Source: Hemiscyllium ocellatum (Eukaryota). Taken from it: a DNA stretch of 64,000 nt. Below the pieces are notes generated by a model. That model saw nothing but the letters and a program-made list of their open reading frames with translations, searched no databases and was not told where the DNA came from. The DNA is taken from positions 43,152,498 through 43,216,497 of the forward strand of contig NC_083435.1 in the NCBI RefSeq assembly GCF_020745735.1. Direction: 5' to 3'. The translations under genes and the position numbers were made by a program. Shown piece by piece: positions 1 to 64,000 of this stretch; the stretch's first letter is position 1, and the number at the start of each line of letters is the position of its first letter.

Positions 1-564
1 GTTTGATGACTGTGTGAAGGCTCGGTTGCACACCTCACATTTAAAGGGTTTCTCTCCTCTGTGAATCCTCTGATGTCTCAGGAGATCGGAGGATTGGGTG
101 AATGACATTTGACAAACATCACACTTGAATGGTTTCTCCCCCGTGTGATTACTCTGATGTGACAGGAGCTTTGTAGACGTCGCAAAAGCTTTATCACACA
201 CCTCACACTTGAAGGGTTTATCCCCTGTGTGGATTGTCTGATGGACCAGGAGGTTCGATAACTGTTTGAAGGATCGATCACACACGTCACATGTGAATGG
301 TTTCTCCTCTGTATGAATGCGTTGATGGTCACGGAGGTTTGAAAAATGTGAGAACGATTTGTCACACACCTTGCACGTGAATGGTTTCTCCCCTGTGTGG
401 ATGCGTTGGTGTGCACGGAGGTTCGATGACTGTGAGAATGATTTGTTGCACGTTTCACACGTGAATGGTTTCTCCCCTGTGTGACTGCGTTGGTGCAGGC
501 AGAATTGGGATGAGCGTGAGAATGACTTGTTGCACATTTTACACTTGAAGGGTTTCTCCGCCAT
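1..564 (-). CDS. C2H2 zinc-finger array protein (ZNF-1), runs off the window edge
   Basis: Manual minus-strand translation from ATG 564: MAEKPFKCKMCNKSFSRSSQFCLHQRSHTGEKPFTCETCNKSFSQSSNLRAHQRIH...CEVCNRAFTQSSN. Six complete fingers plus a partial seventh, no stop before position 1. The track ORF 78..458 is an alternate frame. Confidence 0.85.
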   Translation of the reverse strand, partial: MAEKPFKCKMCNKSFSRSSQFCLHQRSHTGEKPFTCETCNKSFSQSSNLRAHQRIHTGEKPFTCKVCDKSFSHFSNLRDHQRIHTEEKPFTCDVCDRSFKQLSNLLVHQTIHTGDKPFKCEVCDKAFATSTKLLSHQSNHTGEKPFKCDVCQMSFTQSSDLLRHQRIHRGEKPFKCEVCNRAFTQSSN

Positions 565-988
565 GAAGCTACCTTTCTGCTAATGGTTATATGACAAATG
601 TACCTTGAGATCTGTGAGCCAATGAAGTCACACTTGAGCAGACATTTCCCTGGAGGAGTGAGTTAGTGGTTCATGAAGCTCGATGAATGATTGAAGCTCT
701 CAACACATTTGGAGCCACTCACACTTCTTCCCAGCCTCACCCTGACTGATCACCCACAGCCAAATCTTCACCATTGACCAGTTTTGGATCTGATGAGATG
801 TTAGAATTCCCCTGACTCAACTGATTTCCAGACGAAGGTTTAACTGCCCAACCTTCTCTGTGTTGAGCAATGATTGAAAGGACTGGATGTCTTCCCACAG
901 TTGTGCAGTTGTTCCTTGGGTGATGATCAGGATCTATCTTCAGTGTCTATCCTCTCTGTATTCTCTGGTGCAGTACAGTGTAATGCTT
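565..988 (-). other. 5' non-coding part of the ZNF terminal exon, with decayed finger remnants and a splice acceptor (AG at 990-989)
   Basis: Minus strand reads tttccttttcctgttttacAG|aagc. Homologous sequence at 17170-17534, 35747-36080 (+), 37940-38250 and 47800-47930. Confidence 0.65.
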
Positions 989-1779
989 CTGTAAAACAGG
1001 AAAAGGAAACATGATTTCCATGAACGCCCTCCCCTGAGAAGGGGAACAGAAGGGGGTTTGGTGGATGTGTGCCCGTCTCTGTGTCCAGGAACAGGCAGCA
1101 TGACTCCTTTCTTTTCCCTCCCCACCCCTTCAACTTCCCAGGCGCTGTGAGGGCAATGGAAAAGACAGTTGACAGGTGGAGGATAAAATAAGTTAACAAT
1201 CCACTATGAGGTTGTGTCATGCTGGTGAAGACCGCTTATACCCTTATGGTATCTGTTGAGTTTAAAAAAAAATTGAAGAAATCATCATTCAATGGAGATG
1301 CACCCTCGGGTTCCAAAATTACGTGATGAAACACACTGGGTACAAAGAGTTCGAAGTGAAGGAAAATGTTGCTTCAGTGGGCTGAATGAATAGTTCAGAT
1401 TTATCTTGGGAAATTATATATATTGCATTTGCTCAGACTGCACATCCCAAATTCAGCCATCATCCACACACCATGCAAAATTATCAAATCAAAGCCCAGG
1501 CTTTTGGGAAAGCTCGCAGCCTTCATGTAAAGTTGCAAAATTAGGCAAAAACATTATAATCAATGGGTGTCCAGGTATGGCAGTTGAAATGAAAGAGTGT
1601 TAAGTGGATTAGTTTCAGAGTGCTTTAGGACATATATTGGTCATGAAAGGCTCTATATAAATGCACAACCTTGCATTTATATAGAATGAGATAGTGTGGT
1701 CAGTTGTTATGGAGAGATTTGAAAAGGCAAATACATTCAGATGACAACAGAGAACTGACTATTCACAGTCCACAGAAAA

Positions 1780-2680
1780 ATAACCAGCTCCCAACACAAC
1801 ACAGAACTCAAAAAAAGAAAATCAGTAACAATCCTCACTCTGCACCTCCCAGGTTATGACACCTCACCCGCTTATATTCATGAATGGACCACCAACAAAA
1901 CTCAGCCTGGAAATCAGAGAGAAATGCTTCCAATAAACACATTCAATATCCAATACACAGCTCCAGTCACACAGTTCAGCACAAAGCACCGAGTAAACAG
2001 CTCTCTCAGCTGGATCTTCTCACACAGCATAAGGGACATTTCCACCCCTGATTACCCACAGGATAGTCAGACTGCCTGAAGATTGGTGTGGATATTATGG
2101 GATACAATTTGTATAAAAGCTGCCCCTTCACTCACCATCTCCTCACTTGGGTTTCAGTCCCTATAGGAAGTGAACCAGCTCTGGAAGAGGAAGAGGAGAC
2201 AATGAGCAGAGTGGGTGGGCTCTCTGATTGACGTCTCTCACAGTCAATCCAAATATTTCTGGAGAAACATGAGTTTCCTGAAACTTGGGAAACTGACCGG
2301 CGAAGTGTAGGTGACTTTGAGCAGCAGATCAGGTGGGGATTTAAACTTGTCACAGTCCCATCTGAATAAAACCTCACTTATTGCAGCTGCTGTCTCAGTT
2401 CGTCTGGAAAATGTTTGACAGAGATTTCTAATGTGAGAATAGATTAAAAATCACACAATACCGGGTTATAGTACACAGATTTACTTGGAAACACTAGTTT
2501 ACGGAACGCTGTTTCTTCATCAGGTCGTTGAAAAATAGCATTCTTCATCCTCTTAGGTTTTGAAACTGAACAGTGCGGGATGAGTATATTTGGATGTGTT
2601 TCACAGCAAATCAGAAGAGGAAATCCCACAGCATCCACGGCTGCATTGACGTGCAGTGGTGGGAATCAGCAAATACGCAG
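1780..2680 (-). repeat. ZNF leader module copy A, with candidate micro-exons 2136-2180 (45 nt) and 1868-1906 (39 nt)
   Basis: ctcttcctcttccAG|agctggttc...gaggagATG|GTgagt and ctctgatttccAG|gctgag...agcgg|GTgagg. The module recurs eight times in the window. Confidence 0.7.
2443..2533 (-). mobile_element. Penelope-like terminal-repeat fragment with degenerate hammerhead
   Basis: Matches the repeats at 32454 and 52840; flanked by AATAG direct repeat; absent from module copy B. Confidence 0.65.
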
Positions 2681-2984
2681 GAAGGATAGGCAGAGGTGGG
2701 AGGGACACTGGAGGGAGAGGGTCATAGGGAATAGGAGCAATTTAGACTCCTCTCTACCTCTCCTCCACCCTTTTATATCTTGCCTTCTTCTCTGACCTAA
2801 CTTGGTTCCTTTCTTTCTCTGAGCTCATCCTGTTTCCGCCCTTTGACCTTCATCCTCTTCTTGTCCTGCATTTAACAGATGTGAGGGATAGAAAGTTTTA
2901 GGCTCTTATCATAAATTTTAAAAATCAAAGTAGAAATTCTATAAAACATTGTTGAAAATAATAATGTCTTTATGACTATGCTAT

Positions 2985-3300
2985 CTTGTTTTATTCACTC
3001 ATGGTACATGGGCACTGCTGGCTGGGTCAGCATTTACTGCCCATCTTAGTTGCCCTTCAGAAGCTGTCGGTAAGCTGCTGCATGAACTGCTGCAGTCCAT
3101 GCGCTGTCGGTAGCTGCACAATGTTGTTCAGAAGGGAATTTTATGATTCTGACCCAGTGACAGTGAAAGGATATTTCCAAGTCTGGATGGGAAGTGGCTT
3201 GAAGGGGAACGTGCAAGTTGTGTTGTTCCCATGAATCTGCTACCCTCGTCCATCGAGATGGAAGTGGTTGTGGATTTATAAGGTACTGTCTCAGAATATT
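2985..3300 (-). mobile_element. LINE (CR1/L2-group) 3' end fragment
   Basis: Reverse complement ends in the same tail as the SINEs at 32672-33000 and 43750-44090. Confidence 0.5.
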
Positions 3301-3603
3301 CAAATGGTTAATTATTTCTCCTGTTCATGTAGCATAACTGAAATATACTAATATCTGTCAGCCTGTAGTTTGCTGAAAAGTAAATGTTGGGCATGTATGT
3401 TGCAGTCATGAATATGACTGACTCTTAGTGCATGAATACCCAAAATACCCAACTGTAATATGAAGAGTCACCTCAAACAGGTACAATCAGCAGGAACTCA
3501 CCACTTCCACTATTTCATCTGGGGCTGCGGTCACTTCTGACATTAGTACCAGCTTCCTGACTTATGTTTAATAAACCAGTATCAAAGATCACAAATGTTC
3601 AAC

Positions 3604-3707
3604 TTACACTCGATGTAACTTACACTTAAAATGCCAATTTCAATTACAGTCAATTTTACACTTGATGTAACTGACAACTAAAATGCCAATTTCGATTCCA
3701 GTTAATT
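3604..3707. repeat. Two-copy 52-bp tandem repeat
   Basis: ttacactYgatgtaact...aaaatgccaatttc repeated with period 52. Confidence 0.8.
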
Positions 3708-4022
3708 TTGCACAGATTAAAACAGACACAAGCTAATGCAAACTCTCAGCCAGAAGTTGTCTTCTTCCGGTTGTTATATATTTGACAAGGTTTTCTAAAG
3801 CAAATATTGAAAAAACTTATTTGTGACCAATGAAAGCAGCTTTATGAAAGAATGCTACGATTTCTTCTGATTGTAAACACTGACTGGATCATTTTGTCAA
3901 ACTTAACAGATATTTTAAACACCTTTCCTTAGTTTTTATAGTTTTTGTCTTAATAAGGTTAATCACAATAATTTGTGATCATTTTTTATTTGTGTTTGTC
4001 GTGAATTTTGCACTGAGGTAAA

Positions 4023-4025
4023 CAC

Positions 4026-4061
<36 letters not shown>
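4023..4061. repeat. (CA)n microsatellite
   Basis: Direct inspection. Confidence 0.95.
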
Positions 4062-4066
<5 letters not shown>

Positions 4067-4545
4067 AATAACAGTCAGAAAGATGTGTTTTTTTAATGCA
4101 GACATCAAGAAGATCCTTATTTTCCAACTGGGCCTGACAAGAGAGGACTAAGATTATTTATCTTTAAGGCCTTGGATAAAGAGTGCTGAAATTGTTTTTC
4201 CGAATCAAAGCTTGAACTCTGTTGAACGTGAAAGATCTGGACTGAGGTAACAGAAATCCACAGGATTGGCAGAAGCACAGGTGAATGCAACTCCCAGGCA
4301 ACAACACAGATGAGAGGGAATTGTATGTTATTGAATATATGTGTCACTATTGTCAGACATTCCAAAGGGGCTGGAGTGACATATACATCAGGAACTATAG
4401 AGGGTTAGAGTGATTGCCGGGGGATGTGGTCTGGTTAATCAATGAGATTATGAAAAGGTCTCGTTCAGCATTTTCTTCACCTGAGCACAGATCCTTCTCA
4501 GACGGGAGGGTGTGAGTTTATTTTTAGCAGCTCCACTGTATATAG

Positions 4546-7500
4546 TTGTAGAGTCATACAGCAGTGGAACAGGGTCCTTGGCCCACCATGTCTATTCCAA
4601 TCAATAAACACAAAAGTACACTAATCCCATTTACCTGGAATTACTCTATAGCCTACTGTGCCCTAGCATTTTAAGTGCTCATCCAGATGATTCTTAAATT
4701 TGCAAGAGTACTTGCTTCCACTATCCCCTCCGGCAAGCATCCTGTGTGCCTTTTCCACCATTCTGTTGACCTGTGTTGACATCTTCAGGGACTTCTACAC
4801 CAAGATTTCTTTATTCCTCAGTACTGCCAAAGGATGGGCCAATGGGCTGAGGAGTGGCAGATAGAGATTAATTTAGATAAATGTGAGGTGCTACATTTTG
4901 GAAAAGCAAATCAGATCAGGACTTACAAACTTAATGGTAAGGTCCTCGAGAGTGTTGCTGAACAAAGAGACCTTGGGGTGTAGGTTCATAGCTCCTTGAA
5001 AGTGGAGTTGCAGGGAGATAGGATAGTGAAGAAGGCATTTGGTATGCTTTCCTTTATTGGGCAGAGTGTTTTGAGAATGGAGTTGGGAAGTCATGCTGCG
5101 CCTCTACAGGACATTGGTTAGGCCATTTTTGGTCTCCCTCCTATCGGAAGGATGTTGTGAGATTTGAAAGCGTTCAGATAAGATTCACTGTACAAGGAAT
5201 TTGCTACGGGTTGCAGGATTTTAGCTATTGTGAGAGGCTGAATAGGCTGGGGCTGTTTTCCCTAGAATGTTGGAGGCTGAGGGGCATGGATAGGGTAACT
5301 AGACAAAGTCTTTTCCTTGGGGTGGGGGAGTGCAGAATTAGCTGGCATAGGTTTAGGGTGAGAGGGAAAGATATAAAAGGGACCCAAGGGACAACCTTTT
5401 CATGCAGAAGGTGGTCCGTGTATGGAGTGAACTACCAGACGACGTAGTAGGGGCTGGTACAATAACAACATTTAAAAGGCATCTGGATGGGTATATGAAT
5501 AGGAAGGGTTTAGATGGATATGGGCCAAGTGCTGGCAAATGGGACTAGATTAGGTTAGGATACCCGGTCGGCATGGACAAATTGGGCCGAAGGGTCTGTT
5601 TCCGTACTATGACTCTATGACCTACCTTATGTGATGTGTATCCTTCCCTTATTTGACCTTCCAAAATGTATCACCCCACACTTGCCGGGATGAAATTCTA
5701 TCTGCCATAGTTCTGCTCAATTTACCAGCTCATCAGTATCAGCATGTAGCCTGAGACCATCCTCTTCACAGTCAACAACATCATCATGTCATCTGCAAAC
5801 TCACTAATTATACCTTCTAATCACACATCAAAGGCATTGATGTACATAACAAACAGTAAGGGTCCATCACTGAATCCTGTGGTACACCACTAACAGATGG
5901 TAACAGGCTTCGAACTCCAAAAGCAACCCACCAGCATCACCCTTTGCCTCCAATTTGTAAGCCAATTTTGGATCCAGTTTTTCAACTTGTCTTGGTTCCC
6001 ATGGGCTTTTACCTTTTGGGATGTGGGATGTCTTCTATGTGGGATTTTGTTAGAGACCTGACTGAAGTCCATGTAAACTACATTAACTACACCACCCTCA
6101 TCAATATATTTAATCACCTTTTCAAAAGACTCAATTAACTGAGTCTGGCAGGATCTCCCTTGAACAAATCCCTGCTGGCTATCGCTGATCACTCTCTGCC
6201 TTTCCAAGCATTGGTTAATGTTGTCCTTTAGAATTTTTTCCGATAATTTCCCTTCCACTGGTCTGTAGTTACCTGGCATTTCCCTGCTGCCCTTCTTGAA
6301 CAAAATTGCCACGTTAAATATCCTCCAGTCACCACCTCTGGCCAACAAAGTATTAAATATCTCCACTAAAGAACCAGGTTCTCCTCCCTTGACTTCCATT
6401 GCAGCCGAGGAGATATCTCATCAGCCCCTGGGGATTTATGCTCACTAAAATATCCCAATCCTCTTCCTTATTAATCTTAACATGTTCCAGAACGACCTCA
6501 CTATCTCAATTGAAATCTCAGCTACAATCTACAGAGGAGAAGAATTAATTTAAACATCACCCAAATCCCCTGGCTCCACGTGATCTCCAATAGTTTCCAC
6601 TCTTTCACTGGTCATCCTCTTACTCTTAATATACTTCCAAAGAGCCTTGGGGCAGTTCTTGATCTCATCTGCCAAAGGTATTTCGTGGCCCTTCTTTGCT
6701 TTCCTAATTTCTTTTCTCAGAAGCTCTTACATTCTCTGTACTTTTGAAGGGCCTCTCCTGTTTTTAATGTGCTGTACCTGATGTATGCTTCCTTCGTTTT
6801 CTTTATCAAACTCTTGAAATCCCTTGACATCCGGGGTTATTATTGCTCTTGCCCTCAAGAGAAACACACTGATTCTATTTTTCACAGGCTCCCACTTTCC
6901 AAATGTAGACTTACCTGCAAGTGGCTAGTGCCAGTCTATGTTTGCTAAATACCGTCTAAGGCGATTGAAATCAACCTATCCCCCAATTTAGACAGTTAAC
7001 TTCTGCACTATCTTTATCCCTTTTCCTAACGGATGTGAAACTTACAGAAATGATTGCAAATTGAAACTTCAACTTGACTTCAATTAGGTTGAGCACCGTC
7101 TCATCTCTAGCAGGACTACTTGCACAAAAATATCTCCTGGATGCACTTCAAAAATTCCACCCACCTATTCATTTCACAATAAGGTGATCCCATTTAATGT
7201 TAGCAGAGTTTACGTCCCCTTCAACTGTAACCCTGTTCCTCTCACACCTTTCTGTTATTTGCCTAAGTTTCTGCTCCTCAATCCCCCCCGACTGTTATGA
7301 TTCCTCTCGTATAATCACAATAAGGTAATCATAGTCTTTTATTTCAAAGCTCTATCCATATGACAACATTTGAAAACCCATCTGGGATGTCCTCCCTCAT
7401 TACTGCGGTGATGGCTTCCTTTACCAATAATGCAATACCCCTATCTTTCTTACTTCCTACTGTTACATGGAAACATCTATACCTTGGAATGTTGAACTGC

Positions 7501-7935
7501 AAATCTTATCCTTCTTTCAACCACATCTCAATGATTGCAACAATGTCATATTCCCATTGCTGATCAATGCTCCAAGTTCATCTGCCTGACCAGTCAACTC
7601 GTTGCATTAAAATTGATACAATTTTGCTTTGTAGACTTCCCACTTGCCTTATCCAGCCCACGTCATGTCTGCCTACTGCACTGTCCTTGGTTCCTTGAAC
7701 CTAACTTTACATCTATTCTATTCCCCCTCCCCCCGTCAGACCAGTTTAAAACCTCCCAAATAGCAAACCTCCCATCAAAGACATCGGATCCATTCTGCTT
7801 CAGGTGCGACTTGTCCAGCTTGTACAGGTACCACCTATCCTATAAGCTGCCTTAATAATCTAATAATCTAATGTCCTTCCTTCTACATCATCCATTTTAG
7901 TCACACGCTTGTTTGATCTAATTCTATACTCAGTG
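4546..7935 (-). mobile_element. Degenerate CR1 LINE (endonuclease and RT to 3' end), split by a nested CR1
   Basis: ORF 5890-6399: LFKKGSREMPGNYRPV, QQGFVQGRSCQTQL, VVYMDFSQV, which are CR1 ORF2 motifs. Confidence 0.8.
4832..5601 (+). mobile_element. CR1 LINE 3' end nested in the older CR1
   Basis: KCEVLHFGKAN, RLNRLGLFSLE; terminal (tatgactc)n tail. Confidence 0.85.
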
Positions 7936-7964
7936 GAGCTTGGCAATAGAAGTAATCTGGAGAC

Positions 7965-8600
7965 CCATCGTCTCAGCCTGCTCCTGCTCCACTGAATTCA
8001 TCTCCGTCTACCTCGAAACTGTCCTATTCCCCCCTGGTCCAGGAACTCCCCACATATGCTCTGAAGCGCTTCAAAGAATATCTCCGGGACACCCACACCA
8101 ATTAATCCCACGGCACCGCGGCCGAATACTTTAAGTCTCCTTCCCGCTCTGCTGAGGACATGCAGGTCCTGGGCCTCCTCCATTACCACTCCTTTACCAC
8201 CTGACAGCTGGAGGAAGAACATCTCATCTTCCACCTCAGGACCCTCCAATCCCATGGCATCAACCTGGACTTCACCAGCTTCCTCATTTCCCCTTGCATC
8301 ACCTAATCCCAGTTCCAACCTTCCAGCTCAGACCATCCTCATGACCCTTCCCATCTGTTCATCCTCCTTCCCACCTATCCCAGTTCCACCCTCCCCTCTT
8401 ACCAATCACCTTTACCCCCACCTCCATCCACCTATTGCATTCTCAGCTACCTTACTCCCAACCCCACCCCCTCTCCCATTTATCTCTCCACGCTTGAGGC
8501 CCTCAGCCTCATTCCTGATGAAGGGCTTTTGCCTGAAACGTTGATTTTCCTGCTCCTCGGATGCTGCCTGACCTGCTATGCTTTTCCAGCACCACACTCT
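7965..8600 (+). mobile_element. Penelope-like element 3' fragment (GIY-YIG C-terminus plus terminal repeat)
   Basis: ...EDMQVLGLLH...QLEEEHLIFHLRTLQSHGINLDFTSF, followed by a hammerhead-bearing repeat. Confidence 0.75.
8511..8546 (+). ncRNA. Minimal type I hammerhead ribozyme motif
   Basis: attc CTGATGA a GGG cttttg CCT GAAA CG TT gat: core, stem II and palindromic ACGT helix III. Confidence 0.65.
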
Positions 8601-8604
8601 TGTT

Positions 8605-9975
8605 TCAAAACTTGCCACACCCCTAGCCAAGCTGTTCCACTACAGCTGCAACATTAACCTGCCAGTGTAAAAAATCGTTCAGGTATGACAGGAATTCAAA
8701 AGCAGGGTAAACCCAACCCAGTCAATACTGCAGTGTCAATCTACTCTTGATCATGAGTAAAGTGTTGGAAGGGATCATCAACATTGTGATCAAGCAGCAC
8801 CTGTTGGGTTTTACCATGTCTACTGAGCTCTTGACCTAATTAGAGACTTGGTTCAAACATGGATTAAAGAGCTGAATTCCAGAAGTGAGGTGACAAAATA
8901 CACAGATACCTTGATAGAGTGGAATTGGAGATGTTGCTGCAAGTAAGAGAGACTAGGATCAGATGACAAAGCCTCAGAGTGAAGGGACAACACTTTAGAA
9001 CTGAGAAGGGGAGGAATTTCTTCAGCCACAGGGTGGCAAATCTGTGGGACTCATTGCCAAGTCATTTAGTGTCCTTAAGACAGAGTTAGCTAAGTTCTTG
9101 ATTCGTAAGGGGATTAAGAATGATGAGGATAGGGAAGGAAAATGGGGCTGAGAAACAATTCAGTGATGGTCAGATGGTGGCGCAGACTCAATGGACCAAA
9201 TGACTTAATTCTTCTTCTATATCTTATAGTCTAATGGAGAGTGATAGCGCTTGACATCAAGGCTGCATTTCGTTGAAAGTGACATCAAGGAATACTAGCA
9301 AAACTGAAATCAATGGGAATCGGGGAAAACGCTGCACTGGTTGGAGTTATACCAAGCACAAAGGAAGATGGTTGTGGTTGTTTGACATCAGTCATCTCAG
9401 CACCAGGTCATATCTGAAGGGGTTCCCTAGGGTGGTGTCCTCGACCCAACCATCTTCAGCTGCTTCATCAATGACATTCCCTCCATCATAAGGTCAGAAA
9501 TCGTTCACCAATAATTGCATAACATTCAGCACCATTTGTGACTCCTCAGTTACTGAACCAGTGCAAATCCAAATGAAAGAACACCTTGACAGTATCCAGG
9601 TTTCAGCTGAAAAATGGCAAGTAATAGTCATGCCATGTAACTGCCAGGTAATGACAATTTCCAATAATATACAACCTACCCAAAAAGCTTTGACATTCAA
9701 TGATGTTACCATCAGTGAATTCCTCCATTATCAACAAACTGGGATTATCCTTGATCAGAAATTCAACTTGACTTGCCATACAAACACAGTGCCTGCAAGA
9801 GCAGGTCAGAGGCAAGGAACACTTCCCCAAAGCCTATTCATCATCTACAGGGCTTAAGTCAGGAGTGAAATGCAATGTTCCCCATTTGCCTGGGTGTGTT
9901 CAGCTCCAACAACAATAAAAAAGCTTGATAGCATTCAGGACAAAGCAGCCAGCTTTACTGGCAACACATCCATAA
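8605..9975 (+). mobile_element. CR1/L2-group LINE RT fragment, with a nested CR1 3' end at about 8895-9235
   Basis: ALDIKAAF, GVP*GGVLDPTIFSCFINDIPSIIRSE, HLDSIQVSAEKWQV. Confidence 0.7.
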
Positions 9976-10287
9976 TTTAATGACTTTGTTGTTGGTGGGG
10001 TCCAGTGCCAGCATCAACACTGTCAGTAGCATAATGGCAACACGGCCACATCCACTTGTTGGGCCACAGCGAGAGTCGAGACTCCAATGTTAGAGCTGGC
10101 TCTGAACCCGAGTGTAGATAGACTTCTCTTTATGCTCGATCTTTTCATTTTTGTCTTAAACTACCAAAATGGTGTGATGAAAGCTTTTCACTGTATTCTG
10201 TTGTATTTCACACAGCATAAAATATGTGACAATAAATCATTCAAATCAAATTTTATATAATGGAATACAATTTGTATAAAACTGCTT

Positions 10288-10407
10288 GCCTATGGCCATA
10301 CTCATCTGAAAATGTCCAATCTTGACTGAGCTTGGAAGCTCAGAAAACTCAAGACCTGGTTAGTACTTGGATGGCAGACTGCTGGGAATACCAAGTACAG
10401 AAGGCTT
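10288..10407 (+). pseudogene. 5S rRNA-derived sequence (SINE head or pseudogene)
   Basis: gcctatggccatac...ggaagctcag...cctggttagtacttggatggcagactgctgggaatacc...aggctt. Full 5S length with many substitutions. Confidence 0.9.
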
Positions 10408-10528
10408 AAGGGCTCTTGGGTCATAGTTTCTGCCTCCGAGCCAGGAGATTCTGGTTCAAGTCCCACTCGCTCCAGAGGTGTCTAGTTATATCCCTGAACA
10501 AGTTGAATAGAAAAGTAGGTTTAAAAAA
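10288..10528 (+). mobile_element. Chimeric 5S+tRNA-headed SINE-like insertion
   Basis: 5S is followed directly by a tRNA-like segment with B-box GGTTCAAGTCC and an A-rich end; the whole block is absent from module A. Confidence 0.6.
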
Positions 10529-11679
10529 CAGCTGCTGTTTCCTTGGCTTTTCAGTCCCTGTAGGAAATGAACTAGCTATGAGGAGGAGAGAATGTCTGAT
10601 TGAGGTGTCTCACAGCCAATCCAAACATTTTTGGTGCAACATGAGTTTCCCGAAGCTTGGGAAACTGATTAGTGAAATTGAAATGACTTTGAGCGGCAGA
10701 TCAGGTGGGGATTTAAACTTGTCATTGTCCTGTCTGTATATCTCACTTATTGCAGCTGCAGTTCCCCTAGTAAATGTTTGACAGAGATTTCTAGTGTGGG
10801 AATAGCATTATTCATGATCAGAGGCTTTCGAACTAACATCACTGTGAGATGTGTGTCCTTGGATGTGTTTGACAGCAGAAGAGGAAAACCCACAGCTTCT
10901 AAGGGAGCAATGACAATCAGGAGTGGGATCAACATATGCACAGGACAGCAGCACACAGGATTGAGGTTTACAGGAATTGGAGGCATATGAGAGATGAAAT
11001 TGACATTTCATCACTGATGTGGGGAGTGAGAGGGTCTCATTGTGTAGGTTCGTGACTAATTAGCCAATATTTTACAGGTTTGCCCTGCCCCGGGAGCATT
11101 GCCTGTGGGGGTGCATGAAATGGTGACATCTGCAACAGAAGTCATGGGCAGAGCCTTTCTCCAATCGACTGAGCATCAGCTCCATCACCTTCCAGAATAC
11201 GGGTGTGGTGTCTGAGTTCCTCACAATGAAAACATTGTGGGATGATCCACTGTGAGTGGGTTCACATGGAGTATTCTCAGATGGCCATTACACACGACTT
11301 GAATAAGGGGAATTGCTTTCTGTTCAGGGATATCTGTTGATCCCATTGGGTGACCTTCAAAATCATGAGTGTGAGTAGTCAACTCCAGCACTTGGCGAAG
11401 CAGCTATTCCATAAAACCCCACTGAGCGCTGCTAATGCTTAGTGTTGTATTCCATTTAACGAAGTCATTTGTGGTGAGAGTAATTTACTCTGCCCCCTCC
11501 TCCAGATTTATAAAGACAGAAAGAATATTAACCATTTTAAAATCAATCTTCAATGTAACAGCAAACCCAAAACTCATTGCAATATTGACATTATCATGTT
11601 CTTCTGACTATATACACAACTATTTTAACTGTTTCTCTTGTTGTTATGACAGAATTGAAATGCTGAACACTTGAACGGG

Positions 11680-12230
11680 TACAGACTATTCAGCTTTCTG
11701 CCTGATCTGTCATTCAATGAATAATGACTGATCTGTAGCTGAATTCTACATACCTTTGCCCATTTCCCTTCATATCTTTGTTTAACAAAACAACCAGGCT
11801 CAGATTTAAAATTAACAGCTCATTGATCATCTGCTGCTATTTATAGAAGGTAGCTCCCAACCCCTACTCCCCTTTTGTTGGAGAAGTGCTCGATGACATC
11901 TCTCCAACATTTAATCCAAATTCTCAGACTATGCCTCTCAGTTCTAGAATTTCTAATCAATGGAAATAATTTATCTTTGTCTACCCAGTATTTTGCTGTG
12001 AATGTCTTGAAGATTTCGATCAGACCATCCCTCAACCTTCTAAATTCTTCAGAAATGGGCCAAATTTGTATAATTTCTCTCCATGTCTAAATCCCTGGAG
12101 TCCAGGTATCATTCTTGTAAACCAATATCGTATTCCTTCCAAGGCCAATATACCCTTCCTAAAATATGATGCTGAGATCTACATACAATACTCCTCATGG
12201 TGTCTACCATAGTTTTGTATAGCTGTAGCA
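11680..12230 (-). mobile_element. Old CR1 3' fragment
   Basis: ORF 11841-12035 RDGLIEIFK...LFPLIRNSRTERHSLRI. Confidence 0.7.
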
Positions 12231-12309
12231 TAACAACATGAATGAACTATAATGTGTTGGCCTATAATTTTCTGAGATAATTGGTTAGTCATCACAAAAG
12301 TTTAATCCG

Positions 12310-12432
12310 TTCTGAGGAATGGTCACTGGACCCAAAACACTAACTCTGATTTCATTCCACGGATGCTGCCAGACCTGGTGAACTTTTCCAGAAATTTCTA
12401 TTTTCGTTTCTGATTTCCAGCATCCGCAGTTC
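12310..12432 (+). mobile_element. Penelope-type terminal repeat with decayed hammerhead
   Basis: ctgaggaatggtcactggacccaaaac...gatgctgccagacctg...ttccagcatccgcagtt, similar to 8511-8600. Confidence 0.5.
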
Positions 12433-12939
12433 AAAGCCCCAACTTTCCTGCCTGGTGATCCCATTAACAGAAAACACTAACTAGGTTTTGTATTTAATAA
12501 GAAATGACAATTTATTGCAAATAATTAGTTCAAACCTTAGACAAACAAAATATGATCTTATAATTTTCTAAATTAACGGTACCTCTTCTTAACTCCGACA
12601 CACATATTGACAGACATAGTCAATCAAAATAACATTGATCTTATGTATGGAGAATTTTATTAGAATACAGTTCAGCTGAATACCAGTCCACTGTATTAAC
12701 TGAGGTGTCCTTTCTTCTTCCAAATCCTTCTAATTGTCAAACCTTTTCTTTCCAAGATATTCATTGCAGACAGAGAGCAGTTGGCACACTAACTATTCAC
12801 TGTCTCAGTCACTGGTTACAGGCAGAAACTGATAAACAAATGATAAGTGAGAATAGTTAGTACCTTTCAGTTCTTTGTAACCAGGTTGGTGGCACTACAA
12901 CTGACTCTGGCGCAGAACAGAAAAGGATAAAGACAAACA

Positions 12940-13990
12940 GGATCTTAATGAGAGGAGACTCAATAGTTAGGGGAACAGATAAGAGATTCTGTGGCCGCTA
13001 TTGGGAATCAAGGATGGTGTGTTGCCTCCTGGGTGCAGGATGTCTGAGAGCAGCTGCAGAACATTGTCAAGGGCAAGGAACGGTTTAAACTGGAATGGCA
13101 GGGGGATGGGGTGAGACCCTCAATAACAAGGAGGCAAGTGCGAAGCTGGAAGGAGATAGAGTAATCAGAAATAGGAAATTGAAGGGACAGGTCAAGCTGG
13201 AACGCAACAGGGAGCAAGCAATGCCTGTTGGATTAAGTTGCATCATCTATTTCAATGCAAGAGGGCTGACAGGTAAGGGAAATGAACTCAGGACATGGAA
13301 AGGTACGTGGGACTGGGATATTATACCCTTACAGAAACATAGCTAAGGAAGGGACAGGACTGACAACTTAATGTGCCAGGGTACAGGTGCTTTAGGTGGG
13401 ACAGACATGGTGGAAAGAGGGGAGGAGGAGTTGCATTTTTGATTAAGGTGAGTATCACGATTAAATAACTGAAGAATCACCCAGTGATGCTCTTTGGGTG
13501 GAGCTAGGACAAAGCAAGGGGTTACAGGAATCAAACAAATTTGCAGGGATATTGGGGAGACTTGCAAGAGCAATAGGGTTGTCATTAGTAGGTGATTTTA
13601 ATTTTCCTAATATAGACTAGGACTGCCAGCGTATTAAGGGCTCAGATGGTGTGGAATTTCTTAAATGCTTTCAGGAAAGTTTTGTCAAGCAGTATATAGA
13701 AGATCCAACTCAGGAAGGGGTAAAACTCTTGAGAAATAGGGCAGGATAAGCGATGGAGGTGACAGTGGTGCAGCACATTAGGACCAGTGTGCATAGTTCT
13801 ATTAATTTGAAAATAGTATGAAGAGGGACACAACAGGTCCACAGGTTCAAGTTCTAAATTGGGCAAGCTGAATTTTGATGGAATTAGACAGCAGCTTTCA
13901 GGAGTTGATTGGAGTAGCTTGTTTGCAGGCAAAGGGACCTCCAACAATTAGGATGCCTTTAAAAGTGAGATAACTAGAGTTCAAGGTGAA
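12940..13990 (+). mobile_element. CR1 fragment (ORF1 esterase end to ORF2 endonuclease)
   Basis: GDSIVRGTDKRFCG, CCLLGAG, YFNARGLTGKGNELR. Confidence 0.75.
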
Positions 13991-14269
13991 AGATACTTCT
14001 TGTTCTGTACTGCAATATCACTGGACATCTTGTGCAGTGAGCGTACCCTTCAAGTATTCCTCTGCTTCTTTTGGTGAAATTTGGCGATCTGTTCAAAGGT
14101 TAAATTAACCTTCTCAAGAAGTTTGAACTGATGGTGTGAGAGGTTTGAGACAGACAGTGCTTTGGAACAACATCTCCCCTGTATGAGCACGAGAGAGGAA
14201 ACAACACAGACAGCTCTGCAGGTGACTCGGCTCCAAGTCTGTGTGGAGACATCGGTGTCTGTGACAGAG

Positions 14270-15058
14270 GAGGAGATGAAACAATCCGGACACATATCAC
14301 AGTGGAAGAGTTCATCTTCTGTGTGGGTTCACAGATATTTCAGGAGCTCCAATAACAGTGTGAATGCACTAGTACAGGAATCACACAGAAAGGATTTCTC
14401 CTGTGTGAGGGTGCTTATGGACCAGGAAATACACTGACAGAACAAAAACATTGCATCTGAAGAAATTGTCCTGATTCATAAATTGTTTAATACATCTTTG
14501 GAAGGTTGATCACAAATTAACTTTTGAAGGGTTAATCCCAAGTGTGGACACTTTGATGGAGCAGGACGTTCCAGGATCTTGACAATGATTACTTACACAC
14601 TTCACACTTGAATGGTTTCTGCCTGCGTGAAAACGCCAGTGATTACAGCGAGTCGAACTTAACACTGATTTGATACGTGCATCACAACTAATTGGTTTCT
14701 TTCTTGTGAACACATTGAGGGTTGTAAAGACTCGACGATTTCAAGAATGATTTGTAAGACAACTTGCAAAAGACTCGTTTCTCTCAAGTGTGAATCTTGG
14801 ATTGTCTCAATGCAGTGGGGAATGATATGTAACACACCTCACACTCGAACAATTTCTGTCATGTGTGAATGCGGTGGTGTATGTAGAGATGTCCTGACCA
14901 CAAGACTGGTTTGTTACACACCTCAAACCTGAATGCATTCTCTTCTGTAAGGACCCTCTGATGCTGCAGCTGTCTTGCTAAGGTGGGGAATGATTTTTCA
15001 CACTTGCTTTCTCCCATTTGTAAGACAGAAGAACTGGCATGAGCTGCAGAATGATATG
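14270..15058 (-). pseudogene. Decayed zinc-finger repeats downstream of the ZNF-2 stop (3' UTR region)
   Basis: CEKSFPTLARQLQHQRVLTEENAFRFEVCNKPVLWSGHLYIHHRIHT*, THTEDELFHCDMCPDCF, with stops and frameshifts. Confidence 0.75.
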
Positions 15059-16906
15059 TCACAAACCGTTCACTTTCTTTCCATTGTGGATACGTTGGTG
15101 TACACGGAGGCTCCCTAATTGTGAATATGATTTGTGACACATCTCACATTGGAATGGTTTCTCTCCTTTGTGGACACGTTGGTGTGTGTGGAGGGCTCGT
15201 GCCTCTGAGAACAAATTGTCACACATCAGGCACTTAAACAATTTCTCCTCTGTTTGAATATGTCTATGTAAGCAGAAGTTTCCTGACTGCGAAAATGATT
15301 TGTTACATACCTGACAGTGGAATGGTTTCTTTCGTGTGTGAATACGTTGGTGTGTGTGGAGGTTTGATAATGATGAGAATGATTTATTGCATTGCTCGCA
15401 TGTGAATGGTTTCTCCCCTGTATGAATCCTCTGATGGAGCATGAGTTTCAGTGAAGTGGGGAATAATCTGTCACATACCTCACACTTAACCAATTTGTCT
15501 CCTGTGTGAATGCGATGATGTATGTGGAGTTCTCTTGACTGTGAGAATAATTCTGAGTTGTGTGATAAATCAAACAGTTTATCTCTTCTGTGGATGCGTT
15601 GGTGTGTGCGGAGGTCTCCTGCTTGTGAGAACAATTTGTCACATACCGTACACTTAAACAATTTATCTCCTGTGTGGATAAGTTGGTGTTTACGGAGGTA
15701 TCCTGACTGCGTGAATGATTTGTCACACACCTGACAGTGGAAAGGTTTCTCCCCTGTGTGGACACGCTGGTGTGTGTGCAAGTTTGATGATGATGAGAAC
15801 GATTTGTCACACACTTCACATCGGAATGGTTTTTCCCCTGTGTGAATCCTCTGATGGAGCAGGAGTCTTGATGAAGTGGGGAATGATTTATCACACACCT
15901 CACACTTAAATAAACCACCTCCCCTATGAAGACGTTGGTGCGTGTGGAGCTGGCCTGACTGTGAGAATGACTTGTCACAGATGTCGCACCTAAATATTTT
16001 CTCTGCTGTGTGGATGCGTTGGTGTGTACGGAGGGCTCCTGCTTGTGAGAATGATTGGTTGCACAGCCTACACTGAAACAATTTCTCCCCTGTGTGAATA
16101 CGTTGGTGTATGCGGAGGTTTCCTGACTGTGTGAATGATTTGTCACACACCTCACACCGGAAAGGTTTCTCCCCTGTGTGAATCCTTTGATGAAGCAGGA
16201 GTCTTAGTGAAGTGAGGAATGATTTGTCACATACCTCACACTTGAACAATTTCTCTCCCGTGTGAATACGTTGATGTGTGCGGAGGTATCCTGCCTGAGA
16301 GAATGATTTGTTACACACCTCACAGTGGAAGGGTTTCTCTCCTGTGTGAACACGTTGGTGTGTGTGGAGGTTCGACGATGAGTAGAATGCTTTGTCACAC
16401 AATTCACATCTGAATGGTTTCTCCCCAGTGTGAATCATCTGATGGAGCAGGAGTCTTGAAGAAGTTGGGAATGATTTGTCACACACCTCACACTTGAACA
16501 ATTTCTCTCCTGTGTGAATACTTCTGTGTACATGGAGATGTTCTGACCGTAAGAATGATTTGTCACACACCTCACACCTGAATGGTTTCTCTCCAGTGTG
16601 AATCCTCTGATGGAGCAGGAGTCTTGATGAAATGGAGAATGATTTATCACACACCTCGCATTTGAACAATTTCTCTCCTGTGTGAATACGACGGTGTACG
16701 CGGAGCTGTCCTGACTGAGAGAATGATTTGTCACACACCTCACAACGGAATGGTTTCTCCCCTGTGTGAACACGTCGGTGTATGTGGAGTTTCGACGATA
16801 GCGCGAATGATTTATCACATTGCCTGCACATGAATGGCTTTTCCTCTGTGTGAATGTGGTGGGACATGAGGAGGGTTGATGATGATGAGAATGATTTATT
16901 GCACAT
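15059..16906 (-). CDS. C2H2 zinc-finger array protein (ZNF-2), 615 aa, 22 finger units (19 canonical)
   Basis: True ATG at 16906; uninterrupted CxxC...HxxxH repeats with TGEKP/L linkers; no effector domain in the ORF. Confidence 0.9.
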   Translation of the reverse strand: MCNKSFSSSSTLLMSHHIHTEEKPFMCRQCDKSFALSSKLHIHRRVHTGEKPFRCEVCDKSFSQSGQLRVHRRIHTGEKLFKCEVCDKSFSISSRLLLHQRIHTGEKPFRCEVCDKSFLRSEHLHVHRSIHTGEKLFKCEVCDKSFPTSSRLLLHQMIHTGEKPFRCELCDKAFYSSSNLHTHQRVHTGEKPFHCEVCNKSFSQAGYLRTHQRIHTGEKLFKCEVCDKSFLTSLRLLLHQRIHTGEKPFRCEVCDKSFTQSGNLRIHQRIHTGEKLFQCRLCNQSFSQAGALRTHQRIHTAEKIFRCDICDKSFSQSGQLHTHQRLHRGGGLFKCEVCDKSFPTSSRLLLHQRIHTGEKPFRCEVCDKSFSSSSNLHTHQRVHTGEKPFHCQVCDKSFTQSGYLRKHQLIHTGDKLFKCTVCDKLFSQAGDLRTHQRIHRRDKLFDLSHNSELFSQSRELHIHHRIHTGDKLVKCEVCDRLFPTSLKLMLHQRIHTGEKPFTCEQCNKSFSSLSNLHTHQRIHTRKKPFHCQVCNKSFSQSGNFCLHRHIQTEEKLFKCLMCDNLFSEARALHTHQRVHKGEKPFQCEMCHKSYSQLGSLRVHQRIHNGKKVNGL

Positions 16907-17532
16907 TGCAAGTGGATGTTTTTATTCCCATCTGAATGCGTTGGTCATTCATCAGACCAGATGGTCATCTATATTCCTGGTTACACACCTCAGATTTGAA
17001 CAATCTCTCCCTAGTATAACAGTGTCAGTGATACTGGAGCATAAGTGACTTCACTCACTGTTGAAAATTTCCTCTACTACTATAATTGCTATTATTTGAA
17101 CAGACTTACACAGATGCACCTTGTGTATTAAGAAAGATTACCAACTTCAGACTTGAATAGCCTCCAACTTATGAGTCGGTGATTCATGAAACTTGATGAA
17201 TGATTGAAGCTCTCATCATAACTTTGAATTGCTCACACTTCTTCCCAGCCTCAACTTGACTGATCACTCACAGCCGGATGTTCAGAAAGGTTGCTTCTGA
17301 TGGAATAATCCACACCACTGACCAGTTTCAGATCTGATGATATGTCAAAGCCCCCCTCACCTGACTGATTTCCAGATGATGGTTCACTGTGCAAACTTCT
17401 TCAAGTCGAGCAATGATGTGATGGGACTAGATGTCTTCCAACAGATGTGCATTTGTCCCTTAAGTTATGGCCAAGATCTGTCTGCTGCATTTATGGTCTC
17501 TGAATTCTCTGGTGTAGGATGGTGCAATTCTC
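16907..17532 (-). other. 5' non-coding part of the ZNF-2 terminal exon (acceptor AG at 17534-17533)
   Basis: ccttttcttgttttacAG; homologous to 565-990; contains decayed fingers. Confidence 0.6.
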
Positions 17533-19499
17533 CTGTAAAACAAGAAAAGGCAGTACAATTTCATACACATCCTCTCCTCCTTTGTGAAAAGCCTGATTTC
17601 TCAGACTTGTTTATTCACACCTGTCCTGGATGTCACTGTTGCTGACCAGGTGAACATTTGTTGTCCTTTAGAATGGAGCTGTTTAACCATTACATTCTCC
17701 TGCGTGGTGTGGGGCTTTGAAGTTGTGGTGGGGCGCTATTATGTGAATGTTAAATCCAAAATGCTGCGAAGAAAGAACTTACAGCATTTGACCACAGCGA
17801 TAATTCAGATAACACCACAATAACCAGCTCCCAACACACAGAAGACACAACAAAAGGAAATCACTCAGAATCCTCATACGATCTGCGCCTCCCCGATAAT
17901 TTTACCTCGCCTTCTCATATTCAGGAATGTGGCATCAACAAAACTAGCCTGGAAATTAGACGGAAATGCTTCCAATAAACACACTCAATATCCAACGCAC
18001 AGCTCCAGTCACACAGTTCAGCACAAAGCACCGAGTAAACTTGCTCAGTAGGATCGTCTCACACAGCATCAGGGACATTTCTACTCGATTGTCCATTGCA
18101 CAGTCAGACTTCCTCAACATCGGCGCGGCTGTTATGGGATAAAATTTCGACAAAAAAAACATTCTTACTTTACTCACCATTTCCTCTCTTGGTTTCTCCG
18201 TTCTGAAAGGAAATGAAGCAGCTCTGGAAGCGGAAGAGGAGGGGATGGGCAGAGTGGATGGGCTCGGAGATTGACATTCTCACAGTCAACCCACATATTT
18301 AGAACTCGGAACATAGAACTGTGCAGCACAGGAATGAGCCTTTCGTGTGGTGAACATGACGCCAAATGAACCTAATCCCTTCAGCCTACTCTGGGTCTAA
18401 TGCCTCTATTCCTTACACACTCATGGGCTTCTCTAAAAGTTCCTTAAATGTCCATAACTTATTTGCCTCCACCACGACCCCTGGCAGTGTGTGTCAGACT
18501 CCGACCAATCTTTGTGAAAAAAACCTGCCCCTCACATCTCTTTTGAACTTCCCCCTCTTGCCTTAAATGCATTCCCCCGAGTTTTAGACATTTCAACTTT
18601 GGAGAAAAGATTCTGACCATCAATCCTATCCATGTCTCACATAATTTTATAGGCTTCTATCAAGTCACCTATCAGCCTCTACCACTTGAGAGAAAACAAA
18701 ACAAGATTTGTCTAGCCTCTCCTTATAGCTCATACCCGATAATCCAGGCAGCATCCTGGTAAACCTTTTCTGCGCCCTCTTCAATGCCTCCATATCCTGT
18801 AACATGGTGATCAGAGTTGAATGTAATACTGTTAGTGTGGACTTACCAATGTCTTACAATGCTGCAACATGACATCCTGACTCTTGTACTCAGTTCCCTG
18901 ACCAATAACAGCAAACACGCCATATGCCTTCTTTGTCAGCCTCTGTCTTTGTGTTGCCACTTTCAGGGAACTATGGACTTGAACATCAATATCCTTCTGT
19001 ACATCAATGCTGTTCAGGGTCCTGCCATTAACTGTATACTTTTCCACTACATTTGATCTCCCAATATGCAGCACCTCACACTTGGATTAATCTCTATCTG
19101 CCATTTCTCCACCCATATCTGTAATTGATCTATATCCCACTGTATCATTTGACAACCTTTTCCGCTATTCATAACTCACCTGATCTTTGTATCTCCTGTA
19201 AACTTACTAACCCATACACGTTTATATATATATATATCACAAACAGCAGAAGTCCCAGTACACATCCCTGCGGAAAACCACTAGTCATGGACCTTCAGCC
19301 TGAAAAACACCTTCCACCACTACTCTCTGACTTCTATGGGCAAGTCAATTCTGAATCCACTTGGCCAAGTCACTGTGGAGCCCATGCATCTTAATCTTCT
19401 GGATGAGCCCACCATGAGGGACCTTGTTGAAAGCTATACTAAAATCCAAGTAAACACTACTCTCCCCTCATCAATGATCTTTGTCACTTCCCCGAAAAA

Positions 19500-20360
19500 G
19501 CTGAAAATGTGTTGCTGGAAAAGCGCAGCAGGTCAGGCAGCATCCAAGGAGCAGGAGAGTCAACGTTTCGGGCATGAACCCTTCTTCAGGAATGAGGAAA
19601 GTGTGTCCAGCAGGCTAAGATAAAAGGTATGGAGGAGGGACGTTGGAAATGTGATAGGTGGAAGGAGGTCAAGGTGAGGGTGATAGGCCGGAGTGGGGGT
19701 GGGGGCGGAGAGGTCAGGAAGAAGATTGCAGGTTAGGAAGGTGGTGCTGAGTTTGAGGGATTTGACTGAGACAAGGTGGGGGGGGGGGGGGGGGGGGGGG
19801 AGGGGAAATGAGGAAACTGGAGAAATCTAAGTTCATCCCTTGTTGTTGGAGGGTTCCTAGGCATCTAGGAACCCTCCAACCACAAGGGATGCTTCCGCCT
19901 AGGAACCCTCCAACTACAAGGGATGCTTTCACCTAGGAACCCTCCAACCACAAGGGATGCTTCCGTTTAGGAACCCTCCAACCACAAGGGATGAACTTAG
20001 ATTTCTCCAGTTTCCTCATTTCCCCTCCCCCCACCTTGTCTTAGTCAAATCCCTTGAACTCAACACCGCCTTCCTAACCTGCAATCTTCTTCCTAACCTC
20101 TCCACCCCCCCACCCCCAATCCGGCCTATCACCCTCACCTTGACTTCCTTCCACCTATCGATTTCCAACACCACTCCCCCAAGTCCCTCCTCCCTACCTT
20201 TTATCTTGGCCTGCTGGACACACTTTCCTCATTCCTGAAGAAAGGCTCATGCCCAAAACGTCGACTCTCCTGCTCCTTGGATGCTGCCTGACCTGCTGTG
20301 CCTTTCCAGCAACACATTTTCAGCTCTGATCTCCAGCATCTGCAATCCTCACTTTCTCCG
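19500..20360. mobile_element. Fold-back Penelope-like insertion: inverted 3' ends around a 34-bp x4 tandem repeat
   Basis: 19500-19862 is the reverse complement of about 19965-20325; LGTLQPQGMNLDFSSFL; 14-bp TSD acttcc(c/t)cgaaaaa at 19486 and 20361. Confidence 0.85.
19559..19594 (-). ncRNA. Minimal hammerhead ribozyme motif (best-preserved copy)
   Basis: Minus strand: attc CTGAAGA a GGG ttcatg CCC GAAA CG TT ga. Confidence 0.7.
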
Positions 20361-20523
20361 ACTTCCTCGAAAAATTCAATCAAGTTAGTAAGACATGACC
20401 TGCCCTGCATAAAGCCATGCTGACTTCCCCTAAATATGCTATGCTTTTCAAAATATGCATCCTATCCCTAAGAATGTTCTCCTACAACTTTTCAACAATT
20501 GATGTGAGACTCATTGGTCTATA

Positions 20524-20682
20524 GATTAGATTAGATTACTTACAGTGTGGAAACAGGCCCTTCGGCCCAACAAGTCCACACCGACCCGCCGAAGCGCAAC
20601 CCACCCATACCCCTAACCTAACACTATCGGCAATTTAGCATGGCCAATTCACCTGACCTGCTTTGGACTGTGGGAGGAAACC
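20524..20682 (-). mobile_element. HE1 SINE 3' fragment
   Basis: Matches 55771-55950; (attag)n tail. Confidence 0.75.
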
Positions 20683-22654
20683 GGGTTTCCTGGATTATCC
20701 TTATTTCCCTTTTTGAATAGAGGAATAACATTAGCTATTCACCAGTCCTCCGGGATCTCTCCAGTGGCTCTTGAGGATATGAGGATCTTGGTCAATGTCT
20801 CAGCAATCTCCTCTGTTGCTTCTCATAATAACTTGGGGTACAGATCATCGGCTCCTGGGGGATTTATCAATCCTAATGCTCTTCAAGAGATCCAACACCA
20901 CTTCCTTCTTGATCTTAAAATGCCCTAGCATATTAACATGCTCCATACAAATCTCACTATCCTCCACACCCTTCTCCTGAGTGAATACTGATGCAAAGTA
21001 CTCATTTAGGATCTCATCAATATCTTCTGCCTCCAAACACAAGTTCCTGCCTTGATCCTTGAGTGGCCCCATCTTCTCCCTAATTTTCCTCTTGTTTTTT
21101 AATATATGAACAGAATACCTTGGGATTCTCCTTAACCCTGCTTGCCAAGGTCATTTCATGGCACCTTCTTACTCTCCTAATTCCCTGCTTGAGTACTTTC
21201 CTGCTTTCATTCTGTTCCTCACGGGTCATGTCCATTTTAGCTTCCTGAACCTTACATACACTAATTTTTCCCTTTTGACTAAATTTACAATCTCCCTTGT
21301 TATCCAAAAGGTCATTTACCATGCCTTACTTGTCCTTTCTCCATACTGAAGCATGCTGGTCTTGAACTCTCATCTGCAGCTCTTTGAACAATTCCCATAT
21401 GTCAACGTTAGACTTGCCTGATAACAGCTTCTCTCAATTAACACTCCTTAGCTCCTGCCTAATGCTGACGTAATTTGTCCTCCCCCCAATTTAGTGCCTT
21501 CCTGCAAGGTCCTGAATTTTCCTTGTTCATAGCTATCTTAAAATTTAGGGAGTCATGATCACAGATTTCTGGGGCTTGGGAAACTGACTAGTGAAATGTA
21601 GGTGACTTGAGTATCAGGTCAGATGTAGTCTTTGTACCATCTGAATAAAATCTCACCTGTTGTAGCTACTATCTTAGTCCCCCTGGTAAATGTTTGACAG
21701 AGATTTGTGGAATGGCAGTAGTACTTTTCAATCTCAGAGGCTTTAAACTTGACAACATCAGTGTGGGATGTTTAGCCTTGATGCCTTTGACAGCAGATAA
21801 GAGAAGAGTGAGTGTATCAAAGATAGTGATGATGTGCAGTGGTGGGATCAGCAGGGATGAACTATTTACACTATGTTGCTTCACAAAAAAATGATTGATA
21901 ATCTGCCTGTTTTTCACCCTGAAGTATTCTGTATCACTGATTGATTTTGCATTAATATTGACCACATTTCATTCACAGACTCACATTGACAGTGGACCTA
22001 TTTTCACTGCACTGACCCTTCAGTGTTCTGATTGGTTACTCGCTTTGAAAGCTGTGGTTGGATAATCAGGGATTCCAGGGACAGGCTGGTATGACATTGG
22101 TTTGATCAAATTTTCGTGCACGTGGTGGAGTCATGGAAGGTAAAAAGAAATATATGACTTGACCAAAGTGTATCAGTTCAGGAAATCAGCCCAGAGAAAA
22201 CGCTGAATGGGAAGGGAAAATATTTGAGAGGGAATCATGGGGGAAGGAGATGGTGAAAAATGTTGGAGATTACATAGAGTCATAGAGATGTACAGCACAT
22301 AAATAGACCCTTTGGACCAACTTGTCCATGCCGATCAGATATCCCAACCCAATCTCGTACCACCTGTTAGCATCTGGCCCGTATCATGGTCAAATTACGC
22401 CACATGTTGGTCTGTGGCTTACTGAGATACAATTGGTGTGAGATACCACTAGAAGGTCTTTTCACTCAAGGATAGATTTCCTGTTTGTGTGCTGCATGTT
22501 CTCAGTCAAATCCGCAGATGTCAAGCTGGCCTTTTTTTTCTGACTACTGCCTCCTGCTGGCCTATCACCTTGAAGGATGGCTAATGAGTCAGCAAGGGAA
22601 TGTGAAAGCTAAATGTGAAACTGTGACACCAGAAAACATTCAGGAGCTTGAACG

Positions 22655-22781
22655 TGTGGGATATAGGTAAAGTAATGTTACTTCTGCAATTATAATTGCT
22701 TATACAAAGTAAATGAACTCACACCAGTGTGTAATTGTTTCAGCCAAGAGCTGAGTCAACAAGAATGGAAACTATGTGGAG
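22655..22781 (+). repeat. 5' LTR remnant (127 bp of U3)
   Basis: One mismatch versus 29131-29257. Confidence 0.9.
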
Positions 22782-22976
22782 AATGGACGACTGGTATGAA
22801 TCCCACAAGAGAGACATCTGAATCAGACAGTGACAGGCGGTCGATAGAAAATACGGTGAAAAGGGGTCAGGCAACTCTGTGCACAGACCAGGGTAAGAAA
22901 ATTGACTTTTAAGTACTGCCTTGGTTGCCGGGATTGAGCTTTAGTACTTAATAAGGGACTAACAAAGGAACTCAAT

Positions 22977-24861
22977 ATGGGCTGTGCCGTGGGTAAGGAA
23001 AAAGCCTCTGGGAGAACAAAAGAAGGAAAAATCAATGGAAATGGAGGCGGGGTCCCTTACAACATACCTCCAGAAAGTCCGCTGGGCAGGATGTTGTGGA
23101 ATTGGAAAAATAATACTTGTACAAGGGAAAAAGATGATTAAATATTGTTGCTTTGTATGGACTAAGGAATCCATTCTTCATCCCGCCATCTTCTGGCCAA
23201 AGTCAGGTCGGACGAAGACTGGGTTTGTAAATATCTGAATTTATATGTCAATGTGTGAGAGAGAGAGAATGAAAAGAGCTGTACCGCTGGTAGAAAGTTT
23301 AACCCTTTGTGATTTGGTTTGAATGCACATTTGTTTGTTGGTGATTGAATGTTTGCATTTGATTCGCTGGAGCTTGAGTTCCAGGACTGTTTTGAATCTG
23401 ATTTTTATTATGGAAACTTAACATGATTTCTTTTAAGGTTAAGGATTCTATAGAGATTATGATAAAAAAGATGATAACTCCTGTTCTTTTTACAGGTCAT
23501 GACTGCCTTACTATCAGTTTCTAACTAATCTCTTTTATCCTTACGTAAAAGCAATTTATGGAGGACAGTTGAAGTTTCAGTTCAACATTAGATTGTAGTA
23601 AAAACAAAATCCTATGGTTAATATCTGTGACCTTGGATTCGGCTATTGTTCATGCATTAGAAGTTTTTTTTAAACTTGAATAGACAAATCCTTTTAAGGC
23701 AGCTCTGATTATTTTAGGACCTATAGCATTGTAATTGAGCAATGATTGGTCAGGACTACTTTAGAAAACTAAGTTTGGATTTAAATTAAAGGGACTAAAA
23801 CTGGGTAATTACAGTGGATTTCAAAATTGGGAACTGTATGCATTTTACATTTTAAATATTAAATACTGAATAAATGAATGTAAATATATAAATATATTTA
23901 CAAGTTAGGAACAGGCTTTAAAGTTAGTCAAGCATGAATTGATGAATTGGTATTTGAAGTTATGGGGTGCTAGAAATATTGCAATATTTCTTAAAAAAGA
24001 AGGGGAAGAACGTAATGACTTATCCCCTTTGGGGAGGTACCAATAGGGGACAAACAGATCGGGTTTGTGTGTGTTCCCCTCACCAGTGGGGAGGTCAGAA
24101 CATTTAAAAAGGAAATGAAGGTCCTGCTTGAGGATCCGGTAGGGTTGTCTGAACAAATTGATCAATTTTTGGGGCCCAGTCTGTGTATGTGGGCTGAGTT
24201 AATGTTTATTTTGAATATACTATTTACTGGGGAAGAAAGGGGACTTATACGAGGAGCAGCCATTAGAATATGGGAGAGGGAACACCCGATTGGAGGTGGG
24301 GATGCTGGACAGGGTGAGATGAAGTTTCCCCTCAGAGACCCCCAGTGGGAAAATCAAAACCCGGAGCATAGAGCAGAAATGAGGGAATTGAAAGACCTGA
24401 TTCTAAAAGGAATAAGAGAGGCAGTTCCGAAGTCGCAGAATTTGACTAAAGCCTTTGAAGTTAGACAGGAGAAAGATGAGACTCCCTCAGCTTTCTTGCA
24501 ACGATTAAAAGACTCAATGCGGAAATATTCTGGAATGAACCCTGAGGCACAGCGTCTTTTGAAAGCATATTTTGTGACAAAGGCATGGCCAGACATACAG
24601 AGAAAGATACAGAAGATAGAAGGATGGAGTGAAAAACCATTAGATGAATTGTTAAGAAAGGCACAGAAAGTGTTTGCAAAGGGGAGAGGGAGAGGACAAG
24701 GGGGAGCATTTGATAGAGGGTTCGAGCGACAGGGGCAGAGATGGAGGTCTCCACAGGAAGGATGCTATTATTGTGGAAAGATAGGACATTTTAGGCAGGA
24801 GTGTCCTGATCTACAAAGGGAAGAAAGGGCAATTCCGCTTATGAATTTTGATGAAGAATAG
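22977..24861 (+). pseudogene. gag: ERV gag, frameshifted and interrupted by an AT-rich segment
   Basis: MGCAVGKEK N-terminus, KMIKYCCFVW...FWPK, capsid VPLTSGEVRTFKKEM and MHR-like VRQEKDETPSAFLQRL, zinc knuckle CYYCGKIGHFRQEC, then TAG. Confidence 0.9.
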
Positions 24862-24923
24862 GGGTGTCAGGGGTTCCTGCCTTCAGGGACCCACCAGGAA
24901 CCCTCGATAAACTTGAAGGTGGG
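24859..24923 (+). promoter_or_regulatory. gag-pol UAG readthrough signal with pseudoknot
   Basis: TAG, 8-nt spacer GGGTGTCA, stem GGGTTCCTG (24871-79)/CAGGAACCC (24895-903), loop CCCAC pairing with GTGGG (24919-23); pro continues in the gag frame. Confidence 0.75.
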
Positions 24924-27117
24924 ACCCTATAGGGAAGAGGTAGTCTTCCTAGTGGATACAGGGGCAGCACGGTCATCACTGAATTTTAAACCGAAGAAAG
25001 TAGAAATGTCGACATGGTCAATTACTGTTTCCAGGGTAAAAGGGGAGGGATTTACTGTTCCAGTATTTGAACCTATGATGATAGAAGGTCTTAAGGATAG
25101 GGTCACAGGGGAACTGTTGTATATCCCTGATATAGGAAGTAACTTACTAGGGAGATACTTAATTATCCTCTTAGGACTGGAGATTGGAATTCAGGAAAAA
25201 GAATTAGTTGTACAAATGGCGATGTTGACAGAGGATATGGGGAGAGAGATAGACCCTATTGTATGGGCTAGAGAAGGGAATCGTGGAGGATTACAGATCC
25301 CTCCCCTTGAAATAAATTTAAAAAGGAAAGGGGACGTTGTCTGTGAGCGATAATATCCCATTTCCATAGAAGGTAAACGAGGACTGCAGCCAGTAATTGA
25401 GGGACTGATTGGAAATGGATTGTTGGAGCCATGTGTCTCCTTATAATACCCCAATTCTACTGGTGCGGAAGTCTGGTGGAACTTATTGATTGGTGCAGGA
25501 TTTGAGAACATTAAATCGAATAGTACAGATCAGACACCCAGTGGTGCCAAATTCCTACACCTTATTAAGTAAGATTACTCATGACCACAAATGGTTTAGT
25601 GTGATAGATTTAAAGGATGCCTTTTGGGCTTGTCCCTTGGCGGAGGAAAGTAGGAATTTGTTCATCTTTGAATGGGAAGACCCCAGAACAGGATGGAAAC
25701 AGCAATACCAGTGGACCATGCTCCCCCAGGGGTGTACGGAATCCCTGAATCTATTTGGACAGATGTTAGAACAAATATTGGAGACATTTAGCAGCCCCAA
25801 GGGGACTACCCTGTTGCAGTATGTAGACGACCTCTTAGTAACAGGAAAAAGAAGAGAAAGAGTAGGAGAAGCCACTGACAAATTTTTGAATTTCCTGGGC
25901 CAGCGAGTATCTAAAAACAAATTACAATATGTGGAGCGAGAAGTGAAATACTTGGGACATTTAGTTAGTGAGGGAAAGCGAAAGATAAGCCCGGAAGGGA
26001 TAGAGGGAATCGTGGGGATGCCGCTGCCCAGGACTAAACGAGTTACGTAAATGTTTGGGTCTATCAGGATATTGCAGATTGTGGATTGATTCCTATGCTC
26101 AAAAGACTAAGAAATTATATCTCAAACTATTGGAGGAGGAATCAAAATGTCTAAGTTGGGATGATGAGGAAAAAGAACTAGTTGAGGAACTCAAAAGAGA
26201 TCTGATCCATACCCCCGTGTTAGCCTTACCTTCCCTAGATAAACCTTTCCACCTCTTTGCTACTGTAGAGAAGGGAGCGGCTTTGGGAGTATTAACCCAG
26301 AGGTGGGGAGGAATGACACAGTCAGTAGCATATTAGATCCAGTATCCCAGGGATGGCCTGAGTGTGTGCAGGCTGTGACTGCCACTGCGAGTGGGGTGTC
26401 TAAAACAATATTGGAGCATATAATTCCCCGAGATGCGTTAGTAAACCTTACAGATTCTGATCGAGGAACTCATTTTACCTCTAAAGTGTTACAGAGGGTA
26501 ATGAAAGGGTTGGGAATTTCCTGGGAGTTCCATACTCCATGGCACCCACAATCATCAGGAAGGGTTGAGAGAATGAACCAAACACTCAAACGATAGCTCT
26601 CTAAATTGACAATAGAAACCAGATTCCCTTGGACCAAATGTTTACCTATAGCTCTCTTGCGAGTACGAACAGCCCCATGGAAAGATTTGGGACTATCCCC
26701 CTATGAAATCTTATTTGGATTACCTTATCTGGGAACGAATGGAGAATTGCCAGTTCCCGAAACTAAAGATTTGTCTTAAAGAAGTATATACTGGGCTTGT
26801 CCTCCTCTTTGTCTTTCTGCAGGAAACAGGGTTTATTGGCACAGACTCCACCCCTTGAATTCACCGCTCATCCCATCCAGCCAGAGGATTGGGTCTTAGT
26901 AAAATCATGGGCAGAGACTAAATTGCAGCTGGACTGGAAAGGGCTGTACCAGGCTCTTTTGATTACCAAAACGGCAATAAGGACAATAAGCAATAACGGA
27001 GAAAGGCTGGATTCACTACACTCGGATCAAGATCCAGTGGAATCTCCAGTTGAGGAAGAGGTCTGGACAGCCGAATCAACGCAAGACCCGCTGAAACTCA
27101 GACTAAAGAGACTTTGA
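24862..27117 (+). pseudogene. pol: ERV pro-pol (PR, RT, truncated IN; RNase H deleted)
   Basis: FLVDTGA, NLLGR, VIDLKDAFW, LPQG, YVDD (25820-31), DSDRGTHFT, PWHPQSSGRVERMNQTLK; several stops and frameshifts. Confidence 0.92.
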
Positions 27118-27195
27118 GTAACTGATTATACAGTGGCGACGCGAGCGCGGGATTATTTCTGTAGGATTGTATATTAAGTCTTTTTGTGCTTCAGC

Positions 27196-29008
27196 ATGAT
27201 GTTTAGAGTACTGGGAATGCTTCGAGTTATGATGCTTGCCCTCTTACGATTGGGATTTTGTCAAATATCATTTTCATATGTATTATTAACGGTTCCTGAG
27301 TCTGATAATCTACAAGTAATAGACGCTGATGCATGCAGCTTAGTAAATTGTGGGGATGTAGATAATCAGAGACAGTACCACAGCTTTGAGATACAGCTTA
27401 AGTCCAATGGGGATGTCCTTGGGGATGGTACTTGGTATAATGGTCTTGTCACAGTACACCGGACCCCCTTCCGACCAGCTTGCGATTGTCCCGATAAAAA
27501 GTGTAACCCGATATATCTGACAATAAAGAAAACCACATGGCACAAAGCAATTCTGTGGGGGGGGGGGGGGGGCACCTATAAGATACAATTAACTGAAGCA
27601 TCTGGGATAGAAATGAAAGCAAATGGGAAGGATTTCTCAGGCTGTTGTTTTTGAATTAGCGTAGGACAGGGAAAACGGGCGGAACTACTGGATAATGAAA
27701 TACAACGTTTCACCCCTCCTGATGATACTAAAGTAGTAAAAATTATAGAGGTAAAGGACTTGAAACAGATTATCAAAATAGAAACTGGGTACGGGGATGC
27801 AAATGCCTGGTTGAATGGGTAAAGTATACTGTAAAAAGTCTGAACAAAAGCAATTGCTATGCATGTGTCTCCGGTAGGCCAGTGGCCCAGGTGGTTTCCT
27901 TTCCGCTCGGGGTGGAAGCGAGACAGAAAGGGCATGAAATATATGATAGCCCTGTAACAGGATGAGACTGCATGGAATGATAGGAACTGTACCTCCCTAT
28001 CTCTGATGTTTCTTCCCTTGGAGAAGAAAGATGCAAAAGCTCCCTCCACATTTTCCGCCGCAGTTGGAAATCACACGTCATGTGTGCGTAGACGAGGTAC
28101 AAGTCGGTCTAGAGATCTGGGGGAGCTGAAATTGTATAGAGATTAAAAATGTTACCGAAACGAAGAAAGGAGGGAACTACTCAGCATTAAAGGTTCCCCG
28201 AGCGGATTTGTGGTGGTACTGTGGAGGCAAAATATTGAGACCCACCCTACCTCCAGATTGGAGAGGGATATGTGCAATTGTACAATTGGCAATTCCACTT
28301 ACCCTGGCATTTGAGAAGGAAAAGATAGTAGGGAAAAAAGGAAGGGGTAAGAGATCACTGTTAGACACTTCTTTCGATGACAGGATTTATCTCGATTCTA
28401 TAGGAGTCCCTAGGGTTACCTGATGAGTTCAAGGCTCGTAACCAGAGTGCAGCAGGCTTTGAGTCAGCTCTCTTCTGGTGGGTAACAATTAATAAAAATG
28501 TCAATTGGATAAATTACATTTTCTATAATCAACAGCGATTTATAAATTATACAAGAGATGCGGTTAAAGGAATATAGAATAGCTTGATGTGACAAGTAGG
28601 ATGGCATGGGAGAACAGAATGGCCCTTGATATGATTTTAGCAGAAAAAGGGTGTGTGTGTGTGATGTTAGGAGGAAGCTGTTGTACCTTTATTCCTAATA
28701 ATACTGCACCTGATGGTTCAATTACTCGGGCCTTAAGGGGATTGACTACCTTAGCAGAGGAACTAGCTGAGAATTCAGGACTAGACACATCTCTCACAGG
28801 ATGGTTTGAATCCTGGTTTGGAGGATGGAAGGGGGTGGTAGTTTCCATCCTTACTTCCCTGTTAGTAGTAGTCAGGGTATTGGTGGCCATTGGCTGTTGT
28901 GTCATACCCTGTACACGAGGGCTCACTCAAAGACTGATTGAGACAGCCTTAATGAAACAGATGCCCCTAAATGGGGAATCAAGCAGAGGAACTTTATTGA
29001 CTAAATAA
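27196..29008 (+). pseudogene. env: ERV env (gamma-type SU/TM), disrupted
   Basis: Hydrophobic leader, CYAC (CXXC), furin site RGKR (28343-54), WENRMALDMILAEKG (ISD-like), CVMLGGSCC (CX6CC), TM helix. Confidence 0.9.
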
Positions 29009-29130
29009 TGAGGGGATGAGTGAGACCAAGATGGATGAAATCTCCGGTATGATGCTTGCGAATTTCGGGGGTGATGCTTAAAAGAAAAATGCAGATGATA
29101 ACAAATGGTAATTAAAGAAAAAGGGGAAAT

Positions 29131-29870
29131 TGTGGGATATAGGTAAAGTCATGTTACTTCTGCAATTATAATTGCTTATACAAAGTAAATGAACTCACAC
29201 CAGTGTGTAATTGTTTCAGCCAAGAGCTGAGTCAACAAGAATGGAAACTATGTGGAGGAAATGTATAATTTTTTTTGTATTAGCTAAAAATGTATGCAAG
29301 AAAGAAACAGGACTGCAAAACAATGGCAGATATTACAGGCGACTAGATAAGATGCTGTGAGGAGAGGCAGTTAAGCTAGATACGCCTGTACAAATAATAG
29401 GTATAAACATCTGTTTCCCACTTTTATAGAAACACAGGAACAAACCCCAATTAAAAAGGTCTTAACGATAAGATGCTGTGAGGAAAGGAACAGATGGAGG
29501 GAGTAGATAATGGTAAAGGAAAGGATATGCCTAACAATGACCCACAGCAGGATGAGGTCAAACGGCCTTGTGAGGCCAGAAATAAGATTTGTCACAGACA
29601 AGGCCGGATAAGGCAGGAGATAAACAGGAGTAATGGGTGCCATTCTTAGGGAAGTGGAAGATGTAAACAGGGGAGGAGCAATGAAATAAAAATAAATATA
29701 GAAACCAAATTATATAAATATCGAGTATTCGTTGAATTCGGTGTGTGTTTGTCCCTGCCCTGTGGACAGTGGACATCACACTCACTTGCAAGTATGAAAT
29801 AAATGACACTACTGATTCAGACCTTGTCTCGGACTGAAACTATTGAAGTGAGTGTGCTTTCTTTCTCACA
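29131..29870 (+). repeat. 3' LTR (740 bp)
   Basis: PPT aaagaaaaaggggaaa at 29114-29129; TGTGGGA...TCTCACA termini; TATATAAA at 29711; AATAAA at 29798. Confidence 0.9.
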
Positions 29871-30659
29871 AAAGGGATTAAACAGTTTGGGGGACCATGA
29901 ATCCCCTCGCTGAGTTTCCAGTAGACTGGTGGGAAACAGTCAAGGGGTTCTTTATCCTTAAAGGTGTTCAGAAGGTGAGATAGAGAGAGGGGCAAATTTT
30001 CCAAACTCCAGGAAAGCATGCAGAATCTACTGTTGCTGCAGATGATTATTGGGAACGTTTCGGGTGTAGGTTTGCTCGCTGATATCCAGTCAAAAGTCAA
30101 AAAACACACTGACCATCAAACCTCATCAACAAATTGTTGGTTTTTCTATTGAGCCACTAACATGGTGATGTAATTTATTTGGTGGGACAACAATAAACAT
30201 TAAACAGTGACTATGTCTTCAAAAACGCTGCGTCCTCAACTTCCACATCACAATGACCATTACAGCGGGTTTCACACAAAATAATCCAACATTTCCATTC
30301 CTTTCTCACATAAATATTCCTATAATTAGTGTTAAAATGTCTTATATTGGAAAAAATCATTATCTCTAATGGAAAAATAGATGGCAACATTTATCAGTTT
30401 TGTCCCCAAATCTTGTGAAAATACAACCTCCCTAAAAGATATCTCTAACATTCTTGCAAAAAATCACATTTGATAGGAAAATATTGGAGAAATTTTAGCT
30501 GGAATACCTTCTTGTGTTTGACGGTGGGAGGGACAGACCATCTCCTTAAACATGAGTAAATTGCAGCCCCAAGCCCAGAACGCTCCCCCTTCACTGAGGT
30601 TGTTTTAAAAACCTCCACAAGGAATTCAGCTCAATTCACTGAACCCCTCACAATACCAC

Positions 30660-30890
30660 TCCGAACTACATTACCCATGCTGCATGTGGGCCACACGCTT
30701 TCATAGTGAGGAGCGACAGTTTGGAATCAAGACAGAACCTGTCCGGGTGCCTGACGGGAATTGTAGTTCTGTACCGCAAGCGTTTGGGAGTTCAAATCTG
30801 AGAGCTCGCGAGCTCGAGCGGTTGTTAACGTTGGTCGGTGCTGGAAATGGAGGTGCGCCTCTGTTAATGGCGTCACCATGGCAACGGGAA
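30660..30890. promoter_or_regulatory. Pol II promoter, probably bidirectional
   Basis: ACTACATTACCCATGCTGCA (30665, +) and ACTACAATTCCC (30756-67, -) ZNF143/THAP11-type motifs; palindrome GAGCTCGCGAGCTC (30802-15); AATGGCG (30866); X-box GTCACCATGGCAAC (30872-85); locally elevated CpG. Confidence 0.75.
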
Positions 30891-30983
30891 CCGGGATCAT
30901 AACTTCTTATTCTGAAGAGTCCTTCAATTAAACTCCAGTTTTCAGTTTCGAAGAACGTTGTCACATTTGCAGTTTCTCAGATG
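30860..30983 (+). other. Candidate first exon ending ATG|GTAAGT (5' boundary unknown)
   Basis: Consensus donor at 30984-30989 just downstream of the promoter motifs. Confidence 0.5.
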
Positions 30984-31539
30984 GTAAGTCTATTATTTAT
31001 CAGTCTAAATAAATAGTTTACTTGTAATACTGATGAGAGGGTAAAGTTTGCCAGTATCCGATCATGATGTCGTACCTCAGTTTACACAATTGTGTACTGA
31101 AGAACATGGAGAGCCATTTTCACTCCTACAGAGTGCAACTCCATGACTCTTTTAGATCACTCTGCGGAATCTCTTTAAATTATCGTCTCTGATTTCTACT
31201 GATCTACATTCTACCTTTGTTTTCAGTGGCTGGTGGCAAGGTAAAAATATAAGAGTTTGATATTCCCACTTTCAAATACACCACCCTCACTGGTTCTGAA
31301 GCTCCTGGCTTCCATTTAGGCCCTATCTTGGTTAAAATTGAGATTTTAGATGCAGCTCTGATTTCAATATTGAAAAACACCATAAACCAACTGGGGAAGA
31401 TGTAAAACACATTAAAGAGGACTGAATTGGTAGTTCAATCACTCTGTTCTCTCACAGTGATCAGACAAGATTGCATGTTTCTTTGCTGGATGGTTTATTT
31501 GACCATATATATGTCCCTGATATAACTGGCACCATGAGC

Positions 31540-31900
31540 AGCCTGAAGATATAAGAGGGGCACAGTAGTAATATGGCATTTATTAGTTATCGGAGTGGAC
31601 AAATATTCCTGTGGCCTCCCTGGTGCCAGGATCAAATATGCAACAGAGTACTCACACAACATTCCTGTGGTGGGAGGGTGAACAGTCAAAATTGTGGTCC
31701 TTTTGGTACCAATGATTTCGGCAGGAAGGAAGATGTTATTCTGCAATGCGTATTTAGGGCGCGAGGTAGAAAGTTAGCAAGCAGGACCTCAAATGTAGTA
31801 ATCTCTGGATTACTCCTGGAGCCTTGTGCAGGTGAGTTCAGGAATAGGATGAAAAGACAGATGAATATTTAGGAGGTAAAATGGTACAGGAGGGTGAGCT
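31540..31900 (+). mobile_element. CR1 ORF1 esterase fragment
   Basis: LPGARIK, GTNDFGRK, VVISGLL. Confidence 0.65.
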
Positions 31901-32453
31901 AGGAGGATCCGACCAAAGTCCTCACTCTGTACCTCCAGGTGTAAGATTCTAAACATTTCCCATTTTGGTATGAGGTGAAAAATACTGGAAATCACAGCTA
32001 TTGTAACACCCAGTTCTTCTTTCGAAGTCCTAATCTCAGCTGGTGACAGGGATCCATATGGGGTTGTGAACTCCTTTATAACCATAGCGGAGATTCCTCC
32101 TCTTCTCCCTGTTGCTCAGTTTTTGTCATGGCTCCTGGAACTGCACATAGAGACTTTGTTTGTTTCACTGTATAAAAAGGCATTGCAGAGGTGTGCTTGC
32201 TTTCCAGGCTTGTATGAAGGCCACTTGTCCTGTTAGCAATAAAAGCAACTAGCATTGCATTATTTTTGGCAAAGTGTTGTCTGGCTTTTTAAAAGATTCC
32301 GTCTATACAAGAGATATAGTTTTCTTCAGGGGAGGCTATGTTCTTTTATTAAATTAATCCTCTCAGATCACCCCTTACAATCTAGTTCCCTTCCTGTTGT
32401 TTGTTGGTATCCTATTGTCTCATTCTAATTTTTTCTCCACCTGTTTATTTTGA

Positions 32454-32621
32454 TTTGGAGATGCCGGTGTTGGATTGGGGTGTACACAGTTAAAAATCAC
32501 ACAACACCAGGTTATAGTCCAACAGGTTTAATTGGAAGCACACTAGCTTTGAAAGCTCTGAAAGCTAGTATGCTGCCAATTAACCCTGTTGGACCATAAC
32601 CTGGTGTTGTGTGATTTTTGA
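32454..32621. mobile_element. Small fold-back Penelope-type terminal repeat
   Basis: Inverted arms aaaaatcacacaacaccaggttat.../...ataacctggtgttgtgtgattttt; 13-bp TSD ctgtttattttga at 32441 and 32622. Confidence 0.8.
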
Positions 32622-32671
32622 CTGTTTATTTTGAAAATGTGCCTCATTCCAAGTTCTATTTCCCATCTTCA

Positions 32672-33000
32672 TGGGGAGGCGATGGCCTCATGGTATTATT
32701 GCTAGACTATTAACCTGGAGACCCAGGTAATATTCTGGAGTCGTGGGTTTAGATCCTGCCATGGCAGATATTGGAATTCAATAAAAATTGAGAATACAAA
32801 GATCCATGGTCATTATTAGACTATTGTTGATTGTCAGGAAAAACACATTTGGTTCACTTATATCCTTTAGAGATGAAAAATGCCATCCTTTCCTCGTCTG
32901 GCCTCCATGTGACTCCAGACTCTCAGTAATGTGATTGGGGATGGGCAATGAATGCTGGTCTAGCCAGCGACACACACGCTGTGAACAAATTACAAAAAAA
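32672..33000 (+). mobile_element. tRNA-headed SINE
   Basis: A-box-like and B-box-like head, A-rich tail; inverted relative at 43750-44090. Confidence 0.6.
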
Positions 33001-34114
33001 TCGTAGTTGAGAGTATAAGCTGTCACTTCCTGGTTGTAACTTTTTTCCCAGACTCCTTACAATTTCTGTTCAGTTATAAGGTATACACATGTATTCTGGA
33101 CTTTTAAAAAAATCTTAATCTTACCCTTCTAAACCAAAAAGAAATCAAGATATCTAGCAGAGTCTTCCGTAATTCCTAATATATCTTTTGTTCCAGCTGC
33201 CCTGGTTTGCACAACCAAACTTTCTAGCAACTTCTAGCAAAAGCCATTGGTTGCTTTCGGAATTACTGAATATATGTTTAATTACAATCTAATACTGCTA
33301 CTTTCAAGCTTCTCAAACTTAAAGGCAATTAAACCCTGACTTCTGTGAACAATCTGTGATACTAATTGTTATTTTTTACCAATTTTGTAATCACGGTAAG
33401 CTCATACAGGCAGTCAATGATTTATAGCAGATTTCTGATAGTTTCTTCAGAAACAACAGTTTGGAAATGGTGTATTAATTAGACAAAGAAAGAGAATAAA
33501 TGATCTGTAACAGATTAGAATGCTTTACTGATCCCAAAGCCTTTCTATAGAATAGAAGGGGAGAGGCAGTCCACTCTCACCTCCCAGATATCCTATTGTC
33601 TTTTGTGGTGATCATAGTCACAATAGTGTTTGATCTTCTCTCAGCCTGATGTAGGGGAACTCCTGGTCTTCCCCCAAGGAGATGGTGTGGCTTGTCTCCC
33701 TGGATGTTCCTTCTCCTTTCTCCCTTCTCCCCACATGGCTCTGCATTAGATCTTACTTTGGGAGCTGGCCTCCAATGCTATGTTGATTACCTTTCTAAAC
33801 TCTGTTGGTCAGTGGGCATGGGACAGATATTCATGACATCAGGTGACTGTTGTCCCTGCCCACCTCCGTTTGAAGGTTAGTTTTCATTCCTTCTAAAACC
33901 GAACCTTCTTATTTTCACCACACTTCATTGATAATGTTAAATGTTTGTTGTGAGTCAAGACCTTGATGTTTCTTCTTTCATACAAGGATTTATTTACATC
34001 TGGAGAACACTAATTATGAATGTGACACAGTTAGATAGACAGAAATTGCCAAATATGAAATGCTGTGTTAACACAAGTTGAAAGAGGCCCTCAATTCTCA
34101 ATACATTCTCAAGG

Positions 34115-34370
34115 CAGTCTGACTCTCCTGTGGGCAGTCAGGGATGGGAATGGCCCTTACTCTGTGTGAGAAGATCCAGTTGAGAGAGCTGTTTACTCTG
34201 TGCTTTGTACTGAACTGTTAGACTGGAGCTGTGTTGGATATTGAGTGTGCTTATTGGAAGTATTTCCCTTTTGATTTCCAGGCTGAGTTTGTTGATGGCT
34301 CATTTCTGAATATGAGAAGGTGAAATGCAGAGTGTCTGAGGATTCTTACTGATTTCCTGTTGTTGAGCTC
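34115..34370 (+). repeat. ZNF leader module copy D (partial; 38-nt micro-exon 34282-34319)
   Basis: Reverse-complement homolog of 1820-2075; tttccAG|gctgag...gagaag|GTgaaa. Confidence 0.7.
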
Positions 34371-35746
34371 AGTGTGTTTATTATCCTGTGGACTGTGAAT
34401 GGTCAGTTCTCTCTGGATGTTGCATGTCATTTAAAATCCCTCCCAAGACCTCCCACTACCAATCTCTCTAACCTTCTCGGAAAACAAAAGAGAGACTTGC
34501 ATTTACATGGAACCTTCCAGAGCCACCAGACGGCACCAAACATTTTACAGCCAATGATATTCTTTTGAAGTATAGTCACTGCTTTCATGTAGGAAATGTG
34601 ATAGTCAATATGTGCACCAGAATGACTGAAGCTCATAATGACTTAATAGTTTGATTTACACTCTGCCCAACTATTGTTTCTATTGTCCACATGACATCTG
34701 GAGACTGGGTGGATGAAAGAACATAGCCACATTGTCTGCTCTTGGTCAGTATCCAGTGTCTCTGATTGAAACAGAGGGTGTGTGATAGTCAAGTCAGGTA
34801 AAAGAGAAGACTTGCATCTGACCCTATATACAGGGGAATAGCAGACTGGCATTCATAATGGTACAGTGTCTAGCTGAAGAGACAATCCCTTCAGCAAAGG
34901 AGGAGAGAGAGTTGGAGGAAATCATGGCCAGAGTTTTGCCTTTCCTGTTGTGGAGTGAGAAATGACAGGAAAAGAGAGAAAAAAATGAAAAGGTAAAAAT
35001 CCAGACAACAAGAAACATCTTTGCTATTTTCTCTCAAGCCTTAAATTATGACTTTAGAGTCTCAACAATGAGATGAAGCAGCAACTTAAATTCCTACATT
35101 TGCCTTTCATTAAAACGCAAAGCTGCTGGGTTTTTGGATGACTTTCAATTTGCCTCTCCATCCCTGCAAAACTAGACTGTCTAAATCCTCAAGATGTATA
35201 TCACAGCAGCTACCTGGCGCTGCAGTTCGCGAAATGTTTTTTCTGGGAATTAGCCAAATTATTTTTACAGTAACATCCCTGCATGCTCCTCGTCTCGCAT
35301 CTTCCTCAGACTTTCACCCACACAAGTTATCATTCTCAAATCACCAGCCTCACCATGTCATCATACCTGCTCATGGACCAGCTCACCTTGGCCCTTTCAC
35401 CTTCAGCTTTTAGTCGAGAAGTGAGGGGTTATGGTTGTTAGCCTGCTTTCTCAGCATTCACTCAGTTTGCACTTTGAGTCTCCCATCTTTTCTCCACTGC
35501 ACATTTATTTCTTAACATACATGCATTGACTTCAGCTCTGTGCATTATATTATTTTCTTATTGCACAGCATCTTTAATACTCAATTACAGATGCCACCCT
35601 CTGCGACTTACATTGCTTTCTATGCAAAAGGAGAGGCAGGCAGCTTGTCATGGTATCGAGCACTGAATAGTTGAGGGTGTGTACATGATGCTGTACAACT
35701 GAAACTGTGAGAATTCGGCTTTATGTTGCCTTTTCCAGTTTTACAG

Positions 35747-36400
35747 AAGGATCGTGCTATACTATACCAGAGAATACAGAGGATACCCCAGAAAGATTCT
35801 GACCATTGCCCAAGGAACAACTGCAAAACTGTGAAAAGGCATATCGTTCCTTTGCTGAACACAGAAAGTTGGGCAGTGAAACTATCATCTGGAAATAGGC
35901 CGGGTCAGGAGGCTTTAACATACCATCAGATCTGAAACTAGTCAGTGGTGTGCCGTCTTCCATCAGAACCAATCGGTTTGAAGATTGGGCCACGAATGAT
36001 CTGTCAGGGTGAGGCTGGGAAGAAGTGTGAGTCGGAACCAAATGTGATAAGAGCTTCAATCATTCATTAAGTTTCTCAATGATGCATTCCTATAAGTGAC
36101 AGACTGTTCAAATGTGAGGCTTGTGAGGAGGACTTGCCAGGCTCCAGATCTCCTAAATGGACAAGGTGCATTTAGGTAGCCACATGGAAGATAAACTATT
36201 CAAGTGTGTGTGTGTGTGTGTGTGTGTGTCCTTGTCCAAAATCACCTGGCAAAACCACCTGGCAGAAACTTACTGTTGTCCCTCACTTCTTGACTAAAAG
36301 CTGATGGTCAAAGGGCTAATGTGAGCTGGTCCATGAGTAGGTATGATGACATGGTGAGGCTGGTGAGTGAAGGGTTTTCACAGTCAGTGTATCTCCTGGT
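35747..36400 (+). pseudogene. ZNF terminal-exon pseudogene
   Basis: Conserved ttttacAG acceptor (35745-46), homology to 565-990, remnants KCDKSFNHSLSF and LFKCEACEE; no open array. Confidence 0.65.
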
Positions 36401-37249
36401 TGATTAAAGCATTATTTTACATTTGTCTTCACTGAAGAAGATATTAGAAATCTCCCAAAAATTAGAGAACAATGTACAGGGGAAAATGAGGACCTGATGG
36501 GAATTAGTATTTGTAAGATGGTTTTGTTGGAGAAATAAATGGGGCTGAAAGCTAATAAGTCACTGGAACCTGATATTCTACATTCCAGAATGTTAAAGAG
36601 CAGAACTATTGTGATGAAAAATGTATGATTTTTATAAATATGGCTGAAAAAGATATTTTTGAGACCTTTTTGATTTGCACTTATTGGGACAATTCACATG
36701 ATTGTCAGTTTAAGGATAAAACCAACATTAGTCGTACATTAAAATGCTAATGGGTTGGCAAGTAGACTCACATTGGTGGAGACATTTCTGTAGAGAATGC
36801 ACTCATTAATATTGATTGACAGTTAACTGTTAGGCTTTTCCTAATTTTACATCCATCTGGGCATTGACCTGAGAAAGGGAGAGTGAATTGTTATCATCTG
36901 TTTTGTTGAATTGAAACAGGTGCAGTATGTGTACATTGTGATGATTCTATGGCTTTACAAGGTGTATTTTGTTCTGGTCTCTTTTAGAAGAGAGGGTTTA
37001 AGACAGAGGTAAGAAACTGTCTATTCAAAGCTATTAAACAGCTTATGAGGCCTTGGGGATTTTGTTTTAAAATTTTGTTTCATATCTCAAATAAACAAAG
37101 AAATTTTGAGATTTGAGTTTAAATTGTGCAAGACATTGAGTTTATCGTTGGGAAATCAGGGAAAGTTAGTTTTGCTTCACATGTTTAGAATGAGGTCAAG
37201 GAGTCATACGCTTCTGTGTAAATCCTTTGATGGAGCAGGACTTGAGTTG

Positions 37250-38260
37250 GAAAATTTCTTGTTACTACTTATACTTGAACACTTTTTTTCCTGTGTGGAT
37301 GTGTTGGTATATGTGCAGGTTTCCTAACTGTGAGAACTGTCACACACCTCACAATGGAAAGGTTTCTCCCCATATGAATGCTTTACTACCAAATGAGTTA
37401 TGGTGACTGCGAGAATGATTTTTTACACACCTTGCATTAATGGTGTTCCCCATTAATGGGGTTTCCCCTGTGTAAACAAAATTGATGAACTCAAGAATAA
37501 CCCAGTATTGTGTATTTTTTAACTTTGTCCACCCCAGTCCAACACCGGCATCTCCAAATCAGAACTCAAGAATGATTTGATACGTGCTTCCATGAAACTG
37601 TTTTCTATCTGGTGTGATTATGTTGGCCCAAAGCAAACTTTGATAGCACTGAGAATGATCCATTACATACTTTGCATGTGAATAGACTGGTGATTCAGCA
37701 GGCCTGAAAATTGTACAAAACCCTTGTTATACATCTCACATTTGAACAGTTTTTTTCCAGTGTGAAGGCATTGATGAGGGGCAATGAGTTTGCAAAGCCT
37801 CACTCACACACTTCAAAAATGAATGTTTTCTCTTCCATGAAGCTTGTGTTAACAGCAGGCACTCTGTGTGTTAAGTATTACTAGCTTGGGAATTGTCCTC
37901 ATACATCTCACACCTGAACAGTTTCTCACTTCTAGAAGTGAATCACGCTTCTTCCCAAACGTACTCTTGCTGATCACCTACAGCTGGATGTTCGGAAAGC
38001 TTGGCTCTGATAGAAAGCTTCATTCCACTGACCAGTTTTAGATTTGATAATATGTCAAAGCTCCCCTGACCTGACTGATTTCCAGAATATGGTTTCACTA
38101 AATAATCTTCTCTGTGTTGAGCATACAGTGAAGGGACTGGATATCTTCAATTGTTCTGCAATTATTCCCTGGGTGATGGTCAGGATCTATCTTCCCTGTA
38201 TTCTCTGATTTAGAGTAATACAATCCTTCCATAGAAGAAGGAAACATGATTTCCTCCAAT
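37250..38260 (-). pseudogene. ZNF pseudogene with heavily decayed fingers
   Basis: GEKPFHCEVCD and [11 protein letters not shown] remnants with stops; 5' region homologous to 720-1020; intron 38500-38900 homologous to 1140-1540. Confidence 0.75.
37499..37561 (+). mobile_element. Penelope-type terminal fragment inserted in the ZNF pseudogene
   Basis: 12-bp TSD gaactcaagaat at 37487 and 37562. Confidence 0.75.
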
Positions 38261-39287
38261 TCATTTTTCCCTTTTCTGAAGGAGATAACCCCTCAGAGAC
38301 AGTTCCACAGAGAGTGCAACTCTGCCCTTCTTTTGTGTGGGAGGTGGCAAGTGGGGAAGTGGTGAAATTAGATGCATGCCCATTCTTCTTTATCATTTGA
38401 CTATCACAAACCCTGTTTCCAGCAGGGACATGGGATAGTGATCAGGAGCAGGCAATGTGGCTACTTTGTTTCCATAGACCAGGCCCCTAGCTTGCCAGGC
38501 ACTGTTTGGGCAATTGAAAAGACACGTAGATAGTGTGTGAAACTGATTATCAGTTCACTGATGTCTTGTGATGTGCTATAAAAATCAGCGTTTCTTTGAG
38601 AGAAAAAAAATATTCAGGAGAAATGTTAATTCAGTGGCGATGTTGAAATCACTGTCCTTGCTTAGCAAAACGATATGAAGAAAATACACTGAATGGGAGG
38701 TGCTTGAAGCTGAGGAAAATATTGCTTAGTATCGCTGATTAAAAGGTTCTGCTTTATCCTGGGAAATTAAATACATTGCGCTTGCTCAGACTACACTAAC
38801 CACATTCAGCTATCAGTCACAGCACTGGGAAAAACTGTCAAATCCAAGTCCAGGTTTTTGGGAAAGACAAAGGCCTTCAGGTAAAATCTTCAAAGAAGGT
38901 ATGAATAAAATTAATAAATGTGACTCCGGCTTTCGCAGATGAATTGTTATGTTTGCTGGATTAACAATCCAGAGATTGAGTTCCGATCCAACCACAGAAA
39001 GGAACATGAAATGAAAAAATAAAAATAAGAACTGTGGATGCTGGAAATCAGAAACAACAACATTAAATTATAATTGGAAACAGGCTAGTCGATCTCTGCT
39101 GCTGATTTAGTTCCACGTGATCCTCCTTTCTGTTGTGTTCATCTTACACTATCAGAATATCCAACACACAGCTCCAGTCAAAAGTTCAGCACAAAGAAAC
39201 GAGTAAATAGCTCTCTCAGCTGGATCTTCTCACACAGCATAAGGGACATTTCCACCCCTGTCAGAATTCCTGAAGATTGGTGTGGAC

Positions 39288-39702
39288 TGCAGTGATTATA
39301 ACGGGGTCAGCCAGGGGGACCTCTGAGAATAGGAGTTAATTTGGTCCAATCGGATAGCTCCAGCTGACAGATAAGAACAATAAAGTCCTGCACACACACA
39401 CAACATGGGTGTTGGGGAGAAAATAAGCACTACCGCTGTGTAAAAAAAAAACAGAAAGGTCACATCTGCACACACAACATGGGTGCTGGGGAAAAAAATA
39501 AGCACTACCGCAGTTAGGCGGTAGTGAGGGGGAGGGAAAAAACAAAAAAAAAGACATTCTAATGCAAAAAAAACAGAAAAGTCAAACATCCTGTTCACTC
39601 TGAGAACTGGCTTTTGCGAAGCTGGTCAAGGGTCAAGGGTTCTCCATGTGTAAATAAAAGTTGACTTTTTAATAGGATACTGACATCTGTGGAGTTATTT
39701 CA
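39288..39702 (+). mobile_element. Solo LTR with a nested insert carrying a duplicated motif of about 45 bp
   Basis: TG...CA ends, TSD TGGAC/TGGAT, AATAAA near the 3' end; absent from other module copies. Confidence 0.7.
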
Positions 39703-39736
39703 TGGATACTATGGGATACCATTTGTATAAAAGCTG

Positions 39737-40104
39737 TACAAGATAATACATAGCTTGGAAAGGGTGGAAGCTAGGAAATTGTTTCCGTTAGGCGAGGAGA
39801 CTAGGACCCGTGGACACAGCCTCAGAATTAAGAGGTGGTCAATTCAGAACAGAAATGCGGAGACATTTCTTCAGCCAGAGAGTGGTGGGCCTGTGGAATT
39901 CATTGCCACAGAGTGCAGTGGAGGCCGGGACGCTAAATGTCTTCAAGGCCGAGATTGATAGATTCTTGTTGTCTCGAGGAATTAAGGGCTACGGGGAGAA
40001 CGCTGGTAAGTGGAGTTGAAATGCCCATCAGCCATGATTGAATGGCGGAGTGGACTCGATGGGCCGAATGGCCTTACTTCCACTCATATGTCTTATGGTC
40101 TTAT
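39737..40104 (+). mobile_element. CR1 3' end
   Basis: LFPLGEETRTRGHSLRI, FSQRVVGLWNSLPQ; (tcttatgg)n tail. Confidence 0.85.
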
Positions 40105-40789
40105 GCTCCTTCACTTACCATCTCTTCACTTGTTTTCAGCCCCACCAGGAAGTAAACCAGCTCCAGAAGAAGAGAGAATGGGCAGAGTGGGTGGGCTCTC
40201 TGATTGATGTCTCTCTCAGCCAACTTTTTTATTATTTCAAAAATATATTTTATTCATAAATTTTATCTGTAAGTACAGGCAAAATGTCCTAAAACAGTTC
40301 TGCTCAGACTTTACAGAGAAAATAAAAAACAAGCAACACATTATTAAAATTTGACATTCTTCAGAGCTTCCTTGCATTTGCAAAACAAAGGCATTTTTCT
40401 ACTCACGCAGGAAACTATTTACATTCATTTTGAGGCTACAGGGGGCTCTTACAACTGACCAGGCCCTCATTATACTTTGGCAGAAAGACCTCAGAAGGTG
40501 GGCTTTACCTACTGTGCCTGTAGCTTTGGAAACTGACCAGCAGATTGAATTTTAATGGGGTGTTCAGACTTTTAATTGGTTGAGATATATGTCAAGTGTT
40601 CATCGTTGTTTATCTGGAACGAGAATCTATATTTTTTGTAATAAACAGTAGTTCTGGTATAATACAGAAAGCCGGTACATGCCTTTGGCTAACCTGGGTC
40701 TAAAATGATTTGTAAATTGGGGAATTCTATGTTCTTTGATAAAATCTTTCACGTTTGTGACAATTCTGGGAAAAGTGGGGCTTGATGTC

Positions 40790-41500
40790 CAGCATGCTAT
40801 CCCGATTGGAATGAGAGAGAGTGGAACTCTTTCTTTAATGTCTCGATTGAACCTGCTTCCACCACACTCTCAGGCATTTCAGATCCTAGCCCCTCATCGC
40901 ATGAAGGATATTTTCTCATGTAGTTATTGCCTCTTTTGTCAATCATCTTAAATTCGTGCCCATTTCTCGATCTGTCCATCAATGGAAACACTTTCTCCCT
41001 GTTTCTCGTAGTCAGCTCTCTCGTTATCTTAAAAATCTTTATTACTAAAGAGATTTCCTCCCAACTTCCTCTTCTCCAAAGAGAACGGTTTCAACTTCTC
41101 CAAACCCTCCAAAAAAACTAAAATTCCTGTTCCGTAAAACCACTCTTGGAAATAATTTTGGCACCTTCTCAAATGGCCTCACATTCTTCCTAAACAGTGA
41201 TGTCCAGAACTGGATGCAGTGCTCAAGCTGAGATTGTGTTTTATCTGGGTTCAGGATAACTATCTTGCTTTTGTACTCTGTGCTCCAACTGATAAAGCAC
41301 AGGATGCCTGAAGCTTGATGAATCCAAGCTCTTGACCTGTCTTCCACCTTCTGTGATTTAACCTAGATACACCGAAGTCCTTCTACTCCTGTACCTTTTA
41401 GAATTGTACCTTTATTTTAGATTGTCCCTGTCAGCAATTCCAACAAGATAAATCATTTCAAACTCACTGCATCGAATTCCATTTGCTGCCCACTTCATCC
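40790..41500 (-). mobile_element. Old CR1 3' fragment
   Basis: QLEHCIQFWT, FPLMDRSRNGHEFKMI. Confidence 0.65.
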
Positions 41501-42739
41501 AATAAAAACAGCAAAATGTTGGAGAAACTCAGTAGTCAGGCAGTTTATGTGTGGAGAGAGAAAAACACAGCTATTGCTCCAAGTCCAGTATAACTTTTCT
41601 GAACAAGTAATCATCAGAGCAGTCATAACCTTTCCTGAACTGGGCTCCATCTCATTATTTGTCGAAGTCTGTTTCCCAGACAGTGGATTGTGACATAAAA
41701 GTCAGTGATACAGGAGTGTGAATGATAGAGGCGGATAAGTCTTGATCTAGATCTGGGTGAGAGATACCTGGGTTAATCTGACACTCTAGGAACTTTACTT
41801 TTTATTTAAATGTGCGGTGTCTTCTCTGTGAGTGTTTGATAAAAGAATGTCAATGTGGAGAAGTTATTCTACCTGTATTCTCATTTTAAAATAGGCAAAC
41901 TTACATCTTTAAGATCACATCCAAATGTTTCTTTTTAATTTTGATGAGGGCTTTTGCATCAATATCCTTTCAGACACTGAGTTCCAAACTTTCATGACCT
42001 TTTGGCCAAAATAATTTCTCCTCAACTGCCCTCCAATCAATGACTTCAAATATTCTGCTTCCTGTTGATAGAACTCTCTGCTCAGGGAAATAAGATTGAA
42101 CAATTCTCTGCCACTGCCACTTTCCTCCCTGCCAATGAACTCACATGGACAAAATTCTGTCAATGTTTCCCCCACCCTCGCCCTGAACTCTGGCCTTTCT
42201 TTTGTTTCTGTCCTATGTCCTGTCATGCCCTCTCTGAGTTCATCTTGCCCATGAGATCCACCTCCTGTTCCCTTGACCTGATTCTCAATAAACAGCTGAT
42301 CACCCACTTTCATTGCTGACTCTCATGTTTACCAAGATTATTCATGGATTCTCTTACTTCAGATGTGTCCTCTCTCCTTTAAATTTAACACCCTTGTCCT
42401 CTCGACCCCTTTGTTATTGCAAACAACCGTCTCATCTTTAACTTCTTCAAATTCTTGGAATAAGTTGTTGCCATGTAAATTATAGACAGGGTCTTGAGTC
42501 ATGTGAAGTATGAGGGGGAGGGCAAGGGGTGCAGTATCTGACAAGGGGAGAGTGATCGACAGAGTGATCTGGTGAGGAGTGGATTTATCTCCAAGTCACT
42601 TACTCAGTCAAAGTCAATCTTCAAGTTGAAGAGGGTCTTTCAGAACAGGTTATCCTCTGAGCACAGAGTAATTCCTGTCTTTTTCGTGTGCAACTCCTCT
42701 CTGTGCATATACTGATCCCATCACTGCAGATCAATACTG

Positions 42740-43060
42740 CCTTGGATGCTGAGGATCTTCCTCTTTTGAACTACTGTCAAACACAATTGAGTGATACTTC
42801 CCACAATGGTGTCATCAGTTTGAAAGCCACCAAGGATGAAGAATGCTATTCACACAAGAATTTTATGTAATTTACCACAGGAGCTGAAACACCAACTGCA
42901 ATAAGTGAGGTTTTATTCAGATGGGATAATGACAAGCTTAAATCTCCACCAGATCTGCTGCTCAAAGTCACCTCCATTTCACTGGTCAGTTTCCCAAGTT
43001 TCAGGGAACTCACATTACTCCAGAAACAAATGGACTGGCTGTGAGAGGTGTTAATCCCTG
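42740..43060 (+). repeat. ZNF leader module copy F (upstream half only)
   Basis: ctgcaataagtgaggttttattcagatggga...gatctgctgctcaaagtcacc matches the reverse complement of 2230-2400. Confidence 0.75.
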
Positions 43061-43749
43061 GCTCTCACTTCATTTCCTCATGTTGGTCAGCAAAAGGGAC
43101 ACCATATGTAGGAAAAGGGCAAGATCCACTCTCAGTAGAGACTAGTAGGGTCCTGCCTTAGCTCATCTACTGATGAAACCCTCATCCATAAATTTATAGG
43201 TTGTGGCTCTGTTTGTGCTCTGACATGAACCAACATGAGTTGAGATGCAATTGCTGGTAAATGTTTGGAAGCGTTAATGGAAGTTTATGCAAGTTGGGCT
43301 ACTGGAAGGGTGAGAAGTGGTTGAGGCAGCTGATATAGGATTGTTTCAAAATTATTTCTCTAAGCAGAAAGGCCAACATCCAGGGAGGAGATATTGATGG
43401 TAAATGTTGGAAGGATTAGAGGGGAATTGAGGAATTGTTTTTTCTCCCCCCAGAGGAAGGAAGGGTCTGGACCTCAGTGGCTAAAAGGGTGGTAAAGACA
43501 AAAACACCCAGCGTATTTAACAAAAGCTTAAATACGACCGTCAAGAATAATTTGTCCATGTTTAAAATAGGGATGGAATAAATTTTTGAGTTCACACTTC
43601 CATCAAACATTTTACTAGAGAAGGTAAAGCACGGGTTAGATACAGAGTCAAGCTGTATCTAAGCTGTCCCTGGAGTGTCGGATTAACCCAGGTCACTCAC
43701 TACTGGATCAGGACTCTCCTGTCTCAGTTACTCAGACTTTCCTGTATTT

Positions 43750-44090
43750 TTGAAATTCTTTCAAGGGACGTGGGCAGCACAGGCTAGACCAGAATTTATT
43801 GCAATTCTCCAATTGACTGGAGGGCAGTTAACGGTCAGCCACATTGCTGTGTGTCAGACTGGCTAAGGAATGCAGTTCCCTTCCCTGAAGGACATTAGTG
43901 AACCCAATGATGTTTTATAACAATCAATTGTGGTTACTTGGCTGCCACAATACTACTTTAATTTTTATTTATTTTATTGAAATTAAATTTCACCATCTAT
44001 TATAATGGGATTGAAACCAATTTCCTTGGAACATTTGTCCAAGGTTCTGGATTTACAAATCTTGTGACATTACCACTCTGTCAGCACCTT
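43750..44090 (-). mobile_element. SINE, same family as 32672-33000
   Basis: Shared aaggacattagtgaacc core in reverse orientation. Confidence 0.55.
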
Positions 44091-44674
44091 GACCACACTC
44101 TCCCCATACTCAGGTTCCTAGTCCTCCCAGTCAGGAAAGTACAAACATTGCCCATGGTATTGGCCAAACACCTGTCACCTGAAGAAGATCTGTCTATAAT
44201 TCACATAACCAACTAAAGGTCTGATTTTATGTCATACCCATTCCTCTAAGAGTTGCCTCATTTTACAAGCACAGAGACCACAACTAAACTTGGAGCCAAG
44301 ATGTTCAGCAGTGCGTTTAGGAAGTGTCCGGAAGGCAGGTAGTGCAGGGCCCTGAACGTATCTCACTCTTCAACCATCATTGAGCTCTGAATCCTGATGA
44401 AAGTGATGGGTAATCGAGGGAGTCCATGGTACCACAGCTGGCTCAGCTGTACAGGAAGGTCCACTGAAAATGGGAAGAGCAATCATTATCACAGATTCAA
44501 TGGTTCTGGGAACACACAAATATAACTGAAGAAGCAATTCCAGGATGATAAATTACCTCGCTGGTGCCAGGGTCAGCGATGTGACTGAATGACTGCTAAT
44601 GCCAGTACAGGGATTTTTTAGAAGAAAGTGATAACTTCATCACAGGGGTTAGATTGGCTGTGCACAAAGGCAAC

Positions 44675-45600
44675 ATAGAACTGTACAGTGCAGGAATGGG
44701 CCCTTTGGCCCATAATGTTGTACCGAACATGACTCCAAATTAAACTAATCACTTCTGCCTGCCTTTGCTTCATTTCTCTCCATACCTCTCTTGCATATTC
44801 ATGTGCTTATCTAAAAATCTCTTAAACATCCCTTATTGTGTCTGGCTTCTTCATCACCCCGAGCAGCGCAATCCACAATCCTACCAATCTATGTTAAAAA
44901 ACTTGCCCCTCACACCTCCTTTGAACTTTCCCCCTCTCACCCGAAATACATGCCCTCTAGTATTAGATATTTCAACTCTGGGAAGAATATTCTAACGATC
45001 AACCCCATCTATGCGTCTCATAATTTTATAGACTTCGACCAAGTCTCACCTCAGCCTCCGCTGCTCCAGAGAAAACAACCTAAGTTTTTCTAGCATCTCC
45101 TTGTAGTTTCTACTCTAATGCAGGCAGATCCTGGTCAACCTCTTCTGCACCCTCTCCAAAGCTCTACATCCTTCCTGTAATGTGATGACCAGAAGTTAAT
45201 ATAGTACTGTTAAGTGTGGCCTAACCAAGTGTTACAAAGCTGCAACATGACATCCTGACTCTTTACTCAGTTTCCTGACCAATAAAGGTAAGCATGCCAT
45301 CTGCCTTCTTTACCACACTATCTATTTCTGTGACTACTGTCAAGGAGATATGGACTTGAACCACAAGATCCCTCTGTACATCAATGCTGTTTAGAGTCCT
45401 GCCATTAACTGTATAACTTTCTTTAACATTTGATCCCCCAACATGCAGCACCTCACACTTATTTGGATTAAACTCCATTTACCGTTTCTCCACCCATATC
45501 TGCAACTGATCGAGATTCTGCTGTATCCTTTGTCAAACTTTGACACTATGCACAACTACACCAATCTTTGTATCATTTGGAACCTTACTAACCCACCCTT
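44675..45600 (-). mobile_element. CR1 3' end
   Basis: MEFNPNKCEVLHVGGSN...QRDLVVQVH; similar to 18310-19220. Confidence 0.8.
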
Positions 45601-46098
45601 CTACAGGAGTGGTTCAGAGTGGGAGTATTTAACTGGTTGAAAGCTAACTGGAATGGAAAAGAATAGTTCAGACTCAGACAACTGGAATTAAAGGTTGCTG
45701 GCAAAATGTTCGCTGAATGAACTTATGCTTTAAAAGAGGAGATAATTAGGTACAGTCAATATTTAGAGACTGGAAGTTATGGCCAGCACCTCCACAATTT
45801 TCAAGTTTCATTAGATTCATGGGTGATGCAAAAGGACTGACTTGGAAAGATACCTTTCCACAGATACTGCCTAATCTGATGAATTTCTCCAGCTTTGTTT
45901 GTTCTTAATGCAAACATGACTCCTTCAAAAAGAATATGAAGATAAGCCTAATGACTACAGTTCAGTCAGTTTAATATCAGTGAGAAACAATAATTCAGAA
46001 TAAAATTAGCAGTCATTTTGACAAATGTGCATTATTTAACAAAAGACAACACAGATTTCACAAGTTTGATTGCATGTCCAAATCCATCATTGTGCAGC

Positions 46099-47211
46099 TC
46101 ACTTAATGGGATTCCCCCCTGTGTGGATTATCCGGTGTCGCAGAAGGCTCGATGACTGTGTGAATGCTCGGTCACACATCTCACACTTGAAAGGCCTTTC
46201 ACCTGTGTGGATTGTTTGATGTTGTATTAGGTGTGATGACTGCGTGAAGGCTAGGTCACAAATCTCACATCTGAAGGGTTTCTCGCCTGTGTGAATTCGT
46301 TGGTGTCTATGGAGGTTCGTTAACTTTGAAAATGATTTGTCACATATCTCACAGATGAAGGGTTTCTCCCCTGTATGAATGCGCTGGTGAGCACGGAGGC
46401 TTGATGATTGCGAGAATGATTTATCGCACTCCTCACATGTGAACGGTTTTTCACCAGTGTGAGTGCGTTGGTGCCTTGCCAGGTCTGACGATCTTCCAAA
46501 GCCCTCACAACACAACACACACTTAAAAGGTTTCTCCCCTGTGTGAATCCTTTCATGTGTTAGGAGATCAGACGATTGAACAAAAGCCATCATACAAACC
46601 TTACACTTGAAGGGCTTTTCCCCTGTGTGAAACCTCTGGTGTGTCAGCAACCTTGTAGATGTTGCAAAAGCTTTATCACAAAGCTCACATTTGAATGGTT
46701 TCTCCCCTGTGTGGATTGTTCGATGAACTTGGAGGTGCGATAACTGTGTAAAGGCTTTGTTGCACACCTTGCACGTGAATGACTTTTCCCCTGTGTGAAT
46801 TTGTTGGTGTACACGGAGGTTTGTTAACTGTGAGAATGATTTGTCACACTCAGGGCACGTGAATGGTTTCTCTCCGGTGTGAATGCGTTGGTGAGTGCGG
46901 AGGTTCCACGACCGTAAGAATGACTTGGCGCAGACTTCACATTCAAAGGATTTCTGGACAGTGTGAATATGTTGACATTGCACCAGATCCGATAATCGTC
47001 CAAAACTCTCACTCCGCACTTCACTTTTGAAGTCTTTCTCCCTTGTGTGGATTGTCTGATGTACTAGAAGATTGGATAACTGTGTGAAGGCTTTGTCACA
47101 TATGCCACACGTGAATGACTTCTCCCCTGCATGAATGCACTTGTGAGCATGCAGGTTCACTGACTGTGAGAATGATTTGGAACACACCTCACATTTGAAG
47201 GGCTCCTCCAT
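46099..47211 (-). CDS. C2H2 zinc-finger array protein (ZNF-3), 370 aa from first ATG, 13 units (12 canonical)
   Basis: The track start 47265 is GTG; the first ATG is 47211 (acaATGG, strong Kozak context); MEEPFKCEVC...HRIIHTGGNPIK*. Confidence 0.85.
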   Translation of the reverse strand: MEEPFKCEVCSKSFSQSVNLHAHKCIHAGEKSFTCGICDKAFTQLSNLLVHQTIHTREKDFKSEVRSESFGRLSDLVQCQHIHTVQKSFECEVCAKSFLRSWNLRTHQRIHTGEKPFTCPECDKSFSQLTNLRVHQQIHTGEKSFTCKVCNKAFTQLSHLQVHRTIHTGEKPFKCELCDKAFATSTRLLTHQRFHTGEKPFKCKVCMMAFVQSSDLLTHERIHTGEKPFKCVLCCEGFGRSSDLARHQRTHTGEKPFTCEECDKSFSQSSSLRAHQRIHTGEKPFICEICDKSFSKLTNLHRHQRIHTGEKPFRCEICDLAFTQSSHLIQHQTIHTGERPFKCEMCDRAFTQSSSLLRHRIIHTGGNPIK

Positions 47212-47930
47212 TGTGTGAATTGTCTGGTGTGTCAGAAAATTGAAAAATTGGATACAGGCCAGCACACAAACCTCATCCAGAGAGTTGTTATCCCATATGA
47301 AACGTCTGGTGGTGCATCAGGAAGTTTGCAAGTGTTCAGAAAGCTTCATCACAAACCTCACATTTGAAGAGTGTCTCTCCTTTGTGGGTTATCTAATGGG
47401 CCAGGAGCCTTGACGACAGTGAAACGGATTGGCATGCAGCTTACATGTTGAGCAACTTCTCCCCTGTTTGAATTTGTTGGGGTATTCAGAAGTATTTTAA
47501 TTATGAGATTGCTTTGTCAGACACCCACACATGAATGACTACTCACATCTGTGAATATGTTGGTATCTGTTGAGGGTCAATAACTTCCAAAAATGATTTG
47601 TCACACATCTCAAACCGAATAGCTTTTTCACCAATGTGGATACACTTGTTTCTCAGGATTGTTAGTGACTGTGTGAAGTCCTGGTCACACACTCCACTGC
47701 AAACAGTTTCAATGCCACATGGCTCTTCAGAGTTGAAGCCTGCATGTTATGAGATCTTATGAAACTGTGGAGTCCTCTTCACAAAACTCACACTCGAGCA
47801 GCTCTTCATCTGTAGGAGTGAATCAGTGGTTCATGAGACCCAATGAATGACTGAAGCAGTCACCATACTTGAAGCCCATTCATGTATTTCCTCAGCTTCA
47901 TCTTCTCTGTGTTGAGCAATACAGTTAAAG
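47212..47930 (-). pseudogene. Decayed fingers upstream of the ZNF-3 start
   Basis: Repeats of roughly 84-bp period such as GETLFKCEVCDEAF and IGEKAIRFEMCDKSF, with stops. Confidence 0.7.
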
Positions 47931-47931
47931 G

Positions 47932-50720
47932 AACAGATAAGTGAATTTTTTAAGTGTGTGGGTTCTTTCTTGATTATTTTTTTAAACTTAAAATATAAGC
48001 CATAACTATTCATTAAACCTGGGGAAGTGTTTTGTAGAGGAATAAGGCAGTGTTATTTTCTGGGTCTGTAGATTGTGAAGGAGCAAAAATGGCCTTTAGT
48101 ACAGTGATTTGTACTTCTTGTCAGATGTGCGAATTTAGAGAGAGTTTAAGGGTTACTGTGGATTATATCTGCAATAAATGCTGTTGGTTGTGAATCCTAT
48201 CAGATTGAATGGATCGGTTGGAGAGAAATTCAGAAGCAATGAGGAATTTTCAACGGCAACAATATGTGATGGATGGCAGTTATAGGAAGGGGGGAAAGTC
48301 TCAGATACGGTCACATAGATGGGTTAATTCCAGGAAAGGTAAGAGAGGTAGGCACCGAGGGCAGGAGTCTTCTGTGGTAATCCTCACTTCAAACATGGAA
48401 AAGATAGGGGGTGATCAATTCACAGGGGAACATAGCATGAAAAGCCAAGCTTCTAGTTTTGAGACTGGCTCTAATGCAACGAGGGGTTCGTCAGGTTCCA
48501 AGAGATCAATTGTTTGAGGGGACTCTCTAGTCCGAGCTATAGACAGATGTTTCTGTGGCTAGCAGCGAAAAATCAGAAAGTGTGTTGCTTCCCTGGTGCC
48601 ATAATCAAGGATGTCTCAGAGAGGGTGCAGAATGGCCTCGCGGGGGAGAGGAACCAGCAAGAGGTAATTGTCCACAGTGGAACCAGCGACATAGGAAGGA
48701 AAAAGGTTGAGATTCTGAAAGGGAGATGACAAAGAGTTAGGCAGTAATTTAAAAAAGAGGTCCTCGAGAGTAGTAATATCTGGATTACTCTAGGTGCTAC
48801 GAGCTAGTGAGGGTAGGAATAGGAGAATACAGCAGATGAATGCATAGCTGGAGAGCTGATGTTTGGATGAAGGATTCACATTTTTGGATCTTTGGAATCT
48901 ATTTTGGGGTAGAAGTGACCTGTACAAGAAGGACGGATTGCACCTAAATTGGAAGGGGACTAATATACTGGCAGGGAGAATTGCAAGAGCTGCTTGGGAG
49001 GATTTAAACTAGTAAGGTGGGCGGAGGGTGGAGGGAGGGTGGGACCCAGGGAGATAGTGAGGCAAGAGATCAATCTGAGACTGGTACAGTTGAGAACAGA
49101 AGTCAGTCAAACAGTCAGGGCAGGCAGGGACAAGGTAGGACGAATAAATTAAACTGCATTTATTTCAATGCAAGGAGCCTAACAGGGAAGGCAGAGAACT
49201 CAGGACATGGTTAGGACTATAAGACTGGAATATCGTAGCAATTACAGAAACATGGCTCAGAGATGGGCAGGACTGGCAGCTTAATGTTTCAGGATACAAA
49301 TGCTACAGGAAGGACAGAAAGGGAGGCAAAACAGGAAGGGGAGTGGCATTTCTGATGAGGGATAGCATTACAGCTGTACATAGGGAGGATATTCCCTGAA
49401 ATACATCCAGGGAAGGTATTTGGGTGGAACTGAAAAATAAGAAAGGGATGATCACCTTATTGGGATTGTATTATAGACCCGTTAATAGTCAGAGGGAAAT
49501 TGAGAAACAAACTTGTGAGGAGATCTCATCTATCTGTTTCAGGTGAACCCTCGATCTCTGTGGGAAGATAGAGAAATGATTGCTGGGCCTCCTACTGAGA
49601 TATGTGTATCATCAATAGTTACCGGTGAGGTGCTGGAAAACTGGAGTTTGGCTAACGTGATGCCACTGTTTAAGAAGAGTGGTAAGGATGAGCCAGGGAA
49701 CTACAGACCAGTGAGCCTGACGTCAGTGGTTGCCAAGTTGTTGGAGGGAATCCTGAGGGACAGGATGTACACGTATTTGGAAAGGTAAGGACTGATTAGG
49801 GATAGTCAACATGCTTTGTGCATGGGAAATTATTTCTCACAAACTTGATTGCGTTGTTTGAAGAAGTAACAAAGAGGATTGATGAGGGCAGAGCAATAGA
49901 TGTGATCTATATAGACTTCAGTAAGGTGTTCAACAAGGTTTCCCATGGAGACTGGTTAGCAAGGTTAGATCTCATGGAATACAGGGAGAACGAGCGATTT
50001 GGATACAGAATTGGCTCAAAGGTATAAAACAGAGGGTGGTGGTGGAGGACTGTTTTTCAGACTGGAGGCCTGTCACCAGTGGAGTGCCACAAAGATTGGT
50101 GCTAGGTCCTCTACTTATTATCATTTATGTAAATGATTTGGATGCGAGCATAAGAGGTATGCTTAGTAAGTTTGCAGAGGACACCAAAATTGGAGGTGTG
50201 GTGGACAGCAAAGAAGGTAACCTCAGAGTACAACAGGATCTTGATCAGATGGGCCAATAGGCTGAGAAGTGGCAGATGGAGTTTAATTCCGATAAATGGG
50301 AGGTGCTACATTTTGGGTAAGCAAATCTTAGCAGGACTTATGCACTTAATGGTAAGGTCCTAGGTAGTGTTGTTGAACAAAGAGACTTTGGAGTGCAGGT
50401 TCATAGCTCCTTGAAAGTGGAGTCGCAGGTAGATAGGATAGTGAAAAAGGCATTTGGTATGCTTTCCTTTATTGGTCAGAGTATTGAGTACAGGAGTTGG
50501 GAGATCATGTTGTGGCTGTACAGGACATTGGTTAGGCTACTGTTGGAATATTGTGTGCAATTCTGGCCTCCTCCTTATCGGAAAGATGTTGTGAAACTTG
50601 AAAGGCTTCAGAAAAGATTTACAAGAATGTTGCCAGGGTGGAGGATTTCAGCTACAGGGAGAGGCTGTACAGACTGGGTCTGTTTTCCCTGGAGCGTCGG
50701 AGGATGAGGGTGACCTTATA
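47932..50720 (+). mobile_element. CR1 LINE with ORF1 (Cys-rich domain plus SGNH esterase) and internally deleted ORF2
   Basis: MAFSTVICTSCQMC...ICNKCC from 48089; CCFPGA, HSGTSDIG, DGLHLNWKGT; YFNARSL, ITETWL, PGNYRPVSLTS, GVPQRLVLGP, KFAEDTK. Confidence 0.9.
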
Positions 50721-51059
50721 AAATTCTTGCAAAAAGGCATTTTAAAAACCAATAAATCTATCTCTGGGTATGGCAGCTGAATTGCTATGGAGTTGGATTT
50801 AACTATTCAGAGATTGGGAGTTTCAAATCCAACTAAGCAAATTTACATCAACAGATATAGGGCATTTCACCTAATTGGTCCGTGCTGCTTTTTGTGCTTT
50901 ACAGGAGCCTCCTGTCACCGTTGAGAAGACTCAAATGTGTGTTTGAATGCAAAGTTGAAAGTCTTTTTTGTTTTCACCATCTTTCTCAGATAATGGACTG
51001 AAAATACACTCACAAGAGTGACTGGTCAGAGGTGGTATAGCTTTGCCCACCAACATAAA

Positions 51060-51610
51060 GTCATAGAGATGTACAGCACAAAAACAGACCCTTTGGTCTA
51101 ACACGTCCACGCCAACTACACATCCAAATTCAATCTACTCTCATTTGCCAGCACTTGGCCTATATCTTTCTAAATTTGTCCTATTCATACACCCAGTCAC
51201 ATGTTTTTTAAATGTTGAAATTGTTCCAGCCTCCACCATTTCCTCTGGCAGCTCATTCCATATATGCACCACCCTTTGATTCAAAAGTTTGCCCCTTAGT
51301 CCCCTTTAAATCTTTCCCCTCTCACCCCAAAACTAGTGTAGTGCTGGACTCCCCCACCTCAGGGAAAAGACCTTGTCTATTTACCCTATTCATGCCCCTC
51401 ATGTTTTTATAAACCTCTATAGTGTCACCCCATAGCCTCTGAGACTCTAATGAAAACAGCCCCAGGCTATTCAGTCTCTCCCTATAGTTCAAATCTTCCA
51501 AACTTGACACTGTCCTTGTGAACCTTTCAAGTTTGACAACCTCCTTCCCATAAGAGGGAGACCAAAGCTGCATACAATATTCCAAAAGTGGCTGAACCAA
51601 TGTCCTATGT
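51060..51610 (-). mobile_element. CR1 3' end
   Basis: RTLVQPLLEYCMQLWSP...LGLFSLE. Confidence 0.8.
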
Positions 51611-52539
51611 CGGCTTGTATTGCTTCCATGGGAACAAGCTGGGACTTGCTGAGTGAGGTGCAGAGTTATAACATCTGAGCACAGGCTGACAGAAGATTTT
51701 CTGACTCTGAAATTATGCACAGAGAGGGAGAAAACCATGGACTGCAGCCTGTGTGGTCAGCAGAGAGGAGAAGATGTCATTTCTGTGCACTGCCATATAG
51801 TATGTCAGAAGGAACATGGTTTCTAGTTGAATAGTTACAATATGACAATCTAAAGACTTTGGAAAATTCATTTTTGGTGGGTCAGAGATTGGTATTGGTA
51901 GATAGTTCAGATTTCTCTGGAAATTCAGAGAAATAGCTTCTGATGGCCACTTACAGTTATGTTTCTGTGAAAAAGAGAAATGTGACCCAGTTGAAAGCTA
52001 ATGGTGACGTTGGATTTGTCCCTGTAAAAATTATGATTCAGCAAACAAATATGATTATGGTAAAGACTGTTGGTCATATTACAAGTTAAAAGGAGTTATC
52101 GTTTCTGTCGTTTAATGTTCACTTGCCAACAAGGTTGTGGTTAGTTAATGTTATTTTAAGTTCATTTACTTACTGAGTACCTGTCAATCGGAAATCCTTC
52201 ACGCATTACCTTTAAGTGGGTCACTGGGAATTCAAATAAATTATCAATGATCAATGTCAAGAGAGACTACAACAGTTTCTCAGTCAATAACCACAAACAA
52301 AATCATCTTGTCATTGCAGTATGTGGGCGTTTGCTGTGATGACATTGGTCACTATTAAAACATTACGACAGTGACCACATTTCAACACCACGCCATTGGT
52401 AGCTGGGACATCCAGTGATTGTGAAAGATTCCACATAAATTCAAGTCTGTCCTTTTCTCTTTTTCGAGAACGTTATGAGAGAAGGTTGTTAGAGATCTTG
52501 AACAGCTTTGAAAAGTACATCGGAAGGGACATAAAATGA

Positions 52540-53690
52540 ACATACTCAATATCCAACACACAGCTCCAGTCAAACAGTTCAGCACAAAGCACCGAGTAAA
52601 CAGCTCTCTCAGCTGGATCTTCTCACACAGCATAAGGGACATTTCCACCCCTGATTACCCACAGGATAGTCAGACTGCCTGAAGATTAGTGTGGATATTA
52701 TGGGATACAATTTGTATAAAAGCTGCTCCTTCACTCACCATCTCCTCACTTGGTTTTCAGTCCCTATAGGAAGTGAACCAGCTCTGGAAGAGGAAGAGGA
52801 GACAATGGGCAGAGTGGGTGGACTCTCTGATTGACGTCTGATTTGGAGATGCCGGTGTTGAACTGGGGTGGACAAAGTTAAAAATCACACAACACCAGGT
52901 TATAGTGTAACAGGTTTATTTAGAAGAACTAGGTTTCGGAGCGCCGTTCCGTCATCAGGTGATTGTGGAGTAAGGTCATGATCACAGAATTGAGAGCCAA
53001 AGGAGTCCAGTGTCATGGCGATGTGATACATTAACCAATGTTGGATCAACTCTTCCATCTTTTATGAATTGGATATGCTGGTTCCAGTTCTTTGATATGT
53101 AAATCCCAGAACATCTTTTAAACTACATTCTCAAGACAGCTCAGCTTTTCTCACAAAAGGTGTGAAGTCTGTCTGTGTCCCGATGTTGAGACAGACTGTC
53201 AAGTCCTGTGCATTGTTTTACAGAGTTTTTCATGGATTCGTCCAGTTTTTGAGCAAAATAAGATGTAATTCTGCAAAACTGCGCGAATCCATGGAAAACT
53301 GTAAAACTATGCAGCGGACTTGTCAATCAGACCCAACATCCGGATCCAGACTTCACACCTTTTGTTCGGAAAACCGAGCTATTTTAAGAATGTAATCTAA
53401 ACAAGTTCTGGGATTTACATATCAAAGAATAGGAACCAGCATGTCCCATTCTAAAAAAATGAAAGAAATAATCTAAAATTGTTTAATGTATCATATCTCC
53501 ATAACACTGGACTCCTTTGGCTATCAATTCCATGATCATAATCTTACTCCACAACCACCTGACGAAGGAGCGGCGCTCCGAAAGCCATTGCTTCCAAATA
53601 AAACTGTTGGATTATAATCTGGTGTTGTGTGATTTTTGACAAATATTTTTGGAGCAGCATGAGTTTCCTGACACTTGGGAAGCCGGTAGA
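52540..53690 (-). repeat. ZNF leader module copy G (micro-exon 52739-52783), interrupted by a fold-back PLE
   Basis: Near-identical to module A over about 290 bp. Confidence 0.8.
52840..53640. mobile_element. About 800-bp fold-back Penelope-like insertion with two degenerate hammerheads
   Basis: 52880-53250 is the reverse complement of about 53285-53638; CTGATGA...GAAA (minus, about 52934-59) and CTGACGA a GGAGC ggc GCTCC GAAA (53559-83). Confidence 0.8.
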
Positions 53691-53869
53691 ATTGAGGTTC
53701 TTCCATATTACTTGACAATAAATTCCCACTTGACTCCCCAAATCAGCCGGTTGCATTGTTAATGTCATCTTTCTGGTCACACTCTTTCATTTCTGTGCCC
53801 ATCCCCACGATATCCCTCTCTTTAGTTCCCCTTCACTTGTCCATTTCTTGATCCTACAACTGCATGTTG

Positions 53870-54400
53870 CTTCTGCTCCTGCAATACGTGAAATTTTATT
53901 CGGATGAGACAATGGCAAGTTTAAATCCCCAACTGATCTGCTGGTCAAAGGTCCCTATTTCCCCCGTCAGTTTCCCAAGTTGCAGGAAACTCGTGTTGCT
54001 CCAGAAATATTTGGATTGACTGTGAGCGACATCAATCAGAGAGCTCGTCCATTCTGCCTATTGTCTCCTCTTCCTCTTCCAGAGCTGGTTCACTTTCTAC
54101 AAGGACTGAAAACCAAGTGAGGAGATGGTGAGTGAAGAAGCAGCTTTTATGTAAATTGTATCCCATGATGTCAACACCAATCTTCAGGCAGCCTGACTAT
54201 CCTGTGGGCAGTCAGGGGTGGAAATGTCCCTTATGCTGTGTGAGAAGATCCAGCTGAGAGAGCTGTTTACTTGATGCTTTGTGTTGGATTGTGATTGATA
54301 TGTTGGATAATGTGTGATTATTGGAAGCATTTCCCTTCTAAAATGCAGGCTGAGTTTTCTTAATGGCTCATTCCTGAATATGAGAAGGTGAGGTGTAATT
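53870..54400 (+). repeat. ZNF leader module copy H (micro-exons 54083-54127 and 54349-54387)
   Basis: ttcctcttccAG|...ggagATG|GTgagt; aatgcAG|gctgag...gagaag|GTgagg. Confidence 0.75.
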
Positions 54401-54656
54401 GCCTGGGGCATGCAGAGTTACAATGAGTTCTTGAAGCCCCTGTTTTTCTGAGCTTAATGCTGGCTTTCATTGTGACCAAGTGAAGAGCTTAGTCAGTGCT
54501 CAGAGGTGAGGTTCTACATTGAAATCAATGTTTAGGGGGAAGGTGAATGGTATCTGATTTGTTGGAGAGAAATGAATAATATATAGTCGTGTTTCCTGGT
54601 CAAGTATTTAGGTTGTTGAACTGAAAACAGCATGTTGGTCTGGAGACTAAAGACGA

Positions 54657-54980
54657 GAAGAAAATGAGGACTGCAGATGCTGGAGATCAGAGTTGCAGGT
54701 CAGGCAGCATCCGAGGAACAGGAGAATCGACATTTCAGGCATAAGATTCCTGATGAAGGGCCTGTGCCTGTACCTGTGTTTTTGTTTTACTGCTGTTTAC
54801 TTATCACTTACTTATTAATGTTACTTAACTGTGATTTGCCTGTATTCCACGCAAGACAAAGCTTTTCATTGTGCTTCGGTACACGTGACAATAAATTCAA
54901 TTCAGTTATGCCCGAAACGTTGATTCGTCTGTTCCTCGAATGCTGCCTGATATGCTGTGCTTTCCCAGCACAACACTCTC
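54657..54980. mobile_element. Penelope-type inverted terminal fragments; hammerhead split by a LINE-tail-like insert
   Basis: CTGATGAAGGG at about 54750 and CCCGAAACGTT at 54911, separated by an insert ending gtgacaataaattcaattca. Confidence 0.6.
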
Positions 54981-55770
54981 TACTGTAGACTAAAGACTAT
55001 TGGTACAAAGTGGAGGTTGACCTCCATTTTAGAATTAAAACCGAAACACCCAAAGAGGAGTACCTTGCCCTAGAATCTGTAAAAAAGAATGTGAAATGTG
55101 GTGTAATCTGCTATTCATTAACTTCTAATGGTTAAATAAAATAAATCCCTGACACTCACTTTAAAACCAACAAGTGACAATTTATTTATCCAACTCTCAG
55201 TGAACAGATTAGCTAAACCATTAGCAGATTGAATAAATCCCTTCCAGCTACTGAGTATTCTTGAATAAAACATGATTGTAATGGTATCTCACTCATATGA
55301 TAATAAATAGAATTTACTCTCTAGAAGTTATAGCCAGGTTAGACATCTTCCAGAGTGTTTTGTGCCTTTGTTGTTTCATTTGTCAGGAATGCCTTCTCTG
55401 TTGATTCTTCTGTCAAGAGTAACCACTAGTTGTGTCTTTGGTACCATTGCTATTCAGGTGGTTCTTTTCCTAATGCATAGATGATGCTGTCCAAGGCAGT
55501 GATTCACTCTCGAGCTGAGGGCAGTTAGCTGTGATGGATGGCAGTTAGCTGCGAGCTGAAAATATGTTGCTGGAAAAGCGCAGCAGGTCAGGCAGCATCC
55601 AAGGAGCAGGAGAGTCGTCTTTTCGGGCATGAGCCCTTCTTCAGGAATTTCTGAATGCTTTCCCCCCCCAGCATTTTACAATTTTATAAACACCAAATTC
55701 TAACCTCCTGCTTCCCAACTCACAATTACTATATCCCAAATTTGCAACACCTCCCCCCTTAACCAGAAAT

Positions 55771-56084
55771 ATTAGATTAGATTCCCTACAGTATGGAAAC
55801 AGACCCTTCGGCCCAACAAGTCTACTCAGACCCTCCAAAGAGTAACCCACCCAGTCCCATTTCCCTCTGACTAATGCACCCAACACTATGGGCAATTTAG
55901 CATGGCCAAATCACCTGAACTGCACATTTTGGACTGTAGGAGGAAACTGGAGCACCCAGAGGTAACCCATATAGACACAGGGAGAATGTGCAAACTCCAC
56001 ACAGACAGTCACCTGAGGCTGAAATCAACCTGGGTCCTGGTGCTGTGAGGCAGCAGTGCTAACCACTGAGCCACCGTGCCGCCC
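55771..56084 (-). mobile_element. Full-length HE1 (V-SINE) element
   Basis: tRNA head gggcggcacggtggctcagtggttagc, V-domain gtgtggagtttgcacattctccc, (ctaat)n tail; aaatat direct repeat. Confidence 0.85.
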
Positions 56085-57184
56085 TAAATATGAACCGTCA
56101 TCATGAAAAGACGGCTTCATTTGTTTTAAAACCTTAACTCCATGATATTACATCACTCCTTAATCTAGAGATACATATTTATTCTAATTCTATATATTAT
56201 ATGTATATACATAGAATTTGTATTAAGTGTGTAACTCCAAATATATGTAAAACATTGAAGACGACTGTACCTATCTTACATAAACATTTTTCTTTTAAAC
56301 GCCCAATAAAGCATCCACGATAATATTTTCATGATAAATACTTGTAACACGAGACTCCAATTAAGTCATCTGGTGCTCTTGTCCTGAAACCTTTCCAGAA
56401 ATGCCACAGAATTGTGATCGGTATACACAATGTCTCTGATTTATTGTTTGCAATGTAATCATTAAAATGTTGTAAGGCCATTATCAAACTCAATAACCCG
56501 TTTTCAATGGTGGATTTTTTTTTCTGGTGGATGTTGATTTTTTTTTTAAAATAACAGATTGGCCTTTCAATTCCACAATTGCCCTCCTGTAACAACACAG
56601 CTCTACACCTACGTCACTTGTTTTGATGGCGATTTTGAAGGGTTTCAAAAACGTTGGCATGGCTAAAACTGGTGTGGTGGTTAACACTGCTTTTAAATTC
56701 TCAAATACTTCCTGGCATTGTTCTGTCCACCGAAATTTCATTTAATTTTTTAACAAATCCATCAACAGTGCCACTATGCTACTAAAGTTTTGTATAAATT
56801 TCCGATAGAATCCACTCAACCCAAAAAAAATCAAAGCACTTCCTTCCTCAATGCCTTGATGGCCATTGTCTTCACGTTTTACGGTGTCATCTGTTCGTAT
56901 CTGATGTTGTGACCTAGAATGTTAGTTCTGCCTTTACAACTGCTGTTTTTGCCAAGCTTATAACCAACTTTGAATTCCATTGTCTCTCAAAGAGCTCTGC
57001 CAATTGCTCCATGTGATTTTTCTATGAATGCTAAAGATCACTAAGTCACCTGTGTAGACGGCACAATTAGTCACTCCTGCAACAACTCTGTTCGTAAGTC
57101 TTTGGAAAGTGGCTGGTGCATTTTTCATTCTGAAGGGCATTGCTTTAAATTGATATTGCAAAAGCAGAAACAAACTTTATGATA

Positions 57185-57995
57185 TGAGTTTAATTTAGAT
57201 AAATGTAAGGTGCTGCATTTTGGGAAAGCAAATCTTAGCAGGACTTATACATCTAATGGTGAGGTCCTAGGGAGTGTTGCTGAACAAAGAGACTTTGGAG
57301 TGCAGGTTCACACCCCCTTGAAAGTGGAGTCGCAGGTCGATAGGATGGTGAAGAAGGCGTTTGGTATGCTTTCCTTTATTGGCCAGAGTATTGAGTACAG
57401 GAGTTGGGAGGTCATGTTGTGGCTGTACAGGGCATTGGTCAGGCCACTGTTGGAATATTGCATGCAATTCTGGTCTCCTTCCTGTTGGAAAGATGTTGTG
57501 AAGCTTGAAAAGGTTCAGAAAAGATTTACAAAGATGTTGCCAGGGTTGGGGGTTTTGAGCTATAAGGAGAAGTTGAATAGGCTCGGGCTGTTTTCCCTGG
57601 AGCGTTGGAGGCTGATGGATGACCTTATAGAGGTTTATAAAATCATGAGGGGAATAGATATAATAAATAGACAATGTCTTTTCCCTGTGGTGGGGGAGTC
57701 CAGAACTAGAGGGCATAGGTTTAGGGTGAGAGCGGAAAGATATGAAAGAGACCTAAGGGGCAACTTTATCACACAGAGGGTGGTATGTGTAGGGAATGAG
57801 CTGCCAGAGGAAATGGTGGAGGCTAGTACAATTGCAACATTTAAAAGGCATCTGGATAGGTGTGTGATTGGAAGCATTTGGAGGGATATGGGCCAGGTGC
57901 TGGCAGGTGGGACTGGATTGGGTTGGGATATCTGGTCGGCATGGCAGAATAAGAGTGAAGGGTCTGTATCTGTGCTATACATCTTTATGGCTCTA
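57185..57995 (+). mobile_element. CR1 3' end inserted in the gypsy RT
   Basis: ORF 57210-58043: LHFGKAN...LVRPLLEYCMQFWSP...RTRGHRFRVR. Confidence 0.9.
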
Positions 57996-60496
57996 AGTGG
58001 ATTGTCTTACTTTTTCAACACAGTCCCCCAGCCTTGGAATTAGGTATATGTCAGATTTGGTCACAGTGTTGACCTTTCGATAATCTACACAGAAGTGTTG
58101 AGTACAATCAGATTTGGGAATCAACATGATAAGTGAACTCCACTTTGTTTAATTTGTCTCTATGATGTCTTCTTGGAACATCGCTCCCACTTCCTTCTGA
58201 ACCTGTGCTGCTTTGAGAGGATTAAACCTCTCGGGTTATTGTTTTATTGAAATAGCATTCCCTCATGTACAATTAATCCTTGAGGACTTCTTCATGATTC
58301 TGAGGCACATCAAAATGCAAATCATCTGGATTTGATTCCTCACTCTGAGCGGCAGTAACAAATATATGTTTCTCTGGTTCCCTTTCCCTGCCATAGTAAT
58401 GTTTCAGTATCTTCACATGACATACCAGATTTTTTTTTCCAGTCTGGATCTTTACCAGATAATTCACCTGACTTAACTTTCTTCTCAATCTGATAGGGAA
58501 CACTAAACCTTGCTTTGAAAGGATCTCCTACCACTGGTAACAGCACCAATACTTTGTCCCTCCGGGCAAACATATAAATTTTAGATTTCTTACCTGCTTC
58601 TTACTTCATTAGGTGCTGTGCCACTTCAAATGTTGCCTAGCTAGTTCACCTATTCAGTTTAATCTTTGTCTCAACTGAGATATATAATCCAACTGTGAGT
58701 TATTGGACTTTGGACCAATCAACTTTTCTTTAATTAATTTCAAAGGCCCTCTGACTTTATGTCTGAAATCAATTCAAATGGAGTAAACTGAGTTGATTCA
58801 TTTTGAGCATCTCTAATAGCAAATAATATAAATGGGATATCTTTATCCCAATTATTTGGGTAATCCTGGCAATAAGCCCTCAAAATGATCTTTAGGATCT
58901 GATGCCACCTTTTCTGTGCTCCCTGGGATTCATGATGATGTGCAGTTGATGGAAAGTGTTTGATGCCTAAACTGTCCGTGACCTTCTTAAATAATTTGGC
59001 AGTAAAATTGGACCCTTGGTCTGACTGAATCTGCCTGGGTAGTCCTTAATGTGTAAAGAAAACAAGCAGCTCCTGCACTATCATGTAATTGCCTCCAGAA
59101 ACAGTTAGCAAATACTGGTTCCCACTTGTGGTTTTCGAGACGGGATCTACATGATATTTATAATGTGTGTAAAAGGTTCTTCAAATACAGGAATTGGCAT
59201 CAAAGGAGCTCATTTTATCACTGCTTTTGACTTTCTTACCATCTGACACATACGATAGGTATGGCAAAATTCAACCACATCTTTACGTAATACATGCCAA
59301 TAATCGTCCAGGCTTCTGTATCTTAGCCCGAATCTTCCTCACTCCTGGATGACCTCCTACAGATAATTCATGTGCTACCTGCAATACTTCCTGTCTGTGA
59401 TCTTTCATCAATAGAATAAGGTGAACTTCCACCCTTTCTCATCTGCGCTGACGTGCCAAGGTCTCCATTGCCACCTTATGATTTTATCCTTAAGGTAATA
59501 GCAATTTGGAATACACTCTGTTTCCTTTCCCAAGGAGGCTTTATGATATAAATCCTTTATTGTCTCATCTTTTTGTTGTAACTCCATTAATCTTTCAGAA
59601 CTAAACTCCTCCCTCCAAGTATTCCACAGATTGCCATTCTTTTGGACAATATTGCGGGAGGAGTGCAAACATATTCATCTCTTACAATTAGAGACAGACT
59701 AGCTTTCTCATCTCTCACCAATCCCCCTGTTGTACCTCAGCAATTTTTGCCTATGCAGATGAAGCCTTTGGAAAGATTAGGCGCTGTCTTACTATCCAGC
59801 CCGTGACTCGGCTGTGCACTCTCCTTCTGCTCCTCAACTTCTGTCGGGATTTCCTTCACTCCCTTTACTAATCCCACTGTTTTTGCCTCTACTACCACAT
59901 CCTTTTTCCTAGTGCCTTTCTTAAACCGCCAGCAGTGTGACTTTGTATGTCCCACCTCATTACAGTGAAAACACACATTCTTTTTCCCAATGCTTTTCTT
60001 AAGCCACTAGCACTGTGACTTTGTGTGTCCTGTTTTATTGCAGTGAAAACACCTGAGGTCTTTCACTTCTTTTCCACCCTCTTGGGTTTCTTTTTCTACA
60101 TGTGACAAACTGTTCCCAGTTTGATCTACTTTTTGTTTTTCATTTGAAGGATCTCCCTGTTTCCCAATTTCTATCCCTCATGTAATGATTTTGATTCTGC
60201 AATAATGCATATTCATTATTCAGTCTCTATATTCAGTCTCTGTAGCTCTTCTTGCTGATGTAATGTTTTCTTCCTCAACATGAGTTCTTATCACTTCTGG
60301 AAATGAGTTTTTAAACTGCTCCAGCAGAATAGTATCTCTCAGAGCCTCATATGTCTGTTCTACCTTTAATGCTGTCATCCAGCTCTTGAAGTTGCTTTGT
60401 TTAAATCTTTCAAACTTGATATAACTTTGAACTGGTTCCTTTCAAACATATTTGAATGCTTCTGGGGCCAATTTGTAGGCAGTCAAAATACCCACA

Positions 60497-61295
60497 AAAA
60501 CAACAGATCTGAGGAATGGGAGCAGTTTAGAACAAAGGAGAACAAATGGATTGAGTAAGAAAGGTAAAATAGAGTATGAATGTAAGTTTGCAGGAACATA
60601 AAAACTGGCTGTAATTGCAGCTAAGCTAAGAGAAAAAAAATTGATGATTACAAATATAGGCCCCTTATTGTCAGGAATAGAGGAATTTATAGTGGGGGAC
60701 AAAAAGTCAGCTAAACAACTAAACATACTTTAATTCTGTGTTCACAAAGGAGGACACAATTAACAGATCAAATACGTTGGGAACAAAGGGTTTAGTGATG
60801 GGGGAAACTGAAGGAAATCAGTATTAGTAGGAAAATAGTGTTGAGGAAATTGAGGGGACTGAAGATCAATAAATCCCCAAGTCTGATAATCTACCTCCCA
60901 GAGTACTTAAGGAAGTGATCGAAAAATAGTGGATGCATTGTTAATCATTATCAAGATTCTATATAGTCTGGAATGCTTCCTATTGATTGAAATGTGGCTA
61001 ATGCAATCCCTCTTTTTCAGAAGGAAAATAGAGAGAAAGCTGGGAATAACAGACCAATCAGCCTGAGGTTGGTAGTGGAGTCACTACTAGAGTCTACTGT
61101 AAAATAATTCATAACTGAGCATTTGAAAAATAGTGGCAGAATGGAATAGAATCTGTATGGAATTACGAAAGGGAAATCATGCTCCACAAATCTACTGGAA
61201 TTCTTCTAAGATGTAACTAGTAGAGTTGATGACAGGGAGCCAGTGGATGTAGTTTATTTCGATTTTTGAAAGGCTATTATCAAAGTCCCACAAAC
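60497..61295 (+). mobile_element. CR1 ORF2 fragment truncating the gypsy gag
   Basis: NIGPLLSGIEEFIVGDK, NRPISL, GKSCSTNLLEFF. Confidence 0.75.
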
Positions 61296-63790
61296 GCCTT
61301 GCTAAAATCTACGTACACCACATCCACTGCTCTACCTTCATCACTGTATTTTGGCACATCCTCAAAGAATTCAGTAAGGTTGTGGGGCATGACCTGCCCC
61401 TCAAAAAGCCATGCTGATTATCTCTAATCAAACTATGCTTTTTCAAATAATCATAAATCCTGACTCTCAGAATCCTCTCCAATAATTTGCCCACCACTCG
61501 CATAAGACTGACTGGAATGTATTTCTCAGGGTAATCCCTACTTGCTTTCTTGAATAAGTCAATAACAACTGCCACTCTCCAATTATCTAGTACTACTCCA
61601 TTGGACAGTGAGGACGCAAAGATCTTCGCCAAATGTCAGCCATCACTTCCCTCGCTTCTCATGCAAACCTTGGGTACATCCCATATGGCCCAGGGAAATT
61701 ATCTACCCTCATGTTTTTCAAAATTTCCAGGACATCCTCTTCTTGACATCAACCTGTTTGAAGATATCAGCCTGTTTCACGCTGTCCTCACAAATGACAA
61801 GGTCCCTTTCACTCATGAATACTGAAATAATGTATCCATTAAGGGCCACCTCTACCTCCTCTGACTCCAGGCACAAGTTCCTTCCACTATCACTGATTGA
61901 CCGTACCCTCACTCTGTCCATCCTCTTGTTCCTCGCATAAGTGTAGAACACCTTGGGGTTTTCCTTAATCTGCCCCCTTCTGGCTCTCCTAAGTTCATTA
62001 TTCAATTCCTTTCTGGCAACCTTGTAACGCTGTAGAGTCCTGTTTGATCCTTGCTTCCTCAACCTTAAATAAGCTTTCTTCTTCCTCTTGACTAGGTGTT
62101 CCACATCTCTTGTCATCCAAGATTCCTTCACCCTACCATCCTTTCCTTGCCTCGGTGGGACAAACCTGTCCAGCAGTATCAGCAAGTGCTCCCTGAACAA
62201 CCTTCACATTTCTGTCGTGCAGTCCCCTGAGAATGTCTGTTCCCAATTTATTCTCCACAGTTTCTGCCTAATAGCATTGTAATTCCCCTCCCCAATTAAA
62301 TACTTTCCCATACCGTCTGCTCCTCTCCCTCTCCATGACTATAGTAAAGGTCAGGGAGTTGAGATCACTGTCACCAAAATGCTTTCCCACTGAGAGATCT
62401 GACACCTGACCTGGTTCATTCAAGCACCACATCCAATATGGCATCGCCACTAGTTGGCCTACCTGCATATTGAGTCAGGAATTCTTCCAGGACACATCTG
62501 ACAAAGTCTCGTCCATCCAAACTATTTGCACTGAGGAGGTTTCAATCAATATTAGAGAAGTTGAAGTCACACATGACAACAACCCTGTTACTTCTGCACC
62601 TTCCCAAAATTTTCTTCCCAATCTGCTCCTCCATGTCTCTGTTGCTATTGGGGTGTCTCTAGAAAACTCCCATAAAGCGACTGTTCCTTTCCTGTTTGCG
62701 CTCATACTGACGCAGTGGACAAACCCTCCTCGATGACCTCCCTTTCTGCAGCTGTGATCCTATCCCTGATTAGCAATGCCACTCCTCAGTCTCTTTTACC
62801 CCCCCCCCCTTCCCTATTCCTGTTGAAACACCTAAACCCCAAAACATTCCTGTCCTGTGATATCCAAGTCTGCTTATTGGCTACAACATCATAGCTCCAA
62901 GTAATGATCCATGCTCTAAGTTCATCATCCTTATCCTGACACTTGATATGTTAAAATGAACACACATGAACCCATCACACCGACTCCAACTTTCCTCTAT
63001 CAACTATCTATCCTTCCTTACAGACTCTCTGCTCACTTTATCAGCCTGTTCACCAGCTACCCCATCCTCTCATCTGTAGCTCTGTTTCCCTGCCATCTGC
63101 CAAACTAGTTGAAACTCTCCCGAAGAGCTCTCACAAACTTTGCATATTGCTGCCTCTCCAGTTCAGGTGCAACCCATCCTCCTTGTACAGGTCCCACCTT
63201 TCCCAGAAGGTACCACAATGATCCACTAATTTGAAGCCCTCTTTCTGACACCAGGTCTGCAGCCATGTGATCAGCTGCACTCGCTCTCAGTTCCTAGTCT
63301 CGCTAGCCTGTGGCATCGGTAGCAAACCTGAGATTACTACTCTGCTCGTCCTGATTTTTTGCTTCCAACCTAACTCCCTATATACACTTTTCAGGTCCTC
63401 ATCCCTTTTCCTACCTCTGTTATTGGCACCATTGTGTGCCACAACTTCTGGCTGCTCATCTTCCTCCTTAAGAATCCTGTAGACTTGATCTGAGACATCT
63501 ATGACCCTGCCACCCGGAGTAACATACCATCTGGGAGTCTTGCTCGCAGCCACAGAATCTCCTGTCTGTTACTCTCACCATTGAATCTCGTATCACTGTC
63601 ACTCTCTGTTCTCTCTTCTTTCCTCCTGAGCCACAGAGCCAGGCTCTTGGGCAAAGATCCAACTGCTGTGGCTTTCCCTTGATCGATCATTTTCCCCCCA
63701 ACAGTTTCCAACTTGATTCACTTATTAATGAGAGGAACAGCCACAGGGGATCCCTGCACTGTCTGTCTATTCCCTTTCCGTCTCCTGATG
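61296..63790 (-). mobile_element. CR1 fragment (ORF1 esterase, endonuclease, start of RT)
   Basis: DSMVRVTDRRFCG, SRVVISGLLPMP, IKENPKVFYTY, QHGFLRGRSCPT. Confidence 0.85.
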
Positions 63791-64000
63791 GTCCTGAGAT
63801 TTGGAATGAAAGTTATGCCTTCTGCTTTGAAGACAAACACAAAGCATTTGTTTGATGTCTTTGCTATTTCCTCATTCCCCAATAATATTTTCCAAAGTGT
63901 GTTTTGGATCAGACCAGACCTCCTCAAAACATTTCAAGAAAGTAGCCAGGACCTAAAATTGCTAGTTGTTTCAAGCAGGTGAGAAGTGAATGTTCCAGGC

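Follow-up and report, generated by a model that had tools for sequence, protein, structure and literature searches.

A recurrent unit in a zinc finger gene cluster of the shark Hemiscyllium ocellatum is probably the noncoding 5' end of C2H2 zinc finger (ZNF) genes that encode fingers only and form an old, shark-wide family; it would comprise a promoter-proximal region and two untranslated exons separated by a 229-nt intron. The unit had been described as a family-specific 5' leader. We found it to be gene linked, noncoding, and colinear with its genes in three other sharks, and what fell away from the original prediction were the upstream open reading frame (uORF) peptide and the relic of an N-terminal domain. 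The marks of a promoter and 5'-untranslated-region (5'-UTR) cassette were present, namely, a fixed position and orientation, splice sites in the intact genes, and a conserved start downstream. Such a front end, copied, broken, and partly homogenized, is most likely a familiar pattern of multigene families and not a new protein module.

We located copies of the unit by BLAST, with positions 1501-2800 as the query against the window, the whole 64,000-nt stretch of DNA that was analyzed (E values of 1e-16 to 1e-174). All eight positions claimed for the unit were recovered, along with a ninth fragment at 21575-21706 (minus strand). The finger arrays in the window are all on the minus strand, and the claim that each visible finger exon has a co-oriented copy upstream was borne out in five of five finger exons or relics. 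Copy A spans 1749-2686 (minus strand). Its upstream part, the U-block (2259-2686, minus strand), and its core (1779-2258) are also found apart, so the unit is divisible. The U-block is common to copies B, F, and H, the ninth fragment (a U-block piece), and the loci compared from Chiloscyllium punctatum, Chiloscyllium plagiosum, and Scyliorhinus torazame (L001, L002, and L004, respectively).

Both exon-like blocks were present only in copies A, C, and H. Copy B (10255-10945, minus strand) consists of the U-block and half of exon 1, without the ATG, donor, core, or exon 2; it is split by a 5S-rRNA-like insertion (a 5S-like SINE at 10288-10406, plus strand), and no finger exon follows it before copy A. 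Copy C (17819-18300, minus strand) has exon 1 at 18223-18178 and a 38-nt exon 2 with a GC donor at 17948-17911 and lacks the U-block, a LINE fragment beginning at ~18310. Copy D (34104-34412, plus strand) retains the 3' half of the core and a 38-nt exon 2 (34282-34319) without exon 1, and downstream of it lies a linker relic (35727-36075, plus strand) that has lost its fingers. Two insertions divide copy E into three pieces (39156-39286, 39703-39736, and 40104-40223, minus strand); its exon 1 (40160-40119) keeps the ATG and a GTAAGT donor and has lost the upstream CAG, and exon 2 is absent. Copy F (42695-43056, plus strand) is U-block only. Copy G (52535-52960, minus strand), with exon 1 at 52783-52739 and the core but without exon 2, lies 4.6 kb from a finger exon and head to head with copy H (53879-54418, plus strand). 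The latter has exon 1 at 54083-54127 and exon 2 at 54349-54387, where an in-frame TAA gives MAEFS-stop, and no finger exon lies downstream of it inside the window.

In copy A, the exon-1-like block (2136-2180, minus strand) is 45 nt long, is preceded by a pyrimidine run and CAG, and ends in ATG before a GTGAGT donor. The putative intron 1 (1907-2135, minus strand, 229 nt) contains an inner core, at 1945-2059, that is the best-conserved part of the unit. The exon-2-like block (1868-1906, minus strand, 39 nt) has a TTTCCAG acceptor and a GTGAGG donor. As predicted, a 45- to 46-nt block ending in ATG before GT(G/A)AGT was found in copies A, C, E, G, and H, and a 38- to 39-nt block was found in copies A, C, D, and H. 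The ATG and the GT after it were kept in all six copies with the block, that is, the same five and the minus-strand copy of C. plagiosum, and the acceptor TTTTACAG was intact in six of seven units, being broken only in pseudogene E. Splice sites had been called intact in A, C, and G. This held for A and for C, where the second donor is GC and not GT; G was dropped from the set because it has no second exon and because the acceptor and the first part of the linker are missing from its finger exon. Genes A and C, whose splice sites are complete, are the only two in the window that keep the full architecture. The supposed conservation of the micro-exons did not hold up: the exons were 71 to 91% identical to those of A, versus 87 to 98% for the intron core in copies C, D, E, G, and H. 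Since the blocks are no better conserved than the intervening intron, it is by splice-like motifs alone that they are identified as exons. Intron 1 gave no RNA structure covariation and no Rfam match.

The finger exon of gene A has a leader part (565-988, minus strand) that follows the TTTTACAG acceptor, is closed in three frames, and contains four upstream ATGs; the finger ORF (1-564, minus strand) starts with MAEKPFKC and runs past the left end of the window. In gene C (finger exon, 15059-17532, minus strand), the acceptor at 17532 is followed by ~0.63 kb of closed leader, an ATG at 16906, and a 615-codon finger ORF. Gene G (finger exon, 46099-47925, minus strand) has a 388-codon ORF whose first ATG begins MEEPFKC; its linker is truncated at ~47925, with no family acceptor. 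In gene E, the finger-exon acceptor is destroyed and the fingers (37282-38192) have decayed. In A, C, E, and G, none of the three frames of the leader is open, and a stop 13 codons past the acceptor is common to A, C, and C. plagiosum. The main start ATG lies two or three codons before finger 1 in A, G, and the three other sharks (MAEKPFKC, MEEPFKC, MKEKSFNC, MEQKPFKC, and MEGKSFRC), each with an in-frame stop 4 to 35 codons upstream. The fingers of A and G gave a dN/dS of 0.21 at a pS of 0.58, which we take as a sign of live genes. A mini-uORF, MN(H/Y)-stop, is retained in the leader of A and of all three foreign loci.

The proposed linkage to ZNF genes across sharks was supported, the module being colinear with linker and fingers in three of three foreign loci compared. 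The order was the same in each: U-block, core with exon 2, alignable intron 2, TTTTACAG acceptor, ~0.45 kb of leader and linker, and fingers. Identity fell from the core (86 to 93%) through the linker (71 to 78%) to intron 2 (at most 69%, with many gaps). The full C. plagiosum copy is 90% identical to A, with the ATG, its GTGAGT donor, and both exon 2 splice sites intact. RefSeq model XP_043534404.1 uses exactly the TTTTACAG acceptor and leaves unused the plus-strand C. plagiosum copy, which has a broken donor. The coding sequence of this model is antisense to the C. plagiosum copy and starts 89 nt upstream of its exon 1, which fits a bidirectional promoter. Automatic models of shark ZNF clusters currently split the leader ORF from the finger ORF, each being annotated as a product in its own right.

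In the gene model that we favor, transcription would start at exon 1 or immediately upstream of it, exon 1 would be a short first exon ending in ATG by chance, and exon 2 would be a 38- to 39-nt untranslated exon. Both would be spliced to the TTTTACAG acceptor of the finger exon. Translation would begin at the conserved ATG two or three codons ahead of finger 1, ~0.4 to 0.6 kb into the mRNA, and this main ATG would be preceded by a minimal uORF (ancestrally MAEFC-stop) and by four or five more upstream ATGs. Several observations count against this model. A perfect pyrimidine tract and CAG precede exon 1 in A, C, G, H, and C. plagiosum, as they would an internal exon; the CpG-retaining patch of copy A is in the U-block, not at exon 1; five or six upstream ATGs make a poor template for scanning ribosomes; and most copies in the window are broken or orphaned.

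It is possible, though unlikely, that the acceptor of the 45-nt block is genuine, which would make the block an internal micro-exon, and that the first exon and promoter lie upstream, in the U-block or much further away; a U-block first exon could, for example, end at a conserved AATAA before GTGAGG near 2378. Besides the conserved tract and CAG, this would suit the conservation of the U-block between species, its CpG observed/expected ratio (o/e) of 0.58 in A against a window mean of 0.28, and an annotated 576-residue minus-strand gene that spans the whole C. plagiosum module locus. Copy C, however, lacks the U-block and yet is the copy with CpGs preserved in exon 1 and intron 1 (o/e of 0.87 for the intron and 0.89 across 17851-18150). 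This preservation, against a lack of CpG in the dead copies D and F, hints at a promoter; A, G, and H are at background level. Exon 1 also behaves as a first exon in being swapped for other promoter-like first exons in 5'-truncated copies; in two of these, exon 2 is preceded by a different CpG-rich exon that has a consensus donor. Read on the opposite strand, the pyrimidine run could equally be a set of ETS-type GGAA cores. The antisense RefSeq coding sequence, which begins only 89 nt upstream of exon 1, also counts against this alternative.

A doubtful extension of the favored gene model is that a bidirectional promoter is joined to an inefficient leader, whose two conserved mini-uORFs and decayed-linker 5'-UTR of ~0.45 kb, retained between bamboo sharks and catsharks, might throttle or gate translation of the fingers-only ZNF proteins, with short-tract gene conversion keeping the arrangement uniform among diverging paralogues. 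Translational regulation by the shark uORFs is a conjecture.

The cluster itself would have grown by tandem and inverted segmental duplication, with transposon insertions and deletions shortening copies B, D, E, and F and with B, F, and H left orphaned. A 305-nt module block is 96.7% identical between A and G, versus 72% for their fingers. By this comparison of sequences, recent short-tract copying between modules A and G is apparent, and copy G would have been overwritten from an A-like copy by such copying between paralogues.

That the module is functionless today, being what can still be aligned of a gene unit duplicated long ago, with splice-like motifs as leftovers, is improbable. It would account for exons that are not conserved above the intron, for a module only slightly more alike between A and C (78.6%) than the closed-frame linker (72%), for the truncation or orphaning of six of nine copies, and for the background CpG level of A, G, and H. 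The core, however, is 82 to 90% identical across species and orders, against 61 to 72% with many gaps for intron 2 of the same units, complete genes keep their splice signals while the pseudogene loses them, and the 97% conversion tract centers on the core.

Joining the two exons of copy A gave the short uORF that had been claimed, 27 residues long and without an in-frame domain. A meaningful peptide is not supported: exon 2 is 38 or 39 nt long and ancestrally stopped in frame after four codons. Because exon 2 varies in this way and its consensus carries an in-frame TGA (MAEFC-stop), the 27-residue uORF is specific to copy A. An in-frame TGA or TAA was present in exon 2 of four of seven copies (H, both C. 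plagiosum copies, and that of S. torazame); these four 39-nt copies give MAEFC- or MAEFS-stop, and in C and D the frame is shifted. In no copy did a frame run from the exon 1 ATG into the fingers. Nor did the micro-exons yield the suggested relic domain: they had no Pfam match, a profile search of 1.84 billion proteins returned only short ORF fragments, all from shark genome annotations, and the open linker pieces contained no Pfam domain at an E value of ≤1. The short exons encode no domain, and the unit reveals neither a new protein domain nor a novel type of genetic element.

We consider it quite improbable that the micro-exons and linker are the relic of a once-coding N terminus, with the exon 1 ATG as the ancestral start and decay setting in after the start moved to the finger 1 ATG. 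The constancy of the exon-end ATG (six of six copies with the block) would fit, as would a linker frame that is open for 49 to 74 codons in A, C, D, and E and in phase with the 39-nt exon 2, and a decayed finger (...ESFNHSSS.MNH) in the leader of all four species. Against this, the TGA or TAA of exon 2 occurs across paralogues and species, as does the exon 3 stop 13 codons in, which places any coding state before the split between bamboo sharks and catsharks. Linker indels are not multiples of three, no Pfam domain was detected, and the profile search of 1.84 billion proteins contained no protein joining linker and fingers. It is scarcely credible that we are dealing with a dispersed repeat, or a piece of a transposon, whose position near finger arrays is a coincidence. 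Copies B, F, and H and the 21575 fragment do lack a finger exon, the unit is separable into blocks, there are small inverted-repeat pairs of part of the U-block (A 2444-2530), and the genes around the 305-nt A/G block are far older than the block itself. The module has no Rfam match, however, is co-oriented with finger exons in five of five cases, is colinear in the genomes of the three other sharks with a homologous intron 2, linker, and fingers, and in G is flanked by older U-block homology (81%) that fits conversion rather than insertion.

The absence of KRAB from cartilaginous fishes had already been reported (PMC8455134). Like tetrapod KRAB-ZNF genes, the shark genes have one or two short 5' exons before a single all-finger exon and form tandem clusters in which each duplicate has its own copy of the 5' end. 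Unlike in those genes, no KRAB or SCAN exon intervenes between the 5' and finger exons, and translation appears to start inside the finger exon and to give a protein of fingers only. We rejected a KRAB/SCAN-type ZNF gene on the absence of a Pfam domain from the open linker pieces and on micro-exons of 38 to 46 nt with stops and 1-nt indels. The cyprinid FiNZ-ZNF genes are likewise a lineage-specific KRAB-less expansion with a family-specific short exon upstream, and in their case that exon encodes FiNZ, a conserved peptide domain of 28 residues (bioRxiv 10.1101/2022.11.29.518450). The shark short exons, in contrast, vary by one base, contain in-frame stops, and show no peptide conservation; a FiNZ-like N-terminal-domain family was rejected on the variable length of exon 2, its in-frame stops, and the lack of an ATG-to-fingers frame. 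As in eukaryotic uORF leaders, a conserved upstream ATG and very short ORFs (MAEFC-stop and then MN(H/Y)-stop) precede the main start, but the shark uORF peptide is not conserved and there are several more, nonconserved upstream ATGs.

If the gene model holds, it offers a clean description of a large effector-less shark ZNF family, with a pair of untranslated exons, a long leader, and translation starting right before finger 1, in a layout older than the split between carpet sharks and ground sharks. It would aid the annotation of shark ZNF clusters and bear on how poly-ZNF proteins are used in KRAB-less vertebrates.

The sole true CpG island in the window (30651-30983; o/e, ~0.95) contains an exon end on the plus strand, CAGATG before GTAAGT, 3.3 kb upstream of exon 2 of copy D. 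We infer a link to D, for which this exon may be an alternative first exon.

The repeated module, a 0.3- to 0.9-kb unit with two short exon-like blocks (exon 1, 45 to 46 nt; exon 2, 38 to 39 nt), is real and appears from its sequence and position to be a gene-linked, noncoding 5′ cassette of a fingers-only shark zinc finger (ZNF) family. Its conservation spans two shark orders or more, and it does not amount to a new domain-like module. That KRAB is absent from cartilaginous fishes was already known (PMC8455134). The closest described fish-specific ZNF front exon is that of FiNZ (bioRxiv 10.1101/2022.11.29.518450), which encodes a conserved peptide, whereas the shark unit has none.

The original prediction had listed eight copies of the unit, and BLAST of positions 1501 to 2800 against the window, together with a repeat finder, located a copy at every one of its eight coordinates, with identities to the query of 72 to 97% and E-values of 1e-16 to 1e-174. 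Both blocks are present in copies A (1749 to 2686, minus strand), C (17819 to 18300, minus) and H (53879 to 54418, plus). Most copies are damaged. Copy B (10255 to 10945, minus) retains neither the ATG nor the donor nor anything downstream of them, copy D (34104 to 34412, plus) begins within the intron and is without the first block, copies E (39156 to 40223, minus, in three pieces) and G (52535 to 52960, minus) end within the intron and are without the second, and copy F (42695 to 43056, plus) consists of upstream sequence only. BLAST also found a ninth fragment at 21575 to 21706. The first block, ending ATG/GT(G/A)AGT (the slash marks the exon end), is found in A, C, E, G and H, and the second in A and H (39 nt each), C (38 nt, with a GC donor) and D (38 nt).

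The break in copy B is marked, exactly at the point where its exon 1 is cut short, by a 5S-rRNA-like element (10288 to 10406, plus strand), which at 38.3 bits is just at the Rfam gathering threshold and probably represents a SINE of 5S origin and not a gene. Copy C lacks the upstream part of the module (the U-block, 2259 to 2686 in A) because a LINE fragment adjoins it at about 18310. This LINE-like fragment occurs twice in direct orientation (18310 to 19214 and 44672 to 45595, 76% alike), with one copy immediately upstream of module C and the other immediately downstream of the finger exon of gene G, and the pair may be part of an ancestral tandem duplication unit. The portion of the U-block matching 2444 to 2530 of A recurs as close inverted pairs (32490 to 32549 with 32576 to 32619, 52878 to 52960 with 53552 to 53637, and 7307 to 7565 of the Chiloscyllium punctatum locus) and resembles a hairpin or MITE-like repeat of small size that was incorporated into the block.

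A C2H2 scan of the window found finger arrays on the minus strand only, at 1 to 560, 14500 to 16906 and 46099 to 47265, with a finger relic, also on the minus strand, near 37282 to 37428. A relic of the linker, the closed-frame stretch between the finger-exon acceptor and the finger ORF, lies on the plus strand at 35727 to 36075. The expectation that each finger exon would have a co-oriented module copy upstream held for all five finger exons or relics: the three arrays pair with A, C and G, respectively, the finger relic with E, and the linker relic with D. Copy G lies 4.6 kb from its finger exon, in which neither the family acceptor nor the beginning of the linker survives. Given this loss and the blocks missing from B, D, E, F and G, the complete layout is therefore found only in genes A and C. 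Splice sites had been predicted to be intact in A, C and G; this was borne out for A and C but not for G, which has no second block and whose finger exon lacks the family acceptor. The finger arrays retain CpG at observed/expected (o/e) ratios of 0.8 to 0.9 (251 to 550, 16651 to 16950 and 46701 to 47000), compared with 0.28 for the genome, likely because His-Gln-Arg codons are under constraint or because the repeats have been copied from one another.

We then looked for relatives in other sharks. A word search with a linker piece found no words shared with any protein, searches with the finger arrays were dominated by generic ZNFs, with close shark proteins not among the matches, and exact look-up of bamboo-shark finger proteins recovered no transcript contigs and at most the genome itself. 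When an alignment of linker pieces was searched as a profile against 1.84 billion protein representatives, the only true matches were three short annotated ORFs, GCC38039.1 from C. punctatum, XP_043534404.1 from C. plagiosum and GCB81121.1 from Scyliorhinus torazame; the remaining matches were repetitive, unrelated proteins, and none of the representatives joined the linker to fingers. The module was in place at all three foreign loci. C. plagiosum has a full copy (9439 to 10125 of its locus) that is 90% identical to A, with ATG/GTGAGT and both exon 2 sites intact, and a second, 5′-truncated copy that is followed directly by an alignable intron 2 (exon 2 to finger exon), linker and 400-codon finger ORF. 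In C. punctatum the order is U-block, assembly gap, linker and 594-codon finger ORF, and in S. torazame it is U-block, assembly gap, 3′ half of the intron 1 core with exon 2, intron 2, linker and fingers; this half-core with its intact exon 2 is 82 to 88% identical, and intron 2 is alignable at 72%. Conservation falls from the core (86 to 93%) through the linker (71 to 78%) to intron 2, which is heavily gapped and does not exceed 69%.

An ATG at a conserved position, two or three codons ahead of finger 1, opens the finger ORF in genes A and G and in C. punctatum, C. plagiosum and S. torazame (MAEKPFKC, MEEPFKC, MKEKSFNC, MEQKPFKC and MEGKSFRC, respectively), with an in-frame stop 4 to 35 codons upstream. 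The predicted proteins would thus be fingers only, and everything upstream would be leader. The fingers of A and G, 72% identical in nucleotide sequence, are under purifying selection (dN/dS 0.21, pS 0.58). Besides the exon 1 ATG, the leader holds 4 or 5 more, one of which opens a conserved mini-ORF, MN(H/Y)-stop.

Several features bear on the nature of exon 1. Against a CpG o/e of 0.28 for the window, copy C reaches 0.87 in intron 1 and 0.89 over 17851 to 18150; A, G and H are at background (0.23 to 0.32), the U-block of A is at 0.58, and D and F lack CpG altogether. In the RefSeq model XP_043534404.1, coding starts antisense to the full C. plagiosum copy, 89 nt upstream of its exon 1, and the model subsequently uses exactly the TTTTACAG acceptor of the family. 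In two 5′-truncated copies, D and one in C. plagiosum, exon 2 is preceded by a different, CpG-rich exon that carries a consensus donor (in C. plagiosum near 21277). The one ahead of D, ending CAGATG/GTAAGT, lies in the sole real CpG island of the window (30651 to 30983, plus strand, o/e about 0.95) and may be the first exon for D exon 2 at 34282. Exon 1 could still be an internal exon, as the conserved pyrimidine tract and CAG directly before it would suggest, but the CpGs of copy C, the antisense RefSeq start and the replacement CpG-rich exons together favor an exchangeable first exon beside a possibly bidirectional promoter.

Two ACTACA..CCCA-type motifs in the island resemble ZNF143/THAP11 sites. 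The C. plagiosum replacement exon ends CCGCAG/GTAAGT at 21277, in place of module exon 1, within CpG-rich sequence (21000 to 21300, plus strand, o/e about 0.8), and the exon 2 donor of the same gene has changed to AT. XP_043534404.1 itself (exons at 10001 to 10066, 17254 to 17382, 22367 to 22405 and 22604 to 22728, plus strand) has its antisense start in the U-block, draws one exon from sequence antisense to a retroviral env-like region and finishes within the ZNF leader, giving a 115-residue ORF, and the 400-codon finger ORF immediately downstream is annotated as a separate product; the locus is probably a mis-split ZNF gene.

The alternative that the module is the relic of an N-terminal domain, or a new one, fared poorly, since the short blocks carry stops and a one-base length change and Pfam found no domain in the linker region. 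Exon 2 differs in length by one base among copies, and when the 39-nt form is read from the exon 1 ATG, a stop falls at codon 5 in H (MAEFS) and in both C. plagiosum copies, and also in S. torazame (MAEFC) if its hidden exon 1 likewise ends in ATG. The predicted upstream ORF of copy A was confirmed by local translation (27 residues) but is restricted to that copy, owing to a TGA-to-TGG change in A alone. Nor are the micro-exons specially conserved, as had been supposed: the intron core (1945 to 2059 in A) is 87 to 98% identical to A in C, D, E, G and H, compared with 71 to 91% for the exon blocks. The short blocks are thus neither coding nor specially conserved. In A, C, E and G, stops interrupt every reading frame of the 0.4- to 0.6-kb acceptor-to-fingers stretch, and a stop 13 codons past the acceptor is common to A (TAG), C (TAA) and C. 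plagiosum (TAG). Copies A, C, D and E keep one linker frame open for 49 to 74 codons, and the remains of a decayed finger can be discerned, so the linker may once have been coding, though not recently.

A continuous ORF from the exon 1 ATG into the fingers was excluded in every copy. Removing a candidate leader intron, with a conserved CAGG/GTGAGG as its donor and an AG some 12 nt short of the main ATG as its acceptor, did not restore the linker-to-finger frame when worked by hand, and a small structured RNA in the intron core was rejected, with no covariation and no Rfam family.

Over 305 nt, modules A and G share 96.7% identity, compared with 72% for their fingers and 81% for what remains of the G U-block, which suggests that the core was recently copied as a short tract. 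The repeat finder placed G and H head to head across a 1.1-kb spacer with inverted arms (52877 to 53118 and 53399 to 53640, 84% complementary), making the spacer palindromic. Between the upstream region of gene C and the CpG island lies an endogenous retrovirus (22650 to 29257) with 98% identical flanking repeats (22650 to 22781 and 29126 to 29257), Gag_p30 and a zinc knuckle (24067 to 24861), a reverse transcriptase piece (25490 to 26050) and fragmented ORFs. A tandem array with a 34-nt unit occupies 19862 to 19993, in which three overlapping 64-nt copies are 91 to 100% alike.
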